63,304 bases of DNA, taken from the IMG/VR virus record IMGVR_UViG_3300042808_000075. The stretch is one strand, 5' to 3'. The notes under the pieces were generated by a model. It made no database searches and was not told where the DNA came from. It worked only from the letters and a program-made list of their open reading frames with translations. The translations under genes and the position numbers were made by a program. This document shows, one piece after another, positions 1 through 63,304 of this stretch. Each line of letters opens with the position of its first letter. Positions within the stretch are counted from its first letter, which is position 1. The stretch comes from an uncultured virus (IMG/VR IMGVR_UViG_3300042808_000075) (taxonomy: Duplodnaviria > Heunggongvirae > Uroviricota > Caudoviricetes).

Positions 1-520
1 TTTGACAATTATCACAGTGACCGGGACAAACAAATAGTTTTTCTCCTTCCGGTTTAAAACCTGCGTAGCTAAATTTCCCCTTAGAAGGAATAGTTTCTTT
101 TTTTGTGTCAGGAAAAATAGAATAAACAATAACAAGATTTTTGGGTACTTTAGAAAAATCAAGATGAAAACTTTTAGTGAACGCAAGGAATTTAATATCA
201 GGAAAATTTTTACAAATTGCAATCCATTTATTCAAATACTTTTGATTATAAAAATCTCCTGATTCATGCAGACGAACGATTTTTTGTTTATTAATTCTTT
301 TATGATTATTAATATAGTCAATCATTTTTTCAACAAAAGTTTCTGATTGACTATCGATTAAATTTTCTTTTCTGCTGTTTCTAGTTTTTGGGTACATCCT
401 TTCAGCTTTTTTTGCGTAACATTTTTTCTGGCACATACATGTTGCACCGGGACAAGTTACAGTAGAAGGTAAAGAGAAAGTCGCAAATGACATTTTAGAA
501 TTTCCATTGCTTAAATACAT
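1..520 (-). CDS. GP88-like Cys-rich phage protein (runs off window start)
   Basis: Not in ORF track. Hand translation: MYLSNGNSKMSFATFSLPSTVTCPGATCMCQKKCYAKK...VRLHESGDFYNQKYLNKWIAI...FLAFTKS, matching GP88-family motifs. SD AAGGA upstream; start could also be 526 or 529. Confidence 0.75.
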   Translation of the reverse strand, partial: MYLSNGNSKMSFATFSLPSTVTCPGATCMCQKKCYAKKAERMYPKTRNSRKENLIDSQSETFVEKMIDYINNHKRINKQKIVRLHESGDFYNQKYLNKWIAICKNFPDIKFLAFTKSFHLDFSKVPKNLVIVYSIFPDTKKETIPSKGKFSYAGFKPEGEKLFVCPGHCDNCQ

Positions 521-544
521 TAACATCATCCTTTCTATAAATAT

Positions 545-573
545 ATTATAACATTTTTATTTACATTTGTAAA
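545..573 (-). promoter_or_regulatory. sigmaA-type promoter
   Basis: Minus strand TTTACA-17 nt-TATAAT with TG extension. Confidence 0.8.
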
Positions 574-610
574 GAAAAAACAGGCATTTAAAAATACCTG
601 TTAAAATTGT

Positions 611-1297
611 TTAAATTCTATGAATATTATTAAAAACAGCAAAATATTTATCACTATATGATTTATCAACATGATAATGACCAAAGTACCATTGTTTAAA
701 TTTAGTTTTACGGCAAATATGATCTAAATACAATCCTAGTGAATTTGTTATTGGCATTAATTTATGTTCATGAGCCATCATTTGCAATAATTGATCATGA
801 CAAGCGTGTGTTATAATATAATCTACTTGCCAATGATTCTTTTCAAGGTTTTTCATTCCTTCTTCAAATTCACTGTGGTTTGGCATCTCTTCAGGCCACC
901 AACTAATATGTTCTATTCTATATTCTTTATCAACTGATTCGCCACCGCCAAAAGTGAATATCTTTTTATTATCAATGTTAAAAACTTGTCCTCGCATTAA
1001 ATGATAAACTGAATCATTAATTTTATGAACCTTCCCACCATGCCATTCTTCCACTGGATAATTGTTAATTGTTGGGAAGCATTCGTGGTTTCCGTCAACG
1101 AAGAGTGTAGTGTAGTTTTTATACTCTAATTGTTTTAATGTTTCTTTTTCTTTGCTATTGTTTGAAAAAATATATCCAAAATCTCCTGCAATAATAACAT
1201 AATCTTTTTTAGTTAACATGGTTTGTTCTGGGAATTTATCTACTTCTAATTTATCACTATCAATTGTACCATGAGTATCGCCAGTTATATATATCAT
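611..1297 (-). CDS. calcineurin-like metallophosphoesterase
   Basis: GDTHG, GDFG, GNHE, ITH and FGHYH motifs. Confidence 0.92.
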   Translation of the reverse strand: MIYITGDTHGTIDSDKLEVDKFPEQTMLTKKDYVIIAGDFGYIFSNNSKEKETLKQLEYKNYTTLFVDGNHECFPTINNYPVEEWHGGKVHKINDSVYHLMRGQVFNIDNKKIFTFGGGESVDKEYRIEHISWWPEEMPNHSEFEEGMKNLEKNHWQVDYIITHACHDQLLQMMAHEHKLMPITNSLGLYLDHICRKTKFKQWYFGHYHVDKSYSDKYFAVFNNIHRI

Positions 1298-1366
1298 TTT
1301 ATTTCACCCTTTTAATGTTGTTATTTTATTATACAAGATAAATAAAATTATTTTAAACTATAAATA

Positions 1367-1957
1367 TTAATTAATTATTAACCTGTAATATAAACTTTTG
1401 TTTTTGTATCCCAAACTAATTGTTTGCAAATCAGCTACACCATTTTTGCCAATAATAAATCCTGTTATATTTTTTTCGATTCCAAAATATAATCGTTTTG
1501 TATCAAGTATTTCACCTATTCTATTTTTTAATTGAAAAATTATATATAGCTTTCTTATTTTCTTTTCTAATTCAATATCATGGTTGTTATTGTTCATTAT
1601 GTTTTTCCAATTATCTAAAAATATATCAAATATATCATGTGACAATAAAGAGTATTCATTTTCGATAATTTCACGATAATATATATTTGTTAATGTTATT
1701 AAATGCATTCTAGCTTTTGTAAATTCATGTTCACATTTTTGAAACTTATTTAAATATAAAAACATATTTTTGTATGCTTCATTTTGTTCTTTTGAGACAA
1801 TATTCTTTATTTTATCCCATTCTTCATAACAAACATCTATATTTAATAATTTAATTCTTTCTATAGCTGTTTCAAGTTTTCTACAGATTCTTATTATTTC
1901 TGTTTCTGCTATTATTATATTTTTCATTGCTCTATCTAAATCTTCATTGATAAACAT
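1367..1957 (-). CDS. hypothetical protein
   Basis: Long ORF; start moved to ATG at 1957 downstream of AGGAGG. Confidence 0.65.
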   Translation of the reverse strand: MFINEDLDRAMKNIIIAETEIIRICRKLETAIERIKLLNIDVCYEEWDKIKNIVSKEQNEAYKNMFLYLNKFQKCEHEFTKARMHLITLTNIYYREIIENEYSLLSHDIFDIFLDNWKNIMNNNNHDIELEKKIRKLYIIFQLKNRIGEILDTKRLYFGIEKNITGFIIGKNGVADLQTISLGYKNKSLYYRLIIN

Positions 1958-2036
1958 TGCATTGCCTCCTTTTATGTCTATTTTTTCATTGTAACACAAA
2001 TTAACATTTTACACAATACAGATTTAATAAATTTTC

Positions 2037-2065
2037 TTGACAAATGTAAAATAAAGTAGTATAAT
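2037..2065 (+). promoter_or_regulatory. perfect consensus sigmaA/sigma70 promoter facing ORF-free DNA
   Basis: TTGACA (2037-2042), 17-nt spacer, TATAAT (2060-2065). Confidence 0.8.
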
Positions 2066-3140
2066 AAAGGTAGAGGATGGGGGTCTGATTCAGCGGGATG
2101 CATTTTTTTATTTATAAGAATTTTCTGAATATTAAAATCAGTTTTAAAAACGCTTTACAAATACGGTGATATGTGTTATATTAATAACGTGCCGCATTAT
2201 GCACAATTTTGTATTGTTATAGTGATAAGCATGTATGTGTTTTATTATGCCTTTTTTAAGTATGCAATTTCATGATGTTTTATATTGTTTTTGTTTAGTT
2301 TTGATACAATTATTCTCTTAACGGTTATACCAAAAAAACAACATAAATAATTATATTACTATCGTATTTAAAACATAACTAATGAATGTATTCATTAGTG
2401 TTCAATATCCAATTTTACATCTAAATATTTTGAAAACAATAAAATATAAATAAAAAACAATAAACATGTTACAGTTGTTTTTTAGATGTTTATTATTTTT
2501 TATTTATATTGTTTTTATATTATATTATTAACAAATTGTAATTTGTTGTAAATTTTATCCAATTTTAATTGTGAGTTTAATTTATTAAAAAACACATATT
2601 AATGTATTAATATTTTTATTACATTATCGCGTAATAATTGATAATATAATAATTTAAAACTAATGATGTATTAAAAACATCTTTGTTTATTACATACAGT
2701 AAATTTATTTATTAAAACAAGTTGTTGTAATAATTATTGTATTTATACAGATTTTTTGTTTAAATGTTGTTAATGTGTATTTAATTTAATTAAAATTTTG
2801 TTAGGTAATAAATTGTTATTTTATAAAAAAACAAATTTATCATAGGCGTTTTATGTGTTTTATTGTTTGTGAAATATATCGTCTTTGCTTAAAAATTATT
2901 GTTTTAATATGTTGAATTGTTTTTATTATAACTTTTTAATATATTTATAATTTTATATTGTTGTATTTAATTGGGGTGAATTTATTAAATATAATATCTT
3001 TACTGATGTAATGATTTGCAAATATTTAATATTGTTGTGTGTAAATGAATTATTGTTTTTAATTTTCAATCTCATTAGTGCAAAATATAGATAGTTTACT
3101 TAAATAAACACTATGTTTACTAAAATAAACAAGAAAAGCT
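2066..3140. other. 1.1-kb ORF-free AT-rich region with palindromes (candidate origin or structured ncRNA)
   Basis: No ORF of 60 aa or more; 25-bp inverted repeat 2443-2467/2486-2510 with one mismatch; three TGTA-centred palindromes; TATCCAATTTTA twice. Confidence 0.45.
2154..2182 (+). promoter_or_regulatory. second sigmaA-type promoter
   Basis: TTTACA-17 nt-TATATT with TG extension. Confidence 0.6.
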
Positions 3141-3143
3141 AGG

Positions 3144-3356
3144 TTAATACCTAGCTAATTTATAAAACAATAATTCTTTTTTTAATATGTTTTCTATAAA
3201 CCATTTTGCCTTATCTAGTTCAGGTATATATAAGATGTGTACGCCATATCCTATTGAGTAAATCACATCATTATCTTCTTCTGAAAACATAATAGGTACT
3301 GCATTTACACAAATCATATTTCCTTTTTCAGTATATTTAATGGTTATATCATCCAT
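3144..3356 (-). CDS. hypothetical protein
   Basis: ORF coupled to upstream gene (TAATG overlap). Confidence 0.65.
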   Translation of the reverse strand: MDDITIKYTEKGNMICVNAVPIMFSEEDNDVIYSIGYGVHILYIPELDKAKWFIENILKKELLFYKLARY

Positions 3357-3619
3357 TATGCTTGCATTGAATATTTTTCAGCAAAAGGTTGCATTGCAAA
3401 CTTGTAAAACTCATGTCGTTCTTCCAGTGTTAATGATTCACTTGTGTTAGATTCGTATAGCATACGACAACTCCAACACTGTACAATATTATGGTGTTGT
3501 GTACGCTTAGTACGTTTCAAAAATGTTTTAAGTTGATAATTAAATTCCGAATGATCTCCATGATCTGAATCACCACAATGAGGACATACGTTGAAAACTT
3601 CATTGATCTTTTTTGTCAT
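3356..3619 (-). CDS. small Zn-ribbon protein
   Basis: CPHC and CWSC pairs. Confidence 0.7.
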   Translation of the reverse strand: MTKKINEVFNVCPHCGDSDHGDHSEFNYQLKTFLKRTKRTQHHNIVQCWSCRMLYESNTSESLTLEERHEFYKFAMQPFAEKYSMQA

Positions 3620-3623
3620 CTTT

Positions 3624-4139
3624 CTACCATCCTTTCAAATAAAATAATTTTTCATCTCTATTAGATTGTTTTTGTTGCCAGATTTCTTTTTTTACTACAT
3701 TCCAGCAAGAAAAATCTATATTAGAAAAATCATATTTTTGATATAATCTACTATCAATTGTTAATTTAAAAGATTTGTTTTCTATGTGCTTTAAATCTTT
3801 AGACAAATGTTTTAAACTAATAATATCATAATCAGTAGCTTCATAAGGTATGGTGAAATGCAATCCATTGACAAAATCAATTATGCTAATTAAATCTTTA
3901 CAATATAAAGAACTATACAAAAAATAATCACCTTGATAACCCAATGTACCTAATTCAGTAAAAAACCTAATAAGTTTTTTTGGATATAATAATGGTTCAC
4001 CACCAATGATTAAAATTTTATCATAATTCAGTAAATTATCCAGAGTATCAATTGCTTGATACTCTGTCATTTGTTGAGTATGACAATATAAACAGTTCTT
4101 TGGACAGTCTAGAGTGATAATAACTTTAGCAGTAGACAA
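3624..4139 (-). CDS. radical SAM family protein (short)
   Basis: CxxxCxxC (CPKNCLYC) and GGEP motifs. Confidence 0.8.
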   Translation of the reverse strand: MSTAKVIITLDCPKNCLYCHTQQMTEYQAIDTLDNLLNYDKILIIGGEPLLYPKKLIRFFTELGTLGYQGDYFLYSSLYCKDLISIIDFVNGLHFTIPYEATDYDIISLKHLSKDLKHIENKSFKLTIDSRLYQKYDFSNIDFSCWNVVKKEIWQQKQSNRDEKLFYLKGW

Positions 4140-4179
4140 CTATCTCACTTCCTTAGTATAGCATAACAATGCCAATGTT

Positions 4180-4578
4180 TCAATTGGCATTGTTGATATC
4201 ATGCCATTTTTCCATTAAATTTTTATGTTTCTTTGTGTCCATAATATTAACACAGTCAAAAACTTTATAATCGAAATTAACTATCTCACTGGCAATTAAT
4301 CTATATCCATCAATTTTTGCAGTTAAGTGTGTAATTACATTATCTCTTTCTACTAATTTTTGACTCAAATTAGAAACGCTTTTCGATAAAGATTCATTAG
4401 TAGCTACTAAATGATTTATTTGGATTTTTTGTTGTTGGTCGTTATTAGATAGAATTGCATTTTTATCTTTTTCTGCTTGCAATTGTTCAGCTAAGATTCT
4501 ATTTTGTTGTTGTAACAATTGCAATTCACGATAAAGTTTGTTTAATTCTTGTGCTGATTGGGAAATTTGTGCTTGCAT
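4180..4578 (-). CDS. coiled-coil protein
   Basis: Q/L-rich heptad pattern; SD AGGAG. Confidence 0.7.
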   Translation of the reverse strand: MQAQISQSAQELNKLYRELQLLQQQNRILAEQLQAEKDKNAILSNNDQQQKIQINHLVATNESLSKSVSNLSQKLVERDNVITHLTAKIDGYRLIASEIVNFDYKVFDCVNIMDTKKHKNLMEKWHDINNAN

Positions 4579-4630
4579 AATTATTGCTCCTTTTGTTTGA
4601 TTATAAAATAATTATAGCACATGTTTTGTT

Positions 4631-5176
4631 TTAAGTAAAGTGTTTTATGTTAAAACTAAAAACATTGTTTTCATATGAAACATTTGATAATTTTATATTG
4701 TATTCTTCTTCTATAAATTCAATCCCTAAATCATATATATGTTTTTCTCCATAAGATACTGTTTTGAATTTTTTAGCAAAAAACGCTGGCATTCTAAAAC
4801 TTACCATTTTATTTTCATCAATTACATCATTTTGCTTTGATAAACACGATTTTATTTTAAATATAAAATAACAACATATTGTGCTATAAAAAAGCATAAA
4901 CAAAGCAAAGAAATAAAACAATGGTGAAGCAAAAACAGCAAATACTGCACATCCCCATCTAATATCGTTTGTCAGATTTGATGTTTGTTTTACAGTTGAT
5001 GTTTGTTGTATAGTTTGTTGTTTTAATTTAATAAACGGTGCAAGACTAAATAACACAATTACACCAGCGATAAAAAACGAATAGGTATAAACAACATTGT
5101 TAATTAATATAACACTTAGCGAGTGTACAAATATACCTAAACAAACACCCATATAATAAAAAATCATTTTATTCAC
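4631..5176 (-). CDS. membrane protein (paralog of 5173-5667)
   Basis: Several hydrophobic helices; shares PLF and IYD(L/I)GI...FNI with neighbour. Confidence 0.7.
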   Translation of the reverse strand: MNKMIFYYMGVCLGIFVHSLSVILINNVVYTYSFFIAGVIVLFSLAPFIKLKQQTIQQTSTVKQTSNLTNDIRWGCAVFAVFASPLFYFFALFMLFYSTICCYFIFKIKSCLSKQNDVIDENKMVSFRMPAFFAKKFKTVSYGEKHIYDLGIEFIEEEYNIKLSNVSYENNVFSFNIKHFT

Positions 5177-5667
5177 CCCTTGATTTCAATGTTAAAGGTT
5201 AAATAATTAACATCATGTGATAAACTATTTACTTTAACATTGAATAAACTTTTAAGATAATGAATGCCAATATCATAAATATAGTATGTCTTTTTGAAGA
5301 AAGGTATTCTTTTATTAAAAAATAAAGGAATTTTTAAATTAATATATTGGTTATCAGACAGTATTTTTATGTGTGATTTAAATTTATTTAAAAAATAAAT
5401 ATTAATCACGCCTATTGAAAACATTATCAAAGACAACACAAAAAACAATGGAGTTGCTAATATAACAAACAAAAATAAATTCAATTCAATTTCATCAGCA
5501 AAAGTTAATTTGCCTTTTTCTGTTGACCCTGCTAAATGAACAGTAAATACCCCAAAGAACAACATACAATTAAAAGTGAAAAATGTCAAAGTGTAATAAT
5601 GATTATCGATAAAAGTCATTATTAATATTTGTATGAAAAGTGCCAATGCTACAATTATTGACCCCAA
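5173..5667 (-). CDS. membrane protein (paralog of 4631-5176)
   Basis: Several hydrophobic helices; shared C-terminal motif. Confidence 0.7.
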   Translation of the reverse strand: MGSIIVALALFIQILIMTFIDNHYYTLTFFTFNCMLFFGVFTVHLAGSTEKGKLTFADEIELNLFLFVILATPLFFVLSLIMFSIGVINIYFLNKFKSHIKILSDNQYINLKIPLFFNKRIPFFKKTYYIYDIGIHYLKSLFNVKVNSLSHDVNYLTFNIEIKG

Positions 5668-5670
5668 ACT

Positions 5671-6318
5671 TTAATCTCTCCTTTGGCAAATAAAAATGCC
5701 AGTTTTTTCACTTTTAACTACTTTTACATCAAAATAAGAATTTAGTTTTTCAATAAATTGATTTTCAGAAATGTAATCAAAAACAGTAAAATGGGGTTCA
5801 TACCCTTCACATGTTTGCACATGAAAAATTTTATCATCAATAGAGTATGATATTTCTGCATAATTTTTATCTTGTAATTGATATTTTTTGATAGTAGGAG
5901 TAAAAGGTGGTTTGGTTAAAAATGAATTAAAAACAAATAATCCATTTTGTTCTAATTTATCATGTAAATCTTTAACATTAATTTTATTGAACCAATATGT
6001 TACTGCATTTTGACAAAAAATAGCATTCAATTTATTTTTGTATAGATGAATAAATTTTTCCACATTACAATTATAAACTGTTGCGTTTAAATTTTTTGGA
6101 ATCATTTTTGATTCTTGATCTACATAAACAACTTTCAAATTATATGGAGGACTGTTTAATAAATTCGTCAATCGTCCTCCACCGCCACAAAAATCAGCTA
6201 CGATACTGTTTTCTTTTAACCCATTTTGAAATGCCAAATCAATTAATTCTTTTGGGTTTCTAGCAAAATAATTACGGTACAAAACATCATATACATTATA
6301 ATCAGGATATTTCATCAT
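5671..6318 (-). CDS. class I SAM-dependent methyltransferase
   Basis: VADFCGGGG motif I, VD motif II, L..NGLFVF. Confidence 0.85.
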   Translation of the reverse strand: MMKYPDYNVYDVLYRNYFARNPKELIDLAFQNGLKENSIVADFCGGGGRLTNLLNSPPYNLKVVYVDQESKMIPKNLNATVYNCNVEKFIHLYKNKLNAIFCQNAVTYWFNKINVKDLHDKLEQNGLFVFNSFLTKPPFTPTIKKYQLQDKNYAEISYSIDDKIFHVQTCEGYEPHFTVFDYISENQFIEKLNSYFDVKVVKSEKTGIFICQRRD

Positions 6319-7421
6319 AATTGTTCCCCCTTATTATTGTAAAGTAAGAATGCACCGTGATAACGGATGTTAAAAGAAGTATTAACATCTCTTAATGAAT
6401 CTTTTACTGTACCGGGAAAAGCATAATCAAAAGTAGGCAAATTGTGGTTTTGAAAATGATAGTGTACAATATAATCAACGTTTGGATTAGTTTGGAAGAT
6501 GTGGTTTAATAATGGTGCATTTAAAGTTGATTTTTTGCTACCATATATGCACACATTTTGTCCTTTTACTTCATTAACAATTACATCGTCATCCATTTCG
6601 TTTTTGCCACGTGCAGTAGTAATAAATGTATTCATATTAATGCGTTTAGCAATAGTACCAAACAATAATCCATCAACACTACCAGTAGCTTTAATTAACT
6701 CTATATACTTTTCTTTTAATTGCTGAAATTTTTCAATATGAATGGCATCTTCTTTGACAGGTTTAAAAAAACCTTTAATAATGGCTGTTTTATAATGTTG
6801 ATTTTTCATAGCATCATAAATAAAATCAACATAATTATCAGTATTTAATGGAATAATAGAACGTTCTTTTGTTACTGCATATTTTTTATGTAAATCATTA
6901 GTATCGTTTGCAAATACAGCATCTGCTTTAGAATTTAATACTGTTTTATATGCGGCTCTAATTAACTCTTCATGAGGTACGTTAGAAAGAAGTTTGAAAC
7001 CAAACAAATTAACAGTAGGGTTTTTATCTTTGACAAAATCAATAATATGTGGTGCAATTTTAAAATCAATAGAAACAATATCCCCTTCATTGTAATTATG
7101 AGAAGGGAATTTACCTTGATATGGGTTAACAGGAATAAGGTTAGCAACAGCCGCACCTAAAATAATGGTATCATAATCTTTTGCAAATTTATTGATATAC
7201 TCCATATAATCATCAAATCCATCATGATAAAAAACATTGATTTTTTCATTATTAGGTCTAACGGAATGTGTTGATGTAAGATAATCAATTTGCACATCTT
7301 CTTTTTTAATTAATTCATCAGCTAATTTAGCAATTAATCCACCTTTGAATTTGTTAGTAATGATTTTTACATTATCAAGATTCCCGTGAACTGCACCACC
7401 TGTAATTAATACCTTCATCAT
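6315..7421 (-). CDS. CoaB-like (phosphopantothenate-cysteine ligase) domain fused to class II aldolase-like domain
   Basis: VLITGG...DNVKIITN, AAV, GFKL, ADAVFAND; C-terminal HIF...IVHYH...HG. Confidence 0.75.
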   Translation of the reverse strand: MMKVLITGGAVHGNLDNVKIITNKFKGGLIAKLADELIKKEDVQIDYLTSTHSVRPNNEKINVFYHDGFDDYMEYINKFAKDYDTIILGAAVANLIPVNPYQGKFPSHNYNEGDIVSIDFKIAPHIIDFVKDKNPTVNLFGFKLLSNVPHEELIRAAYKTVLNSKADAVFANDTNDLHKKYAVTKERSIIPLNTDNYVDFIYDAMKNQHYKTAIIKGFFKPVKEDAIHIEKFQQLKEKYIELIKATGSVDGLLFGTIAKRINMNTFITTARGKNEMDDDVIVNEVKGQNVCIYGSKKSTLNAPLLNHIFQTNPNVDYIVHYHFQNHNLPTFDYAFPGTVKDSLRDVNTSFNIRYHGAFLLYNNKGEQL

Positions 7422-7428
7422 TGAATTG

Positions 7429-7860
7429 TTATCCCCCTATTTCTTTTCTTAGTTTCATTAATAATTTACCTAAATTATTTTTTCCATTAATGTATTGGCA
7501 TCTATGACATATACAATCACCCCAATAGTTATCATGATGCAAATTACCTTCAATTAATTCTTTTGTTCCAGTATCTAATAATTTTTGTTTTAATTCCCCT
7601 TGAAATTTAGCTTTTAAAATATCATACATAACATCTTGTCTTATTTCATTCCAATTATCAACAATGGTTAGAGTTTGTCCTAAACGTTTTGCGTTCCCCG
7701 GTGTTTTAGCATTTAACACAATTAAACGTTCAGCTTCTTCGTTAGTTTTTAATGCTTGATAAATATGTTCACTGGTTTTGCAATAATATCCCATATAATT
7801 AAAACTATAAGGATAAAAATTACTTAAGAATTCATATTGTCCTTTAAAAATATTAATCAT
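7429..7860 (-). CDS. NADAR family protein
   Basis: FLSNFY, SEHIYQALK, KF, LLDTG..LIEG..HDNYWG, GKNNLGKLLMKLR. Confidence 0.93.
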   Translation of the reverse strand: MINIFKGQYEFLSNFYPYSFNYMGYYCKTSEHIYQALKTNEEAERLIVLNAKTPGNAKRLGQTLTIVDNWNEIRQDVMYDILKAKFQGELKQKLLDTGTKELIEGNLHHDNYWGDCICHRCQYINGKNNLGKLLMKLRKEIGG

Positions 7861-7861
7861 A

Positions 7862-8281
7862 TCAACGCCACTTCATGCTACATTTATTTTCAACACAATC
7901 TATTATAATTGCTTTGAAATCTTTAAACATAGCGCAATATCCATATATAATATTGTCATCATAATCTTTAATGTATTTGTAAATTTGTTTACATTGTGCA
8001 AATGATATAGAACCATTACAATCAGATTTATAAAGAAATTTAATTATACCTTTTGTTATTTTGAATTCTTTTTGTATTTCAATTGTTTTCTCATCATATT
8101 TAGCACAAGCTTCTATTCTTTTTGTTTTATCAAATATACATATTAAATCACTTAATAAGTCATAATGCTCTCCAAGTTTTTGGTTAACTAATTCAGCAAC
8201 TTTTTTCCTTAAATTGAAAAAACCTATATACCCCATATCTATAGAATAATTTTTAGATGAAAGTGTAACTCCCACATTCAT
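7862..8281 (-). CDS. conserved phage hypothetical protein
   Basis: ORF in operon; Y.GF..LR and FL..SDC.G motifs. Confidence 0.7.
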   Translation of the reverse strand: MNVGVTLSSKNYSIDMGYIGFFNLRKKVAELVNQKLGEHYDLLSDLICIFDKTKRIEACAKYDEKTIEIQKEFKITKGIIKFLYKSDCNGSISFAQCKQIYKYIKDYDDNIIYGYCAMFKDFKAIIIDCVENKCSMKWR

Positions 8282-8284
8282 TCC

Positions 8285-8911
8285 TCATTTCGCTAATTGG
8301 TTAACAATTACTTCCTTGTTAAACCAATGTTTTTCATTAATAGGTACATGGTTTTTTCTAACAAACTTTGCCATATTATTTTTGAAATCATTGTAATGAA
8401 AACTGTCAGCCATTCTTATTACATAACCTTCACAATCATGAGTGATATTTTTATAAATATTTTTAATTAAAATTTCATTGTATATTCCATCATATAAGAC
8501 AGGTACATGAAGGATATTTATTTTATTGAAAAAATTAATAGTATCATCATAAGATAAACAAATATTGTTTTCATTGTATATTGCAAATCCATAGAAATAA
8601 CTTTGCAATGAATTGTATTCAATTTGATGTTTAGCAAATAGGTTTTCGCCATAAATTCTCCACCCATCAGGGATAAAATACTTTATCTGAGAATGAAAGT
8701 TTTTGACCCATGAACGAGATTCATGTTGTTTGGAGTCTATGCTTCTGGCATGAAGAAAATCACTATAAAAAGCGGTGTTTTCACCATCCATTTTCTCACT
8801 TACAATAACTCTTTTATTCTCAAAATGGTCAATGTTTTTAAATACTTTATCATCACTATTAATAGACAAAGACCAAGGAACATGGAAAGTTTTTGGGTAT
8901 TTGTAATACAT
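8285..8911 (-). CDS. RNA ligase family nucleotidyltransferase
   Basis: KYPKTFHVPWS, motif I EKMDGEN, GE, EGYV, KFVR. Confidence 0.88.
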   Translation of the reverse strand: MYYKYPKTFHVPWSLSINSDDKVFKNIDHFENKRVIVSEKMDGENTAFYSDFLHARSIDSKQHESRSWVKNFHSQIKYFIPDGWRIYGENLFAKHQIEYNSLQSYFYGFAIYNENNICLSYDDTINFFNKINILHVPVLYDGIYNEILIKNIYKNITHDCEGYVIRMADSFHYNDFKNNMAKFVRKNHVPINEKHWFNKEVIVNQLAK

Positions 8912-8913
8912 AA

Positions 8914-9774
8914 TTAATCATCCTCTTCTTCTCGATCATAAACAAACAATGTTTCTTGTATTGGTGAATAACCTTCACAATAATCTTCTTCTCTATAATC
9001 TGTTAAACGTTTTTTTACTTTTTCAACAATAAATTCAGCAATAGTTTTTTGAATAGCATATTCTTGTGATTGACTACCTGCTCCACATTGCGGCATCCAA
9101 GCATGACGTGCTAAAGACATAGCACAACTAAATGAATATAAATCAATCATTTTATTTAGAAGTTTTTCATCTTTTTGTTCAATTAATGCATGTAAAAAAT
9201 ATCTCATTTTGCTTTGAAAAAAACGATAAAAACTATTTTCATCAAAACCAAATATTTGTTTATATACATCATTTTCTTCAATTGCTTTTTTTGCTTTTTC
9301 AATATACTTAATAGCAACTTTTTTCATGTGTTGTTTTACAGTATAATCTTTATCATATGGTTTTCTATTGGCATGTTCTTCAATAACTTGATAATATACT
9401 GTTTCATGAAACATCATGAATGATATATTTTTAAAGTAACCACGTTCAATAAAATAAATTATATCTTCAATGATTTGTGGGAATTTTTCATTTTCAGCTT
9501 CTATAATTTTTTTAATTTCATCCTTGTAATTAGAAATAAAAAAATCATAAACAATCTGACCATTTTCAACGTTTTTGATTGAACCATATTCATTATATTC
9601 ACCAATAAGTGGAACAGTCAATGGTTTGTAAATGTCATCTTGTTCACAAAAGCCACCACCAATTATTTCACAACCTGTTTTAACAATAGGGATTAAGATT
9701 ATTTTTTCACCGTAAAGAATAGGTAATTTTGACAATCCGCAAGTGCCATTCCAACATCCCATTTTACATACCAT
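8914..9774 (-). CDS. hypothetical protein
   Basis: Long ORF; MGCWNGTCGLSKLPI...G.YNEYG; true start may be the second Met. Confidence 0.75.
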   Translation of the reverse strand: MVCKMGCWNGTCGLSKLPILYGEKIILIPIVKTGCEIIGGGFCEQDDIYKPLTVPLIGEYNEYGSIKNVENGQIVYDFFISNYKDEIKKIIEAENEKFPQIIEDIIYFIERGYFKNISFMMFHETVYYQVIEEHANRKPYDKDYTVKQHMKKVAIKYIEKAKKAIEENDVYKQIFGFDENSFYRFFQSKMRYFLHALIEQKDEKLLNKMIDLYSFSCAMSLARHAWMPQCGAGSQSQEYAIQKTIAEFIVEKVKKRLTDYREEDYCEGYSPIQETLFVYDREEEDD

Positions 9775-9789
9775 CCTTTTTTGTTTTTA

Positions 9790-10170
9790 TTATAACACAA
9801 ATTTAAAAACATGTAAACTTTTGAATTCCACATTAATTACTTTATTAACAACAGTTTTTAATTCTTGTTTGCTTTTGTATCGTTTACTAGCAGTAAATAT
9901 ATGTTTACCCCAATTATCTTTTAAATATTGATAACCTTCTGGTGATTGACTATATATTCTATCTAAATGATTACTATTTATATATGTTTCATGAAACCAT
10001 TGCTTTTTTTTAGAATTGAAAAAATATATAACATGATATTGGTATATTTTTTCAAAGTCTAAATGTTTAAATATATAATCATATTCTTTTTGAGAATAAT
10101 CAAATACATCAATTATATAAGACCAATAATCATTTTCAAATTTATTTAATTTTATTTTCATATTGTTCAT
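9790..10170 (-). CDS. ~118-aa repeat-family protein (array 1)
   Basis: Family motifs; likely start 10161. Confidence 0.85.
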   Translation of the reverse strand: MNNMKIKLNKFENDYWSYIIDVFDYSQKEYDYIFKHLDFEKIYQYHVIYFFNSKKKQWFHETYINSNHLDRIYSQSPEGYQYLKDNWGKHIFTASKRYKSKQELKTVVNKVINVEFKSLHVFKFVL

Positions 10171-10516
10171 TCCCTATTAAATCTATATTTATTAACCTAT
10201 TTACAATTGTTTTTAATTCTTGTTTATCTGAATATTCAATATGAATTTTAAAAATACCTTTAGCAAAGTTTTCTTTCAAATGTTGATAACCTTCTGGACA
10301 ATGATTATATATTTTTTCTAAAATAGTGTTATCTATGTATGTTCTTCTGAATAAATATTCTGTTTTTTTATTGTAAAATCGTATCATCCATTCTTTATTT
10401 AATTTATCAAAACTTAAATATTTATGCACATAATCAAATTGCTCTTGTGCATAATATGCTACAAATTTACCGTAATATCCAAAATGATTAAAATATTTAT
10501 ATAATTTTATTTTCAT
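10142..10516 (-). CDS. ~118-aa repeat-family protein (array 1)
   Basis: Family motifs. Confidence 0.85.
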   Translation of the reverse strand: MKIKLYKYFNHFGYYGKFVAYYAQEQFDYVHKYLSFDKLNKEWMIRFYNKKTEYLFRRTYIDNTILEKIYNHCPEGYQHLKENFAKGIFKIHIEYSDKQELKTIVNRLINIDLIGNEQYENKIK

Positions 10517-10519
10517 TAA

Positions 10520-10903
10520 TTACTCCTTTGTTAATAAAATTGTATTAATTAATCTATTAACAATAGTTTTTAATTCTTGTTTATCTGAGTAAAAAACAAA
10601 CATTTTAAAAACACCTTTACCAAAATTATTTTTTAACCATTGGTATCCTTCTGGTGAGTGAGTATCTATACCTTCTTTTAAATAAGGTAAATAAGAAATA
10701 AACGTTGTAAATGTAAACTTAAACCATTCTTCTGTTTTTTTATCATTAAAATATATCCATTGATTTTTTTTTATTGTTTCAAAATCCAAATATTTAAAAA
10801 TATAATCATATTGTTCTTGGTTAAGTTGTGTTGTTCCTACTCCTAATCCTATATATTTATAACAATACTCATTATCAATATTTTTATTTAACTCAATTTT
10901 CAT
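10520..10903 (-). CDS. ~118-aa repeat-family protein (array 1)
   Basis: Family motifs. Confidence 0.85.
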   Translation of the reverse strand: MKIELNKNIDNEYCYKYIGLGVGTTQLNQEQYDYIFKYLDFETIKKNQWIYFNDKKTEEWFKFTFTTFISYLPYLKEGIDTHSPEGYQWLKNNFGKGVFKMFVFYSDKQELKTIVNRLINTILLTKE

Positions 10904-10906
10904 TAA

Positions 10907-11278
10907 TTACTCCTTTGCTAATAAAATTGTATTAATTAATCTATTAACAATAGTTTTTAATTCTTGTTTATCTTGATACAAAATTGTTAGTTTAAATACA
11001 CCATTACCCCAATGATTTTTCAACCAATTATATCCATCTAGCGAACTATTATATATATCAATTAAACAATCTTCATTTAAATAATCTTCAGTTATATATG
11101 TTTCATAAAACCATATTTTTATTTTCCGATTGCCAAAAAACAAATAAGAACCTTTAAATAGTTTTTCAAATTTAAGATGTTTAAAAATATAATCATATTG
11201 TTCTTGAGTTTTTACTATATATTCAATGCTGTAATAATTACAATAATTATGATAACATTTTATTGTTTTAATTCTCAT
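10907..11278 (-). CDS. ~118-aa repeat-family protein (array 1)
   Basis: Family motifs. Confidence 0.85.
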   Translation of the reverse strand: MRIKTIKCYHNYCNYYSIEYIVKTQEQYDYIFKHLKFEKLFKGSYLFFGNRKIKIWFYETYITEDYLNEDCLIDIYNSSLDGYNWLKNHWGNGVFKLTILYQDKQELKTIVNRLINTILLAKE

Positions 11279-11628
11279 TGTTCATTCCTTATTAATTCTA
11301 TATTTATTAACCTATTTACAATGGTTTTTAATTCTTGTTTGTCTGTATGGTTAAGCAATGTTTTAAAAACACCTTTGCCCCAATGATCTTTTAGGTATTG
11401 ATAACCTTCTGGTGATTTTTTGCGTATATATTTAAATGAATTATTATATATATATGTTTCATGAAACCATTTTTCTGTATTTTTATCATTAAAACTGCAA
11501 TGGCAAGATGTTTCTAATTTATCAAAATTTAAATATTTAAAAACATAATCAAATTGTTTTTGTGTATATTTTTTTTCTTCTACACGATAAAAACACCATT
11601 TTTTTACTATCTTTAATTTAATCTTCAT
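11275..11628 (-). CDS. ~118-aa repeat-family protein (array 1)
   Basis: Family motifs. Confidence 0.85.
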   Translation of the reverse strand: MKIKLKIVKKWCFYRVEEKKYTQKQFDYVFKYLNFDKLETSCHCSFNDKNTEKWFHETYIYNNSFKYIRKKSPEGYQYLKDHWGKGVFKTLLNHTDKQELKTIVNRLINIELIRNEQ

Positions 11629-12011
11629 TGTTCATTTTTCTTTATTAATGTCACATTAATAACTTTATTAATTACTGTTTTTAATTCTTGTTTATCATTA
11701 TAATAAAACATTGTTTTGAAATGGCTAGTGGTTATAAAAATATTTTTACCCCAATTTTGTTTTAACCACTCATAAGCTTCTGGCAAACAATGCGTAATAA
11801 TATGATGTAACCACCATTCGTTCCCATATGTTTTATAAAACCGTTTTTCTACTTCTTTGTCAAGAAAATATATACGACTATCTTTTATTTTGTCAAAATT
11901 TAAATATTTAAAAATGTAATCAAATTGTTCTTGTGTATATTTTATATTAGGATATTTAAAATAAAATTCTCCTTTATCTTCATTGAGTTTTTGATACATT
12001 TCAATTTTCAT
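11625..12011 (-). CDS. ~118-aa repeat-family protein (array 1)
   Basis: Family motifs. Confidence 0.85.
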   Translation of the reverse strand: MKIEMYQKLNEDKGEFYFKYPNIKYTQEQFDYIFKYLNFDKIKDSRIYFLDKEVEKRFYKTYGNEWWLHHIITHCLPEAYEWLKQNWGKNIFITTSHFKTMFYYNDKQELKTVINKVINVTLIKKNEQ

Positions 12012-12014
12012 TAT

Positions 12015-12371
12015 TTACTCCTTTGTTAATAATTTAATATTAATAAGTTTATTAACAATAGTTTTTAATCCTTGTTTATCTGGATATCGAACAGGAAATC
12101 TAAATTTATTTTTACCCAAATTTTCTTTTAACCATTGATACCCTTCTGGTGATTGATCATATATAGATATTAAATGATCACTATTTATATATGTTTTTCT
12201 AAACCATTCTTCTGTTTCTTCATTATTAAATATTATATACCAATCTTTATCTAATTTATCAAAATCTAAATATTTAAAAATATAGTCGAATTGTTCTGGT
12301 GTATGATTTATTTCATCTATGTTACAACTGTAACTATAAAAATTATTATGTTCAAATGTTTTAATTTTCAT
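12015..12371 (-). CDS. ~118-aa repeat-family protein (array 1)
   Basis: Family motifs. Confidence 0.85.
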   Translation of the reverse strand: MKIKTFEHNNFYSYSCNIDEINHTPEQFDYIFKYLDFDKLDKDWYIIFNNEETEEWFRKTYINSDHLISIYDQSPEGYQWLKENLGKNKFRFPVRYPDKQGLKTIVNKLINIKLLTKE

Positions 12372-12374
12372 TAT

Positions 12375-12728
12375 TTACTCCTTTGTTAATAATTTTATAT
12401 TAATAACTCTATTCACAATAGTTTTTAATTCTTGTTTGTCTTGATACAAAACAAGAATTTCAAATATACCATTACCCCAATTTTCTTTTAACCATTGATA
12501 CCCTTCTGGTGATTGATTGTGTATTTTAGACAACCTATCGTTATTTGTATATGTCTTATAAAACCAATTTTTTATTTGTTTATTATTAAAATATATTGCC
12601 CAATCTTTATCTAATTTATCAAAATCTAAATACTTAAAAATATAATCATATGTTTCTTTGGTATAGTGATATTTAACTATATCATAATGCCAATAATCAT
12701 TATATGTTTTTTTAATTTTTATTTTCAT
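12375..12728 (-). CDS. ~118-aa repeat-family protein (array 1)
   Basis: Family motifs. Confidence 0.85.
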   Translation of the reverse strand: MKIKIKKTYNDYWHYDIVKYHYTKETYDYIFKYLDFDKLDKDWAIYFNNKQIKNWFYKTYTNNDRLSKIHNQSPEGYQWLKENWGNGIFEILVLYQDKQELKTIVNRVINIKLLTKE

Positions 12729-12732
12729 TATT

Positions 12733-13089
12733 TTATCCTTTTAATTCTACATTGATTATTTTATTAATTACAGTTTTAAATTCTTGTTTATCTAAATAAC
12801 AAACATATAATTTAAATACACCATTACCCCAATGTTCTTTTAACCATTCATAACCTTCTGGTGATTTATTACATATTGTTTCTAAATTAATGTCATTTAT
12901 ATATGTTTTTAAAAACCATTTTTCTGTTTTTTTATCATTAAAATATATCATCCTAATTTTATCTAATTTATCAAAATCTAAATATTTAAAGATATAGTCG
13001 AATTGTACTTGTGTATAATTCCATTCATTTAAATTATAACGCCAATAATTGTTATATCGTTTAATTTTAATTTTCATATATTGCCACAT
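12733..13089 (-). CDS. ~118-aa repeat-family protein (array 1)
   Basis: Family motifs; likely start at internal MKIKI. Confidence 0.85.
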   Translation of the reverse strand: MWQYMKIKIKRYNNYWRYNLNEWNYTQVQFDYIFKYLDFDKLDKIRMIYFNDKKTEKWFLKTYINDINLETICNKSPEGYEWLKEHWGNGVFKLYVCYLDKQEFKTVINKIINVELKG

Positions 13090-13423
13090 TAATCACTCTA
13101 TTTACAATGGTTTTAAATTCTTGTTTGTCTTGATAATAAATCCATAATTTAAAAACACCTTTACCCCAATTATTTTTTAACCATTTATAACCTTCTGGTG
13201 AATCATTATATATATCATCTAAAGTATAACTACATATATATGTTTTATGAAACCATTCTTCTGTTTTTTTATCATTAAAAAATATATGCCAACTTTTTTC
13301 TAATTTGTCAAAATTCAAATGCTTAAAAACATAATCAAATTGTTCTTGATTGTATTTTGTTTCTTCTGTACAATAAAAATAACAATTTCCATGTTTTTGT
13401 TTTTTAAGTTTTAATATCATCAT
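13067..13423 (-). CDS. ~118-aa repeat-family protein (array 1, first gene)
   Basis: Family motifs; SD GGAG. Confidence 0.85.
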   Translation of the reverse strand: MMILKLKKQKHGNCYFYCTEETKYNQEQFDYVFKHLNFDKLEKSWHIFFNDKKTEEWFHKTYICSYTLDDIYNDSPEGYKWLKNNWGKGVFKLWIYYQDKQEFKTIVNRVINVAIYEN

Positions 13424-13458
13424 TATTCTCCATGTTTTTAAAATGTTTCCCTATATAT

Positions 13459-13487
13459 ATTTTATCACAAAATCTTAAAAACGTAAA
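13459..13487 (-). promoter_or_regulatory. promoter of array 1
   Basis: TTTACG-17 nt-TAAAAT with TG extension. Confidence 0.6.
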
Positions 13488-13490
13488 TAA

Positions 13491-13514
13491 AAAAGCGCAC
13501 TTACATGCGCTTTT
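13491..13514 (-). terminator. intrinsic terminator
   Basis: AAAAGCGCA/TGCGCTTTT stem with T tract. Confidence 0.75.
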
Positions 13515-13518
13515 ACTG

Positions 13519-14349
13519 TTATAAAAAGACTATTTTTCTTCCATTAATGTTTTTTACTTTTTGTTCATTGTTTTTAAATTTTTCAACAGCAAAATCTATT
13601 GTTTTATAAGTATTATCCATACTGCTTTTCAATAAATAATAAGAGAAAAACGCAAAATTCTTTAAATCAATTTTTGAATTAAACTTCAACTCATTACCAT
13701 TAATAACAAAATTAAATTTTTCTTTAAGTTTTGAATAATTGTATTTGTTTATTTCATTTAATATTTTTTTGTTTGTTAAAATAATATCTGTTGAATTTAC
13801 AAATTCAAACCCAAGTTGATTAAGACATTTTTCTGCTACACGATATTGTGGATTAGTTAGATTATTTAAATATTCAACAAACGCATTAGCATCATTGATT
13901 TTTTTAAAGAATATAGTTTTATCTGTTGTTGCAAAATTATTTATACTATTTAAACCAGTTCTCATATATAAATCTTCCGAAAATTCTTCTATAGGAATTT
14001 TCAATATATCATTAATGATTTCCCACATATTCACTATATCCCAATTACAATATATAATATAACCATTTGAATGCGGCTCTAAGGAAAAATGGTTATATTT
14101 AGTATGTTTTTGAACAAATTCATCCCAAATATCTTCCCAAAGAAAAGAATAGTAATGATCTTTATGAATACTTAATGTATTAAGATTTTTTGACATAACA
14201 ACATTTATATCATTGTTATAAAGTTCAAGCATAAAGCTTTTCAACATTTGATTTGAATCATTAAAACCTAAAGCAGAAGCAATAAGGTCACTATCCTCAA
14301 TTAATCCAAAATAATTAAATGGCATATCAACATATTGATCTTCAAACAT
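13519..14349 (-). CDS. hypothetical protein
   Basis: 276-aa ORF with SD. Confidence 0.75.
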   Translation of the reverse strand: MFEDQYVDMPFNYFGLIEDSDLIASALGFNDSNQMLKSFMLELYNNDINVVMSKNLNTLSIHKDHYYSFLWEDIWDEFVQKHTKYNHFSLEPHSNGYIIYCNWDIVNMWEIINDILKIPIEEFSEDLYMRTGLNSINNFATTDKTIFFKKINDANAFVEYLNNLTNPQYRVAEKCLNQLGFEFVNSTDIILTNKKILNEINKYNYSKLKEKFNFVINGNELKFNSKIDLKNFAFFSYYLLKSSMDNTYKTIDFAVEKFKNNEQKVKNINGRKIVFL

Positions 14350-14370
14350 TTCCTTTTCTCCTTTTAAAAG

Positions 14371-14862
14371 TTATTTTTCAAAAAGCATATTTTCTATATA
14401 TTTTTTTCTTTTTAAAAACTCTGCTTGTGTTTCGTCCCAAGTGTAATTTTTTCCACAATAAATTTTATTGATGTTTAATTGTATATTTTCCCAATCACAT
14501 TGAATGCCGCAACATTTTATTTCTTTTATATAGTTTTTATCATTTGAATTACAAGTACAATATCCATCATAATGCATGGTTATAGTTAATTTAATTTCAT
14601 ACATATAATTAACAAACGAGTTTTTGTTTTGATCGTATAAAGATATTGTTATTTTACCTTTATTGTAATACTGGTGATATTGATCTGTTGAATTATTTAC
14701 ACAATAATGTATTGTATAATGGTATTTGTTTAAGTCTGTCAATAAATCAATATTGTTTTCTATTTTAAAATATAAAAGTGTAATTACATCTAAAATAAAA
14801 TCTTTTTCACAACCTCTAGCAACCATTTCATCTTTAATAATATCAACAAGCTTTTCTTTCAA
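14371..14862 (-). CDS. hypothetical Cys-containing protein
   Basis: CTC...CCG..CDW cluster. Confidence 0.7.
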   Translation of the reverse strand: MKEKLVDIIKDEMVARGCEKDFILDVITLLYFKIENNIDLLTDLNKYHYTIHYCVNNSTDQYHQYYNKGKITISLYDQNKNSFVNYMYEIKLTITMHYDGYCTCNSNDKNYIKEIKCCGIQCDWENIQLNINKIYCGKNYTWDETQAEFLKRKKYIENMLFEK

Positions 14863-15038
14863 TTTATATCATTCCTTTTTTTGGCAAAATTATTTTTCTC
14901 TCCCCTACAATTATATCATGATAGTTTGAATTTACAATATACGATATAAATAAAATTAATGCAAACTATTACAAACAAATGTATCAATAATTAACAAAAA
15001 AACATGTTTTTTTATTATAATAAAAAATAGAAGGATGT

Positions 15039-16526
15039 GTGATAATACTGATTAAATCTTATAGCTTTTATAGCTACAAATTAAATAAAAATAAATATAA
15101 CCAAATTAAAGATTATGCTATTAAAGTTATTCAAAATAAAAATTGTTTATCTCAATATTTATACGATAATCTTAAACCAGATTTGTTTTATGGTAATCTA
15201 ACTAAAAATAATTTTATTAATAAAACTAAACATATGAGAAATAATATAGGTGCTACTACTTTTCAACAAGCACAAATGGATGTTTATACTAAATACATGA
15301 ACCAATTAAACACCATTGCTTTTGATAGAAAATCTAAAAAAAATATATATAAAGTAATTAAATATCTAGTGAAAATTTATAGAGATGATAATTTGTTGAT
15401 TTATATTAAAAATAGTAATAATGTTTTTCATCAGAAAACACAATCTTATATAGAAAAATATGGTGAAAGATTAATTAATTTAATCAAAAGAATACAGAAT
15501 AAATTATTAGATAAATTTAAATTAGTAGTTTTTAAAAAATTAACATATAATGATATAAATCAATTATATGAAAAACATGAAATGTTAGAAATGAGTAATT
15601 TAAAATTAACTAATGCAGTTATTAATTTACAAATACCCAATGTAGATAGAATAGTTATACCTATTAGATATTCTAGTGAATATCATGATTTTAAAATAAA
15701 TTATACATACAATGAAAAAGGTAGACAAAGAAGATATTCATATAAATTAAAAATAGAAAACAATAGGATTAAAATACAAGTAGCTAAAGAAATAAAAGAA
15801 GAAAAAATAAACTGTACATGTAATAATATAATAGGTATAGATGTTAACAGTAAACATAATTTATTTGCTTTATCTGATGGTCATTTAATAGATTATGATA
15901 GAAAGATAGTAGATAAAATAAGTAAAAACAAAAAAGATAATGATAGAATACAAGAAACTAAAAAAAGTAGAGGATTAAGTACAGAGTATGGTAAAAAACA
16001 ATTATTATTAAGTGAAAAGAATAAAAGAAGATGTACAGCACATATAGAAAAGAAAGTAAGTGAATTACTGAAATATTGTCAAGATAATAATATAGATCAT
16101 ATAGTATTAGAAGATTTAAAAAAAAGTAATGGTAGAAACTATTGTAAAACAAACAATGATATCAATTATAATGATTTATTTAACATATTAAGGTTATATA
16201 CTATTAAAGAAATAATTAAAAGAATGAGTAAGAACATTAAATATGGAGTAACAGTAAGTTTAACAAATGCAAGATATACAAGTCAACAATGTAATAAATG
16301 TGGACATATAAGTAAAGAAAACAGGAAGACGCAAGAAACGTTTTGTTGTGTTAAATGTAATCATACTTGTAATGCAGATTTAAATGCTAGTTTAAATATA
16401 AGAGATAGGATATTAAAGGTAAGTTATAGAAAAGTATTACATAAAGAAGTAGAAACAAACAGGTATGAAAACAAACCATTTGTAAGTAAGGTATTATTTA
16501 AAGAACAACTAATAAACAATTTTTAA
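15039..16526 (+). CDS. tnpB: TnpB / IS200-IS605 family RNA-guided endonuclease, no tnpA adjacent
   Basis: RuvC-I IIGIDVN, RuvC-II IVLEDL, Zn finger YTSQQCNKCG...FCCVKC, RuvC-III NADLNASLNI; opposite strand to neighbours. Confidence 0.9.
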   Translation: MIILIKSYSFYSYKLNKNKYNQIKDYAIKVIQNKNCLSQYLYDNLKPDLFYGNLTKNNFINKTKHMRNNIGATTFQQAQMDVYTKYMNQLNTIAFDRKSKKNIYKVIKYLVKIYRDDNLLIYIKNSNNVFHQKTQSYIEKYGERLINLIKRIQNKLLDKFKLVVFKKLTYNDINQLYEKHEMLEMSNLKLTNAVINLQIPNVDRIVIPIRYSSEYHDFKINYTYNEKGRQRRYSYKLKIENNRIKIQVAKEIKEEKINCTCNNIIGIDVNSKHNLFALSDGHLIDYDRKIVDKISKNKKDNDRIQETKKSRGLSTEYGKKQLLLSEKNKRRCTAHIEKKVSELLKYCQDNNIDHIVLEDLKKSNGRNYCKTNNDINYNDLFNILRLYTIKEIIKRMSKNIKYGVTVSLTNARYTSQQCNKCGHISKENRKTQETFCCVKCNHTCNADLNASLNIRDRILKVSYRKVLHKEVETNRYENKPFVSKVLFKEQLINNF

Positions 16527-16703
16527 AAAATTAAATAGGTATAGTATGAATACCTAGAATTTTTCGTTAGTAAGTAAAAAGATTAAGGAATAATTCAAAA
16601 ACAATAATAGTTAAATTATATAATAATAGTTTGCTATTTTTGTATCATATACTTTTCTAAAAAATATAAAAAATAATCTAAATTGTTTTCAATTATTAGC
16701 ATA

Positions 16704-16943
16704 TCATTTAATGAAGTGATTGTTTAATAGCCACTGCACTTCAAAATCTAATGCTTCTTGACGTTTTTTAAACCCATGATGTATAATACCACCAACTGGT
16801 GTTAAATCAACGTACCATAGGCCATTTTCATCAGGTTCAACATGTGATGCACGTTGTATTTTCACATCTCCCCATTCACTTAAATCAATATTGTCAGTAT
16901 AAATTAGTTGAATCACACCATTTTCATCAATAAATAATTTCAT
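16704..16943 (-). CDS. small conserved protein typically linked to DUF1257/Ycf46 loci
   Basis: RASHVEPD..G.W.VDL.PVGG...F..R..AL..EV.WL. Confidence 0.7.
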   Translation of the reverse strand: MKLFIDENGVIQLIYTDNIDLSEWGDVKIQRASHVEPDENGLWYVDLTPVGGIIHHGFKKRQEALDFEVQWLLNNHFIK

Positions 16944-17032
16944 ACTTACTCCTTTTTATTTTTCATTATACCATGTTTATTTAAATCTGTAAACAAAAAA
17001 GAGAGATATTTAACATCTCTCTTTTCAATTCA

Positions 17033-17224
17033 CTAAATACCGTTCTTCAATGTATTATTGTTTTTGTTTTGATAAAATTCCGGTTTTGTTTTGTCTTGTT
17101 TTACATCACCAAGTGCTTTTTCGAGATTTTCAGTTATTTTTTTACAACCACTTCCATTTGTGTTTATAACTTCAATTTCAGTATTACCGTTTTGATCTAT
17201 TACAATTTTCATTATATTTTGCAT
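17033..17224 (-). CDS. DUF2997 family protein
   Basis: I.ID.NG...IEV....G.GC..IT..LE.ALG...K.KPEFY. Confidence 0.8.
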   Translation of the reverse strand: MQNIMKIVIDQNGNTEIEVINTNGSGCKKITENLEKALGDVKQDKTKPEFYQNKNNNTLKNGI

Positions 17225-17234
17225 AAAACTCTCC

Positions 17235-17591
17235 TTATTTGCTTACTAGCAATTCTACTTTTCCATTTGCTAATTTTGTTTCTTTAACCATGTATCCTTG
17301 TTTTCTTAATTGTTGTTTAGCTATTTCTGTAGAATATGCTTGTTGCAATTGTTGTAGATGTTCTACTTTTCCCCATGAACCATTATAATTATCAAAAACA
17401 ATACTGCCATCATCTTTAACCACAATTGGATATCGCCAATTATTTAACTGAATAGATAACCCTGATGCTTTAGTGTTGTCATAAAAAACATAATCTTTAA
17501 CTTGTTTTGTTGAAAGTCCCAATTGTTCACAAACTTTTTTAAGAACTTTCATGTCTTTTATTTTCATCTCAACTGTTGCAATATGGCTCAT
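17235..17591 (-). CDS. DUF1257 (Ycf35-like) protein
   Basis: MSHIATVEMKIKD..L...C..LG; L.Q.Y...A...GY.V.E.....G.V.L. Confidence 0.82.
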   Translation of the reverse strand: MSHIATVEMKIKDMKVLKKVCEQLGLSTKQVKDYVFYDNTKASGLSIQLNNWRYPIVVKDDGSIVFDNYNGSWGKVEHLQQLQQAYSTEIAKQQLRKQGYMVKETKLANGKVELLVSK

Positions 17592-17779
17592 TCGTTTTCT
17601 TCCTTTTTAATTTTTTTCTTTTTCATTTTTGTTTTTTTTGTTTTTACAAAATTAGAACCTTGATCTTCATAACCATTGTATTTTTCTTCGTAATAATTTT
17701 CTTTATCAAACATAACTTTCTTTTCTCTCCATCCTTTTTTCTTTTATTATAACATTTTTTTGTTTTTTAGTAAAGTTTT

Positions 17780-17822
17780 TTTAGCAAACAACTAAGTTAA
17801 TTCAACTTAGTTGTTTGCTAAA
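17780..17822 (-). terminator. 19-bp perfect inverted repeat after AAA ATPase
   Basis: TTTAGCAAACAACTAAGTT-aattc-AACTTAGTTGTTTGCTAAA with T tract on minus strand. Confidence 0.75.
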
Positions 17823-17830
17823 TTCAAAAA

Positions 17831-19327
17831 TTAGTTAATTTGTTCGATTTTACGATTTTTTGTTGTTTGTTTTGTAGTAACTGTATTATTAACAGCAATG
17901 TTTGCCATAACAGTTCTTCCTTTTGAAAATGCTCTTAATGAATCAATTTTTTCTTTCATGGTATTGTAAATAGGACAAATGTATTCATGAGCTTCTTCTA
18001 ATGAACATTCTAACGAATCAGAAAGTTGACAAAGTTTTTCAATTTCTGCACCTGTCCAATTACTTGTAAAACTAGGGAATTCTTCTTGAAGATTATATTT
18101 GTTTTTGTAAATTTCAAAAATAGCTTTACGTTCTTCTTCTTCTGGCAAATCTACAAAGAAAATGGCATCCCAACGACCAGCGCGAAGATATTCAGGAGGA
18201 AGTTTACTAATATCATTAGCTGTAGCAATTACATACACATCTGAGTCATGGTCACTAAGCCATTGAAGAATCTTGCCGCCTTGTCTTTGGCTAGTACCAC
18301 TATCTCCGTTATGACCTGAAACTCCTGCTAATCCTTTTTCAATTTCATCCACAAACAAAACACAAGGTGACATAGCGTCAATAACATTTAAGGCTTGTGA
18401 TGTATTTTTTTCTGTTTCTCCAACTAAGCTACCCATCATACGACCAATATCCATTTGAATAGTCAATCTGCCTGTTTCTTTGCCTACAGTACGGGCAAAT
18501 TTAGATTTACCACCACCGGGAACACCTAAAAGCAAAACGCCTTTTGCACCTTTTTTACCCACTTGTTTTGAAACAAATTTTTTCAAATTATCTAAACCTG
18601 CAATACTTTCAAAACCTTCATCGCTTTTATATACACTTAATGCACTATTATTGCGAATCATTTGTTCTTTTCGTGAATAAATAGTATGTTCATCAATTTT
18701 ACCAGTTAAAGCTAATGAAAAAGCCACTGCGCTTTCTACTTCAAACAAAGTTAATCCAGTAGCATAATTGGCAATAGTTTCAATGTTATCTGGTGCAACA
18801 TCTGATAAATCATTGTTTTTACAGAAGTTATTAATAGTTTCAATAATTTCTTTTTGAGATGGTAATTCAAATTTCAATACTGATGTATATTTTTCAATAA
18901 TAGGATGCACATGAACTTCGGGAGAAACAATAACAAAAGTACATCCAACATTTTTCATTGCTTCAACCATATTTGCCATAGTTCTAATAATAAACAAATT
19001 TGAATTCTCACCAAAACAAAAGTAATTATAATCTTTCAAAAAAATTACTGTCGAACGATCTTTTTTAATTTGTTCACCCATATAATTCAATGGGTAAAAC
19101 AAATCTTCTGCCCCTTCATTTCCTTCATGATTAGGTAATAATGGATTAAATAAACCACTAACCATATCCCAACAATAAATTTCTTTTTTAGCGTTGTTTA
19201 AGAATTTAGTTTTAATCAAATTAGCATACTCGTCTACTGTTCTTTCAACTTCTTGTGTTTGCACATAAACAATTGGTGCAGAAGATGAAATGTTAACAAT
19301 AAATTCTTCAACAGAACTATTATTCAT
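17831..19327 (-). CDS. Ycf46-like AAA+ ATPase
   Basis: Walker A GVPGGGKS, Walker B LFVDEIEK, ATAN...LPPE.LR.GRWD.IFFVDLP, TGAEIE; start at 19327 after AAAGGAG. Confidence 0.9.
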   Translation of the reverse strand: MNNSSVEEFIVNISSSAPIVYVQTQEVERTVDEYANLIKTKFLNNAKKEIYCWDMVSGLFNPLLPNHEGNEGAEDLFYPLNYMGEQIKKDRSTVIFLKDYNYFCFGENSNLFIIRTMANMVEAMKNVGCTFVIVSPEVHVHPIIEKYTSVLKFELPSQKEIIETINNFCKNNDLSDVAPDNIETIANYATGLTLFEVESAVAFSLALTGKIDEHTIYSRKEQMIRNNSALSVYKSDEGFESIAGLDNLKKFVSKQVGKKGAKGVLLLGVPGGGKSKFARTVGKETGRLTIQMDIGRMMGSLVGETEKNTSQALNVIDAMSPCVLFVDEIEKGLAGVSGHNGDSGTSQRQGGKILQWLSDHDSDVYVIATANDISKLPPEYLRAGRWDAIFFVDLPEEEERKAIFEIYKNKYNLQEEFPSFTSNWTGAEIEKLCQLSDSLECSLEEAHEYICPIYNTMKEKIDSLRAFSKGRTVMANIAVNNTVTTKQTTKNRKIEQIN

Positions 19328-19703
19328 TATTATTTCTCCTTTTTTTATAAAATAATTCATCATCACCCTCAAAACGTTTACCAAAAATTTTCCTTTGATT
19401 ATTAGGATTATGTATGATATCAACGTCTTCCGGTTTATAATGTTCAAGCAACTGAATCATGTTTTGTGAACCAACAGGATTGGCTGTATGTATAATAATT
19501 ACTTTAGGCCAATAATCATTCTCAACCATCCATTTTGTAATATCATAACCAGTTTTACCTAATCCCAAATCGTGATCAAGACTAATTATTTGTACATCAT
19601 ATTCTTCCATTGTTTGAATAGCATCATCATAATCATATGCGCGAATAAAATTGTGATTAGCAGTTCTTTCATCATCTACAAAAAGACTAATTTTTGTTTT
19701 CAT
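19320..19703 (-). CDS. cyclic-phosphate processing receiver-domain protein
   Basis: LFVDDER, ISLDHDLG, TGYD, IHTANPVG...M. Confidence 0.82.
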   Translation of the reverse strand: MKTKISLFVDDERTANHNFIRAYDYDDAIQTMEEYDVQIISLDHDLGLGKTGYDITKWMVENDYWPKVIIIHTANPVGSQNMIQLLEHYKPEDVDIIHNPNNQRKIFGKRFEGDDELFYKKRRNNNE

Positions 19704-19810
19704 TTTTTCTCCTTTCATTAATACAAATTTATTATATCATGAAACATAAATTTAGTAAAGTTTTTTTTCATTTTAAAAACCTATGTTATAAGTACATAGG
19801 TTTTTAAAAT

Positions 19811-20137
19811 TTATAACATATAGTGTTTTAAAGTGTTTCTTGCATTACCAAGATTGTTAATTACTTTTGTATTATCTGGTTTATATTTTAATATATATTG
19901 CATCATTCGTTCAACTAAAATAGGGTCATCTAAATGTAAAACAATTGTTTTCGGCCATTTATTATGATTATTTATCCATTTAATAATATCATAACCAGTT
20001 TTTTCTGTTTTCAACTGATAATTAAGACTAATAATATTAATTGTATGTTTTTTTAATAATTCAATGGTTGCTTCAAAACTATCAACAATGCTGAAATCTT
20101 TTAGTTTGTTTTCTGCTACGTCTACAAATATATTCAT
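19811..20137 (-). CDS. degenerate paralog of cyclic-phosphate receiver protein
   Basis: IFVD, IISLNYQL, KTGYDI.KW...WPK.I..H retained; DHD lost. Confidence 0.72.
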   Translation of the reverse strand: MNIFVDVAENKLKDFSIVDSFEATIELLKKHTINIISLNYQLKTEKTGYDIIKWINNHNKWPKTIVLHLDDPILVERMMQYILKYKPDNTKVINNLGNARNTLKHYML

Positions 20138-20155
20138 ACAATATAATTACGCCCC

Positions 20156-20659
20156 TTATTTTTTTTCTTTAAACGCCAACTCCATAGTAGATAGAGCAAG
20201 TTTTTCTTTACCAAACAATTCATGTAATACTTTAGGATTATAACTACGAGTACCATCAGTAGTATATTTTACAATCTTTCTCAATTCACCACGTAAAGTA
20301 TCCATTTGGTCAAAAAAAGCCTTATTCTTTTTAAATAATTCAATAATAGGTTCAAGCATTAAGATTAAATCTTTAGCTTCACGGCGTTGTTTTCTTGTTT
20401 CAGAGATTTTTTTTGAAAGCAAATAACCTTGACTTGCATTGAATGTATGTAATTCTAAATAATGATTGATATCAGTCATTATATTTTGGCAATGATTATA
20501 TTCTTCATTGCAAACAGTCAAAAGAGATGGTAGCTCTCTAGTTAATTGAGAAAAATCTTCTAATGTTTGTTTCATTTTTAATACTTTTTCTTTATCTTCT
20601 TCTTTCAATTTTATCAACTCCTTTGAAAAAATTATAACAATAATCTGTAGTATTGTCAA
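20156..20659 (-). CDS. conserved phage coiled-coil protein
   Basis: D..H..EL...NA..GY......R..RR..KD; true start probably TTG near 20608. Confidence 0.7.
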   Translation of the reverse strand: MTILQIIVIIFSKELIKLKEEDKEKVLKMKQTLEDFSQLTRELPSLLTVCNEEYNHCQNIMTDINHYLELHTFNASQGYLLSKKISETRKQRREAKDLILMLEPIIELFKKNKAFFDQMDTLRGELRKIVKYTTDGTRSYNPKVLHELFGKEKLALSTMELAFKEKK

Positions 20660-20832
20660 CCGCTTTGAGGATAATGTTTTTTAAAATAGATAAAGTACAA
20701 TTTCAAAAAACATTAACATCATATATATATTATGAAAAACAAAAACCTCATTGATATTTAATCAATGAGGTTTACAGGTAATTTAGCAATTCAATTGTCT
20801 ACCTTTCTGTCATGGAACCTGTTGTTTGTGTT

Positions 20833-21081
20833 TTAAACAGCTTTGATATTTTCTTGCATTTGTTTAATAACGTTCAAGCAGAAATCACGTTTGGCGTTTG
20901 TGGTATACCGCAAAGAGTTAATCAACAGTTCGGGATAATGTTTGTAGACCATTGCTACTTTTTTAATAGCTTTCGGGTCATATAATACCAATTTATCCCG
21001 CAAAAACAATACAATACTGGTTTGATTGATTTGATTCTGCGCTCCCGGTTCTACCAAATCTCTAATCTTTAAATGTGTCAT
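20833..21081 (-). CDS. hypothetical protein
   Basis: ORF with SD GGGGTG and its own promoter 21138-21166. Confidence 0.7.
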   Translation of the reverse strand: MTHLKIRDLVEPGAQNQINQTSIVLFLRDKLVLYDPKAIKKVAMVYKHYPELLINSLRYTTNAKRDFCLNVIKQMQENIKAV

Positions 21082-21272
21082 AATATTTTCACCCCTTATT
21101 AAAATTTTATTTAGTAAAATATCATTTACTTGAACTCAGTATAACATACATTATTCAACTTGTAAATAGTTTTTTTGAAAACAAATGAACTTCTTTAAAG
21201 TTTTTTTTCGTAATAAACTATAACTTCAAATTTCTATAATACTAATGTATTCTGTCAATTCACCCCAAATAG

Positions 21273-21623
21273 TTAATCTTTAAGGTGATGAATCAATGCA
21301 TATGACAAAAGTAGATTTTTACATTCTTCTGCTTCATTTTTATATTCAAGCGGGAATTCTATGATTTTAACAACTGAACTCGAAAGTTTAATTGGTTTAG
21401 TAATTATATCAATATGTTGATATTTGCTTTTTAGTTTAGCTTCTAACTGTTTAAAATCATTAAACTCAAACGCTTGAAGGTAATCTTGTCTTAATGAAGA
21501 ATATGTCCTAGTGTAGATAGGAAAATTATTACCGTGATTAAATTCGATAATAAATATTAATTTTAATACATTTTTATTGCTATTACTATTACTTAAAATA
21601 ATATCTTTTAATTTGACTTTCAT
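21273..21623 (-). CDS. hypothetical protein (follows array 2 but is not a family member)
   Basis: Lacks family motifs. Confidence 0.7.
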   Translation of the reverse strand: MKVKLKDIILSNSNSNKNVLKLIFIIEFNHGNNFPIYTRTYSSLRQDYLQAFEFNDFKQLEAKLKSKYQHIDIITKPIKLSSSVVKIIEFPLEYKNEAEECKNLLLSYALIHHLKD

Positions 21624-21978
21624 TATTTACACCCCTTTTCAATCCTATATTGAAGATTCTATTAACAATAGTTTTTAATTCTTGTTTGTCTAGATATTCA
21701 AAAGGTAATTTAAATACTCCATTTCCCCAATTTTCTTTTAACCATTCATAACCGTCTTGTGATTCTTTGTATATTGTTTCTAAAAACATATGGTTTGTAT
21801 ATTTTTTGCGAAACCATTTTTCTACTTTACAATCGTTAAAATATATAAACCAATCTTTATCTAATTTATCAAAATCTAAGTTTTTATACACATAATCATA
21901 TTGCTGTTGCGTATAGTTTAATTCAAATGTATTTTTATAACAATACCAATACTTATTGCGTTCTATTTCAATCTTCAT
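21589..21978 (-). CDS. ~118-aa repeat-family protein (array 2)
   Basis: Family motifs. Confidence 0.85.
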   Translation of the reverse strand: MKIEIERNKYWYCYKNTFELNYTQQQYDYVYKNLDFDKLDKDWFIYFNDCKVEKWFRKKYTNHMFLETIYKESQDGYEWLKENWGNGVFKLPFEYLDKQELKTIVNRIFNIGLKRGVNNESQIKRYYFK

Positions 21979-22334
21979 TGTTTATTCCTTATGTGTTTCA
22001 TATTTATATTAATTGTTTTATTTACTATTGTTTTTAACTCTTGTTTATCTGTATAATAAACATATAATTTAAAAACACCTTTACCCCAATTGTTTTTTAA
22101 ATATTGATAACCTTCTGGTGATTGATGATAAATAGCTTTTAAATAATTAGTATTTATATATGTTTTACAAAACCATTCTTCTGCTGTTTTATTACTAAAT
22201 TTTATCCAGTCATCTTTATCTAATTTGTCAAAATATAAATATTTAAATATATAATCATATTCTTTTTGCGTATATTTTAATTCATCTATACAATAATCCC
22301 AATAGTTTTCATATTGTTCTATTTTAATTTTCAT
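21975..22334 (-). CDS. ~118-aa repeat-family protein (array 2)
   Basis: Family motifs. Confidence 0.85.
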   Translation of the reverse strand: MKIKIEQYENYWDYCIDELKYTQKEYDYIFKYLYFDKLDKDDWIKFSNKTAEEWFCKTYINTNYLKAIYHQSPEGYQYLKNNWGKGVFKLYVYYTDKQELKTIVNKTININMKHIRNKQ

Positions 22335-22693
22335 TATTTGACCCTTATTAATTCTACATTAACTACTTTATTTACAATGGTTTTTAATTCTTGTTTATCT
22401 GGATAATGAATATCTAATTTAAAAACACCTTTACGCCAATTGTCTTTTAACCATTGATAACCTTCTGGTGAATCATTATATATTTCATCTAACCAACGAA
22501 TATTTATATATGTTTCATAAAACCATTCTCCTGTTTCTTTATCATTAAAATATATATAATAATCTTTATCTAATTTATTAAAATCTAAATATTTAAAAAC
22601 ATAATCATATTGTTTTGGTGCATAATTCCATTCGTTTATCTTATAACGCCACCAATATTTATTATGGTGGTGTTGTAGTATTTTTATTTTCAT
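22334..22693 (-). CDS. ~118-aa repeat-family protein (array 2)
   Basis: Family motifs. Confidence 0.85.
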   Translation of the reverse strand: MKIKILQHHHNKYWWRYKINEWNYAPKQYDYVFKYLDFNKLDKDYYIYFNDKETGEWFYETYINIRWLDEIYNDSPEGYQWLKDNWRKGVFKLDIHYPDKQELKTIVNKVVNVELIRVK

Positions 22694-22695
22694 AA

Positions 22696-23049
22696 TTATC
22701 TCCTTATTAATTCTACATTAATAATTTTATTCACTATTGTTTTTAATTCTTGTTTATCTAAGTAAAAAAAATTTATTGTAAATATTCCTTTACCCCAATT
22801 CTCTTTTAACCATTGATATCCTTCTGGTGATTTATTATATATATCATCTAACCAATTTTCTTCTATATATGTTTTATGAAACCATTCTCCTGTTTCTTTA
22901 TCATTAAAAGTTATATGTTTATTTTTATCTGATTTATCAAAATCTAAATATTTAAAAACATAATCATATTTTTTTGGTGCATAATTCCATTCGTTTATCT
23001 TATAACGCCACAAATATTTATTGTGTTGTTGTAGTATTTTTATTTTCAT
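22696..23049 (-). CDS. ~118-aa repeat-family protein (array 2)
   Basis: Family motifs. Confidence 0.85.
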   Translation of the reverse strand: MKIKILQQHNKYLWRYKINEWNYAPKKYDYVFKYLDFDKSDKNKHITFNDKETGEWFHKTYIEENWLDDIYNKSPEGYQWLKENWGKGIFTINFFYLDKQELKTIVNKIINVELIRR

Positions 23050-23051
23050 AA

Positions 23052-23417
23052 TTACCTCCTTATTAACTCTACATTAATAATTTTATTAACTATTGTTTTA
23101 AACTCTTGTTTGTCTGAATACCAAATTATTAAGTTAAAAATATCTTTACCCCAATTTTCACTCAACCACTCATAACCTAATGGTGATTCTTTATATACAT
23201 CTTCTAAATAATTAGTATCTGTATATATTTTATAAAACCATTCTTTTGTTTCTTTATTGCTAAAATGTATAGGCCAATATTTGTCTATTTTATCAAAACC
23301 TAAATATTTAAAAATATAATCGTGTTGTTCTTGGTTATAATGCTTCCATATATTATTAATATTATATTTCCAATAATGATTATATGTTTTATTGATTGTT
23401 ATTTTCACAATTCCCAC
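23052..23417 (-). CDS. ~118-aa repeat-family protein (array 2)
   Basis: Family motifs. Confidence 0.85.
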   Translation of the reverse strand: MGIVKITINKTYNHYWKYNINNIWKHYNQEQHDYIFKYLGFDKIDKYWPIHFSNKETKEWFYKIYTDTNYLEDVYKESPLGYEWLSENWGKDIFNLIIWYSDKQEFKTIVNKIINVELIRR

Positions 23418-23764
23418 CCTATTAATTCTATATTAATGACTTTGTTAACAATAGTTTTCAACTCTTGTTTGTCTTGATAATAAATATTAATTTTAAATAA
23501 ACCTTTACACCAATTGTCTTTTAGATATTGATAAACTTCTGGTGATTGATTATATATGTTTTCTATTAAGTGAATATTTGTATATATTTCATGAAATGAA
23601 CATTCTATTTCATTATTATCAAACAATATCCATTCGTTTTTGTCTAGTTTTTCAAAATCTAGATATTTAAACACATAATCATATTCTTTTTGTTTATACT
23701 CTGATTCCTCTATGCAATAGCTCCAATAGTTATTGTTTTTATATTGTTTTATTTTAATTTTCAT
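23405..23764 (-). CDS. ~118-aa repeat-family protein (array 2)
   Basis: Family motifs. Confidence 0.85.
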   Translation of the reverse strand: MKIKIKQYKNNNYWSYCIEESEYKQKEYDYVFKYLDFEKLDKNEWILFDNNEIECSFHEIYTNIHLIENIYNQSPEVYQYLKDNWCKGLFKINIYYQDKQELKTIVNKVINIELIGWEL

Positions 23765-24120
23765 TTTTTATTTTTCCTTATTAATTCTATATTGATTATT
23801 TTATTAATAATAGTTTTAAATTCTTGTTTGTCTGGATACCATATATCTATTTTAAACTTACCATTTCCCCAATTGCCTTTCAACCATTCATAACCTTCTG
23901 GTGATTGATTGTGTATTTTACTTAAATAATGACTATTTGTATATGTTTCATGAAACCATTCTTCTGTTTGTTTATTATTAAAAAGTAACCACCAATTTTT
24001 ATCTAGTTTATCAAAATTTAAATATTTATATACATAATCGAATTGTTCTTGTGCATAATTTAATTCTGCATTATCATCGTAACTATGAAAATTATTATAT
24101 TTAAATATTACAATTTTCAT
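23761..24120 (-). CDS. ~118-aa repeat-family protein (array 2)
   Basis: Family motifs. Confidence 0.85.
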   Translation of the reverse strand: MKIVIFKYNNFHSYDDNAELNYAQEQFDYVYKYLNFDKLDKNWWLLFNNKQTEEWFHETYTNSHYLSKIHNQSPEGYEWLKGNWGNGKFKIDIWYPDKQEFKTIINKIINIELIRKNKK

Positions 24121-24476
24121 TAAATATAACCTCTTTTTAATTCTATATTTATAAATTTATTAACAATGGTTTTTAACTCTCGCTTATCTTGATAGTAAAC
24201 TAGAATAACAAAAACACCATTACCCCAATTTTCTTTTAACCATTCGTATCCTAAAGGTGAATCTTTATATATGTTTTCTAATAAACGTTCATATATATAT
24301 TTATTATGAAACCATTTTTCTGTTTCTTTATTTTTAAAAAATATAAAATTATCTTTATCTAATTTGTCAAAATCCAAGTGCTTAAACATATAATCATATT
24401 TTTTTTGTTCAAGAGTTAATTCATTTATGTTATAACACCAACTCCAAAGTTTATATTTTTTTATTTCTATTTTCAT
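24120..24476 (-). CDS. ~118-aa repeat-family protein (array 2)
   Basis: Family motifs. Confidence 0.85.
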   Translation of the reverse strand: MKIEIKKYKLWSWCYNINELTLEQKKYDYMFKHLDFDKLDKDNFIFFKNKETEKWFHNKYIYERLLENIYKDSPLGYEWLKENWGNGVFVILVYYQDKRELKTIVNKFINIELKRGYI

Positions 24477-24852
24477 TATTGTTCTCCTTTACTATAATAT
24501 GCTTTCTTTTTAATTCTAAATTTATTACTCTATTAACTATTGTTTTTAATTTTTGCTTATCTGAGTAAAAAACAAACAATTCGAAAATACCATTTCCCCA
24601 ATTGTTTTTTATCCACTCATAACCTGAAGGTGAGTAATTATATATATTTTCTAGATGACAACTATCTATATATGTTTTGCAAAACCAATTTTTTATTTTT
24701 TTATTACTAAAATGTATAGTCCAATCTTTATCTAGTTTATCAAAATCTAAATGTTTAAATATATAATCATATTCTTTTTGTTTATAATATATTTCATTTA
24801 TACCGTGATAACACCAAAAATTACCATCTTCTGTTTTTATTTTAATTTTCAT
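24451..24852 (-). CDS. ~118-aa repeat-family protein (array 2, C-terminal extension)
   Basis: Family motifs. Confidence 0.85.
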   Translation of the reverse strand: MKIKIKTEDGNFWCYHGINEIYYKQKEYDYIFKHLDFDKLDKDWTIHFSNKKIKNWFCKTYIDSCHLENIYNYSPSGYEWIKNNWGNGIFELFVFYSDKQKLKTIVNRVINLELKRKHIIVKENNNENRNKKI

Positions 24853-24854
24853 TA

Positions 24855-25208
24855 TTATTTTTCCTTATTTATTAGTTTTACATTAATTATTTTATTAACT
24901 ATTGTTTTTAACTCTTGTTTATCTGAATAATGAATATTCATTCTAAAAACATTTTCACCCCAATTATTCTTTAACCATTGATAACCTTCTGGTGATTGAT
25001 TATATATATCTTCTAACCAATCTTTCTCTATATATTTCCTTTTAAAACGTTGTTTTATTTCTAAATCAGTGAAATATATATACTTACTTTTATATAGTTT
25101 ATCAAAATCTAAATATTTTAATGCGTAATCAAATTCTTTTTGTATATAATATAAGTCATTTATACAGTAACGCCAATATTTATGATATTGTTCAATTTTA
25201 ATCTTCAT
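24855..25208 (-). CDS. ~118-aa repeat-family protein (array 2)
   Basis: Family motifs. Confidence 0.85.
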   Translation of the reverse strand: MKIKIEQYHKYWRYCINDLYYIQKEFDYALKYLDFDKLYKSKYIYFTDLEIKQRFKRKYIEKDWLEDIYNQSPEGYQWLKNNWGENVFRMNIHYSDKQELKTIVNKIINVKLINKEK

Positions 25209-25567
25209 TAATTTCTCCTACTAAAACCAAATTCTACATTAATCATTTTATTAACTATTGTTTTTAACTCTTGTTTATCTGGATAATAAACAGATAGCAT
25301 TCTAAATATTCCATTACCCCAATTTTCTTTTAGATATTGATAACCTTCTGGTGATTCATTATATATTGTTTCTAAATTAATATTGTTTGTATATGTTTTA
25401 CAAAACCATTCTTTTAATTTATAATCTTTAAAATGTACCAGAGAATCTTTATATAATTTTTCAAAATCCAAATATTTAAAAATATAATCAAATTCTTTTT
25501 GTCTATATTCCCATTCATTTACAAAATAACGATAACCATCGCTATAGTTTTTTATTTCAATTTTCAT
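25208..25567 (-). CDS. ~118-aa repeat-family protein (array 2)
   Basis: Family motifs. Confidence 0.85.
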   Translation of the reverse strand: MKIEIKNYSDGYRYFVNEWEYRQKEFDYIFKYLDFEKLYKDSLVHFKDYKLKEWFCKTYTNNINLETIYNESPEGYQYLKENWGNGIFRMLSVYYPDKQELKTIVNKMINVEFGFSRRN

Positions 25568-25922
25568 TTGTCATACTCCTTTTTAACTCCACATTTATTA
25601 CTCTATTTACTATTGTTTTTAATTCTTGTTTATCTGAATAATAAATTCCTATTCTAAAAACATCTTTACCCCAATTGTTTTTTAACCACTCATATCCTTC
25701 TGGATGATTTGAATATATAGAAATTAAAGTTTTTGCATCTGTATATTTTTTATAAAAATCATTCTTTGTTTTTTTATCTATAAAGGATATGAGAAAATGT
25801 TTATTTAACTTATCAAAATTTAAATATTTAAATGCATAATTATATTGTTCTCTTTGGTATTTTATATCGTTTAAATTGAAATACCAAAAACCTTCTGTAA
25901 AATTCACTAAATCAATTCTCAT
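25557..25922 (-). CDS. ~118-aa repeat-family protein (array 2, first gene)
   Basis: Family motifs; SD AAGGAG. Confidence 0.85.
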   Translation of the reverse strand: MRIDLVNFTEGFWYFNLNDIKYQREQYNYAFKYLNFDKLNKHFLISFIDKKTKNDFYKKYTDAKTLISIYSNHPEGYEWLKNNWGKDVFRIGIYYSDKQELKTIVNRVINVELKRSMTNEN

Positions 25923-25954
25923 TAATATATCTCCTTATAGTATTTGCTATATTA

Positions 25955-25983
25955 ATTATAACATATTTATTAAAAATTGTAAA
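25955..25983 (-). promoter_or_regulatory. promoter of array 2
   Basis: TTTACA-17 nt-TATAAT with TG extension. Confidence 0.8.
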
Positions 25984-26155
25984 TGAAAAAAGTTGGGTTA
26001 TCGTTTCCCCAACTTTTTTTGTGTTTCTGTTTTCTACTGTAATCTTTTTTGCTTTTGTGAACACCACACCCAGATTTTACAACATTATCATTGCGATTTA
26101 ACTTCCCACTTGCATTAACTTGTAAATTAACCCCAGATATTTTTCCGATTTTCAC
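25970..26155 (-). CDS. small basic ArfA/BrfA-like ribosome rescue peptide candidate
   Basis: GVHKSKKDYSRKQKHKK resembles ArfA KGKGSYxRKxKH; terminator lies inside the CDS. Confidence 0.55.
   Translation of the reverse strand: MKIGKISGVNLQVNASGKLNRNDNVVKSGCGVHKSKKDYSRKQKHKKSWGNDNPTFFIYNF
25986..26020 (-). terminator. intrinsic terminator inside CDS, upstream of stop codon
   Basis: Minus strand AAAAAAGTTGGG-loop-CCCAACTTTTTT; stop codon is at 25970-25972. Confidence 0.75.
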
Positions 26156-26171
26156 AAAATCACTCTCCTTA

Positions 26172-26492
26172 TTATTCTAAAAAAACTTTAATTAAAACTT
26201 GGTTTTTGGTTGTTTTAAATAAAATATCAAATGCTTTATTAGCATCATTTTCATTTAAAAAATAAATCTCATCTATCATATTATGATAATTGTTTATTGT
26301 CACAACACAAGTTTTTATTTTTTGCAATTGTTTTGTGTATTGTTCATATGTTATATTATTCCATAATTCAACATTATAAACAATAGTGCTATATCCATGT
26401 TTTAATTTAACATAATAACGATAATCATTTTTTTCAATAACATAACTATATCGACCAACATCCATCCTTCTTATTGTAATGAAAATCATCAA
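26172..26492 (-). CDS. hypothetical protein
   Basis: ORF in operon. Confidence 0.65.
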   Translation of the reverse strand: MMIFITIRRMDVGRYSYVIEKNDYRYYVKLKHGYSTIVYNVELWNNITYEQYTKQLQKIKTCVVTINNYHNMIDEIYFLNENDANKAFDILFKTTKNQVLIKVFLE

Positions 26493-26498
26493 CTTCTT

Positions 26499-26798
26499 TC
26501 AATTGTTTTTATTAAGATAATTCATTAGAATAATTGATTTAATTTTACTTTCTATTTCATTATATTCTAAAAAAACATCAGTAGTAAAACAAAGTAACAA
26601 ATCATAATTTATCCAATTCAAATCTTTATAATGAATAAATGATGTAAAATGACAACAAACATCATACAATTGTTTTTTATCAATCATTTTTGTGTTTAAT
26701 ATATCTTTAGTGTTTAAAACAAAACTTGAAATACAACTTCCATCAGGGAATCTACATTGTTCATGGAAAACAAATTTAATTTTTAAATCAAAATTCAT
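26499..26798 (-). CDS. hypothetical protein
   Basis: ORF coupled by ATGA overlap. Confidence 0.65.
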   Translation of the reverse strand: MNFDLKIKFVFHEQCRFPDGSCISSFVLNTKDILNTKMIDKKQLYDVCCHFTSFIHYKDLNWINYDLLLCFTTDVFLEYNEIESKIKSIILMNYLNKNN

Positions 26799-27151
26799 TT
26801 TACATTATCCTTGATTTTTTGTCTGTCACTATTAAACAATGATTGACAACAGCCAGAACCAAAAGCTGGATTAAAATAACTTTGAGCATCTTTAATAATT
26901 TCATCATAAATGCCACATTTATATGTTGTATATTCTTCTGTTTGTTTATCTAATAACAAAAAACAACATTGCTTTTTAACATTGTCCCATTTACCATAAG
27001 CGCAAGGGCATTTTTTACAGCACATACCACACTGCAAACAAGGTTCAATATAATTATTAGCACCAAAAATAACTTTTAATTTTTCTTCTAATTCTTCAAT
27101 GCTTTTTGAATCATTGATTGCCTGTTTAATTTCATCTTTTGAATATTGCAT
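26795..27151 (-). CDS. CxxCxxCC (YkgJ-like) cysteine-cluster protein
   Basis: CLQCGMCC, C.FL, C.IY. Confidence 0.75.
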   Translation of the reverse strand: MQYSKDEIKQAINDSKSIEELEEKLKVIFGANNYIEPCLQCGMCCKKCPCAYGKWDNVKKQCCFLLLDKQTEEYTTYKCGIYDEIIKDAQSYFNPAFGSGCCQSLFNSDRQKIKDNVK

Positions 27152-27222
27152 GTCAATCTGCTCCTTCTAAAATGCAAATTAATTCTTCTGCTTGTACTTC
27201 TTTTATGAATTGTTCTGCGTCT

Positions 27223-27504
27223 TCAATAGTATAAAACAAAATCATCAATTATTTCACCATTGTTTTTTTTAATCTTCCCTTTATAATCAATATTGCGATA
27301 TCTGTTTTCAAAACGATATCCTATGTGATCACAATTAAACAATAAATAAAAATCAATTTCATTGCTACCGACAAAAGGTTTGATAAGACTAACTTCTATA
27401 GTAAAGTCATTTCCTTCATGATAAACTATGTAATATTTCTTTTTTAGTTTAAAACATACCCTAATAAAAACAAATATTAATATAATTACAACAATTGTTT
27501 TCAT
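27223..27504 (-). CDS. hypothetical protein with N-terminal hydrophobic helix
   Basis: ORF starts just after promoter 27511-27539 (possibly leaderless). Confidence 0.55.
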   Translation of the reverse strand: MKTIVVIILIFVFIRVCFKLKKKYYIVYHEGNDFTIEVSLIKPFVGSNEIDFYLLFNCDHIGYRFENRYRNIDYKGKIKKNNGEIIDDFVLYY

Positions 27505-27584
27505 GAATTAATTATAACATAAAACTATAAACTTGTAAACAAAAAAAGGCTATATTGTAATATAGCCTTTTAAAATATTAAAGT

Positions 27585-27817
27585 TTACCTATAAAATATA
27601 CATTCACAATCTCTACAGGTATATTCATCATCTCCACCAATATAACTCACACAAGATATAAAAGAGTTTTTATGGTTACAAATTTTTCGCAATTCAGCTA
27701 TTGCTTTTTCTTCTTTTTTATATCTTCATTAATTATTTTTTTCTTATTTTCCAAATTTTTCAATGTAGCAATATGCAATGCAAGTTCTTGTTTTTGTGTT
27801 TCATTTAATTTTGGCAT
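27585..27817 (-). pseudogene. small coiled-coil/Zn-ribbon gene needing a -1 frameshift at A_AAA_AAG
   Basis: SD AGGAG then MPKLNETQKQEL...; frame 0 stops after EDIKKKKKQ; -1 frame reads EEKAIAELRKICNH...YTCRDCECIFYR. Confidence 0.6.
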
Positions 27818-27830
27818 TTCCCTCTCCTGA

Positions 27831-28271
27831 TTATTTAAATAAGTTATTGATGATATCACTTGCTACTTTACCATCATACAAACCATTGTGCCGTTCTTTC
27901 AATGTTTTCATAACCTGTCCCATTTGTTTCTTTTCTTTAATGTCAAATTCTTTAAAAATGTCTTTGATGACAGTTTCTAGTTCTTCAACTGTCATTTGTT
28001 TTTCAATATACTGTTCAAATAAAGCCAATTCTTCTTTAGCTTTACTAGCATCTTTATTTAGTTTTTCACAAAACACAATAGTCTCTTGACAACCTTTAAT
28101 GAATTTTTTAACCACTGCCGTTGCTTCATCATTAGTAGTTTCACGATTGCCTTTATTTTTACCAATCATGCTAATTTCAGACAACAAAGTAGTTAGCAAG
28201 CTCAATTTGTTTGTGTTTTTTTCTTTTCGTGCAATGGCAATATCATTTTTCAACTTTTCAATAGTATTCAT
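27831..28271 (-). CDS. GatB/YqeY domain protein
   Basis: L..D...A.K, E...F..Y..KQMT.EEL, MGQVMK.LK....G.YDGK. Confidence 0.9.
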   Translation of the reverse strand: MNTIEKLKNDIAIARKEKNTNKLSLLTTLLSEISMIGKNKGNRETTNDEATAVVKKFIKGCQETIVFCEKLNKDASKAKEELALFEQYIEKQMTVEELETVIKDIFKEFDIKEKKQMGQVMKTLKERHNGLYDGKVASDIINNLFK

Positions 28272-28351
28272 AATTTTTCTCCTTGTTTTATAATTTATTT
28301 AACAAATTCATTATATCATATTAATTGTAGATTGTAAATGTTTTTTTAAAT

Positions 28352-28377
28352 AAAAAGAGGGGCGTTATGCCCCTCTT
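28352..28377 (-). terminator. intrinsic terminator
   Basis: AAGAGGGGC/GCCCCTCTT stem plus T tract. Confidence 0.8.
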
Positions 28378-28379
28378 CT

Positions 28380-28718
28380 TTACATATTTTTAACTTTTAA
28401 AATAATATTTTCTTCAATTTCTTCATTAGCTAATTCAATACGTTTACTAATTAAAAATCCATCACACAAAAGCCCTGCACAAAATAACAACGGTGTAACA
28501 ACTGTCCAACCTAATAAAATCACACAAAATAACCAAGCTATCAAAATTCCTGCGCCTAAACCACTATCGCCCATATAGAAACGATGCGCTCCAAATGCAC
28601 CTAGAAAAAACCAAAGGAGAAAAGCGATTGTTTTAGTTTTTTGTTTTTTCTGTAACTCGCTGGATACTAACAAAATTTGTTCTGAACTTAAATTCCTCTT
28701 TGCTTCAAAATTATTCAA
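28380..28718 (-). CDS. TM2 domain membrane protein
   Basis: K.K.IAFLLWFFLGAFGAHRFY.G. Confidence 0.9.
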   Translation of the reverse strand: MNNFEAKRNLSSEQILLVSSELQKKQKTKTIAFLLWFFLGAFGAHRFYMGDSGLGAGILIAWLFCVILLGWTVVTPLLFCAGLLCDGFLISKRIELANEEIEENIILKVKNM

Positions 28719-28763
28719 AATAATTAACCCTCCACTTTTTATTTAAAACAGCGTTTACTGTTT

Positions 28764-29156
28764 TTAACTAATACTTACACCTACTAATAAACTTATAGTT
28801 ATAGATAATAGTGCTGAAAAAATACCACGTGCAATATTATTGTTTTTAATTTCTTCATGTTTATCATCTTTCATAAAATGTTCAAAAACAACAAACGTAA
28901 TAGCTAATAATGCAATTCCAATACTTCCCCAAAGAGCCGCTACTAATAAACTTTTGCTAGTTATAATGGCAAAATGTAAAATGTTACCCACACCTAATAT
29001 TTTACCACCAAAATCGATAGCCACTGCAATATTTCCCTTTTTAATTTCTTCAAATTCATTGTAAGGTGTAAGCATTTTTAGAAAAAATGCTGAACCAAGC
29101 AAAACCAATAAAGAAACTAATAAATAACTAACCACGCTAATAAAGACTGTTAACAA
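28764..29156 (-). CDS. DUF350 (YjfL/YshE-like) membrane protein
   Basis: LTPY.EFEEIKKGNIAVA repeated as EEIKNNNIARG; four TM helices. Confidence 0.88.
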   Translation of the reverse strand: MLTVFISVVSYLLVSLLVLLGSAFFLKMLTPYNEFEEIKKGNIAVAIDFGGKILGVGNILHFAIITSKSLLVAALWGSIGIALLAITFVVFEHFMKDDKHEEIKNNNIARGIFSALLSITISLLVGVSIS

Positions 29157-29217
29157 TTAACTTCCCCCTTCAAAATATTGTATCTTTTCTAATTTATCCA
29201 TATAATCAACATCACTT

Positions 29218-30453
29218 TCAAAAACTTATTGGTTGAAAATGCACATTTTTACTATTTCCACTGGTAATGTTCCCACCTACACGTAAATATATAGCTGATG
29301 CTTCACCATTTAATGAAAAACACCCAAATATTTTTTTCAATATTTTAAAACCAGTTTCAGATTTTACTGTTATAGTATTCCCATGTACATATTTTTGGTA
29401 TATCATTTCTTGGTCAAAATAATCATTACCAGTATCTTTTTCTATTAATTGTTGATTGGCATCGTATATACTGATTCCTCCACCTTCACGACCATAAAAT
29501 GGTTTTACTACATATTCTTCATTTATAAAGTCATTTTCCATATATGTTGGTAACATATATTTTTCAATAATGTGTTTTTCTGATTGTGAAAAGAAATTAT
29601 CTTTCAAATGCCAAATTAATGCTTGTAAACTTTTGACCTGTGCAATTAATGCAGATGGAGGATTGATTAATGCTAATCTTTTCTTTTGTACTAATTTTAA
29701 TAATTCTATTCCTGTTGGATAACCAGTTTCATCTTTATCATTTACAAAAAAACACAATGGATGTAAACGGTATAAAACATCTACAGGATATAAATTGTCT
29801 CCATCTAATGCAAATAATTTATCTTTGTATATTTTTAAATCTTTTAACGGTACATATTTACCATTGGTGTTAGAGGCTTGCAATAAAAACTTTGTTGTGC
29901 CAATATCTTCAAAATGAGTATCAATAGAACTGAAAAATACATTTTTTACATTATAACCTAAATTTTTATATAATTCAATATACTGATGAAAAGAATTTTC
30001 AATATCTTTTAAATTTTCTTCATTAGGATTTTTTAAATTATAATAATCACAGATTTTTTTATTAACTAAAAAAGATTCTACTATAGCACAAGGTGTATCT
30101 GCATTAAATTCTAACATTTTGATTCCATTATCAGTTTCAATAAAATCAAATCTACCAATTAATGTACATAATAAATTAGGAGAAAATCTTACAATGTCAA
30201 TTAACTCTTTTGGGATACCTAACATTTTTAAAATATTTTCATCAGCAGGTTTTAAATTATTAACTACTTTATTGAAAATATTTGTTAAATGTTTTGTTGC
30301 ATATCGCAACTCTTCTGCTAATTCTTTTGTTATAGTATACGGTTGTGTAAGTGCATAATCATAGTTTGTATATTGACATTTTGCCCAAGGGAATTCTTCA
30401 TTTGTAACCACTTCTCCATAAATATTATGAAGCGGCACTCCTTCCTCCACCAC
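29218..30453 (-). CDS. glutathionylspermidine synthase family ATP-grasp protein
   Basis: GRFD, KMLEFNADTP, LYRLHP, INPP, VKP.YGREG. Confidence 0.9.
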   Translation of the reverse strand: MVEEGVPLHNIYGEVVTNEEFPWAKCQYTNYDYALTQPYTITKELAEELRYATKHLTNIFNKVVNNLKPADENILKMLGIPKELIDIVRFSPNLLCTLIGRFDFIETDNGIKMLEFNADTPCAIVESFLVNKKICDYYNLKNPNEENLKDIENSFHQYIELYKNLGYNVKNVFFSSIDTHFEDIGTTKFLLQASNTNGKYVPLKDLKIYKDKLFALDGDNLYPVDVLYRLHPLCFFVNDKDETGYPTGIELLKLVQKKRLALINPPSALIAQVKSLQALIWHLKDNFFSQSEKHIIEKYMLPTYMENDFINEEYVVKPFYGREGGGISIYDANQQLIEKDTGNDYFDQEMIYQKYVHGNTITVKSETGFKILKKIFGCFSLNGEASAIYLRVGGNITSGNSKNVHFQPISF

Positions 30454-30751
30454 TACCTATTCCACCTTTCACAGATGTTATACCATTTCCAAGTTGTGAA
30501 CCTTTAACCAATCCTGAATAAGAATTTGTAGCAGAATTGTATGTTGTTCCTGCTAATGGTTGTGGCGTAGAAGAAAAATAATGATCTACTCCATTTTTTC
30601 TGTAATAATTATGATACATTCCATTACTATGCGACGAAATTACATGATGATCGTCATCATCATCATTTTGAGATACATTTGAACCACATCCGTTTAAAAT
30701 AAACGATGCACTAGCTAATACAGCAATAGCAATTACATTAATCTTTTTCAT
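30425..30751 (-). CDS. lipoprotein with Gly/Ser-rich tail (YgiB/YjfM-like role)
   Basis: Signal peptide with lipobox LNGC; C-terminal KGGIGSGGGRSAAS; directly upstream of GSP synthase. Confidence 0.75.
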   Translation of the reverse strand: MKKINVIAIAVLASASFILNGCGSNVSQNDDDDDHHVISSHSNGMYHNYYRKNGVDHYFSSTPQPLAGTTYNSATNSYSGLVKGSQLGNGITSVKGGIGSGGGRSAAS

Positions 30752-31658
30752 CTTTTAATATCACTTCTTCTATATTTTTTTTGGTAATATTGTTATTTAA
30801 CTTTGATTGAAAAAATCGTTTTTCGTTTTCTAATAATTGTTTATATTCTTCCGTTTTTCGCCATTCATCCATGTGTTTTTTTGCTTTCAGATGAATATAA
30901 GCATTGTATAGTGGTTTATCATCATCCTTAGAGTATCTTTTATTAATTTCTTCTCGTTCACTCTCTTCAATTTTTTTAATAGCCAATTTTTCTACTCTTT
31001 TATCAAAATTGCTATTAATTTCATCTAGAATTTTTTGTTGATTACTAAAAAATTCAGAACATAAAAGTTCAGTAAGATTACCACTATAGTTAACCACTAT
31101 CCCTTCATTTGATGGTTTCCATGAAGGATTCAATACATCTTCCCAATCTTTTCTTCTTTCTTCCCATTGTTCATGCGTACATGTTTCATCAGGGTCTACA
31201 TTATCCCAATAACCATAAAACTCTATCTCAGGGATGTTTTTAAATATATCATCACACTTGTCCATGTAAAATATAGCTAATATTTTATCGTTTTTCAAAA
31301 AATACACTGCATCATTATTTAGATTAAACATCCAACTTTTTTCATACATATTGGTTTTATTATAATCATCATGTATTTTAAAAATTGAATAAATTAAATT
31401 ATTTAATGACATAAAATTTAACTCTTTATTATTTGTATTATTTGCAAGGAAAATAAAATCTTCTGCTATTTCCTTTACACCATTTTTACCAGCTATACAA
31501 TATTCATCATATATTCTTGTCAAAATGCCGATATATAATTGTTTGATATTATTGTGATTGTGTTTATGGATTGCTTGTTTTATTTTTTGATTAATTTCAT
31601 TAAATTGATTTAATGTTGTAACATTAATTTTATATCCATTGTAAATAGTAGTAGACAA
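30738..31658 (-). CDS. conserved phage hypothetical protein
   Basis: MST.IYNG; Y.YW.N.DP......W..R...W. Confidence 0.75.
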   Translation of the reverse strand: MSTTIYNGYKINVTTLNQFNEINQKIKQAIHKHNHNNIKQLYIGILTRIYDEYCIAGKNGVKEIAEDFIFLANNTNNKELNFMSLNNLIYSIFKIHDDYNKTNMYEKSWMFNLNNDAVYFLKNDKILAIFYMDKCDDIFKNIPEIEFYGYWDNVDPDETCTHEQWEERRKDWEDVLNPSWKPSNEGIVVNYSGNLTELLCSEFFSNQQKILDEINSNFDKRVEKLAIKKIEESEREEINKRYSKDDDKPLYNAYIHLKAKKHMDEWRKTEEYKQLLENEKRFFQSKLNNNITKKNIEEVILKDEKD

Positions 31659-31721
31659 TAAAATTCACCCCCTAGTTTATTGTAATTCAAAAAAACACAA
31701 AAGTCAACTCTGTTATATAAA

Positions 31722-31747
31722 AAAAGCACTCTTAAATGAGTGCTTTT
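31722..31747 (-). terminator. intrinsic terminator
   Basis: AAAAGCACTC/GAGTGCTTTT. Confidence 0.75.
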
Positions 31748-31754
31748 AAAAACC

Positions 31755-32738
31755 TTAATAACGCGAATTAATTCTGTTTAAAACTTCAATCTGTTTATCT
31801 GTCAAAGGATATTTATTAAATTTAAAAATCAAATTTTCAAACAATTCTTTATCAAATTTACCAAAATTTAATCTTTTTTTATTTAATTGAGTAATTACCT
31901 GTTTTGCTAATTCATAATTATAACTAGCAATTTTTTGCAGAAATCTTTTTTGATTATAAGATAAATCACTGTACATGTCAAAATGGTTTCTGATATCCTG
32001 TGTTTGCGTTTTAAGATGTGAAGGTACACCATCTTTTAATAACAACTCATCAACTATTTCCATTGTTTTTTCCATGTCAGGATTAAGTGCAAAAAAATGT
32101 TGTTTAGCATCCAAATTAGTCATTTTGCGTAATGCTTTGTGATAATAAAATTCAATTTCTTTCATGACTTTTTTCGGGAAGGGTAATTCATATTTAATAA
32201 AGTTTTCAAAAAGGCCAATCTCAATTAAACGTTTAAATTGTTTTCCTTCATCTTGAATATAATCTGTGGCTTCAAACATTTCTGATTTAGCTAGTTCAAA
32301 TTTTTTAATTGCATGATGTACTTCATCATATTTTTGAAATGTACCAAATTCATCAAGATTAGAAAGGCAATCAGAAATATATCGATTGGTTTCATAAAAA
32401 CCTTTACGAATTAATTTTAATTGTAATTCAGTAAGATGAAAGAATTCACTAACACATTTGATTCCAAACTTTACTTCTTCATTGGTTACAATGTTTTTTG
32501 CAAAATGAACAAAGCGTAAAGCATGACCACGGGTGCAATGATCACCGGGGAATTCATAAGTGTCAATAAATCCATTATATACCCAATCTTTAATAAGTTC
32601 CGGTTGACCAATTTTGTCTAAGGCAAATTGTTCAAAACGATTAGCAGTACGAATTTGGGAAAATTGATTTAAAAATTCTTTTTGTTCATCTTTTAAATTA
32701 ATTTCCTCCAACAATTGTACCATTGTTTTTTTTGCCAT
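31755..32738 (-). CDS. hypothetical protein with putative Zn site
   Basis: CTRGH...FGIKC; own promoter 32773-32801. Confidence 0.75.
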   Translation of the reverse strand: MAKKTMVQLLEEINLKDEQKEFLNQFSQIRTANRFEQFALDKIGQPELIKDWVYNGFIDTYEFPGDHCTRGHALRFVHFAKNIVTNEEVKFGIKCVSEFFHLTELQLKLIRKGFYETNRYISDCLSNLDEFGTFQKYDEVHHAIKKFELAKSEMFEATDYIQDEGKQFKRLIEIGLFENFIKYELPFPKKVMKEIEFYYHKALRKMTNLDAKQHFFALNPDMEKTMEIVDELLLKDGVPSHLKTQTQDIRNHFDMYSDLSYNQKRFLQKIASYNYELAKQVITQLNKKRLNFGKFDKELFENLIFKFNKYPLTDKQIEVLNRINSRY

Positions 32739-32808
32739 TTCTTTTTATCTTCCTTTCTTTACGTTATAAGTAATTATAACATAAAGATTTAAGATTGTAA
32801 AGAAAAAA

Positions 32809-33000
32809 TCACTTGTTTTTATAATTTCTCAAAAAATCAATTTCTTCTTGTGTTAAATCAGAAATATCATAATAATCTATATGATTATAAGAATCGGGTG
32901 AATTCCAAGTGCTACACATCAGAAGCTTTTTTATAGTTGAAATAGGAACACCTAGTTTGTCAGACGCTTCTCTAGCTGTCAATCTTTTCAAGTCTTCCAT
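32809..33000 (-). CDS. small HTH-like protein
   Basis: LTAREASDKLGVPISTIKK; SD GGGGAGG. Confidence 0.65.
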   Translation of the reverse strand: MEDLKRLTAREASDKLGVPISTIKKLLMCSTWNSPDSYNHIDYYDISDLTQEEIDFLRNYKNK

Positions 33001-33045
33001 CGTTCAACACCTCCCCCATACTATATTTTAACATATAATATATGT

Positions 33046-33936
33046 TTATACAATGCTTTTTAGCAATTCTTTCCATTTTTTGTTATTTACTTTTCTTTGA
33101 TTGATTTTTATGCCATTTTTATACGTTACCATTGTCTTATGGTTGTCATGTTTCCATTGTAAGACAGTATATGCATTATTATTGACTGTATATTCTTTAA
33201 CAAATTTAATATAATTCTTTTTATTTAAATAAACGTAAAAATTATCTTTTAATTCCATATGTTCTAATGGGAAATGTTTAAAACAGTTGAAATAACGGAA
33301 TAAAAATACAGATTTTTCAGCAAGATTATCTGTATGTTTCACTTTTGGAAAGCCAAAATAACAATTTTGCACTTCAATGTTGTAAGAAAATTGAAATTTA
33401 AAATCGATTGTTTTACTTTCTTCTATTCTCTTTTCCATTTTTTTAATAAATTTTTCTAGTAAAAAATCAGGAGTGATTTTTATATTAAAAATTAAACAAC
33501 TAATATTAGTTGTAATTATAAGTTTGTTTTTGTCCCGTCGAATACTTTTAATAATATTTTTATCTTTAAAATAATTTTCAACACCATCTTTAACATTAAA
33601 AAACAATATAACTATATCATTTATGTATTTGCTTAAGTTTTTTGCTACTTCATTATAATCATCATTATAATCAATATGAAATTTTTCATCATTAATAGTA
33701 TTTGTTACTACTCTACCGCTAAAATCAAAACAATCTGAAAGTCTATTTGAATTAAAGCTTAACATACTTTTTACTAATGAACGAAACATTTTTTCAATTT
33801 CTTCTTGGCTTTTATTTTTCTGATACGTGATATAATCCATTGCTTGTTTATTGTTATCCAAAGTATATATTAAAAGCACTTCATTTAATTTGGTTATAAT
33901 CTGTCTATGCATCTCTATTAATTCACAATAGCTCAT
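33046..33936 (-). CDS. hypothetical protein
   Basis: 296-aa ORF with own promoter 33961-33989. Confidence 0.7.
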   Translation of the reverse strand: MSYCELIEMHRQIITKLNEVLLIYTLDNNKQAMDYITYQKNKSQEEIEKMFRSLVKSMLSFNSNRLSDCFDFSGRVVTNTINDEKFHIDYNDDYNEVAKNLSKYINDIVILFFNVKDGVENYFKDKNIIKSIRRDKNKLIITTNISCLIFNIKITPDFLLEKFIKKMEKRIEESKTIDFKFQFSYNIEVQNCYFGFPKVKHTDNLAEKSVFLFRYFNCFKHFPLEHMELKDNFYVYLNKKNYIKFVKEYTVNNNAYTVLQWKHDNHKTMVTYKNGIKINQRKVNNKKWKELLKSIV

Positions 33937-34027
33937 TTTAGACCATCCTTTTTTATTTTAATTATATCATGTGTGTTTAAATGTGTAAATAAAAAAACAA
34001 CTTGATTTAACAAGCTGTTTTTGAAAA

Positions 34028-34423
34028 CTATAACATGCTTTTTATATTATCTATGTAATTACTTTCTACTTTTGCAGGTACACCTGCACTAGCTAAAACA
34101 CAAGACATGCTTGCTTTATTTTTAAAATAAGACCATACATCATCATCTAAAATACAATTAACAAATACATAATTAGGATAAATTTTAGTTACTTTTTTTC
34201 TTGTAATTGGTTTACCATTAGCATTTAATTTTTCAATCAATTCTTCTTTAATAGGTACAACAATTTCTTTTATTTTCCCATTTAATATAGGATTGTTTTT
34301 TAATCCATCTAAAACATCATCTCTAAATTTTTTTTCATTATTAAATTTAGTTACTATAGTATACCATTGAAAACTTTCCTTATCATCCAATACTATATTT
34401 TGTAATATTGCTATTTTTGCCAT
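34028..34423 (-). CDS. NusG N-terminal (NGN) domain protein lacking KOW
   Basis: WYTIVT...E, EIVVP..E, KIYPNYVFV....DDDVW. Confidence 0.85.
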   Translation of the reverse strand: MAKIAILQNIVLDDKESFQWYTIVTKFNNEKKFRDDVLDGLKNNPILNGKIKEIVVPIKEELIEKLNANGKPITRKKVTKIYPNYVFVNCILDDDVWSYFKNKASMSCVLASAGVPAKVESNYIDNIKSML

Positions 34424-34430
34424 TAAAAGT

Positions 34431-34991
34431 CTATTCCCCTTTTGTCAAATAATGATAAATTTCTTTTAATTCTTGTTCAGATACGCAATGTTTTATGCTT
34501 AATTGTTTATAATCTTTTTCTTCTGATAAATATTGTTTGATTATTTTGGTAATTAAATTATTAACATTATCAGTTATTTCATGCTTGGGTTTTTCTTCTA
34601 TCTTACTTTGCAAAGCAATATATAATTGTCTAACACATGCTCTTGATACACCAAATTTATTAGCAATATCATTATAAGACATTCTTTCGTTAATTAAATA
34701 ATGTTCTATCATTCTTATTGCTAATTTATTTTCTAGAGTTAATTGTTTACTCTTTCCTTGTTGTGTTTTAATAGTACGTTGTGCTTTATAAAGACCTAAA
34801 GTTTTTAATGCATTGGGAATACTTTTGAAATAATGACTAATGAGTACATAGTCATTTTTTCTTTCTTTGCGTAATCTAGCTAAATCAACACAATGAGAAC
34901 TGTCAGCATAACTTAAAATAACATTAATTAATTTTTGCCGTTTATCTTCACGGATAGGTTTTAAATTATTAATATTTTGCACGAAAATCAC
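34431..34991 (-). CDS. HTH DNA-binding protein
   Basis: MSYNDIANKFGVSRACVRQ; second degenerate HTH at C-terminus. Confidence 0.7.
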   Translation of the reverse strand: MIFVQNINNLKPIREDKRQKLINVILSYADSSHCVDLARLRKERKNDYVLISHYFKSIPNALKTLGLYKAQRTIKTQQGKSKQLTLENKLAIRMIEHYLINERMSYNDIANKFGVSRACVRQLYIALQSKIEEKPKHEITDNVNNLITKIIKQYLSEEKDYKQLSIKHCVSEQELKEIYHYLTKGE

Positions 34992-35049
34992 CCCTTTAAA
35001 AAATATTTCTCATACTTTATTTTAACAAAATATTTTAAAAAAGTAAATA

Positions 35050-35075
35050 GGCAGGTTGAAATATTTCAACCTGCC
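35050..35075 (-). terminator. hairpin / probable terminator
   Basis: GGCAGGTTGAAA/TTTCAACCTGCC. Confidence 0.65.
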
Positions 35076-35083
35076 ATTCTTTA

Positions 35084-36346
35084 TTAGATTTTCAAAACTG
35101 CATGTAATCCCCAAGGAGGGGTAACTTCTTCATTAGTAATTAACCAAATTACAGGAATGCCACCAGTAATGTTTTCATTAGTAGGGAAGTCTGCAAAGCC
35201 ATCAGTTAGCATTACAATACCCGCTACTTCATCTAAATCCATATGTTCTTTAGCATAAGAAAGTGGTTTGTGAAAATCAGTGCCACCGCCGCCAACAGGA
35301 CGTATTTTCAAAACATCATCTATACCTTCAAATTTTTGAGGTTCATAAACAGCATGATCAAAAAAGCCTAAATACCCTTCAAGTTTATCAAACTGTTGAA
35401 TTGCACCCAAAATTTCACCATAAACTTTTAACAAAATATCATCCGTAATACTACCAGAAGTATCAACCAAAAACAAAATCTTTTTTACTTGTTCTGCTAC
35501 TTCTGAAAAATCTGGAAGAATAAAATCACTATTTGCAAAACGTCTGTCAGGAGGATTAAAACCATAATCAGCAAAATAATATTCAACAAATTCAGCCAAC
35601 AAAAGCCGCCAATCTTTTTGTGGTTTTAATAGTCTCCCAACTAAGCGTTCAAGATATCCCGGTATACTACCGGGATGACGAGACATTGCTTCTTTTGCGG
35701 CATTAATCAATCGCCCTTCCCAATCAGCTTGTTTCGATTCACTGTTTTGTTGTGTTTCTTCTTTATCCCAATAATCGTGGCAATCGATAGTATAAACGCC
35801 AGTATCAAATGGATTTCCACCACCACTATTCTGTTTGCAAAATTCACTCAATTGCTTTTTATCACTAGGTAATTTATCATAGATTTCATCTGCCGACAGT
35901 CCATTAAAATCTTTATTAAGTAACGCACCTGCTGGTAATTGAAAGTATGAAGCCATATTTGCAGAATCTTTTTCAATATGTTCTGTTATCATACTATTAA
36001 TAGCAAAATCACAAGCAACATTCCACCGTTCAGCGTCACGATGACCACGCCGCCAAAGATGACCTAACGCCGCATGTAAAACTTCATGTACATTAACAAA
36101 ATTCAAACAAGAAAAATTAACAGCCTCTTTAGATAAATGCAACACAAATCGAGGATTAAAAATCAAATCTTTCCCATCAGTTGCCATTGTAGGACAATTA
36201 TATGACATAACTGTTTTTAAACTTAGTGCTAATTGACCATAAAATGGGAAACTAACAATTAAATGAATCCGACTGCTTTCAATATGAAATTGTGCAAGTT
36301 CTTCTTCTTCTTTTGTACATGGTTTTGTAAGGATAACTTCGCTCAT
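35084..36346 (-). CDS. DUF2201-type metallopeptidase plus VWA-like domain protein
   Basis: TMATDG, HEVLH, WNVACD.AIN; MIDAS DTSGS, GGGGTDF, LTDG; start moved to MSEV (36346) because a promoter lies at 36375-36403. Confidence 0.9.
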   Translation of the reverse strand: MSEVILTKPCTKEEEELAQFHIESSRIHLIVSFPFYGQLALSLKTVMSYNCPTMATDGKDLIFNPRFVLHLSKEAVNFSCLNFVNVHEVLHAALGHLWRRGHRDAERWNVACDFAINSMITEHIEKDSANMASYFQLPAGALLNKDFNGLSADEIYDKLPSDKKQLSEFCKQNSGGGNPFDTGVYTIDCHDYWDKEETQQNSESKQADWEGRLINAAKEAMSRHPGSIPGYLERLVGRLLKPQKDWRLLLAEFVEYYFADYGFNPPDRRFANSDFILPDFSEVAEQVKKILFLVDTSGSITDDILLKVYGEILGAIQQFDKLEGYLGFFDHAVYEPQKFEGIDDVLKIRPVGGGGTDFHKPLSYAKEHMDLDEVAGIVMLTDGFADFPTNENITGGIPVIWLITNEEVTPPWGLHAVLKI

Positions 36347-36409
36347 TTCTCTTCTCCTTTTGATTGATATTATAATTATAACACCAATCATTACATTTGT
36401 AAAGTGTTT

Positions 36410-37186
36410 TTAATCAATTATACGTTTACTCCAATGCATCTTTTTATTTAATGTTTCATAAAACGGATTTTCATTAAATCTTACAAAATTTACTTCATGA
36501 TTTGATTTTATAATTTCAATCTCATCACCATCATTTAATGTTTTTACTAATTGACTATCACAATATAAACCTATTTTTCTAAATCGTGAATTGATTTTCA
36601 TTTTAATATTATCTGTATTGTTAATAACTAATGCTCTAGTATTTAATAAATGAGCGCAAATAGGAATAACAATTAAAGATTGTGATTGTGGTGTTAAAAT
36701 AGGCCCACCACATGATAATGAATAAGCTGTACTTCCAGTTGGAGTAGAAACTAAAATACCATCAGCAGGAAAATCACCACAAAAATTATCATTAATAAAC
36801 ACCTTAGTTCTTAATAAATGATGATCAATAGCTTTAATACAAATATCATTAACAGCAATTTGATTAAAACATTCAATACAAGTTCTTTTATCAATAGTAA
36901 AGTCTTTATTAATTAATTTATTAATAGCTTTAAAAATACCTTCTACTGAAAAATTAACTTCATTTAAAAAACCTAATTCACCTGAGTCAATACCGATAAT
37001 AGGTTTAGATGTTAATTTACCACAACGAATAACACTACCATCTCCACCCACTGAAAATATGTAGTCAACCTTATCATAATCAAAATTCCATAAAAACTGT
37101 ACATTTTTAAAATGACTTAAAGCGGTAGTGAAATTTGTTTGTTGACTTTTAGTCATTGTTTTGCCAATAAAAACGCCTATTTTCAT
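36410..37186 (-). CDS. nadK: NAD kinase
   Basis: GGDGS, G.LGFL, ND, DGILVSTPTGSTAYSLSCGGP. Confidence 0.92.
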   Translation of the reverse strand: MKIGVFIGKTMTKSQQTNFTTALSHFKNVQFLWNFDYDKVDYIFSVGGDGSVIRCGKLTSKPIIGIDSGELGFLNEVNFSVEGIFKAINKLINKDFTIDKRTCIECFNQIAVNDICIKAIDHHLLRTKVFINDNFCGDFPADGILVSTPTGSTAYSLSCGGPILTPQSQSLIVIPICAHLLNTRALVINNTDNIKMKINSRFRKIGLYCDSQLVKTLNDGDEIEIIKSNHEVNFVRFNENPFYETLNKKMHWSKRIID

Positions 37187-37238
37187 AATAAATCCTCTTT
37201 AACAAAAAAAGGCAGGCGTTGATAACCTACCTTTTTAT

Positions 37239-37300
37239 TTTGCTTTATCTTACGATATTTGCTTTATCTTACGATATTTGCTTTATCTTACGATATTTGC
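37239..37300. repeat. three perfect tandem 19-bp repeats over the ATPase stop codon
   Basis: TTTGCTTTATCTTACGATA x3 plus partial. Confidence 0.95.
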
Positions 37301-38467
37301 TGAATTGAAGAAGTATCTACCATAAACTCCACAAAATTCTTGCCAACTTTTTGATTCCGTTAAATATGTTTTTGATTTAGGAATACGAACAATATCTTTT
37401 GCCATTTTTACACCTAATTCAGCTTGTTTGGTAATTTTCTTAAGATTGATTGAAAAGTTCAAAATGTTTTCCATGATTTTTGTTTTTTCTTCTTGAACAA
37501 GGGTTTCATCTTGCAAATGTTTGTTAGCAAGAAAAACCAATCCAGAATTAATTGCCCAACAAATATCAATATCCGTATTTTCAGGAACAGATTGCAGTTT
37601 TCCGGTAATAATGTCTTGCAAGTTGGGAAGTTTGTCATAAACTCGGCAGAATGCTTTAAATTCATTTGCTACTCCCAAACCAATAGCCGCTTGAATCCAA
37701 AGGAATTCTTTTTCCACTACTTTGTCATTATCATAAGGAGAATAATTCAAGATTTCACTAACAGCCGCCCAAGAACGGGGAGTTGGAAATGCATTATCAT
37801 CACTGCTAGGGTCAAATGCATTTAGTTTGCTTTCGGCTTTAGACAGATATGCGATAACTTGCGGATTAACGCCAGCTTTAATAGCCCAATTTTTCCAGTC
37901 ATCAAATTCCGGATATACTTCAAAGTGGTACATACGGTTTGCCAACGCTTTTGGCATTTTGTAAGCGACTGATTTATCAGTTACACGGTTGCCAGCACAA
38001 ATTACATAACAGTTATCAGGCAATTTGTGTTCACCAACTATACGATCAAGTACCAACTGATATGCCGCCGCTTGTACAGAAGGTGGTGCGGCAGAAATTT
38101 CGTCCAAGAAAAGAATATTTAAAGTATCAGGGGAATCTTCCATTTTGTAAATCTCAGGCATCAACCAAGTGGCAACTTTCAATTTCATGTCAGCTACTGG
38201 AATACCACGAAGGTCAATTGGGTTTTGCAACAACAATCGTACATCCCTGACATTAACTTTTTTATACTTAGGAATGTCTTCCAAAACCTTTTCTACAATA
38301 GTTGCCATTACCATAGATTTGCCAATTCCCGGCGGCCCCCATAGCATGGTTGCTAAGAATTGTTTGTTTGCAGGTGAATGATATTTCAGTTTTTCTACAA
38401 TCATATTCGCAAATTCATTTACTTTTACCCTTGTTCCCGCAGTGCTGATTTCTCTCGACATTTTCAT
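37283..38467 (-). CDS. MoxR/dynein-related AAA+ ATPase (partner of VWA protein)
   Basis: WGPPGIGKS, DLRGIP, ILFLDE, AGNR, ALANR, FPTPRSW. Confidence 0.9.
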   Translation of the reverse strand: MKMSREISTAGTRVKVNEFANMIVEKLKYHSPANKQFLATMLWGPPGIGKSMVMATIVEKVLEDIPKYKKVNVRDVRLLLQNPIDLRGIPVADMKLKVATWLMPEIYKMEDSPDTLNILFLDEISAAPPSVQAAAYQLVLDRIVGEHKLPDNCYVICAGNRVTDKSVAYKMPKALANRMYHFEVYPEFDDWKNWAIKAGVNPQVIAYLSKAESKLNAFDPSSDDNAFPTPRSWAAVSEILNYSPYDNDKVVEKEFLWIQAAIGLGVANEFKAFCRVYDKLPNLQDIITGKLQSVPENTDIDICWAINSGLVFLANKHLQDETLVQEEKTKIMENILNFSINLKKITKQAELGVKMAKDIVRIPKSKTYLTESKSWQEFCGVYGRYFFNSANIVR

Positions 38468-38725
38468 TTGCTCCTTTTCGTTTTGATATTTTTATTATAG
38501 CATATTACTTTAAACTTGTAAACACTTTTTTTGTTTTTAGTGTTTTTCAAATATCTCTTACATGATTCATTATAACATAGATTATTAAAATTGCAAAGTG
38601 TTTTTTAAAAAAACTTAAACTAAAAACATGAAATAGATTTTTTACAACAATCACCATTCACTTTTTAAAATCACACTCAACATTTTTATTATATCATATA
38701 AAGAAAAAAAAGTAAAGAAAAATCT

Positions 38726-39898
38726 TTACTTTTGATTGACAAGTTGCTCAACAAAACTTTCGTATGTTTCATTATTCATAAACTGATTATTTATTAAATG
38801 ATATAATATTTTTTCTTTTAATTCTGCTTTGTTTTTTATATCATTAAATTGTTCTGGAATAATGATTTGTTCTGGAAGATATGGTTTCGATAATAATAGG
38901 AACATTAAATCATTAGCATCTTTGGTACTTACATCAAAAGCATTTTCATAAATATTACATAAATGTCTTAATAGCATTTTGAATATATGTATGTTTTTAA
39001 TGGCTTGATGTTTTGAAGCATTAAATAACTCATTCTGAATATTATCGCTCTTTATTAGTTCAATATTTTTCAATAGCCAATTAACATTGATTTCATCTTG
39101 ATTGTTAAGGAAGTCGTTTTTAATAACTTCATTGTTTAAAAACAATATAGCAAACATTTCAAGTTTAGAAGAATTAAAAATATTGATATTATACTTAACT
39201 AATGTATTAAAATTGTTTTGATCAATATGACTAATAAATTGAAAGCAATGGTCAAAGAATTTTAATTGATGCAACATATCAATAGCTTTTTTAATATGTT
39301 TACCAGATAAAATTTCTAAAAAAACACTTTGTAATAATTTATTGTCTACTCTATATATATTATGGAAGTTTTTTGTAATAATATCATATGTACTTGGTTC
39401 AAAATCATAATCTAATTTAGATATATATTCAAATGCTTTTAATAACAATATGGGATTTTTCTTTATGTTTACGTTTTTTGAAAATCTTATTTGTCTATTC
39501 TTTAAATCTTCTAATGCACTAATCTTCTTGCCTTGTTCAGTATAATTAAAATCAAATATTTTATTGCTTTCATTTTGAGCTATGGTATCAATAGTAAAAA
39601 AATAACGTTTTCTTAATACATTTAATTCTTGTTCAATTTTATTTGAAAAATCAACATTGTGAAAATAAAATGTATAACAATTTTGTTTATAAATTAAAAC
39701 ATTATTTTCTTCATGTGTCTTAATAAGTATTTTTTTTATTTCTGCAAAAGATTTTTTTGTATAAACATCAATCTTTTTTATTAAAACATCATCTTTAAAT
39801 AATTTATTATGTAAAACATATTTTGGTCTATCACCTAAATAATAAAACGTTAAACCTTTTGTTTTTAACTTTTGTATAATTGCTTCTAATTCAGTAAT
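38726..39898 (-). CDS. degenerate CCA-adding/poly(A) polymerase-like protein, apparent ATT start
   Basis: Frame stays open upstream of the track start to a TGA at 39905-39907. Reads LGDRPKYVL, KKIDVYT, LRKRYFFTIDTIA, ALEDLKNRQIRF, NPILLLKA, paralleling VGG.VRD, DxD, RRDFTINA, EDPLRxLRA. SD GGGTG upstream of ATT. Confidence 0.7.
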   Translation of the reverse strand: MTELEAIIQKLKTKGLTFYYLGDRPKYVLHNKLFKDDVLIKKIDVYTKKSFAEIKKILIKTHEENNVLIYKQNCYTFYFHNVDFSNKIEQELNVLRKRYFFTIDTIAQNESNKIFDFNYTEQGKKISALEDLKNRQIRFSKNVNIKKNPILLLKAFEYISKLDYDFEPSTYDIITKNFHNIYRVDNKLLQSVFLEILSGKHIKKAIDMLHQLKFFDHCFQFISHIDQNNFNTLVKYNINIFNSSKLEMFAILFLNNEVIKNDFLNNQDEINVNWLLKNIELIKSDNIQNELFNASKHQAIKNIHIFKMLLRHLCNIYENAFDVSTKDANDLMFLLLSKPYLPEQIIIPEQFNDIKNKAELKEKILYHLINNQFMNNETYESFVEQLVNQK

Positions 39899-39986
39899 GG
39901 AAGTTCACCCGCCTATAATTATTATCTATTTTTATTATAACAATTTCATGGTTAATAATAAACAAAAATAAGCAATATAAAATTGC

Positions 39987-40430
39987 TTATTTTGTACAAA
40001 TGAAAACATTTATTTCAGTATTTCTAAAAATATCAAAAATTATTTTTAAAGCATCAGGCCAACTTCCTTTATCAATACCACAGGCATTTTTCAATATAAC
40101 CAAATTGTTTTCTTTGCTTTTAATCATTTCATTTTTTACTGTTTCTAAAGTTTGTTTTAAGTTTTTCAAATAAGTACCATAATCTTCATGTGCTTTTTGA
40201 GATTGTTGATGTTTTATGAAAAGATTATATATGTTTTTATATTTTATAATTTGTCCGAGTTTTGGATTTTGTTCACTAAAATGTGCTTCAATATTTTTTT
40301 GGTGTGTGAAGAAAAACAAACTTTCTTTTGTGAAAACGCAATCAATGGAAACGCAATTAATATAAGTACAGTTATTTGTATTAGGGATGTGTTTTTTAAT
40401 TATTTTTACATTGTGTGCGGTGCTTAACAT
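39987..40430 (-). CDS. TARG1/DarG-like macrodomain protein
   Basis: NCVS.D, IYNLFIK, Y..NL...L, ACGIDK.SW.....I.DIF.NT.I.V. Confidence 0.72.
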   Translation of the reverse strand: MLSTAHNVKIIKKHIPNTNNCTYINCVSIDCVFTKESLFFFTHQKNIEAHFSEQNPKLGQIIKYKNIYNLFIKHQQSQKAHEDYGTYLKNLKQTLETVKNEMIKSKENNLVILKNACGIDKGSWPDALKIIFDIFRNTEINVFICTK

Positions 40431-40439
40431 TTGCCACCT

Positions 40440-40748
40440 TTATTGATAATAATTTTTTCGATAATGCATATACAACGCACGAATTCTTTCTTCAATTGCT
40501 TGATACTCCATCCTCATGGAATTGTGAATAATAGAATCTGGCTCACTATTAGTATCAAACAATCTCATGTTTTGTTCTAAAATAGAAAGTTTTTGTTTGA
40601 ATTCGTCAATGGCAGAAATAGTTTCTCTTTGGTCAATACTCATACCTTTTAATTCATTTTTTGTAAAAATACGATCAATTTTTACAAAAGGTTGTTCAAT
40701 AATAACCATCTTATTAGTAGTAAACATTGTCTTTAAAAAGTTAAACAT
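40440..40748 (-). CDS. hypothetical helical protein
   Basis: Start moved to MFNF; promoter 40773-40801. Confidence 0.65.
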   Translation of the reverse strand: MFNFLKTMFTTNKMVIIEQPFVKIDRIFTKNELKGMSIDQRETISAIDEFKQKLSILEQNMRLFDTNSEPDSIIHNSMRMEYQAIEERIRALYMHYRKNYYQ

Positions 40749-40813
40749 TTTTTCATTCTCCTTTTTTCTTTTATTATAACACAACAAACCATGTTTGTAA
40801 ATATTTTTTAACG

Positions 40814-41161
40814 TTATTTACTTATTAATTGTGAATTTATCACTTTATTAACAATAGTTTTAAATTCTTGCTTATCTTGATAATCTGCAAGTATTTTAAA
40901 AACACTTTTACCCCAATTTTGTTTTAACCATTCATACCCTTCTAGTGAATCATTATATATATCATTTAGCCAATCAGTATTTATATATGTTTTATAAAAC
41001 CATTCTTCTATTTCATTTTTATAAAAATATATAAAACATTTTTTATTTATTTGATCAAAATCAAGATGTTTAAAGGCATAATCATATTGTTCTTGTGTAT
41101 AATTTAATTCAACTGTATTATAACGCCAATGATTTTCCCACATAAATAAACTTATCTTCAT
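40814..41161 (-). CDS. ~118-aa repeat-family protein (array 3)
   Basis: Family motifs. Confidence 0.85.
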   Translation of the reverse strand: MKISLFMWENHWRYNTVELNYTQEQYDYAFKHLDFDQINKKCFIYFYKNEIEEWFYKTYINTDWLNDIYNDSLEGYEWLKQNWGKSVFKILADYQDKQEFKTIVNKVINSQLISK

Positions 41162-41520
41162 ATGTCACTCCTTGCTAATCTCACATTGATAATTTTATTT
41201 ACTATGGTTTTTAATTCTTGCTTATCTGGATAATGAACAAGTATTTTAAAAATACCTTTACCCCAATTGTTTTTCAGATATCCATAACCATCTGGTGAAT
41301 TATTATATACATCTTTTAAATAATCAGTATTTATATATGTTTTAGAAAACCATTCTTCTGTTTTTTTATTATTAAAAACTATTGCCCAATCTTTATCTAA
41401 TTTATCAAAATCCAAATATTTATACACATAATCATATGACTTTGGTGCATAAAGCATATTGTAACAATAATATTTTTCTTTAAAATATAATTGTATTATT
41501 TTAATCTTCATAATTAACAC
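41158..41520 (-). CDS. ~118-aa repeat-family protein (array 3)
   Basis: Family motifs. Confidence 0.85.
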   Translation of the reverse strand: MLIMKIKIIQLYFKEKYYCYNMLYAPKSYDYVYKYLDFDKLDKDWAIVFNNKKTEEWFSKTYINTDYLKDVYNNSPDGYGYLKNNWGKGIFKILVHYPDKQELKTIVNKIINVRLARSDI

Positions 41521-41867
41521 CTTTTTTTCAATTCCACATTTATCACTCTATTTACTATAGTCTTTAATTCTTGTTTGTTTTTATACCAAATATATAATTC
41601 GAATATACCTTTACCCCAATTATTTTTTAACCATTCATACCCTTCTAGTGAATCATTATATATATCTTTTAAACAATTTTCTTCTATATATGTTTTTTTA
41701 AACCATTCTGATGTTTTGTGATTTTTAAAACATATATACCAATTTTTACTTATTTTTTCAAAATCTAAATATTTAAACATATAGTCGAATTGTTCTTGCG
41801 TGTAATTATCATCTCTTATGTAATAACGATAGCTGTAGTTTCCGCTTTGTTCAATTTGAATCTTCAT
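41514..41867 (-). CDS. ~118-aa repeat-family protein (array 3)
   Basis: Family motifs. Confidence 0.85.
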   Translation of the reverse strand: MKIQIEQSGNYSYRYYIRDDNYTQEQFDYMFKYLDFEKISKNWYICFKNHKTSEWFKKTYIEENCLKDIYNDSLEGYEWLKNNWGKGIFELYIWYKNKQELKTIVNRVINVELKKRC

Positions 41868-41869
41868 TT

Positions 41870-42217
41870 TTAACCTCTTATTAATTTTATATTGATTAGT
41901 TTATTAACAATAGTTTTTAATTTCTGTTTGTCTTGATAATCTACCCAAAATTTAAAAACTCCATTGCCCCAATTGTTTTTCAAGTATTTATACCCTTCCG
42001 GTGATTTGTTGGAAATAATATCTAAACAATAATCATATGTATGTGTTTTCGCAAACCATTTTTTTGTTTCATCATTGTTAAAATGTATCGTCCACTCTTG
42101 GTTTAATTTGTTAAAATCTAAACATTTATAAATATAATCATATTGATTTTGCGTAAAACTCATTTCGTTTACATTATAACCCCAATAATTTTCATATTGT
42201 TCTAGTTTAATCTTCAC
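41870..42217 (-). CDS. ~118-aa repeat-family protein (array 3)
   Basis: Family motifs. Confidence 0.85.
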   Translation of the reverse strand: MKIKLEQYENYWGYNVNEMSFTQNQYDYIYKCLDFNKLNQEWTIHFNNDETKKWFAKTHTYDYCLDIISNKSPEGYKYLKNNWGNGVFKFWVDYQDKQKLKTIVNKLINIKLIRG

Positions 42218-42567
42218 TATTTACCTCTTATTAATTCTATATTAATCACTCTATTAACTATCGTTTTTAATTCTTGTTTATTTAGATAATAAATATCTAT
42301 TTGAAAAACGTTTTTACCCCAATTATCCTTTAACCATTCATACCCTAAAGGCGATTCATTATATATAATTTCTAAATAACGTCTATCTATATATGTTTTT
42401 TTAAACCAATTTTTTGTTTTTTCATTGTTTAAATATATAATAATATCTTTATTTAATTTTTCAAAATCTAAATATTTAAATATATAATCAAATTGTTCTT
42501 GCGTATAATTAATTTCATAAATTAAATAACACCAAAATCCACTATCTTCTGTTAATTTAATCCTCAT
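42217..42567 (-). CDS. ~118-aa repeat-family protein (array 3)
   Basis: Family motifs. Confidence 0.85.
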   Translation of the reverse strand: MRIKLTEDSGFWCYLIYEINYTQEQFDYIFKYLDFEKLNKDIIIYLNNEKTKNWFKKTYIDRRYLEIIYNESPLGYEWLKDNWGKNVFQIDIYYLNKQELKTIVNRVINIELIRGK

Positions 42568-42917
42568 TACTTACTCCTTATTAATTTTACATTACAAATT
42601 TTATTTACCACATTCTTTAGTTTTTGTTTATCTTGATTATAAACTGTAACTTTAAAAACATTTTTACCCCAATTTTCTTTCAGCCATTCATAACCTTCTG
42701 GTGATTGATTATAGATAACATTTAACCAATTACTGTATATATACGTTTCATAAAACAATTTTTCTATAGTTTTATCACAAAAATACACTTTCATGTTTTT
42801 GTCTAATTTATCAAAATCTAAATATTTAAATATATAATCATATTGTTTAACTGTATAAATGTATTCTATTTCAAGATAACGCCAATGTTTGGATATGTTT
42901 TTCAATTCAATTTTCAC
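42567..42917 (-). CDS. ~118-aa repeat-family protein (array 3, first gene)
   Basis: Family motifs; SD AAGGAG. Confidence 0.85.
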   Translation of the reverse strand: MKIELKNISKHWRYLEIEYIYTVKQYDYIFKYLDFDKLDKNMKVYFCDKTIEKLFYETYIYSNWLNVIYNQSPEGYEWLKENWGKNVFKVTVYNQDKQKLKNVVNKICNVKLIRSK

Positions 42918-42950
42918 TACTTACTCCTTTTTGTATATATTGATATTTAC

Positions 42951-42979
42951 AGTATAACATATATAAAAAAACAAGTAAA
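42951..42979 (-). promoter_or_regulatory. promoter of array 3
   Basis: TTTACT-17 nt-TATACT with TG extension. Confidence 0.7.
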
Positions 42980-43069
42980 CTTTTTTAACCGTTTGTAAAA
43001 TACTGTTACTAAACTATTGAAAAATTATCACATATTATTTATAATAAAAAAGAAAGGAAGTGCAATAAA

Positions 43070-43606
43070 ATGAAATTAGGTATTGATATTGATGGTTGTT
43101 TAAATGATTTCGGTGGTTGTTTTACTAATTTAATTAAAAAAGATTATCCTGATTTTTATGTGCCAGAAGAACAATATGAAATTTTTAAACCTTTTAACTT
43201 CAAAGGAAATGAATATAGAGAATTTACTTCAAAATACTATCCAGAATTACATAATATTATGCCAGCAGAACAATATTCTAAAATCACATTAGATTTGCTT
43301 AAAAACAAATATCAAATTGATATTATTACTGCAAGAGAATATTACAACGCAGACATTACTGAAAAATGGTTAAAAAACAATGGTTTATATTATGATAATA
43401 TCTTTTTCCAATCAGGTAATAAAGCAGATGTTTGCAGTTGGCGTAATGTGAATTTTATGATTGAGGATAAAGCTGAAAATGCTTTAGCTATAGCTAATGC
43501 AAATATACCTGTTTTGTTATACGATAGACCATATAATAAAACAGTAGAACATAAAAACATTAAACGCATTAAAAATTGGAATGAAATCTATCTATTATTG
43601 AGGTAA
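43070..43606 (+). CDS. HAD-family 5'(3')-deoxyribonucleotidase
   Basis: GIDIDG, IITAR, T..WL, MIED, PYN. Confidence 0.88.
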   Translation: MKLGIDIDGCLNDFGGCFTNLIKKDYPDFYVPEEQYEIFKPFNFKGNEYREFTSKYYPELHNIMPAEQYSKITLDLLKNKYQIDIITAREYYNADITEKWLKNNGLYYDNIFFQSGNKADVCSWRNVNFMIEDKAENALAIANANIPVLLYDRPYNKTVEHKNIKRIKNWNEIYLLLR

Positions 43607-43611
43607 TTGAA

Positions 43612-43941
43612 ATGATTTATTTTACAATGTTTGCATTATTATTTATTGCATATGAATGCTATTCTCTATATAATCCGCAGAAAATAATTGATTTAGAATT
43701 AGAAAGAAATTCAATCATATATAGAATAATTGACTTTGTATATATTTTCTTTCTAGTATTTTTAATTAGCTCTAATTCTACAATTTTTGCAGTTTCAGGC
43801 TGTATCATTTTAGCATTATCTTGTTTGAAACACTATGTATATATGAAAGATAATTTAAATAAAATAACTGTTAAAAAAATTGATTCAATTATTTCTATTA
43901 TTTTCCTGTTTTTTGTAATTTGTGGAGGTGTTTTAAATTAG
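43612..43941 (+). CDS. small membrane protein
   Basis: Four hydrophobic segments; SD GAGGT. Confidence 0.7.
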   Translation: MIYFTMFALLFIAYECYSLYNPQKIIDLELERNSIIYRIIDFVYIFFLVFLISSNSTIFAVSGCIILALSCLKHYVYMKDNLNKITVKKIDSIISIIFLFFVICGGVLN

Positions 43942-44293
43942 TAAAAAATTATTATTTAGTATTACAAAAAAAGATTTTGATCTTGAATTTTATCGTTCTG
44001 GTGGCAATGGTGGTCAAAACGTTAACAAAGTTGCCACAGCTTGCCGAATTACCCATCGTGACTCTGGTGCTATTGGTCAATCAGATACGCACAGAACACA
44101 GTTTCAAAACAAAAAAGAAGCTTTCAATAGATTAGTAAATAGCGAAAAATTTAAAAACTGGCATAAAAAAGAAACAGCAAAACATTTAGGCCAATCAACA
44201 TTAACAGAAGAAGAATTAAAACAAAAAATCAATGAAAAAGTCAATGAAATGATGAATGAAAAAAATCTTTCAATTGAAACATTAGGTGATTAA
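43937..44293 (+). CDS. standalone GGQ peptide-release domain (ArfB/RF-1-like), apparent ATT start
   Basis: Not in ORF track. Reads SKKLLFSITKKDFDLEFYRSGGNGGQNVNKVATACRITH..SG.......R.Q..NK..AF.RL; GGAGGTG 6 nt upstream of ATT; in-frame TAA immediately before. Confidence 0.88.
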   Translation: MSKKLLFSITKKDFDLEFYRSGGNGGQNVNKVATACRITHRDSGAIGQSDTHRTQFQNKKEAFNRLVNSEKFKNWHKKETAKHLGQSTLTEEELKQKINEKVNEMMNEKNLSIETLGD

Positions 44294-44506
44294 ATGCCAA
44301 CTATTTACCAACATTACAAAGGTAAGCAATATCAATTATTGCATATAGCCGTTCATTCTGAAACACAAGAAAAATTTGTAGTATATCAGGCATTATATGG
44401 TGATTTTTCTATTTGGATACGTCCTATGGAAATGTTTTTTGCTAATGTAATGATTGAAGATAAAGAAGTACCACGATTTAAACAAATTATTAATAAGGGG
44501 CAATAA
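44294..44506 (+). CDS. DUF1653 domain protein
   Basis: YQHYKG..Y, A.HSET.E..VVYQALYG...WIRP..MF, PRF. Confidence 0.9.
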   Translation: MPTIYQHYKGKQYQLLHIAVHSETQEKFVVYQALYGDFSIWIRPMEMFFANVMIEDKEVPRFKQIINKGQ

Positions 44507-44507
44507 A

Positions 44508-45203
44508 ATGGGGAAAGTTCAAATAACCACTACATTAACAAGTTTACTGCATCGAGGAAGTACAATTAATGAAGAGTATACTTTATTAACACATAGAAAC
44601 AAACCATATAATATTAAAATATATTACTATGATGAAAATAAGGAAATTAAATCAATATTAACAGATGATAAATTTCATGCAACATATTTTGATAATGAAA
44701 TCATTGTTAATTTTGATAATAATGCAACTGTATTTATGAATAGAACCAGTCAAGCACAAATGGAACATTATGATTCATTGGTGTTGAAATTATTTGATTT
44801 TGCGTGTGTTGATTCAAAAAGAATTAAAACCAAAAAGAATATAACAAATCAAACGTTATCTAGTATATTTAAAGAATTTGAAAAATATTCTATTAATGTA
44901 CAAAGAGTTTGTTGCAATATTAAAACAGCAGAAAAAATTAAACAAGTAGTAAAAGGGTTTATTGAATCAGATGAAAATTTAAAAAAATACTTTTACATTT
45001 ATGGTACATTTTGGGGGGCAAATTTGTGTACGTCAGATGATATACCAGAAAATGTTGTTTATTTTTCTGGCGAATCAGATTTAGTAGGATTTCATCTTCA
45101 TGAAGAAGCAAAGGCAAAAAGACAAGAAGATAAAGTAATATTTAATCAAAAAAGTTCTATGGCAATTATTAATCCTAATGCTATTTATAAATTAGAAATT
45201 TAA
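44508..45203 (+). CDS. possible divergent HK97-fold capsid protein paralog
   Basis: C-terminal G.FWGA....S..IP...VY...E...VG and AIINP.AI resemble major capsid protein ends; start at 44508 after AAGGGG. Confidence 0.45.
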   Translation: MGKVQITTTLTSLLHRGSTINEEYTLLTHRNKPYNIKIYYYDENKEIKSILTDDKFHATYFDNEIIVNFDNNATVFMNRTSQAQMEHYDSLVLKLFDFACVDSKRIKTKKNITNQTLSSIFKEFEKYSINVQRVCCNIKTAEKIKQVVKGFIESDENLKKYFYIYGTFWGANLCTSDDIPENVVYFSGESDLVGFHLHEEAKAKRQEDKVIFNQKSSMAIINPNAIYKLEI

Positions 45204-45213
45204 TAAAACACTT

Positions 45214-45246
45214 AAAAATACTAGGAATTAAACCTAGTATTTTTTT
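45214..45246 (+). terminator. intrinsic terminator
   Basis: AAAAATACTAGG/CCTAGTATTTTT. Confidence 0.75.
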
Positions 45247-45308
45247 ATTTTTTTCTTCTATTTATTAATAGAAGAATTTTCAATTTTATAAAAAGGAGGT
45301 AGATTTAC

Positions 45309-46610
45309 ATGGCACAAACTAAAATTTTTGGTAGAACTTTTTTGAGAGAATGGGAAACATTACTTAAAAATAATGCAGGAACACCACAAACAACAGATAA
45401 CACCATTCGTTATAATCAAGCTGTTACCATTAATAACTCAAAAGATTTAGTAACAAAAGAATATGTTGATGCAATGACAGTACAAGCAACACGTTATATA
45501 CAAAATTTTACTGTAGTGGGTAATCAAGTAGATTTTATTTTAACTTATATACCTGTTGGCGCAAATTATGTTGATGTGTTTTTCAACGGTAACTTGCTAA
45601 CAGATGAAATAGATTATACTTTATCTTCAAAAACTATTAGTGTTTTAATTCCAACTAACACTAATGATACTATTACTGTAAAATATTATTCTAATGATGT
45701 TGGCATTGTTACTGTACAAAATTATACTATCTCCGGTATAGTACAGGAAAATTCAAATCCATTATCAGGAGCGAATGTTGTTTTGACTAATGATGGCAAA
45801 AACTACACAGGAGTAACTAATGCTAGTGGACAATATTCCATTGTGGTTCCTATTGATTCAACTAAATCAACTTCTGTAAATGTATTGATCACAAAAACAG
45901 GAATGAATAATATTACAGATACTATTAATAACGTTTCTAGTAATGTAAATATTCCAGCGGTTAATATGACTACTGCTACTACTGTGACAAACTATACTAT
46001 CTCAGGCCAAGTAAAAGATGCATCTAATAACCCAATTCAAAATGCAAATGTTACTTTAACAAATGATAGCAAAAATTATACAGGAGTAACTGATGCAAGT
46101 GGTAATTATTCTATTGTAGTTCCTATTGATTCAGCTAAATCAACTTCTGTAAATGTATTAATTACAAAAACAGGCATGAATGACATTACAGATACTATTA
46201 ATAATGTTTCTAGTAATGTAAATATTCCAGCAGTTACTATGGCTACTGCAACGGTTTCAGAAGCATGGCATTTTGACTTTGTAGTAACTTCAGCAGAAGG
46301 TATCGTTACTATGCCTAATAAGTCAGGTTGGACAGCTAGTGGACATACTATTAGCAACGAAGATGTTTACGGTGTTGCTTTTGATGGCGTAGGAAATAAA
46401 GTAGAATTAAGATTCTTAGGGTATGGTACTGCTGTAGGACAAGGTACAGTAGTAGAACCGGGACAAATTGTTCCACGCGATGGTATTGATGGTTTCTCTG
46501 CACCTAATCCCGAAGGTGCTTATCAATGGGATGCTGATACACAAAAACTTACCTTTAAAACAGGTAGCGTTTCCAGTGCAAAATATTACAGATGGGTTAA
46601 ATATCTTTAA
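45309..46610 (+). CDS. virion/tail-associated protein with two Ig-like (carboxypeptidase regulatory-like) repeats
   Basis: LVTKEYVD; VFFNG......DY; two ~90-aa YTISG.V...P...ANV.L...TG.T.ASG.Y repeats nearly identical in DNA. Confidence 0.8.
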   Translation: MAQTKIFGRTFLREWETLLKNNAGTPQTTDNTIRYNQAVTINNSKDLVTKEYVDAMTVQATRYIQNFTVVGNQVDFILTYIPVGANYVDVFFNGNLLTDEIDYTLSSKTISVLIPTNTNDTITVKYYSNDVGIVTVQNYTISGIVQENSNPLSGANVVLTNDGKNYTGVTNASGQYSIVVPIDSTKSTSVNVLITKTGMNNITDTINNVSSNVNIPAVNMTTATTVTNYTISGQVKDASNNPIQNANVTLTNDSKNYTGVTDASGNYSIVVPIDSAKSTSVNVLITKTGMNDITDTINNVSSNVNIPAVTMATATVSEAWHFDFVVTSAEGIVTMPNKSGWTASGHTISNEDVYGVAFDGVGNKVELRFLGYGTAVGQGTVVEPGQIVPRDGIDGFSAPNPEGAYQWDADTQKLTFKTGSVSSAKYYRWVKYL

Positions 46611-46614
46611 TCAC

Positions 46615-46639
46615 AAGAGGGGATATTTCCCCTCTTTTT
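46615..46639 (+). terminator. intrinsic terminator
   Basis: AAGAGGGGA/TCCCCTCTT plus T tract. Confidence 0.75.
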
Positions 46640-46655
46640 GTAAAGAGGTGTAAAG

Positions 46656-47708
46656 ATGGCAACAACAGAACAACAACAACAATACAATGTGCTTTGGTCA
46701 ACAACTGACGCGAATCCTTTATTACCGCCTAATAATTTAACTGTTTTAAATAAAGCATTACAAACACCAGAAAAACAGGTTGTTAAAGCAATTAATAGTT
46801 TAAAATCTAATTCAGATGTTTTAAATAATAATATTGCTTCAATTACAACATGGGCAAATAATTTGATTGGCGATACTAATATTCATCCTGAATTAAAAAC
46901 AGGATTAGAAAAAATAGGTAATTCAGTTATTGAAGCTATTATTAATTTAGAAAAAACATTAAATAATAATACAACATTAGCATTACAAGTTCAAAATGCA
47001 AATTCAGTAATTGAAGCAGTTAATTTTTTAAATACTACTATTACTAAATTAAATCAAGATATGGAAACAATAAAATCACAAGCAGGTCAAGTAGATTTAT
47101 CTGCAATTGAAAGTAAAATAAATTTACTAGATACTGCTGTTGATAAAAATTCCAGTGATATTAATGTTATTAATAATTCAATATCTACTTATACTTCTAA
47201 TGTGAATGGATTAACAACAACTGTTAATAAACACAATACAGATATAACCAATTTAAATAATCAAGTAAGCACATTAAATACTACTACAAGAAAAAAGACA
47301 GAAAAATTAATCAGCAATGATTTAGATGATAGTTTATTAGCTTTACTTCAATCTGGTGGAGGTGGAGAAATAATGATTAGAAGAGTAGGTCAAGATACAC
47401 AATTATTAAATGGTTCAACAAGTACACCTGCATTAATGTCTGTACCATTTGACACAAAAAATTATACAGAATTACCAACTATGGATTTATTTTTATTAGT
47501 AGCTTCTTCTGTTGGTAAATCTTTACCAGTTAACAGTTCTACTTATAGTGTATTTAATGATCATAAATATGATGAATTTATTAGTACAAGTGGATTTAGA
47601 ACTTATTCACAAGATGCAATTTGTGCAACTGTTTATGATGATACGAAAGGTGTTTATAAACGTTCGTTTAATAACTATAAAGAAGTTACAAAAGTAGAGG
47701 TGTTTTAA
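46656..47708 (+). CDS. fibre-like coiled-coil virion protein
   Basis: Repeated L.T..K.V..AIN / SVIEAI(V)N units, long N/T heptads, GGGG linker. Confidence 0.7.
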   Translation: MATTEQQQQYNVLWSTTDANPLLPPNNLTVLNKALQTPEKQVVKAINSLKSNSDVLNNNIASITTWANNLIGDTNIHPELKTGLEKIGNSVIEAIINLEKTLNNNTTLALQVQNANSVIEAVNFLNTTITKLNQDMETIKSQAGQVDLSAIESKINLLDTAVDKNSSDINVINNSISTYTSNVNGLTTTVNKHNTDITNLNNQVSTLNTTTRKKTEKLISNDLDDSLLALLQSGGGGEIMIRRVGQDTQLLNGSTSTPALMSVPFDTKNYTELPTMDLFLLVASSVGKSLPVNSSTYSVFNDHKYDEFISTSGFRTYSQDAICATVYDDTKGVYKRSFNNYKEVTKVEVF

Positions 47709-47710
47709 AT

Positions 47711-49663
47711 ATGGCTATTGATTTTAATAATGTAATTAGTTTAACTGGTGATACATTGATTTTCATCGATGAATATAAACGTTTATGGGGAATGACAGGT
47801 GGTCTTTCTGGTCGTATGGGAAGAAATTTATCTGGTGGAAAAACAACGTTCTTAATTGCAGAAGATGTAAAAGAAGCTGTCGTTTTAAACGCAATTACAT
47901 TAATATTAAAAAACAACAATATTTTATACGGTGCAGGTAGCGGTTCTAATAAAGAATTACCATCTAATCCAAGCAGTAATTATTCTCAATTCTCACAAAT
48001 TGCAACTGATGTAAAAACTATATTGCCATGTTATAAAAATGGTCGTTTTGGCAATTCCACATTCTTTATTAAAAATGATAATAGTTTATGGCATTGTGGT
48101 TCTAATCCATTTGGTGAAGCTGGTAGAGCCATTCCTTCACCAAATGGAACAGGTGCGGCTTTAGCACAAGTAGCCGCAAATGTTGCTTTTTCTCACAGTA
48201 CAGATTATGCTTGTTATGTGGTTACTACTACAGGTGAATTATGGGCAGGTGGACTTAATTATTATGGTATTTTTGGTGATGCTACTAAATTATGTACTGA
48301 CCCTAATAGCTATTCATCTTATTATCGTGCTGTAGCCAAATTGACTTGGGCTGGTGGAACTATTACAAAAATGTGCGGTTATTCTCAAAATATGTATTTT
48401 CTAAATTCCGCTGGTACTTTATATGGTACAGGCTCTAATCAATATGGTCAATTAGGTGTTGCTACCAATGCTGGTACTACTACAGGTGTTAGTGCTTTTA
48501 CTCAAATAACTACAAATGTAAAAGATTTCTTTAATTATGGACAAAGATTATTTGTTTTGAAAAATGATAATACATTGTATGCATGTGGCAACAGTAAAGA
48601 TGGTGCATTATCTTATGGTGTAACCACTGCTGATACTAGCAATCCAACTTTAACCTTAATTGCAAGTGATGTTAAAGAGTTTCATTGTTATTTTGGAGTA
48701 GGATATATTCTTTATAATGATGGAACTTTATCGAGTTTTGGTAAATCTGTTGCACCTTTATTTGGTAGTGCAACCGTAAATACCATATTCCCGATTACTG
48801 TAATAGATACAAATGTAGATAGCTTCTTAAAAGATTGTTGCACACCACAACTACAAACACAAATCACTTATAAAAAGACAGATGGTAATTATTATATGAT
48901 TGGTAATTATGCTAATGTGTTTTGCAATATTACTGATACATCTACTATTACTCCAAAATCATTAGCGTTTCCAGATGCATCATTCTATGCAAATGTAAAT
49001 GGTCAATATAAAGTTTATGACTCTCAATCTGCTAGTTGGCAAGATTTTAATGGGGAATTAAACTTAATCAATGGGAATAAAACCATAACAGATTTTAATG
49101 CCAATTTTGGTTCTTTATGTGCAAATCCAAGTGATGTTGTATCTGTAGAAGTAAAATCTGTTAATTATGTCCCTAGTGTATATCAGAGAACATTGATGAA
49201 CCCAATATTGATCAGTTCCGATGTTGATTATGATGCCCATAACGCAATAGGATTAGATAAAAATAATTCATTTAAAGCAATAGTAAATGTAAGTTATGCT
49301 GTAACAAAAATATTAATTTCAAAAGATAAAGGTGTAACATGGTACGGTTATGATGGTACACAATTAACATTAATCAATGACATTAATGATATTAATGAAA
49401 TTCAAACAAAAGGATTAACTGCCGCAATATTACAAACCATAGCATTAGATGAAACATTTGTAAAATTTAGATTGGCATATTTGTTAGAAACACCAAATTA
49501 TAGTGCTGATTATTATATTACAGGTGTTAGTTTATTAATTGATACAAAAGAAAGCTGGAAAAGATTAACTCCAACAACAGATTATAATTATACCTTTGCA
49601 GAAAAATATGTTTTATTAAATGTAATGCAATCAGGAACAATTAAAGCAATCGCATATTATTAA
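47711..49663 (+). CDS. RCC1/BLIP-II repeat protein, probable receptor-binding fibre
   Basis: Repeated (K/N)ND.TL(Y/W)..G.N.YGQLG. Confidence 0.82.
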   Translation: MAIDFNNVISLTGDTLIFIDEYKRLWGMTGGLSGRMGRNLSGGKTTFLIAEDVKEAVVLNAITLILKNNNILYGAGSGSNKELPSNPSSNYSQFSQIATDVKTILPCYKNGRFGNSTFFIKNDNSLWHCGSNPFGEAGRAIPSPNGTGAALAQVAANVAFSHSTDYACYVVTTTGELWAGGLNYYGIFGDATKLCTDPNSYSSYYRAVAKLTWAGGTITKMCGYSQNMYFLNSAGTLYGTGSNQYGQLGVATNAGTTTGVSAFTQITTNVKDFFNYGQRLFVLKNDNTLYACGNSKDGALSYGVTTADTSNPTLTLIASDVKEFHCYFGVGYILYNDGTLSSFGKSVAPLFGSATVNTIFPITVIDTNVDSFLKDCCTPQLQTQITYKKTDGNYYMIGNYANVFCNITDTSTITPKSLAFPDASFYANVNGQYKVYDSQSASWQDFNGELNLINGNKTITDFNANFGSLCANPSDVVSVEVKSVNYVPSVYQRTLMNPILISSDVDYDAHNAIGLDKNNSFKAIVNVSYAVTKILISKDKGVTWYGYDGTQLTLINDINDINEIQTKGLTAAILQTIALDETFVKFRLAYLLETPNYSADYYITGVSLLIDTKESWKRLTPTTDYNYTFAEKYVLLNVMQSGTIKAIAYY

Positions 49664-49692
49664 AAAAGAAGGGGATATATCCCCTTCTTTTT
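49663..49692. terminator. bidirectional terminator between convergent genes
   Basis: AAAAAGAAGGGG/CCCCTTCTTTTT. Confidence 0.85.
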
Positions 49693-49993
49693 ATTCTTTA
49701 TTTTTTTGTGGATTAATGATTGCACTTAGATATTCATCGTTTTTATAATGTTCAATTTGTGTTTGAATCTGGTTATAAAACTCAACTATATTTTGTGCAT
49801 CTTCTTCTTTTGGAAATTTAATTGTTTTCTCTAATTCTTTATATAAACTAGGATATGTTTTAAATAAAGCATTTAAATTATCAAATAATGCATAGTAATA
49901 ATTTTTTAAATCATTGGTTGAATTTTGAATTCTATCTAAAATAATTCTTGCATCATTTAAATCATTATCTGCTGTTTTAGTCAATCTTTTCAT
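49691..49993 (-). CDS. hypothetical protein
   Basis: 100-aa ORF with SD AGGTG. Confidence 0.7.
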   Translation of the reverse strand: MKRLTKTADNDLNDARIILDRIQNSTNDLKNYYYALFDNLNALFKTYPSLYKELEKTIKFPKEEDAQNIVEFYNQIQTQIEHYKNDEYLSAIINPQKNKE

Positions 49994-50513
49994 TTATTTC
50001 ACCTATACCAATTGCAAATTTTAACGTTGTAAATTTATAAGCTAAAAAGTCAAGTACACTTTTCTTATAATCAATACCTAATTCTTCAAATTCTTTTATT
50101 ACTTCTGGAATACCTGCAAATAACTTTAAATATTCTTCCGTATTTTCTTTCAAATAACAATACAAATCTACTAATAATTCTTCAAATTTTTCTTTATCTT
50201 TTACTTTTTTATATTGTTTTTGATATTTATCCATTTCTTCTGTATCAATAATAGCTGACAAATCCCATTTAAATATTTTATTTAAATCATTATGTGTTTT
50301 TAATGCTTTATCTTTTAAAACATAAGGTAATATTTCATTGTTGAATTTAACATCATCATATTTTATAGTTGTTTTTAAAAAATTGGCAAATGTTTGTTTT
50401 AATTTTTCTTTTTCGTTTTCAGTTAATCCCATTGTTTGTTCTTTTTTTTGATAAATCGTTAATCTTTTTTCTATTTTCTCTAATTCTTTGATTAATTCTT
50501 GTTCGTTTTTCAA
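49977..50513 (-). CDS. hypothetical protein
   Basis: 178-aa ORF. Confidence 0.7.
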   Translation of the reverse strand: MKNEQELIKELEKIEKRLTIYQKKEQTMGLTENEKEKLKQTFANFLKTTIKYDDVKFNNEILPYVLKDKALKTHNDLNKIFKWDLSAIIDTEEMDKYQKQYKKVKDKEKFEELLVDLYCYLKENTEEYLKLFAGIPEVIKEFEELGIDYKKSVLDFLAYKFTTLKFAIGIGEINEKID

Positions 50514-50544
50514 GCCTTATTTTTCCCCTTTAATTAAAACAATT

Positions 50545-51081
50545 CTACAGCATCAATGCCGCTGTTAAAGCAAAGTACATTAATTCTAAAGCATAAAAAG
50601 TAATTTTCTTCCATATATTACTGGTTTTAAAAAGATGTTCTAACACTTCTTTATAATCTAATTTATCTGTTGTTGATTTTTCACAAAGGTTAACAACAAT
50701 TTCCATACTAAGTAAAATTAGTGGTATCCATGAACCAATTTTAAAAAACAAAACGACATACATTATATTTTTAAACAAATTAATAGGAACTATAAAAACA
50801 CCATATGGTACAATAAATGCCTTTGATTGTTCATAGAGTTTTGTTGTTTCTATTTCTTCTTGTTTACTTATGCAATTTCTTAATAATAATTGATAACTAT
50901 TAAGAAATCGCGCACTAATTATAGCCCTATATGTATATGTTTGTATTTTAGCAAACCAAAAAATCTTTATGCAACAAATTACAGTAGCAATTATTACGCA
51001 ATATAATAACAAAAATTTATTCCCTCCAATAAAAAACATTCGATTTATTTTATTATAACATAAAATCGAATGTTTTTTCAA
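50545..51081 (-). CDS. membrane protein
   Basis: Several hydrophobic helices; start uncertain. Confidence 0.6.
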   Translation of the reverse strand: MKKHSILCYNKINRMFFIGGNKFLLLYCVIIATVICCIKIFWFAKIQTYTYRAIISARFLNSYQLLLRNCISKQEEIETTKLYEQSKAFIVPYGVFIVPINLFKNIMYVVLFFKIGSWIPLILLSMEIVVNLCEKSTTDKLDYKEVLEHLFKTSNIWKKITFYALELMYFALTAALML

Positions 51082-51098
51082 TGTATCATTAAAAATAT

Positions 51099-51563
51099 TT
51101 AAGCTAAATTATTTTTGTTTTTCCAACCATTAAATATATTAGTAATATAAACTGTAAAACTTTTTAAAGGTGAACTATCAAAATCTTTAGTGTTTTCAAG
51201 AAAAGAAATAGAAAAATAATTTAATTGATTACTAGAATAAAAATTCAAATAAAATGAATCAAAATTATCTTTCAAATCCATTGCATGACGTAATTGATCA
51301 GGGAATTTAAGTTTTATTTCTAAATTGATATTTAATTGTATATTTTGTTTCATAAATTGTTCTATGGTTTTTTTAATGCTTTTAAAATCTGCATATTTTC
51401 TTGACTTTAAACCATCTAATACAACAGTGGTTATATTTAATTCTACACCATTTGATGCAGATAATCTACAAACAATAGTTTCCCAATTGTTTATTTCTGG
51501 TGTATTTAATAAAAAATCATACATGTTTTCAAAGTCTTCAAACTTAAATGTTATCATAGTCAT
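51099..51563 (-). CDS. hypothetical protein
   Basis: Coupled by ATGA overlap. Confidence 0.65.
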   Translation of the reverse strand: MTMITFKFEDFENMYDFLLNTPEINNWETIVCRLSASNGVELNITTVVLDGLKSRKYADFKSIKKTIEQFMKQNIQLNINLEIKLKFPDQLRHAMDLKDNFDSFYLNFYSSNQLNYFSISFLENTKDFDSSPLKSFTVYITNIFNGWKNKNNLA

Positions 51564-52258
51564 TCCTCATTAAATGTGTTAATAATATTATCATTACTAC
51601 CATATGAAACAGGCAATTCACCTTCTAGGATTCTTTGCTGACGGATTTGATATGCTTCATATTGTTTTTTGAATTCTGCGGCAAAGTAAAACTGTAATTC
51701 GCCATTTAAATTTAATTGTTTATCTAATTCTGTAACTACGTTCATTATTAGCTCTGTGAATCTTGTTACTTCATTAATGAAAAACTTTTCATCTACTCTG
51801 TTTTCTGTTTTTAAATCCCCGGTTAATTTATTTAATGTTTCTATTAAACCTTTAATAGAATTAATATATTGTATAATTGTTGAATGACTACGAGGTTCAT
51901 TTTCTACTTCTTCTATTTTATTTAATGCAAAATCTATTAAATGGGAAACAGCGTTAACTTTATTAATATGTATACTTTGACCACGTTTATAAGTATCCCT
52001 TGATTTTTCTATACGTGCTTTAGTTTCAGCCTTTGCCATTAATTTGCTATCTTTTACATTAAAATGTCGTGCTAAATGTCTTCTAATAGCTGATTCAGTT
52101 ATATCTTCTTCTTCTAAAATTTGACGTTCAGTAGCATCACGATTAGACCTTAAACGTTGCATAATTTTAGCAGGAGACAAACCTTCTATATGTAAATTTT
52201 CGATTATTTCTCTAAAATGAGAATTGCAAACTTTACAGCTTGCTACATATTCTGACAT
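51560..52258 (-). CDS. Zn-finger/HTH protein (terminase small subunit-like architecture possible)
   Basis: CKVC...AIRRHLARH followed by helical region. Confidence 0.6.
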   Translation of the reverse strand: MSEYVASCKVCNSHFREIIENLHIEGLSPAKIMQRLRSNRDATERQILEEEDITESAIRRHLARHFNVKDSKLMAKAETKARIEKSRDTYKRGQSIHINKVNAVSHLIDFALNKIEEVENEPRSHSTIIQYINSIKGLIETLNKLTGDLKTENRVDEKFFINEVTRFTELIMNVVTELDKQLNLNGELQFYFAAEFKKQYEAYQIRQQRILEGELPVSYGSNDNIINTFNEE

Positions 52259-52272
52259 ATTTTATCACCTTT

Positions 52273-52986
52273 TTAGTCTTTTGCTGTTTTTGGCGCACCA
52301 AATCTCCAAGTGATACCTGCACCATAAACAGTTGATTTATCTTCAAATTGTTTTCCAACCATCAATTTAATACTTGTATTTTTATTTGGAGAAATACCAA
52401 TTAAAATATTAGCAGATTTATTAGTAATAACAGGCCCAACCTCATAAGGTCTGTCATATACAATATTTGCTTGTTTGACAGGAACATATTCCTGTCCGTT
52501 TTTAGATATCTTTATTGTTGCTGATGGATTATTTCTATCAGTTAAAACATAAGTATCTCCTTTTGTTTTGTTAGGGTCTACATAACTAATAGTATATCCT
52601 TCATTTTTAAGTTTTTCTAATATAGCTTGGTTTTCTTTAGTATTGGCATTTAAATCAACAGGTACTCTAACAATTTGATCACTATCTTTTATTGGTTTTC
52701 TATTTGTTGAATAATTGTCTTCATTAGTTAAATCTTCCTTAACATCATATGCTAAGGATGGTTTCAATTTAAATCGATCTTTTAAATAATCAACAGTAAT
52801 TTGGTTTTGCGGTATTACAGCAGGTACACCTTTAAGACTATCAGTATCACCATTAATAAGCTTATTTGCACCATGAAAAATTAATGCACCGAAAATACCA
52901 CTTAAAATTATTACAAAAAATATCAATTTGTAATTTAATGTATATTTTTTTTCTATAAGTTTTTCCAGTGGTTGTTGTTCAAACAT
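52273..52986 (-). CDS. membrane-anchored protein
   Basis: Single N-terminal TM helix; beta-rich C-terminus. Confidence 0.7.
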   Translation of the reverse strand: MFEQQPLEKLIEKKYTLNYKLIFFVIILSGIFGALIFHGANKLINGDTDSLKGVPAVIPQNQITVDYLKDRFKLKPSLAYDVKEDLTNEDNYSTNRKPIKDSDQIVRVPVDLNANTKENQAILEKLKNEGYTISYVDPNKTKGDTYVLTDRNNPSATIKISKNGQEYVPVKQANIVYDRPYEVGPVITNKSANILIGISPNKNTSIKLMVGKQFEDKSTVYGAGITWRFGAPKTAKD

Positions 52987-52999
52987 TTTGTTTTACACC

Positions 53000-53329
53000 T
53001 CATTCTTTATAAATATTTAATCTAATCCATTCAGGTAAAATAAACTTTATTTTTAAAACATATTTTTCACCTTCATCTGCTGACATATGCAAATCAGTGT
53101 ATAACTGCATTGCCCTTGCATCCATTTCCTCAAATTTATCAAATGATTGCTTTTCATAAACAGGAGCATATTCCATATTAAAATAATGGTATGCCCATTC
53201 ATATTCTGACCATAATTCATCATTAGGAATATCACTTAATACTTTGATGCGATATATTTTTGCCCATTCGGGAGGTTTTCTTTTCATTAAATCAACATTT
53301 AAAATCGGACTCCATTTATCGTTATTCAT
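53000..53329 (-). CDS. hypothetical protein
   Basis: ORF with SD AAAGG. Confidence 0.7.
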   Translation of the reverse strand: MNNDKWSPILNVDLMKRKPPEWAKIYRIKVLSDIPNDELWSEYEWAYHYFNMEYAPVYEKQSFDKFEEMDARAMQLYTDLHMSADEGEKYVLKIKFILPEWIRLNIYKE

Positions 53330-53481
53330 ATTTCTACCTTTCGTTTATTTAAAAATATAATAAAATAAAGAATAAATTTGTATTTTTGAAAACTATTATA
53401 ATGTTTTAAAAAAACATATACAAAACAATGTCGATCATGTTACAATATCATAAAACACATTTGTAAAAAAAGAGGTAATAA

Positions 53482-53859
53482 ATGAAAATAAAACTGAAAC
53501 ATCGTTATAATAATTGGCGTTATAATATATATGAAACAGCATATAACCAAACGCAATATGATTATATTTTTAAACATTTGGATTTTGAAGAATTAGATAA
53601 AGATTTTTATATATATTTTAATAATAAACAAACAGAAACATTATTTCACAAAACATACAAAACTAATCATTGTCAGTTATATAACATATATGAAAATTCA
53701 CCTTTAGGATACGAATGGTTAAAAAATAATTGGGGTAAAAGTGTATTCTTCATTATATGTTATTATCCAGATAAAAAAGAATTAAAAACAATTATTAACA
53801 AAGTGATTAATATAGAATTATTAATATGGAATAAATTATATGAAAATAAAACTATTTGA
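53482..53859 (+). CDS. ~118-aa repeat-family protein (array 4, first gene)
   Basis: Family motifs; SD GAGGT. Confidence 0.85.
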   Translation: MKIKLKHRYNNWRYNIYETAYNQTQYDYIFKHLDFEELDKDFYIYFNNKQTETLFHKTYKTNHCQLYNIYENSPLGYEWLKNNWGKSVFFIICYYPDKKELKTIINKVINIELLIWNKLYENKTI

Positions 53860-54179
53860 AAACTCTTGATAATTCTTGGCGTTATTATATACATAGATGG
53901 GATTGTTCACAAAAACAATTTAACTATATATATAAATATTTAAATTTTGATAAATTAGATAAAGATGAATGGATACAATTTAACAATAAAGAAGTAGGAG
54001 AATGGTTTCGAAAAACATATGTAAATAATTATTGTTTAGAATATATATATGAAAATTCGCCTTTAGGGTATGAATGGTTAAAAAGCAATTGGGATAAAGG
54101 TGTTTTTGAAGTACCTATTTATTATTCAGATAAGCAAGAATTAAAAACAATAGTAAATAAAATAATTAATAAGAGGTAA
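53840..54179 (+). pseudogene. repeat-family copy with 1-nt frameshift near start (or TTG restart at 53856)
   Basis: ATG 53840 reads MKIKL; one extra T at ~53855 separates it from LKTLDNSWRY... Confidence 0.65.
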
Positions 54180-54184
54180 ATAAT

Positions 54185-54541
54185 ATGATAATTATAATAG
54201 ATAAAAACAAATCAAATCGTTGGTATAGTTTTTATATAAAGTCATTAATTTTTGATCAAAAAGAATATGATTATATTTTTAAATATTTGGATTTTAAAAA
54301 AATAAACAAAAGTGGCTTTGTACATTTTGATGATTACGAAATAGAAAAATGGTTTAGAAAAACACACATAAATAGTAATTGGTTAAATACTATACATAAC
54401 AATTCACCTTTAGGATATGAATATTTACAAAACAATTGGGGTAATGGTGTTTTTAAATTATATGTTTTTTATCCAGATAAAAAAGAATTAAAAACAGTAG
54501 TAAATAAAGTTATAAATATAGAATTAATAAGAGGTAAGTGA
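54185..54541 (+). CDS. ~118-aa repeat-family protein (array 4)
   Basis: Family motifs. Confidence 0.85.
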   Translation: MIIIIDKNKSNRWYSFYIKSLIFDQKEYDYIFKYLDFKKINKSGFVHFDDYEIEKWFRKTHINSNWLNTIHNNSPLGYEYLQNNWGNGVFKLYVFYPDKKELKTVVNKVINIELIRGK

Positions 54542-54885
54542 TGAAGAAAAAATTATACAAAACATATAATGATTATTGGTATTATAATATTTCATATTGT
54601 TTCCAAGAACAATATGATTATGTTTTTAAGTATTTAGATTTTGATAAATTATATAAAGGTTGGTTTATAGGTTTTAATAATGAAGAAATAGAAGAATGGT
54701 TTTATGAAACATATATAGAAGAAAATTGTTTAAAAGATATATACAATCGTTCACCAGAAGGGTATGGATGGTTAAAAAATAATTGGGGTAAAGGTATATT
54801 TGAATTATATATTTGGTATAAAAATAAACAAGAATTAAAGACTATAATTAATAAGATTATTAATATAGAATTAATAAGAGGTTAA
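54538..54885 (+). CDS. ~118-aa repeat-family protein (array 4)
   Basis: Family motifs. Confidence 0.85.
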   Translation: MMKKKLYKTYNDYWYYNISYCFQEQYDYVFKYLDFDKLYKGWFIGFNNEEIEEWFYETYIEENCLKDIYNRSPEGYGWLKNNWGKGIFELYIWYKNKQELKTIINKIINIELIRG

Positions 54886-54887
54886 TA

Positions 54888-55241
54888 ATGATAATTAAAT
54901 TAAAAAAAGATGATGGTTTTTGGTATTTTAAAATTAATGATAACAAATACACGCAAAAACAATTTGATTATGTATATAAATATTTAGATTTTGATAAATT
55001 AGACAAAATACACTTTATATATTTTAATAACAAAAAAACACAAGAATGGTTTCATAAAACATATATAGATAGTTATGCTTTAGATCAAATACACAATCAA
55101 TCACCAGAAGGTTATGCATGGTTAAATGAAAATTGGGGTAAAGGTGTTTTTAAATTATATATTTATTATTCAGATAAGCAAGAATTTAAAACAATAATAA
55201 ATAAGGTTATTAATATTGAATTAATAATAGGTAATAAATGA
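54888..55241 (+). CDS. ~118-aa repeat-family protein (array 4)
   Basis: Family motifs. Confidence 0.85.
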   Translation: MIIKLKKDDGFWYFKINDNKYTQKQFDYVYKYLDFDKLDKIHFIYFNNKKTQEWFHKTYIDSYALDQIHNQSPEGYAWLNENWGKGVFKLYIYYSDKQEFKTIINKVINIELIIGNK

Positions 55242-55603
55242 AAATAATAATCAGAAAAACATATAATAATTATTGTTATTATAGTTATGGCGCAAATGAA
55301 TGGTTTTATATCCAAGAACAATATGATTATAAATATAAATATTTATATTTTGATAAATTAGTAAAATGGGGTATACATTTTAATAATAAAAAAACAGAAG
55401 ATTGGTTTACAAAAACATATATAGATAATCGTTGGTTAGTTGAAATATATAATCGTTCACCAGAAGGGTATCTGTATTTAAAAGAACATTGGGGTAAAGG
55501 TGTATTTTGGTTATATGTTTGGTATCAAGATAAACAAGAATTAAAAATAGTGGTAAATAGAGTGATTAATGTAGAATTAAAAAGGATTAAAAATGAAAAT
55601 TAA
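55238..55603 (+). CDS. ~118-aa repeat-family protein (array 4)
   Basis: Family motifs. Confidence 0.85.
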   Translation: MKIIIRKTYNNYCYYSYGANEWFYIQEQYDYKYKYLYFDKLVKWGIHFNNKKTEDWFTKTYIDNRWLVEIYNRSPEGYLYLKEHWGKGVFWLYVWYQDKQELKIVVNRVINVELKRIKNEN

Positions 55604-55943
55604 AATAACACAACACAATAAATATTGGTTTTATAATATAAACGAATCATTATACACACAAGAACAATTTGATTATATTTTTAAATATTTGGATTTTGAA
55701 AAATTAGGAAAAGATTATTATATATTTTTTAATGATAAAAAAACAGAAGAATGGTTTAATAAAACATATATAAATAATATTATTTTAGAATTAATCTATC
55801 ATTATTCACCAAAAGGGTATGAATGGTTAAAAGATAATTGGGGTAATGGTGTTTTTAAAACAACTGTTTTTTATCCAGATAAACAAGAATTTAAAACTAT
55901 AGTAAATAAAATTATTAATGTACGTTTTTGTAGAAAAAATTAG
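55593..55943 (+). CDS. ~118-aa repeat-family protein (array 4)
   Basis: Family motifs. Confidence 0.85.
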   Translation: MKIKITQHNKYWFYNINESLYTQEQFDYIFKYLDFEKLGKDYYIFFNDKKTEEWFNKTYINNIILELIYHYSPKGYEWLKDNWGNGVFKTTVFYPDKQEFKTIVNKIINVRFCRKN

Positions 55944-55995
55944 GCAGTATGGGTATGTAAAAATAATTAATAAAATCATTATTTAAGAGGTAAAA

Positions 55996-56352
55996 ATGCA
56001 AATTAAAACAACACGATATAATGAGTATTGGTATTATAATATAATAAATGAAGATGAATACACACAGGAACAATATGATTACATTTTTAAATATTTAGAT
56101 TTTGATAAGTTAGATAGAGATAGTTTTGCTTTTTTTACTGATACAGAAACGGCAAAATGGTTTAAAGAAACACATATAAATAGTGATTGTTTAAATATTA
56201 TTTATAATAAATCACCAGAAGGGTATAAATGGTTAAAAAATAATTGGGGTAAAGGTTTTTTTTGGGTTGGATTAATTAATTCAATTGACAAGCAAGAATT
56301 AAAAATGATAGTAAATAAAGTTATTAATATAGAATTGATAAGGAGTAAATAA
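55996..56352 (+). CDS. ~118-aa repeat-family protein (array 4)
   Basis: Family motifs. Confidence 0.85.
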   Translation: MQIKTTRYNEYWYYNIINEDEYTQEQYDYIFKYLDFDKLDRDSFAFFTDTETAKWFKETHINSDCLNIIYNKSPEGYKWLKNNWGKGFFWVGLINSIDKQELKMIVNKVINIELIRSK

Positions 56353-56720
56353 TGAAAATTGAAATATGTAGAACAACACATTATTCTAGTTCTTGGCGAT
56401 ATTACCATTTACATGAAGGTGCTGAGTACCTTTGCCAAAAAGAATATGATTACATATTTAAAAGCTTGAAATTTGATGAATTAAATCTTCCTGACAGAAT
56501 AAGATTTATCGATACAATAATGAAAAATGAATTTTTTAACAAATATCAAATAACGCAAGATTCTTTTGGAAAAATTGATCATGAAGGAGAAGGATATGAA
56601 TGGTTAAAAAACAATTTTGGTAATGGCATTTTTAGAATTGCCATTTTTCATAAAAACAAACAAGAATTAAAAACTATTGTTAACAAAGTGGTTAATATGG
56701 AATTTAGAAGAGGTAAGTAA
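56352..56720 (+). CDS. ~118-aa repeat-family protein (array 4, divergent copy)
   Basis: EGYEWLKNNFG and KQELKTIVNK retained; middle divergent. Confidence 0.85.
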   Translation: MKIEICRTTHYSSSWRYYHLHEGAEYLCQKEYDYIFKSLKFDELNLPDRIRFIDTIMKNEFFNKYQITQDSFGKIDHEGEGYEWLKNNFGNGIFRIAIFHKNKQELKTIVNKVVNMEFRRGK

Positions 56721-57070
56721 TGAAAATTAAATTACATAATAATATAAATAATTATTGGTGCTATAAATTTATGTATGACTATACGCAAGAACAATTTGAT
56801 TATATATATAAGCACTTATGCTTTGATAAATTAGGCAAAAACATTGCTATACATTTTTGCAAACTAAAAACAGAAATATGGTTTTATGAATTATATATAA
56901 ATACTAATTATCTAAATAAAATATATGCAGAAAGTACAGAAGGTTATCAATATTTTAAAGAAAATTGGGGTAATGGTGTATTTAAATTATGGATTTATTA
57001 TATAGACAAGCAAGAATTAAAAACAATTGTTAATAAAAAAATAAATATAGATTTAATAAGGGAAAAATAA
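56720..57070 (+). CDS. ~118-aa repeat-family protein (array 4)
   Basis: Family motifs. Confidence 0.85.
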   Translation: MKIKLHNNINNYWCYKFMYDYTQEQFDYIYKHLCFDKLGKNIAIHFCKLKTEIWFYELYINTNYLNKIYAESTEGYQYFKENWGNGVFKLWIYYIDKQELKTIVNKKINIDLIREK

Positions 57071-57432
57071 TGAAAATCAAGATACAACAACAATGTTATC
57101 ATAAAAACTATAATTATACAAATATATCTGAAACACTATACACACAGGAACAATATGATTACATTTTTAAATATTTAGATTTTGACAAATTAGATAAAAA
57201 TTATTCTATACATTTTTACAAACTAGAAATAACAATATGGTTTTGTAAAACATATATAAGTAGTTGTTTTTTTAATGATATATATAAACATTCTCTCGAA
57301 GGATACGAATGGTTAAAACAAAATTTTGGGAAGAGTGTTTTTAAAATAAGAATTAATTATTCTGACAAACAAGAGTTAAAAACTATTATTAATAAAATAA
57401 TTAATATAAAATTGATAAGGAATAAACAATGA
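57070..57432 (+). CDS. ~118-aa repeat-family protein (array 4)
   Basis: Family motifs. Confidence 0.85.
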   Translation: MKIKIQQQCYHKNYNYTNISETLYTQEQYDYIFKYLDFDKLDKNYSIHFYKLEITIWFCKTYISSCFFNDIYKHSLEGYEWLKQNFGKSVFKIRINYSDKQELKTIINKIINIKLIRNKQ

Positions 57433-57800
57433 AAATTAAATTGAGAAATTACGAAAATCATTATTGGGATTATTATAATGTGAAAAAATATTACATTTAT
57501 AAACAAGAACAATATGAGTATATGCATAAATATTTAAATATGGACACATTATATAAAGGAAGATATATAATTTTTGCAAATGAAGAAATAGCAGAATGGT
57601 TTCATAAAACATATGGAGAATATTATTGGTTAGATGGTATATATAAAAATTCACCAGATGGTTATCAATGGTTGAAAAATCATTGGTGTAAAGGGATTTT
57701 TTGGTTTGGATTTATTCATTCAACTGACAAGCAAGAGTTAAAAACAATAGTTAATAAAGTAATTAATATAACTCTTAGGAGAAATAAGTGTGAAGATTAA
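57429..57800 (+). CDS. ~118-aa repeat-family protein (array 4)
   Basis: Family motifs. Confidence 0.85.
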   Translation: MKIKLRNYENHYWDYYNVKKYYIYKQEQYEYMHKYLNMDTLYKGRYIIFANEEIAEWFHKTYGEYYWLDGIYKNSPDGYQWLKNHWCKGIFWFGFIHSTDKQELKTIVNKVINITLRRNKCED

Positions 57801-58146
57801 ATTGTTAAAACCTAATTACAATTACACATATAAAGGTTTAAATACTAATCATTATTGTCAAAAACAGTTTGATTATATATGTAAATATTTAAATTTTGAT
57901 AAATTATATAAAGATTGGTTTATATACTTTAACAATAAAGAAACAGAAGATTGGTTTCATAAAACATATATAGAGGAAAATTGGCTAAAAAGTGTATATA
58001 ATGATTCACCAGAAGGTTATAAATGGTTAAAAAATAATTGGGGAAATGGTAAGTTTAAAATAGATATATGGTATCCAGACAAACAAGAATTTAAAACAGC
58101 AGTAAATAGGGTTATTAATACTAATTTAAAAAAGGACTATTTCTAG
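57790..58146 (+). CDS. ~118-aa repeat-family protein (array 4, last gene)
   Basis: Family motifs. Confidence 0.85.
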   Translation: MKIKLLKPNYNYTYKGLNTNHYCQKQFDYICKYLNFDKLYKDWFIYFNNKETEDWFHKTYIEENWLKSVYNDSPEGYKWLKNNWGNGKFKIDIWYPDKQEFKTAVNRVINTNLKKDYF

Positions 58147-58154
58147 TCCTTTTT
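58129..58154. terminator. bidirectional terminator ending array 4 and phoH
   Basis: AAAAAGGACTA/TAGTCCTTTTT. Confidence 0.8.
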
Positions 58155-58157
58155 GTA

Positions 58158-59540
58158 TTATTCATTATTTAAACGTTCTACCACGGCTTTAGCTAATTGA
58201 GAACGTACACACTCACTATCGTATAAATTAACAACTGCGCATAATTTATGCCCCTTCATTAATTCCGTAACATAAGATAATCCATTAGTACGTTGATCTA
58301 AATAAGGACTATCTATTTGAAATATATCGCCTAAGAAAACGATTTTTGTATTTTGACCTGCTCTAGATACAATCGCTTTAGCTTGCTTAATAGATAAATT
58401 TTGACTTTCATCTAAAATAACCAATGTATTACTGATTGATCTACCACGCAAAAAACCAACCGCTTGTGTATCAATGTATTTTCTATCAAATAATTCTTGG
58501 ATTCTATCTTGCAATTCATCTTCATATTTATACCTTGAACTTTCATCAGAATCCATTAATACTTCTAAATTATCATAAATACTTCTCATATAAGGTGCAA
58601 TTTTATCTTGTTCTGTACCGGGAAGATAACCTAAATCTTCATCCATTGTTACAGTAGGTCTACATATTAAAATCTTACGATATTTTTTTTCTTCCATTAC
58701 TTTTTCTAAACCACATGCTAATGATAAAAATGTCTTAGCTGTTCCTGCACTACCTTTAGCAATTACTAAAGGAATATCATCATCTAACAAGGCTTCTATT
58801 AAAAATCTCTGTCCACTATTTCTTGGAATAATATCCCACGGAGAACTATTGTCATATTGTAAAACAACGATTTCTCCATTGACATATTTACCCAATGCTG
58901 TATGTTTTTCATTTTCAAAAGACATTAAAAAAATGAACATATTTTCAAAAAAATCATTATGGTTAAAATTATAAAGGTTATTGTCTCTATATATATTAAA
59001 AACATTATCTTTTACAATAATTTTTTTATCTTGATAAAATTTATCAATAATTTCCTTATCCACATACAATGAAATTCTACCTTGATATTGGTCATCACAA
59101 ATAGGTGCTTGTTCTTTGGTAAAATCATTGGATGTGACACCAACAATATCAGCTTTAATTCGTTCTAAAATATCTTTGGTTACTAATGTTACACTATGTC
59201 CTTGTTTTTGTAATGCTTTACAAACCTGTAGTATTCGATTATCACTTTTTGATATTTCCCAATTGGTTGGTAGTTCTACATCTCTATGATTTAATTCTAC
59301 CCTTAACATACCACCATTATCCATCAGTACACCATCAGTAAGCGAACCCTTATTACGCAATACATCTAAATTACGTGCTACTTGTCGTGCATTAGCATTT
59401 AATTCTGTATTACCTTTTTTGAAGTTGTCTAATTCTTCAAGAACTGCTTCGGTAAGCACTACCATATTATCACCAAAAGAAAATAACGCTTCTGGGGATT
59501 GGAGTAGCACATTTGTATCTAGCACAAATGTTTTTTTCAT
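58158..59540 (-). CDS. phoH: PIN-PhoH family protein (YlaK/PhoH2-like)
   Basis: VLDTNVLL, EELD, DNRIL (PIN); G.AGTAKT, LGYLPG, RGRS, DESQN, GD..QID; start moved to MKKTF. Confidence 0.92.
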   Translation of the reverse strand: MKKTFVLDTNVLLQSPEALFSFGDNMVVLTEAVLEELDNFKKGNTELNANARQVARNLDVLRNKGSLTDGVLMDNGGMLRVELNHRDVELPTNWEISKSDNRILQVCKALQKQGHSVTLVTKDILERIKADIVGVTSNDFTKEQAPICDDQYQGRISLYVDKEIIDKFYQDKKIIVKDNVFNIYRDNNLYNFNHNDFFENMFIFLMSFENEKHTALGKYVNGEIVVLQYDNSSPWDIIPRNSGQRFLIEALLDDDIPLVIAKGSAGTAKTFLSLACGLEKVMEEKKYRKILICRPTVTMDEDLGYLPGTEQDKIAPYMRSIYDNLEVLMDSDESSRYKYEDELQDRIQELFDRKYIDTQAVGFLRGRSISNTLVILDESQNLSIKQAKAIVSRAGQNTKIVFLGDIFQIDSPYLDQRTNGLSYVTELMKGHKLCAVVNLYDSECVRSQLAKAVVERLNNE

Positions 59541-59629
59541 TGAGTTTTCCCCCAAGTATATGAAATTAAGATTATTCAAAAACAATCTCATTTTAAAAAT
59601 ATATTTTTTTGAAAAATACATTTACATTT

Positions 59630-60343
59630 TTAAAAATTTTTTTTCATATTTTTTATTTTTTGTAACATACGTTGTTTATCATCAAATATATTGTAAAAGT
59701 CTTCTAGTGTTTTTTCTTTAAAAAACAAATCTAAATCTTCATCTTTTAATAAAATGTCTTTTTTTATGTTTATTTTTACATCACTAATATCAGAAAATTT
59801 CTTAGCATTATTCATACCTATTTCACCAGCATTATCTGCATCATATAAAATATTAATGTTGTCACAATATCTTGATAATAAAACTAAATGTTCATAACTA
59901 AATTTTGTACCAAAAGAACTTACTACATTATCTAAACCATTTTGCCATGACATAATTACATCCATTTGACCTTCTGTGACAATAGCATGTTGTTTGACAG
60001 CTATATTGTATTTGTTTTGATATAACCCAAACAACGTTGTTGATGTTGGAAAAGAATAATGCAAGTATTTTGGTTTTAAAGCTGGATATACACTTCGACC
60101 TGCTATAGAAACTAAAATGCCATTAGAATCATAAATCGGAATAGTGATTCTACCTTCCATTTTTTTCATTTGATAATCTGTATTATTTTTTAAATAATTA
60201 AAAGGTAAATATCCTAATTTCCAAAATATAGCTGTATTTTTTTTTATCTTTCTAGTATTTAAATATTTTCTTCCAGATTTACCAAATTTACTATCAAATA
60301 ATAAATTATGATACAAATCTACTTGTTCTTCATAATTATTCAT
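59630..60343 (-). CDS. DNA primase catalytic core (Toprim) without Zn-binding domain
   Basis: YL..R.I, GRITIPI, AGR, KY, VTEG.MDV, GT, YDADNAG. Confidence 0.88.
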   Translation of the reverse strand: MNNYEEQVDLYHNLLFDSKFGKSGRKYLNTRKIKKNTAIFWKLGYLPFNYLKNNTDYQMKKMEGRITIPIYDSNGILVSIAGRSVYPALKPKYLHYSFPTSTTLFGLYQNKYNIAVKQHAIVTEGQMDVIMSWQNGLDNVVSSFGTKFSYEHLVLLSRYCDNINILYDADNAGEIGMNNAKKFSDISDVKINIKKDILLKDEDLDLFFKEKTLEDFYNIFDDKQRMLQKIKNMKKNF

Positions 60344-60560
60344 TATTCACAAAACTATAAAGTGCATTGATACTATCACAAGATATATAACAAGGAATAG
60401 GAAATATAGCTTCATTATTTTCAAAATAATTATATCTTATAATAATATTGCCATCACTTAATAATTCTTTCTTTGCATATAATTCTAAATTATCACCTAA
60501 ACGTCTAATCATAACATAATTGTCTTTAATATAAAATTCTTTTTTGTTATAACCTTCCAT
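60336..60560 (-). CDS. hypothetical protein
   Basis: ORF with SD GAGGT. Confidence 0.65.
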   Translation of the reverse strand: MEGYNKKEFYIKDNYVMIRRLGDNLELYAKKELLSDGNIIIRYNYFENNEAIFPIPCYISCDSINALYSFVNNE

Positions 60561-60569
60561 ACTTTACCT

Positions 60570-60926
60570 CTAAATGTTAACAATTTTATATTTATAATTA
60601 TGCAACTTTCCTGTTATAAAAATTCTTTCATCTTGAATGCCAATATTAAATAAATATGCTCCAACTTTACGACTAACTAAACAAACATCATTTTCTTTTA
60701 AGTTGTTTAAAATACTGTCTTTAACAATCATTAAAGTATTTAACTCTGATTCTTCATATAAAGAATAGACTGATTCTGGTTTAATTTCAACAATTTCTCG
60801 TTTTAAATTCTTTCCAACTTTTTGATGTGTTTTAGTTATTAAATATTTTTTAGTTGTTAATGATGTTAATACTTCATCACCATAAACATGATCTAATTCT
60901 TTTTCATATTTCATGTTATTCTTCAC
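60570..60926 (-). CDS. hypothetical protein
   Basis: ORF in operon. Confidence 0.65.
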   Translation of the reverse strand: MKNNMKYEKELDHVYGDEVLTSLTTKKYLITKTHQKVGKNLKREIVEIKPESVYSLYEESELNTLMIVKDSILNNLKENDVCLVSRKVGAYLFNIGIQDERIFITGKLHNYKYKIVNI

Positions 60927-61266
60927 TTTCCTTTAAATATAATGTTGTACCACTTAATAATGAAAACATAGTATGACATGTATCACACAATTTTGCTTTT
61001 TTCAAATTTATTTCTTTTATCTGAAAAAACATTTCTCCACAATAAGGACACAGTAAAATGTAGTTATATTTTATTATATTGTTTTTCTCTAACTTTTTAA
61101 TTATTTGTATAATAATTTCTTGTGATATACCATTAGTATTACATAATCTATTCAAACGATTTGTTAACCCTTTTATTCTAACACATTCTACTACAGAATC
61201 ATTAAAAATATCTATGATATCTTTAATTATAATATCCATATAAATATCATTTAACATTATTTCCAT
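60916..61266 (-). CDS. Zn-ribbon protein
   Basis: CPYC...CDTC. Confidence 0.7.
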   Translation of the reverse strand: MEIMLNDIYMDIIIKDIIDIFNDSVVECVRIKGLTNRLNRLCNTNGISQEIIIQIIKKLEKNNIIKYNYILLCPYCGEMFFQIKEINLKKAKLCDTCHTMFSLLSGTTLYLKESEE

Positions 61267-61609
61267 CCTCCCTGTTGTCTTTGTCTAAAATATCTATTAA
61301 CTCTAAAGATTGTTTGTATTTATCAATATCAATATCATGCAATTTTAAACATTGATGTGTTATTTCTAATTCTTTTCGTAAAGTTTGAACTTCTGTTGAT
61401 AAATAACTTATCAAAGAACATTGATAATTCATATCTCTTAACTTATCTGTTAAAATCCCGGTTTCATCAGAAGAATATACGTTTTGAAAATTGATGATTT
61501 GATGAATTTGTCTGTTTAATTGTTCTATTTGCAACGACAGTGTATGGTTCTTAACTGTTGTTTCACTTCTTAATTGAATTAACTGTTCATTAAAAGAATT
61601 TAAATCCAT
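61247..61609 (-). CDS. coiled-coil protein, paralog triad member
   Basis: KEL.IT..CLK..I...KYKQS.EL..ILDKDN. Confidence 0.75.
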   Translation of the reverse strand: MDLNSFNEQLIQLRSETTVKNHTLSLQIEQLNRQIHQIINFQNVYSSDETGILTDKLRDMNYQCSLISYLSTEVQTLRKELEITHQCLKLHDIDIDKYKQSLELIDILDKDNREDGNNVK

Positions 61610-61864
61610 TCAATAATCATCCCCGATTTCTTTATTATCTTTATCTAAAATTTCCATTAATTCTATAGATTGTTTGTATTTTTCGTAATCAATATTATGA
61701 AATTTTAAACATAAATGCGTTATTTTTAATTCTTTTTGAAGAATTAAAAATTGTGCTTGCAAATCTTCAACTTTTATTAACAAATTGTCAACACTGGTAG
61801 TATGAGAAATGGTAGACCATTGATTTGAATTTGATGGTCTAGATGTTATTATATTTGAAATCAT
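61610..61864 (-). CDS. coiled-coil protein, paralog triad member
   Basis: Same C-terminal motif. Confidence 0.75.
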   Translation of the reverse strand: MISNIITSRPSNSNQWSTISHTTSVDNLLIKVEDLQAQFLILQKELKITHLCLKFHNIDYEKYKQSIELMEILDKDNKEIGDDY

Positions 61865-62191
61865 TTAATTATCCCCAATTTCTTTATTATCTTTATCTAA
61901 AATTTCTATTAATTCTAAAGATTGTTTATATTTATCAATATCAATGTCATTCATTTTTAAACATTGATATGTTATTGTTAATTCTTTTTGAATATTTATA
62001 AGTTGATCTTGTAAATTTAAAACTTGTAATGCTAAACTATTTGTAGCGTAATAGCTATTTTTTATATTTTTCAAATCTTGTTTGAAATTTTCTGTTTCAC
62101 AATCTTGAAAACAATTATTGTTTTGATAGTTTATAATACCTTTAAGTTTATTTTCTAATGCAGATAACCTATTTAATATTTCGAAATACAT
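61865..62191 (-). CDS. coiled-coil protein, paralog triad member
   Basis: Same C-terminal motif. Confidence 0.75.
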   Translation of the reverse strand: MYFEILNRLSALENKLKGIINYQNNNCFQDCETENFKQDLKNIKNSYYATNSLALQVLNLQDQLINIQKELTITYQCLKMNDIDIDKYKQSLELIEILDKDNKEIGDN

Positions 62192-62250
62192 TTATATTCA
62201 TTCCTTTTTTGTTTTATTATAACAAAAAATAGTGTAATTAATCAATAGTA

Positions 62251-62280
62251 AAAAAGATGATTTTTTAAATCATCTTTTTT
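62251..62280 (-). terminator. terminator after recA
   Basis: AAAAAGATGATTT/AAATCATCTTTTT. Confidence 0.7.
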
Positions 62281-62284
62281 GTTA

Positions 62285-62816
62285 TTATTCAGTTATCTCT
62301 TCTATTTCTTTTTCAAATTCTTCATCTGTCATATTATCTAATTCATCATCTTCTTTTTCAGCTTCTTCAACAATATTCACTTCGCCGTTTTTGATTTTTT
62401 GCAAAAGAAAATCTTGGATTTTAGGATATTTTGCTAATTCAATTACAACTTCATCTTTTTTCTTTGCTTCTAAAGTTTCATCTTCAACGGTCAATCTATA
62501 AGTTCTACCAGTAGGAGAAATATTGTTTTTTGCATCATATTTGGGGATTAATCCATTTTTTAATGCAATGTCAGCAATTTGAGATACTAAACTTTGTTCT
62601 CTACCATCATAATAAATGGTAAATTCAGCTTTACGGAAAGGCGCAGAAACTTTAGACTTCTTAATATTCACCCTTATTGAGTGTCCAACAATAATTTCCT
62701 CTGTACCAAATTTTTCTTTAATATTTGAACTACCTACTTTTGATACTTCTACACGTACAGATGAGTAGAACTTCAGTGCCTTTCCACCAGTTGTTGTTTG
62801 AGGGTTTCCATACATT
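62285..62816 (-). CDS. recA: RecA 3' exon
   Basis: MYGNPQTTTGGKALKFYSSVR...KSKVSAPFRKAEFTIYY; N-terminal part absent and replaced by intron sequence. Confidence 0.9.
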
Positions 62817-63304
62817 CTAATCATTATTCTATAAGCTTTTTATCTTATAGCACTTATATTTATATAAGATGATTTGGACTATATCTTCATTATGATTATT
62901 TTAAATCATAATGCACTACACTCGTGGGATTTTACCATCCATATTATGGACTCCATATCCTAGTCTCTGAACCTATTATTTATTACTAAATAATTTGGTT
63001 GCGGATTGTTTTAAATTTAACGTTTTTACTATATCTTTGGAATTACCCATTGCCCTTATATTAATAAGTTAGTAGTTAAAAAAACAAACTTTCCCGCAAT
63101 TCATAGTGTTTTTTAATTGGAGCAATGTAATTGTATAAAATTTATTATTTTTTCTTCACATATTTTAACATTATTATATAAATCATTTTCCCATACATAA
63201 ATAACAAAATAACCTTTAGATTTAAGAAAACTATCTTTTCTTTTGTCTTTTTCAGATATTTTTTCTTGCATTTTGTTTAATTTTTTATATTTACTAGGGT
63301 TTCC
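62817..63304 (-). ncRNA. group I intron in recA (5' part beyond window)
   Basis: Minus-strand core elements in order: P AUUGCGGGAA (63091-63100), Q AAUCCGCAACC (62997-63007), R GUUCAGAGACUA (62961-62972), S AAGAUAUAGUCC (62876-62887); likely terminal G at 62817. Confidence 0.9.
63113..63304 (-). CDS. intron-encoded Vsr/DUF559-like homing endonuclease, C-terminal fragment
   Basis: GNPSKYKKLNKMQEKISEKDKRKDSFLKSKGYFVIYVWENDL: D..K...L...G..V..VWE signature. Confidence 0.8.
   Translation of the reverse strand, partial: GNPSKYKKLNKMQEKISEKDKRKDSFLKSKGYFVIYVWENDLYNNVKICEEKIINFIQLHCSN

Follow-up and report, generated by a model that had tools for sequence, protein, structure and literature searches.

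What does a phage gain by carrying dozens of diverged copies of one small protein? The question is raised by a 63,304-nt stretch of uncultured virus DNA (the window, by which the whole stretch analyzed is meant). In an earlier description made without database searches (the sequence-only reading), four tandem arrays of one protein family with a fixed scaffold and hypervariable segments were noticed, and a repertoire of binding proteins was proposed.

Results

Four tandem arrays of one gene family

Family membership was determined by phmmer, with the copy at 22334-22693 (minus strand) as query against the 188 window ORFs of at least 50 aa. Matches were found for 41 of the 188 (E values 5e-22 to 6e-83), and an HMM built from these 41 copies returned the identical 41 and zero extra window ORFs at E≤10. 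Neighbors of like size (21273-21623, 40440-40787, 26795-27151, and 61247-61609) were not members (hhalign probability ≤0.3%). The 41 copies, all paralogues of about 118 aa, form four tandem arrays (10, 12, 6, and 13 genes; Table 1) that together cover 14,737 bp (23.3% of the window). Each copy is an open frame, with lengths of 107-133 aa. The pairwise DNA identity between them is 56-87%, and therefore no two are identical. The sequence-only reading had given exactly these 41 members, in the same order, places and strands, as judged by both phmmer and the HMM. Its estimates of about 15 kb and nearly a quarter of the window, its claim of near-total intactness and its claim that identical copies are absent also held.

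The family size of 41 that it implied was too low, however. When related metagenome contigs joining at 100% identity were added, the total rose to at least 148 distinct copies, spread over at least 20 arrays and taking about 50 kb or more (about 52 kb) of the phage genome. The maximum pairwise DNA identity among the 148 copies was 89.6%, with no pair above 90%. Over all contigs, 159 of 172 records were full length, six were truncated by contig ends and seven were internal partials. The tree of copies was star-like and the arrays were polyphyletic (104 label changes, against a minimum of 21 and 116.8 ± 2.7 in shuffles). Such arrays break metagenome assemblies, so comparable expansions may be systematically under-counted.

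The gene content of the window is phage-like (PhoH, primase, UvsX-like recombinase, RNA ligase, SbcC-like protein, and helicase PHROGs), in agreement with the phage origin claimed before. Replication and nucleotide-metabolism genes neighbor the arrays; no toxin, defense or anti-defense gene was recognized among the annotated neighbors, and tRNA and Rfam scans gave no matches. The carrier is a huge phage, probably of a low-GC Bacillota host. The phage ClpP matched best to uncultured Bacilli/Bacillota MAGs (61-62% identity; other phyla next at 53-60%), which points weakly to such a host.

Table 1. Positions of the arrays, their candidate expression signals and a related locus carrying clp genes. 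L016 positions are those of that locus; all others are window positions.
Feature	Position	Strand	Description
Array W1	9790..13423	-	10 tandem family genes, 117-128 aa; own SD per gene
Array W2	21589..25922	-	12 tandem family genes, 117-133 aa
Array W3	40814..42917	-	6 tandem family genes, 115-120 aa
Array W4	53482..58146	+	13 tandem family genes, 107-125 aa
Promoter-like site heading W1	13459..13487	-	TTTACG-N-TGTGATAAAAT, near match to extended -10 motif; consensus only
Terminator-like hairpin and T-run	13491..13514	-	divides upstream gene from W1
Promoter-like site heading W2	25955..25983	-	TTTACA-N17-TGTTATAAT, exact motif
Terminator-like hairpin and T-run	25986..26014	-	directly upstream of W2 promoter-like site; by eye, absent from scan output
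Promoter-like site heading W3	42951..42979	-	TTTACT-N17-TGTTATACT, divergent intergenic region
Weaker promoter-like site heading W4	53416..53446	+	extended -10 TGTTACAAT, poor -35; divergent intergenic region
Array in L016	10001-12172		followed by a 151-aa ORF
ClpP in L016	12832-13461		
ClpX in L016	from 13469		

Expression signals of the arrays

Within the arrays, the genes overlap or lie 0-5 nt apart, with a single 53-nt gap. A strong Shine-Dalgarno (SD) site was located 7-10 nt upstream of the start in 41/41 window copies, suggesting that each copy is translated from its own site. The motif TTTACA-N17-TGnTATAAT occurred 18 times against 0.26 expected; all occurrences were on the minus strand and 13 of them at most 120 nt before an ORF start, with the sites heading W2 and W3 among the 18. 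The site heading W4 falls outside the strict motif pattern. These signals are consistent with polycistronic units transcribed from sigma-A promoters of the host type that carry an extended -10 element, and because the promoters appear host-type, transcription of the arrays is probably early. Such promoters are common to many other genes in the region, and the arrays are therefore not singled out by them.

A fixed scaffold with four variable segments

The family consensus was MKIK..YW.Y.I.E..YTQ.QYDY.FKYLDFDKL.K...I.FNN..T..WF.KTYIN...L..IY..SPEGY.WLK.NWGKG.FK....Y.DKQELKTIVNKVINIELIR, confirming the scaffold motif described from sequence. Entropy peaks defined the variable segments var1-4 as consensus columns 6-20, 41-47, 61-67, and 89-95. 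The per-column entropy profile recurred in 107 non-window copies (r = 0.96), indicating that the four segments claimed, for which a per-site entropy check had been suggested, are real. The indels that the segments were said to tolerate were found in var1, var3, var4 and the tails in the alignment of window copies. The claimed richness in Y, W, H, C, and N was borne out against the other window proteins (W 3.3x, the highest, Y 1.75x, N 1.6x, H 1.5x, C 1.4x), and E, absent from the earlier description, was also enriched (1.7x). The number of Cys per copy is 0-5, with none in 31 of 148 copies and no invariant Cys.

When mapped on the DSSP assignment of a structure model, the variable segments fell on β-strands and adjoining loops. 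Conserved and hypervariable positions alternated with period 2 in strands b2, b3, and b4, and the helices a1, a4, and a5 were conserved on every face, including the polar residues K100, Q101, E102, K104, T105, N108, K109, and N112. A further model (pLDDT 91.4) showed identical topology. By this topology, the variable residues would lie on the side of the sheet that is exposed. The covariation between variable segments (mutual information with APC) reached a maximum of 0.22 against column-permutation null maxima of 0.18-0.24. Because it stays within the permutation null, the suggestion that var1-4 form one surface depends on the topology predicted and on the alternation with period 2; it is favored by the placement on strands and loops but draws nothing from covariation. 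The net charge of the variable columns ranged from -9 to +7 across copies (mean -0.76), that of the constant columns was a steady +5.0 (SD 1.2), and the median pI of the copies was 8.9.

Homology and fold searches

With Pfam, no Imm or SUKH model was matched by any of the 41 members at E≤5, and no family appeared in more than three members. None of the five members tested matched PHROGs, PADLOC gave a single weak hit (1/41 members, E 0.008), and the best E value in a PDB sequence profile search was 0.3. The family had no match in NCBIfam, the ESM Atlas, INPHARED (tblastn), IMG/VR or 185,579 species genomes. In a set of 1.84 billion cluster representatives, no more than 24 matched it. According to these database searches, the family is limited to one lineage. 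Longer fused forms, with any partner domain, were not found, and no member matched an HTH, zinc-ribbon or other DNA/RNA-binding family.

No significant fold match was obtained for two models in Foldseek PDB, BFVD and VIA searches. The first model (pLDDT 80.5) gave best E values of 2.5 in Foldseek PDB and 1.3 in BFVD, and a best VIA Z of 4.0 (rmsd 4.0, 75 aligned); the second (pLDDT 91.4) gave a best Foldseek E of 2.4 and a best VIA Z of 4.1 (rmsd 5.5, 74 aligned). Together with the sequence databases, these searches uphold the earlier statement that no known family is recognizable.

Selection and diversification

The dN/dS ratio (omega) was estimated by pairwise counting. It was 0.15 for the scaffold and 1.41 for the variable columns (19 independent non-window pairs, with column classes set from the window copies). 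In simulations in which only composition was held stationary, 0/80 reached 1.41 (null 0.85-0.87). However, neutral simulations with the AT-biased family spectrum and a kappa of about 2.1 gave an omega of 1.18-1.26, and 5-10% of them reached 1.41. The variable columns therefore evolve at about the neutral rate: the elevated ratio looked for in the proposed dN/dS check was found, but after AT-bias calibration it is only marginally, and not robustly, above neutrality. An equal-rates binomial test (p = 0.0096) was rejected as unsafe after the simulations, since equal rates are assumed in it. The composition at variable positions, on the other hand, departs widely from mutational equilibrium (W 6-11x, E/D/H/Q 3-4x, I/L/F 0.3x) and strongly non-neutral.

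Synonymous-codon identity in the conserved C-terminal helix was 1.00x expectation, indicating conservation at the protein level and not gene conversion. No DNA-level homogenization of the conserved gene junctions was found. The nearest neighbors of copies changed between 30-codon blocks (2-5% agreement). Exact shared runs reached 114 nt versus 45-56 nt in codon-shuffled controls, a control that is confounded because conserved codons adjoin each other.

Two known sources of gene or protein diversity were considered and rejected. Targets of diversity-generating retroelements likewise combine a fixed scaffold with localized hypervariability in a phage protein. No RT domain was present in 60 window, 68 locus and 6 further window proteins, and the diversity here is germline, held in many diverged copies that differ by indels, by all residue types and along their whole length. 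For integron-like gene cassettes, no integrase was found among the annotated window proteins, and attC sites between copies are excluded because the overlaps and short gaps, one of 53 nt, leave no room.

Discussion

Comparison with known expansions

Genome-filling multigene families are a hallmark of large eukaryotic viruses. The ASFV MGF110/360/505 and the ankyrin, BTB, and F-box families of poxviruses and giant viruses are tandem paralogues that take a sizeable genome share and are thought to handle host range or defense. The present family resembles them in its tandem paralogues and its share of a large viral genome, but differs in the prokaryotic host, an unrelated fold, much smaller proteins and the lack of a known adaptor domain. 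To our knowledge, such families are almost unknown in phages. Like anti-CRISPRs and sponges, the proteins are small, probably cytoplasmic and early, without enzyme motifs and ORFan-like in distribution; the known anti-defense loci, however, hold few unrelated genes versus more than 100 paralogues of one fold here, and PADLOC and PHROGs suggest no anti-defense link.

The closest cellular parallel appears to be the homogeneous polyimmunity loci, which Zhang et al. (2012, PMC3482391) describe as tandem paralogues that are only distantly related and share one small immunity fold (SUKH, Imm6, Imm11, etc.), proposed to be made from a single message as pre-emptive cover against changing toxins. By that description, the phage arrays are alike in being tandem, same-strand sets in which one small alpha+beta protein recurs as distant paralogues, whose copies would be functionally equivalent, not subunits of a complex, and probably co-transcribed; the four window arrays consist of 6-13 abutting or overlapping genes with a promoter-like site at each head. 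They differ in being carried by a phage, not a cell, in number (at least 20 arrays with 148 copies, against the usual one bacterial locus of a handful of genes) and in matching no Imm/SUKH model. Polyimmunity proteins neutralize cognate polymorphic toxins, and their loci often have linked toxin or recombinase genes. Among the annotated window and locus proteins, no toxin domain or XerC/D-type recombinase was recognized as a neighbor.

Among phages, Iyer et al. (2021, PMC7824862) report for Bacillus phage G a lineage-specific zinc-ribbon expansion of about 35 copies, there termed 'unprecedented' in a survey of 224 jumbo phages. Both cases, on that account, are big expansions of one small domain within one huge phage whose host is of the Bacillota type. 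The present family is not a zinc ribbon, as the Cys4 motif is absent and many copies have no Cys at all; its copy number is about four times higher, and its genes stand head to tail in long arrays, with hypervariable segments at defined places. The literature covered, mostly open-access main texts, held no description of such a phage family, and this is the largest phage gene family of its kind that we could find reported.

Possible roles of the family

We favor, with a probability of about 0.4, the reading that the arrays encode small cytoplasmic alpha/beta proteins of unassigned fold, a family massively expanded in this one lineage that forms a germline repertoire of putative binders. Each copy keeps a constant basic helical scaffold (a1, a4, and a5; about +5) and differs from the others in the four segments on strands and loops. 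Each would recognize and neutralize its own variant of an intracellular target that is polymorphic, e.g. host defense or toxin effectors. The whole would be a viral counterpart of the polyimmunity loci. The constant face could do a job common to all copies, for example in folding, self-association or docking to a single partner; its basic character would suit nucleic-acid binding as well. A constant part combined with variable ones is what a recognition repertoire would be expected to show, and the proposal of binders on one fold is supported in part, by the constrained scaffold, the variable strands and loops with their period-2 pattern, and the enrichment of Trp and polar residues.

Several of these features may be read otherwise. 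The two-faced conservation, with helices conserved on all faces down to polar residues and a steady positive charge, would also suit adaptors whose basic helical face docks on a common machine (phage ClpXP, host RNA polymerase or ribosome) while the variable face picks out host proteins to be degraded or re-routed, much as the F-box, BTB, and ankyrin families of giant eukaryotic viruses do. ClpP and ClpX are indeed encoded directly downstream of one array (L016; Table 1), but of only one of at least 20; the ClpS chains in the Foldseek output look like noise (E 3.8-9.8, probability ≤0.04, TM ≤0.27; not in the VIA top 50), and no fusion to any partner domain was found, so we consider this role unlikely. 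Improbable too are sequence-specific regulators or structural DNA/RNA binders with diversified specificity. RNA and ssDNA binders typically present beta-sheet faces rich in aromatic residues, and the high pI and the charge of the constant columns agree with such a role, as do weak KH-domain rows in the VIA list (Z 3.1-4.0); those rows, however, are under the noise level stated by the tool, no DNA/RNA-binding family was detected, and the variable face is slightly acidic, with its excess of D/E, which is unusual for such a contact surface. For the phage G expansion, a transcription-factor or structural DNA-binding role is suggested in PMC7824862.

The small basic proteins could instead accompany DNA in the virion, as packaged or ejected internal proteins, or decorate the capsid or tail, diversified for structure or host entry; giant phages package many paralogous internal proteins. 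This is very unlikely, as the arrays lie amid replication and nucleotide-metabolism genes with host-type promoters and not in a structural module, no structural PHROG is nearby, and there is no obvious rationale for 148 variants of one structural protein. Least credible is a selfish or neutral expansion of no benefit to the phage. Confinement to one lineage and the near-neutral rate of the variable columns would accord with it, but copies are kept intact, the scaffold is constrained, every copy retains its SD, the variable-column composition is strongly non-neutral, recent duplicates are absent, and the roughly 52 kb taken up are a cost to the phage.

Returning to the binder repertoire, a bolder form of it is doubtful but worth stating: an 'antibody-like' library of at least 148 genes on one novel fold, with a constant basic face and a hypervariable, Trp/Tyr-rich beta-sheet face whose diversity is maintained by selection. 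Expressed early, it would neutralize a polymorphic set of host defense or toxin proteins, or use the constant face to pass them to a common machine (e.g. the ClpXP of the phage). If true, this would be the first repertoire of the polyimmunity or adaptor type in a virus of prokaryotes, would outnumber every other paralogue family known from a phage and would supply a natural binder scaffold. If the copies do bind different targets, they would represent a new counter-defense strategy, in which breadth comes from an inherited library versus a few specialized inhibitors; they would also offer a small, naturally diversified binder scaffold and a direct handle on the host systems that limit huge phages.

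Four tandem arrays of one protein family

The ORF list of the window showed four head-to-tail runs of ORFs of ~115-130 aa. When one copy, 22334-22693(-), was used as a phmmer query against the 188 window ORFs of at least 50 aa, 41 matches were obtained (E 5e-22 to 6e-83), and an HMM built from them recovered the same 41 and no other window ORF at E ≤ 10. The count and placement proposed by the sequence-only reading (10, 12, 6 and 13 copies) were reproduced exactly, and its "nearly a quarter" of the window corresponds to a summed array span of 14,737 bp (23.3%). None of the similar-sized neighbours tested at the array ends belongs to the family. All 41 window copies are open frames, with 44-76% protein identity to the reference copy; their pairwise DNA identity is 56-87%, so that indeed no two are identical. 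Alignment and column entropy gave the scaffold and the four hypervariable segments (var1-var4; consensus columns 6-20, 41-47, 61-67 and 89-95) as described before. Indels, which these segments had been said to tolerate, were located in var1, var3 and var4 and also in the tails. Two smaller paralogue sets in the window are unrelated to the family (table).

Coordinates of the family arrays (W1-W4) and of other features in the window and on related metagenome contigs (L numbers, own coordinates)
Feature	Position	Strand	Remark
Array W1, 10 copies	9790-13423	-	phmmer + HMM
Array W2, 12 copies	21589-25922	-	phmmer + HMM
Array W3, 6 copies	40814-42917	-	phmmer + HMM
Array W4, 13 copies	53482-58146	+	phmmer + HMM
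Three-gene paralogue set (61247-62191)	61247-61609, 61610-61864, 61865-62191	-	44-59% identity
Paralogue pair (4631-5667)	4631-5176, 5173-5667	-	28% identity
Contig breaks within arrays	23130-23159; contig ends in L001, L008, L017		both assemblies
Aberrant family copies	L007:2149-2568; L014:4424-4909; L005:150-523
Array followed by clpP, clpX	L016:10001-17337
Intein/homing-endonuclease interruptions	L016:1226-4396, L015:11799-17210, L003:6588-7817
Chemoreceptor and double-PAS sensor protein	L010:3953-5986, L014:8418-10145
TnpB/IS605 OrfB-type gene	15039-16526	+
Further TnpB genes	L011:2257-3429, 4326-5423, 9805-11016; L012:2491-3621; L015:17415-18620		at least five
AAA ATPase (set 17831-20137)	17831-19447	-
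Two cREC_REC proteins (same set)	19320-19718, 19811-20137	-	33% identity
Inverted-repeat stretch	2000-3144		44-nt arms, e.g. 2424-2467 / 2486-2529
RecA/UvsX-like ORF	62285-62824	-	RecA model positions 195-258
Open frame at window end	63113-63304	-

Predicted structure and selection on the variable columns

Two AlphaFold2 models were obtained, one from the 41-copy alignment (pLDDT 80.5, pTM 0.71) and one from 146 copies with another reference (pLDDT 91.4, pTM 0.80). Both have the topology b1-b2-a1-b3-a2-a3-a4-b4-a5 (a, helix; b, strand). No significant fold match was found for the first (Foldseek PDB best E 2.5, BFVD best E 1.3, VIA best Z 4.0) or the second (Foldseek PDB best E 2.4, VIA best Z 4.1); the usual VIA noise is Z 7-8 by the tool's own statement, higher than the best Z of either model. 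The earlier statement that no known family is recognisable agrees with these searches. In these databases the predicted fold finds no assignment, which does not in itself prove that it is new.

When the entropy of 148 copies was projected on the predicted secondary-structure elements, conserved and hypervariable positions were seen to alternate in the strands (W15/Y17 conserved versus R16/K18 variable, I47/F49 versus Y46/Y48/N50, F91/Y97 versus K92/D94/H96). Helices a1, a4 and a5 are conserved on every face (mean entropy ~1.0 bit), and K100, Q101, E102, K104, T105, N108, K109 and N112 are conserved polar residues among their positions. The constant columns carry a net charge of +5.0 ± 1.2 in every copy, while that of the variable columns ranges from -9 to +7. 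These patterns suggest that the sheet would expose a variable face and that another face would be constant and basic. Covariation between the variable segments was not above the permutation null.

Column classes were set on the window copies, and rates were taken from 19 independent nearest-neighbour pairs outside the window. Nei-Gojobori counting gave omega values of 1.41, 0.94 and 0.15 for variable, intermediate and conserved columns, with synonymous divergence alike across the classes (pS 0.24, 0.17 and 0.28). Because the genome is extremely AT-rich, the estimate was calibrated by simulation. Neutral simulations at the base composition of the family gave omega 1.0-1.4, varying with kappa; kappa was ~2.1 at four-fold sites, so the relevant neutral null is 1.18-1.26. 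The dN/dS of the variable columns thus lies above the composition-only null (stationary amino-acid composition, omega 0.85-0.87; 1.41 reached in 0 of 80 simulations), but 5-10% of the neutral simulations also reached 1.41. The composition of the variable columns lies far from mutational equilibrium: W is enriched 6-11-fold and E/D/H/Q 3-4-fold, and I/L/F stand at ~0.3-fold. The claimed richness in W and Y was borne out against the other window proteins (3.3-fold and 1.75-fold). On the variable face, selection favours residues of surface type and aromatic ones, and the face turns over at or above the neutral sequence rate; positive selection on it is suggested, not demonstrated.

Extent of the family beyond the window

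The family was absent from INPHARED, IMG/VR and 185,579 species genomes. Its profile matched 24 of 1,835,955,588 cluster representatives, a word-indexed search returned 36 matches, all of them metagenome proteins, and a JGI metagenome scan gave 20 loci in two assemblies in total. The window itself corresponds to a pair of contigs from one assembly that meet within W2. In both assemblies contigs break inside arrays, and short contigs of the other assembly span the breaks at 100% identity; in this way contig ends of the first assembly are connected by contigs of the second. Arrays of this kind break up short-read assemblies, so that copy numbers have probably been under-counted.

No orthologues of the flanking genes of the other contigs were found in the window; their sole matches were TnpB paralogues, a shared domain and antisense ORFs within family genes. 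The other contigs carry huge-phage cargo: intein-containing gyrB, RNR and ThyX, gyrA, ClpP, ClpX, LigA, RecJ, an SbcC-like protein, a helicase, several TnpB, radical SAM enzymes, and chemoreceptor and PAS sensors. On the sequence evidence, the simplest reading is that window and related contigs would be one very large genome fragmented at the arrays.

In the parts of one assembly that were covered, 132 family records were counted (14+27+13+11+17+50). After removal of identical sequences, 148 distinct near-full-length copies remained, 41 in the window and 107 outside, so the earlier figure of 41 is right for the window but not for the full scale. No two of the 148 exceed 89.6% DNA identity. The family has 159 full-length members among 172 records; of the others, 6 are truncated at a contig end and 7 are internal partials. 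The few aberrant copies comprise an internal partial duplication (HMM stretches 1-75 and 50-116), a lengthened copy of 162 aa and a frameshift-split copy.

On L016 an array is directly followed by a 151-aa ORF, ClpP and ClpX, the last interrupted by a LAGLIDADG element; phage-encoded ClpXP therefore adjoins the putative repertoire. Inteins or homing endonucleases also interrupt gyrB, the ribonucleotide reductase large subunit (in pieces) and ThyX. The chemoreceptor is encoded by two adjacent ORFs (dCache, then HAMP and MCP signalling domain) and, like the double-PAS protein, is a kind of sensory cargo that phages do not usually carry.

Evolution of the arrays

The tree of the 148 copies is star-like (median terminal branch 0.41 versus median internal branch 0.07) and shows the arrays to be polyphyletic: 104 label changes were counted (minimum 21; shuffles 116.8 ± 2.7). 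For 27 of 148 copies (8.8 expected) the closest relative is a member of the same array, and for 16 copies it is the neighbouring gene. Synonymous-codon identity in the conserved C-terminal helix was 1.00 times expectation and was raised (1.31 times) in the last seven codons alone, where the SD of the next gene lies. Neither codon identity nor tree gave any sign of concerted evolution. In a test for mosaic recombination, nearest neighbours agreed between 30-codon blocks in 2-5% of cases, and exact shared runs exceeded those of codon-shuffled controls (114 versus 45-56 nt), a contrast that is confounded by the adjacency of conserved codons. Because the tree is star-like, the arrays polyphyletic and codon identity at expectation, the expansion is old, with each copy kept individually.

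Expression signals, host and genome context

AGGAG/AGAGG precedes the start by 7-10 nt in 41/41 window copies. The motif TTTACA-N17-TGnTATAAT has 18 exact matches in the window versus 0.26 in shuffles, all on the minus strand (545-42951) and 13 of them at most 120 nt upstream of an ORF start. Exact matches head W2 and W3, near matches head W1 and W4, and terminator hairpins precede W1 and W2. No strict match was found on the plus-strand blocks 43070-49663 and 53482-58146, which hints that the strand blocks may be differently regulated. Promoters with an extended -10 element, like strong SDs, are characteristic of Bacillota. The best cellular relatives of ClpP are uncultured Bacilli/Bacillota MAGs (61-62% identity), pointing weakly to a Bacillota host. 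With such host-type promoters, which are common to many neighbouring genes, the arrays would be transcribed by the host polymerase at an early or middle stage.

GC content is 20-31%, with the minimum in the arrays. Neighbouring genes encode GP88, RNA ligase, PIN-PhoH (44% identity to the counterparts of Bacillus jumbo phages AR9 and PBS1), a NusG-like protein, primase, a UvsX/RecA-like fragment, TnpB, NADAR, DFP, NAD kinase, glutathionylspermidine synthase, a MoxR-type ATPase with a VWA/DUF2201 partner, and two cREC receiver proteins. The window is a replication and nucleotide-metabolism region of a large lytic phage.

The window TnpB gene is set against the flow of minus-strand genes; together with those on related contigs, it indicates that the phage carries many TnpB copies. 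An AAA ATPase followed by two paralogous "cyclic-phosphate processing receiver" proteins may form an RNA-repair or signalling module. A 1.1-kb stretch of ~22% GC with no ORF >41 aa and dense AT-rich inverted repeats gave no Rfam match and could be an origin or regulatory region. The RecA/UvsX-like ORF aligns to the C-terminal part of the RecA model alone, and a second open frame extends past the end of the window; possibly the gene for the recombinase is split, an intein or homing endonuclease being one potential cause.

A putative repertoire of binders

In architecture, the bacterial homogeneous polyimmunity locus, as outlined in PMC3482391, is the nearest known system. Among phages, the precedent most similar in kind is the zinc-ribbon expansion of phage G, whose ~35 copies are called "unprecedented" in a 224-genome survey (PMC7824862). 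The present family belongs to neither system, because it has no match to the Imm/SUKH families of the former and lacks the zinc ribbon of the latter. Diversification by a DGR was ruled out, there being no RT among the annotated genes, as was an integron, with no integrase among them and no space for attC between copies.

That the proteins are adaptors to a common machine is unlikely, even with phage ClpXP next to one array and a putative constant face; a nucleic-acid-binding family, to which the basic charge would be suited and the on average slightly acidic, D/E-enriched variable columns less so, is just as doubtful. Virion proteins are more improbable still, and no structural genes were seen in the window or in the related contig sequence reached. 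Least probable is a functionless expansion, set beside 41 open frames and omega 0.15 in conserved columns. The data agree with a germline repertoire of small cytoplasmic putative binders, in which each protein would join a constant face to a variable one.
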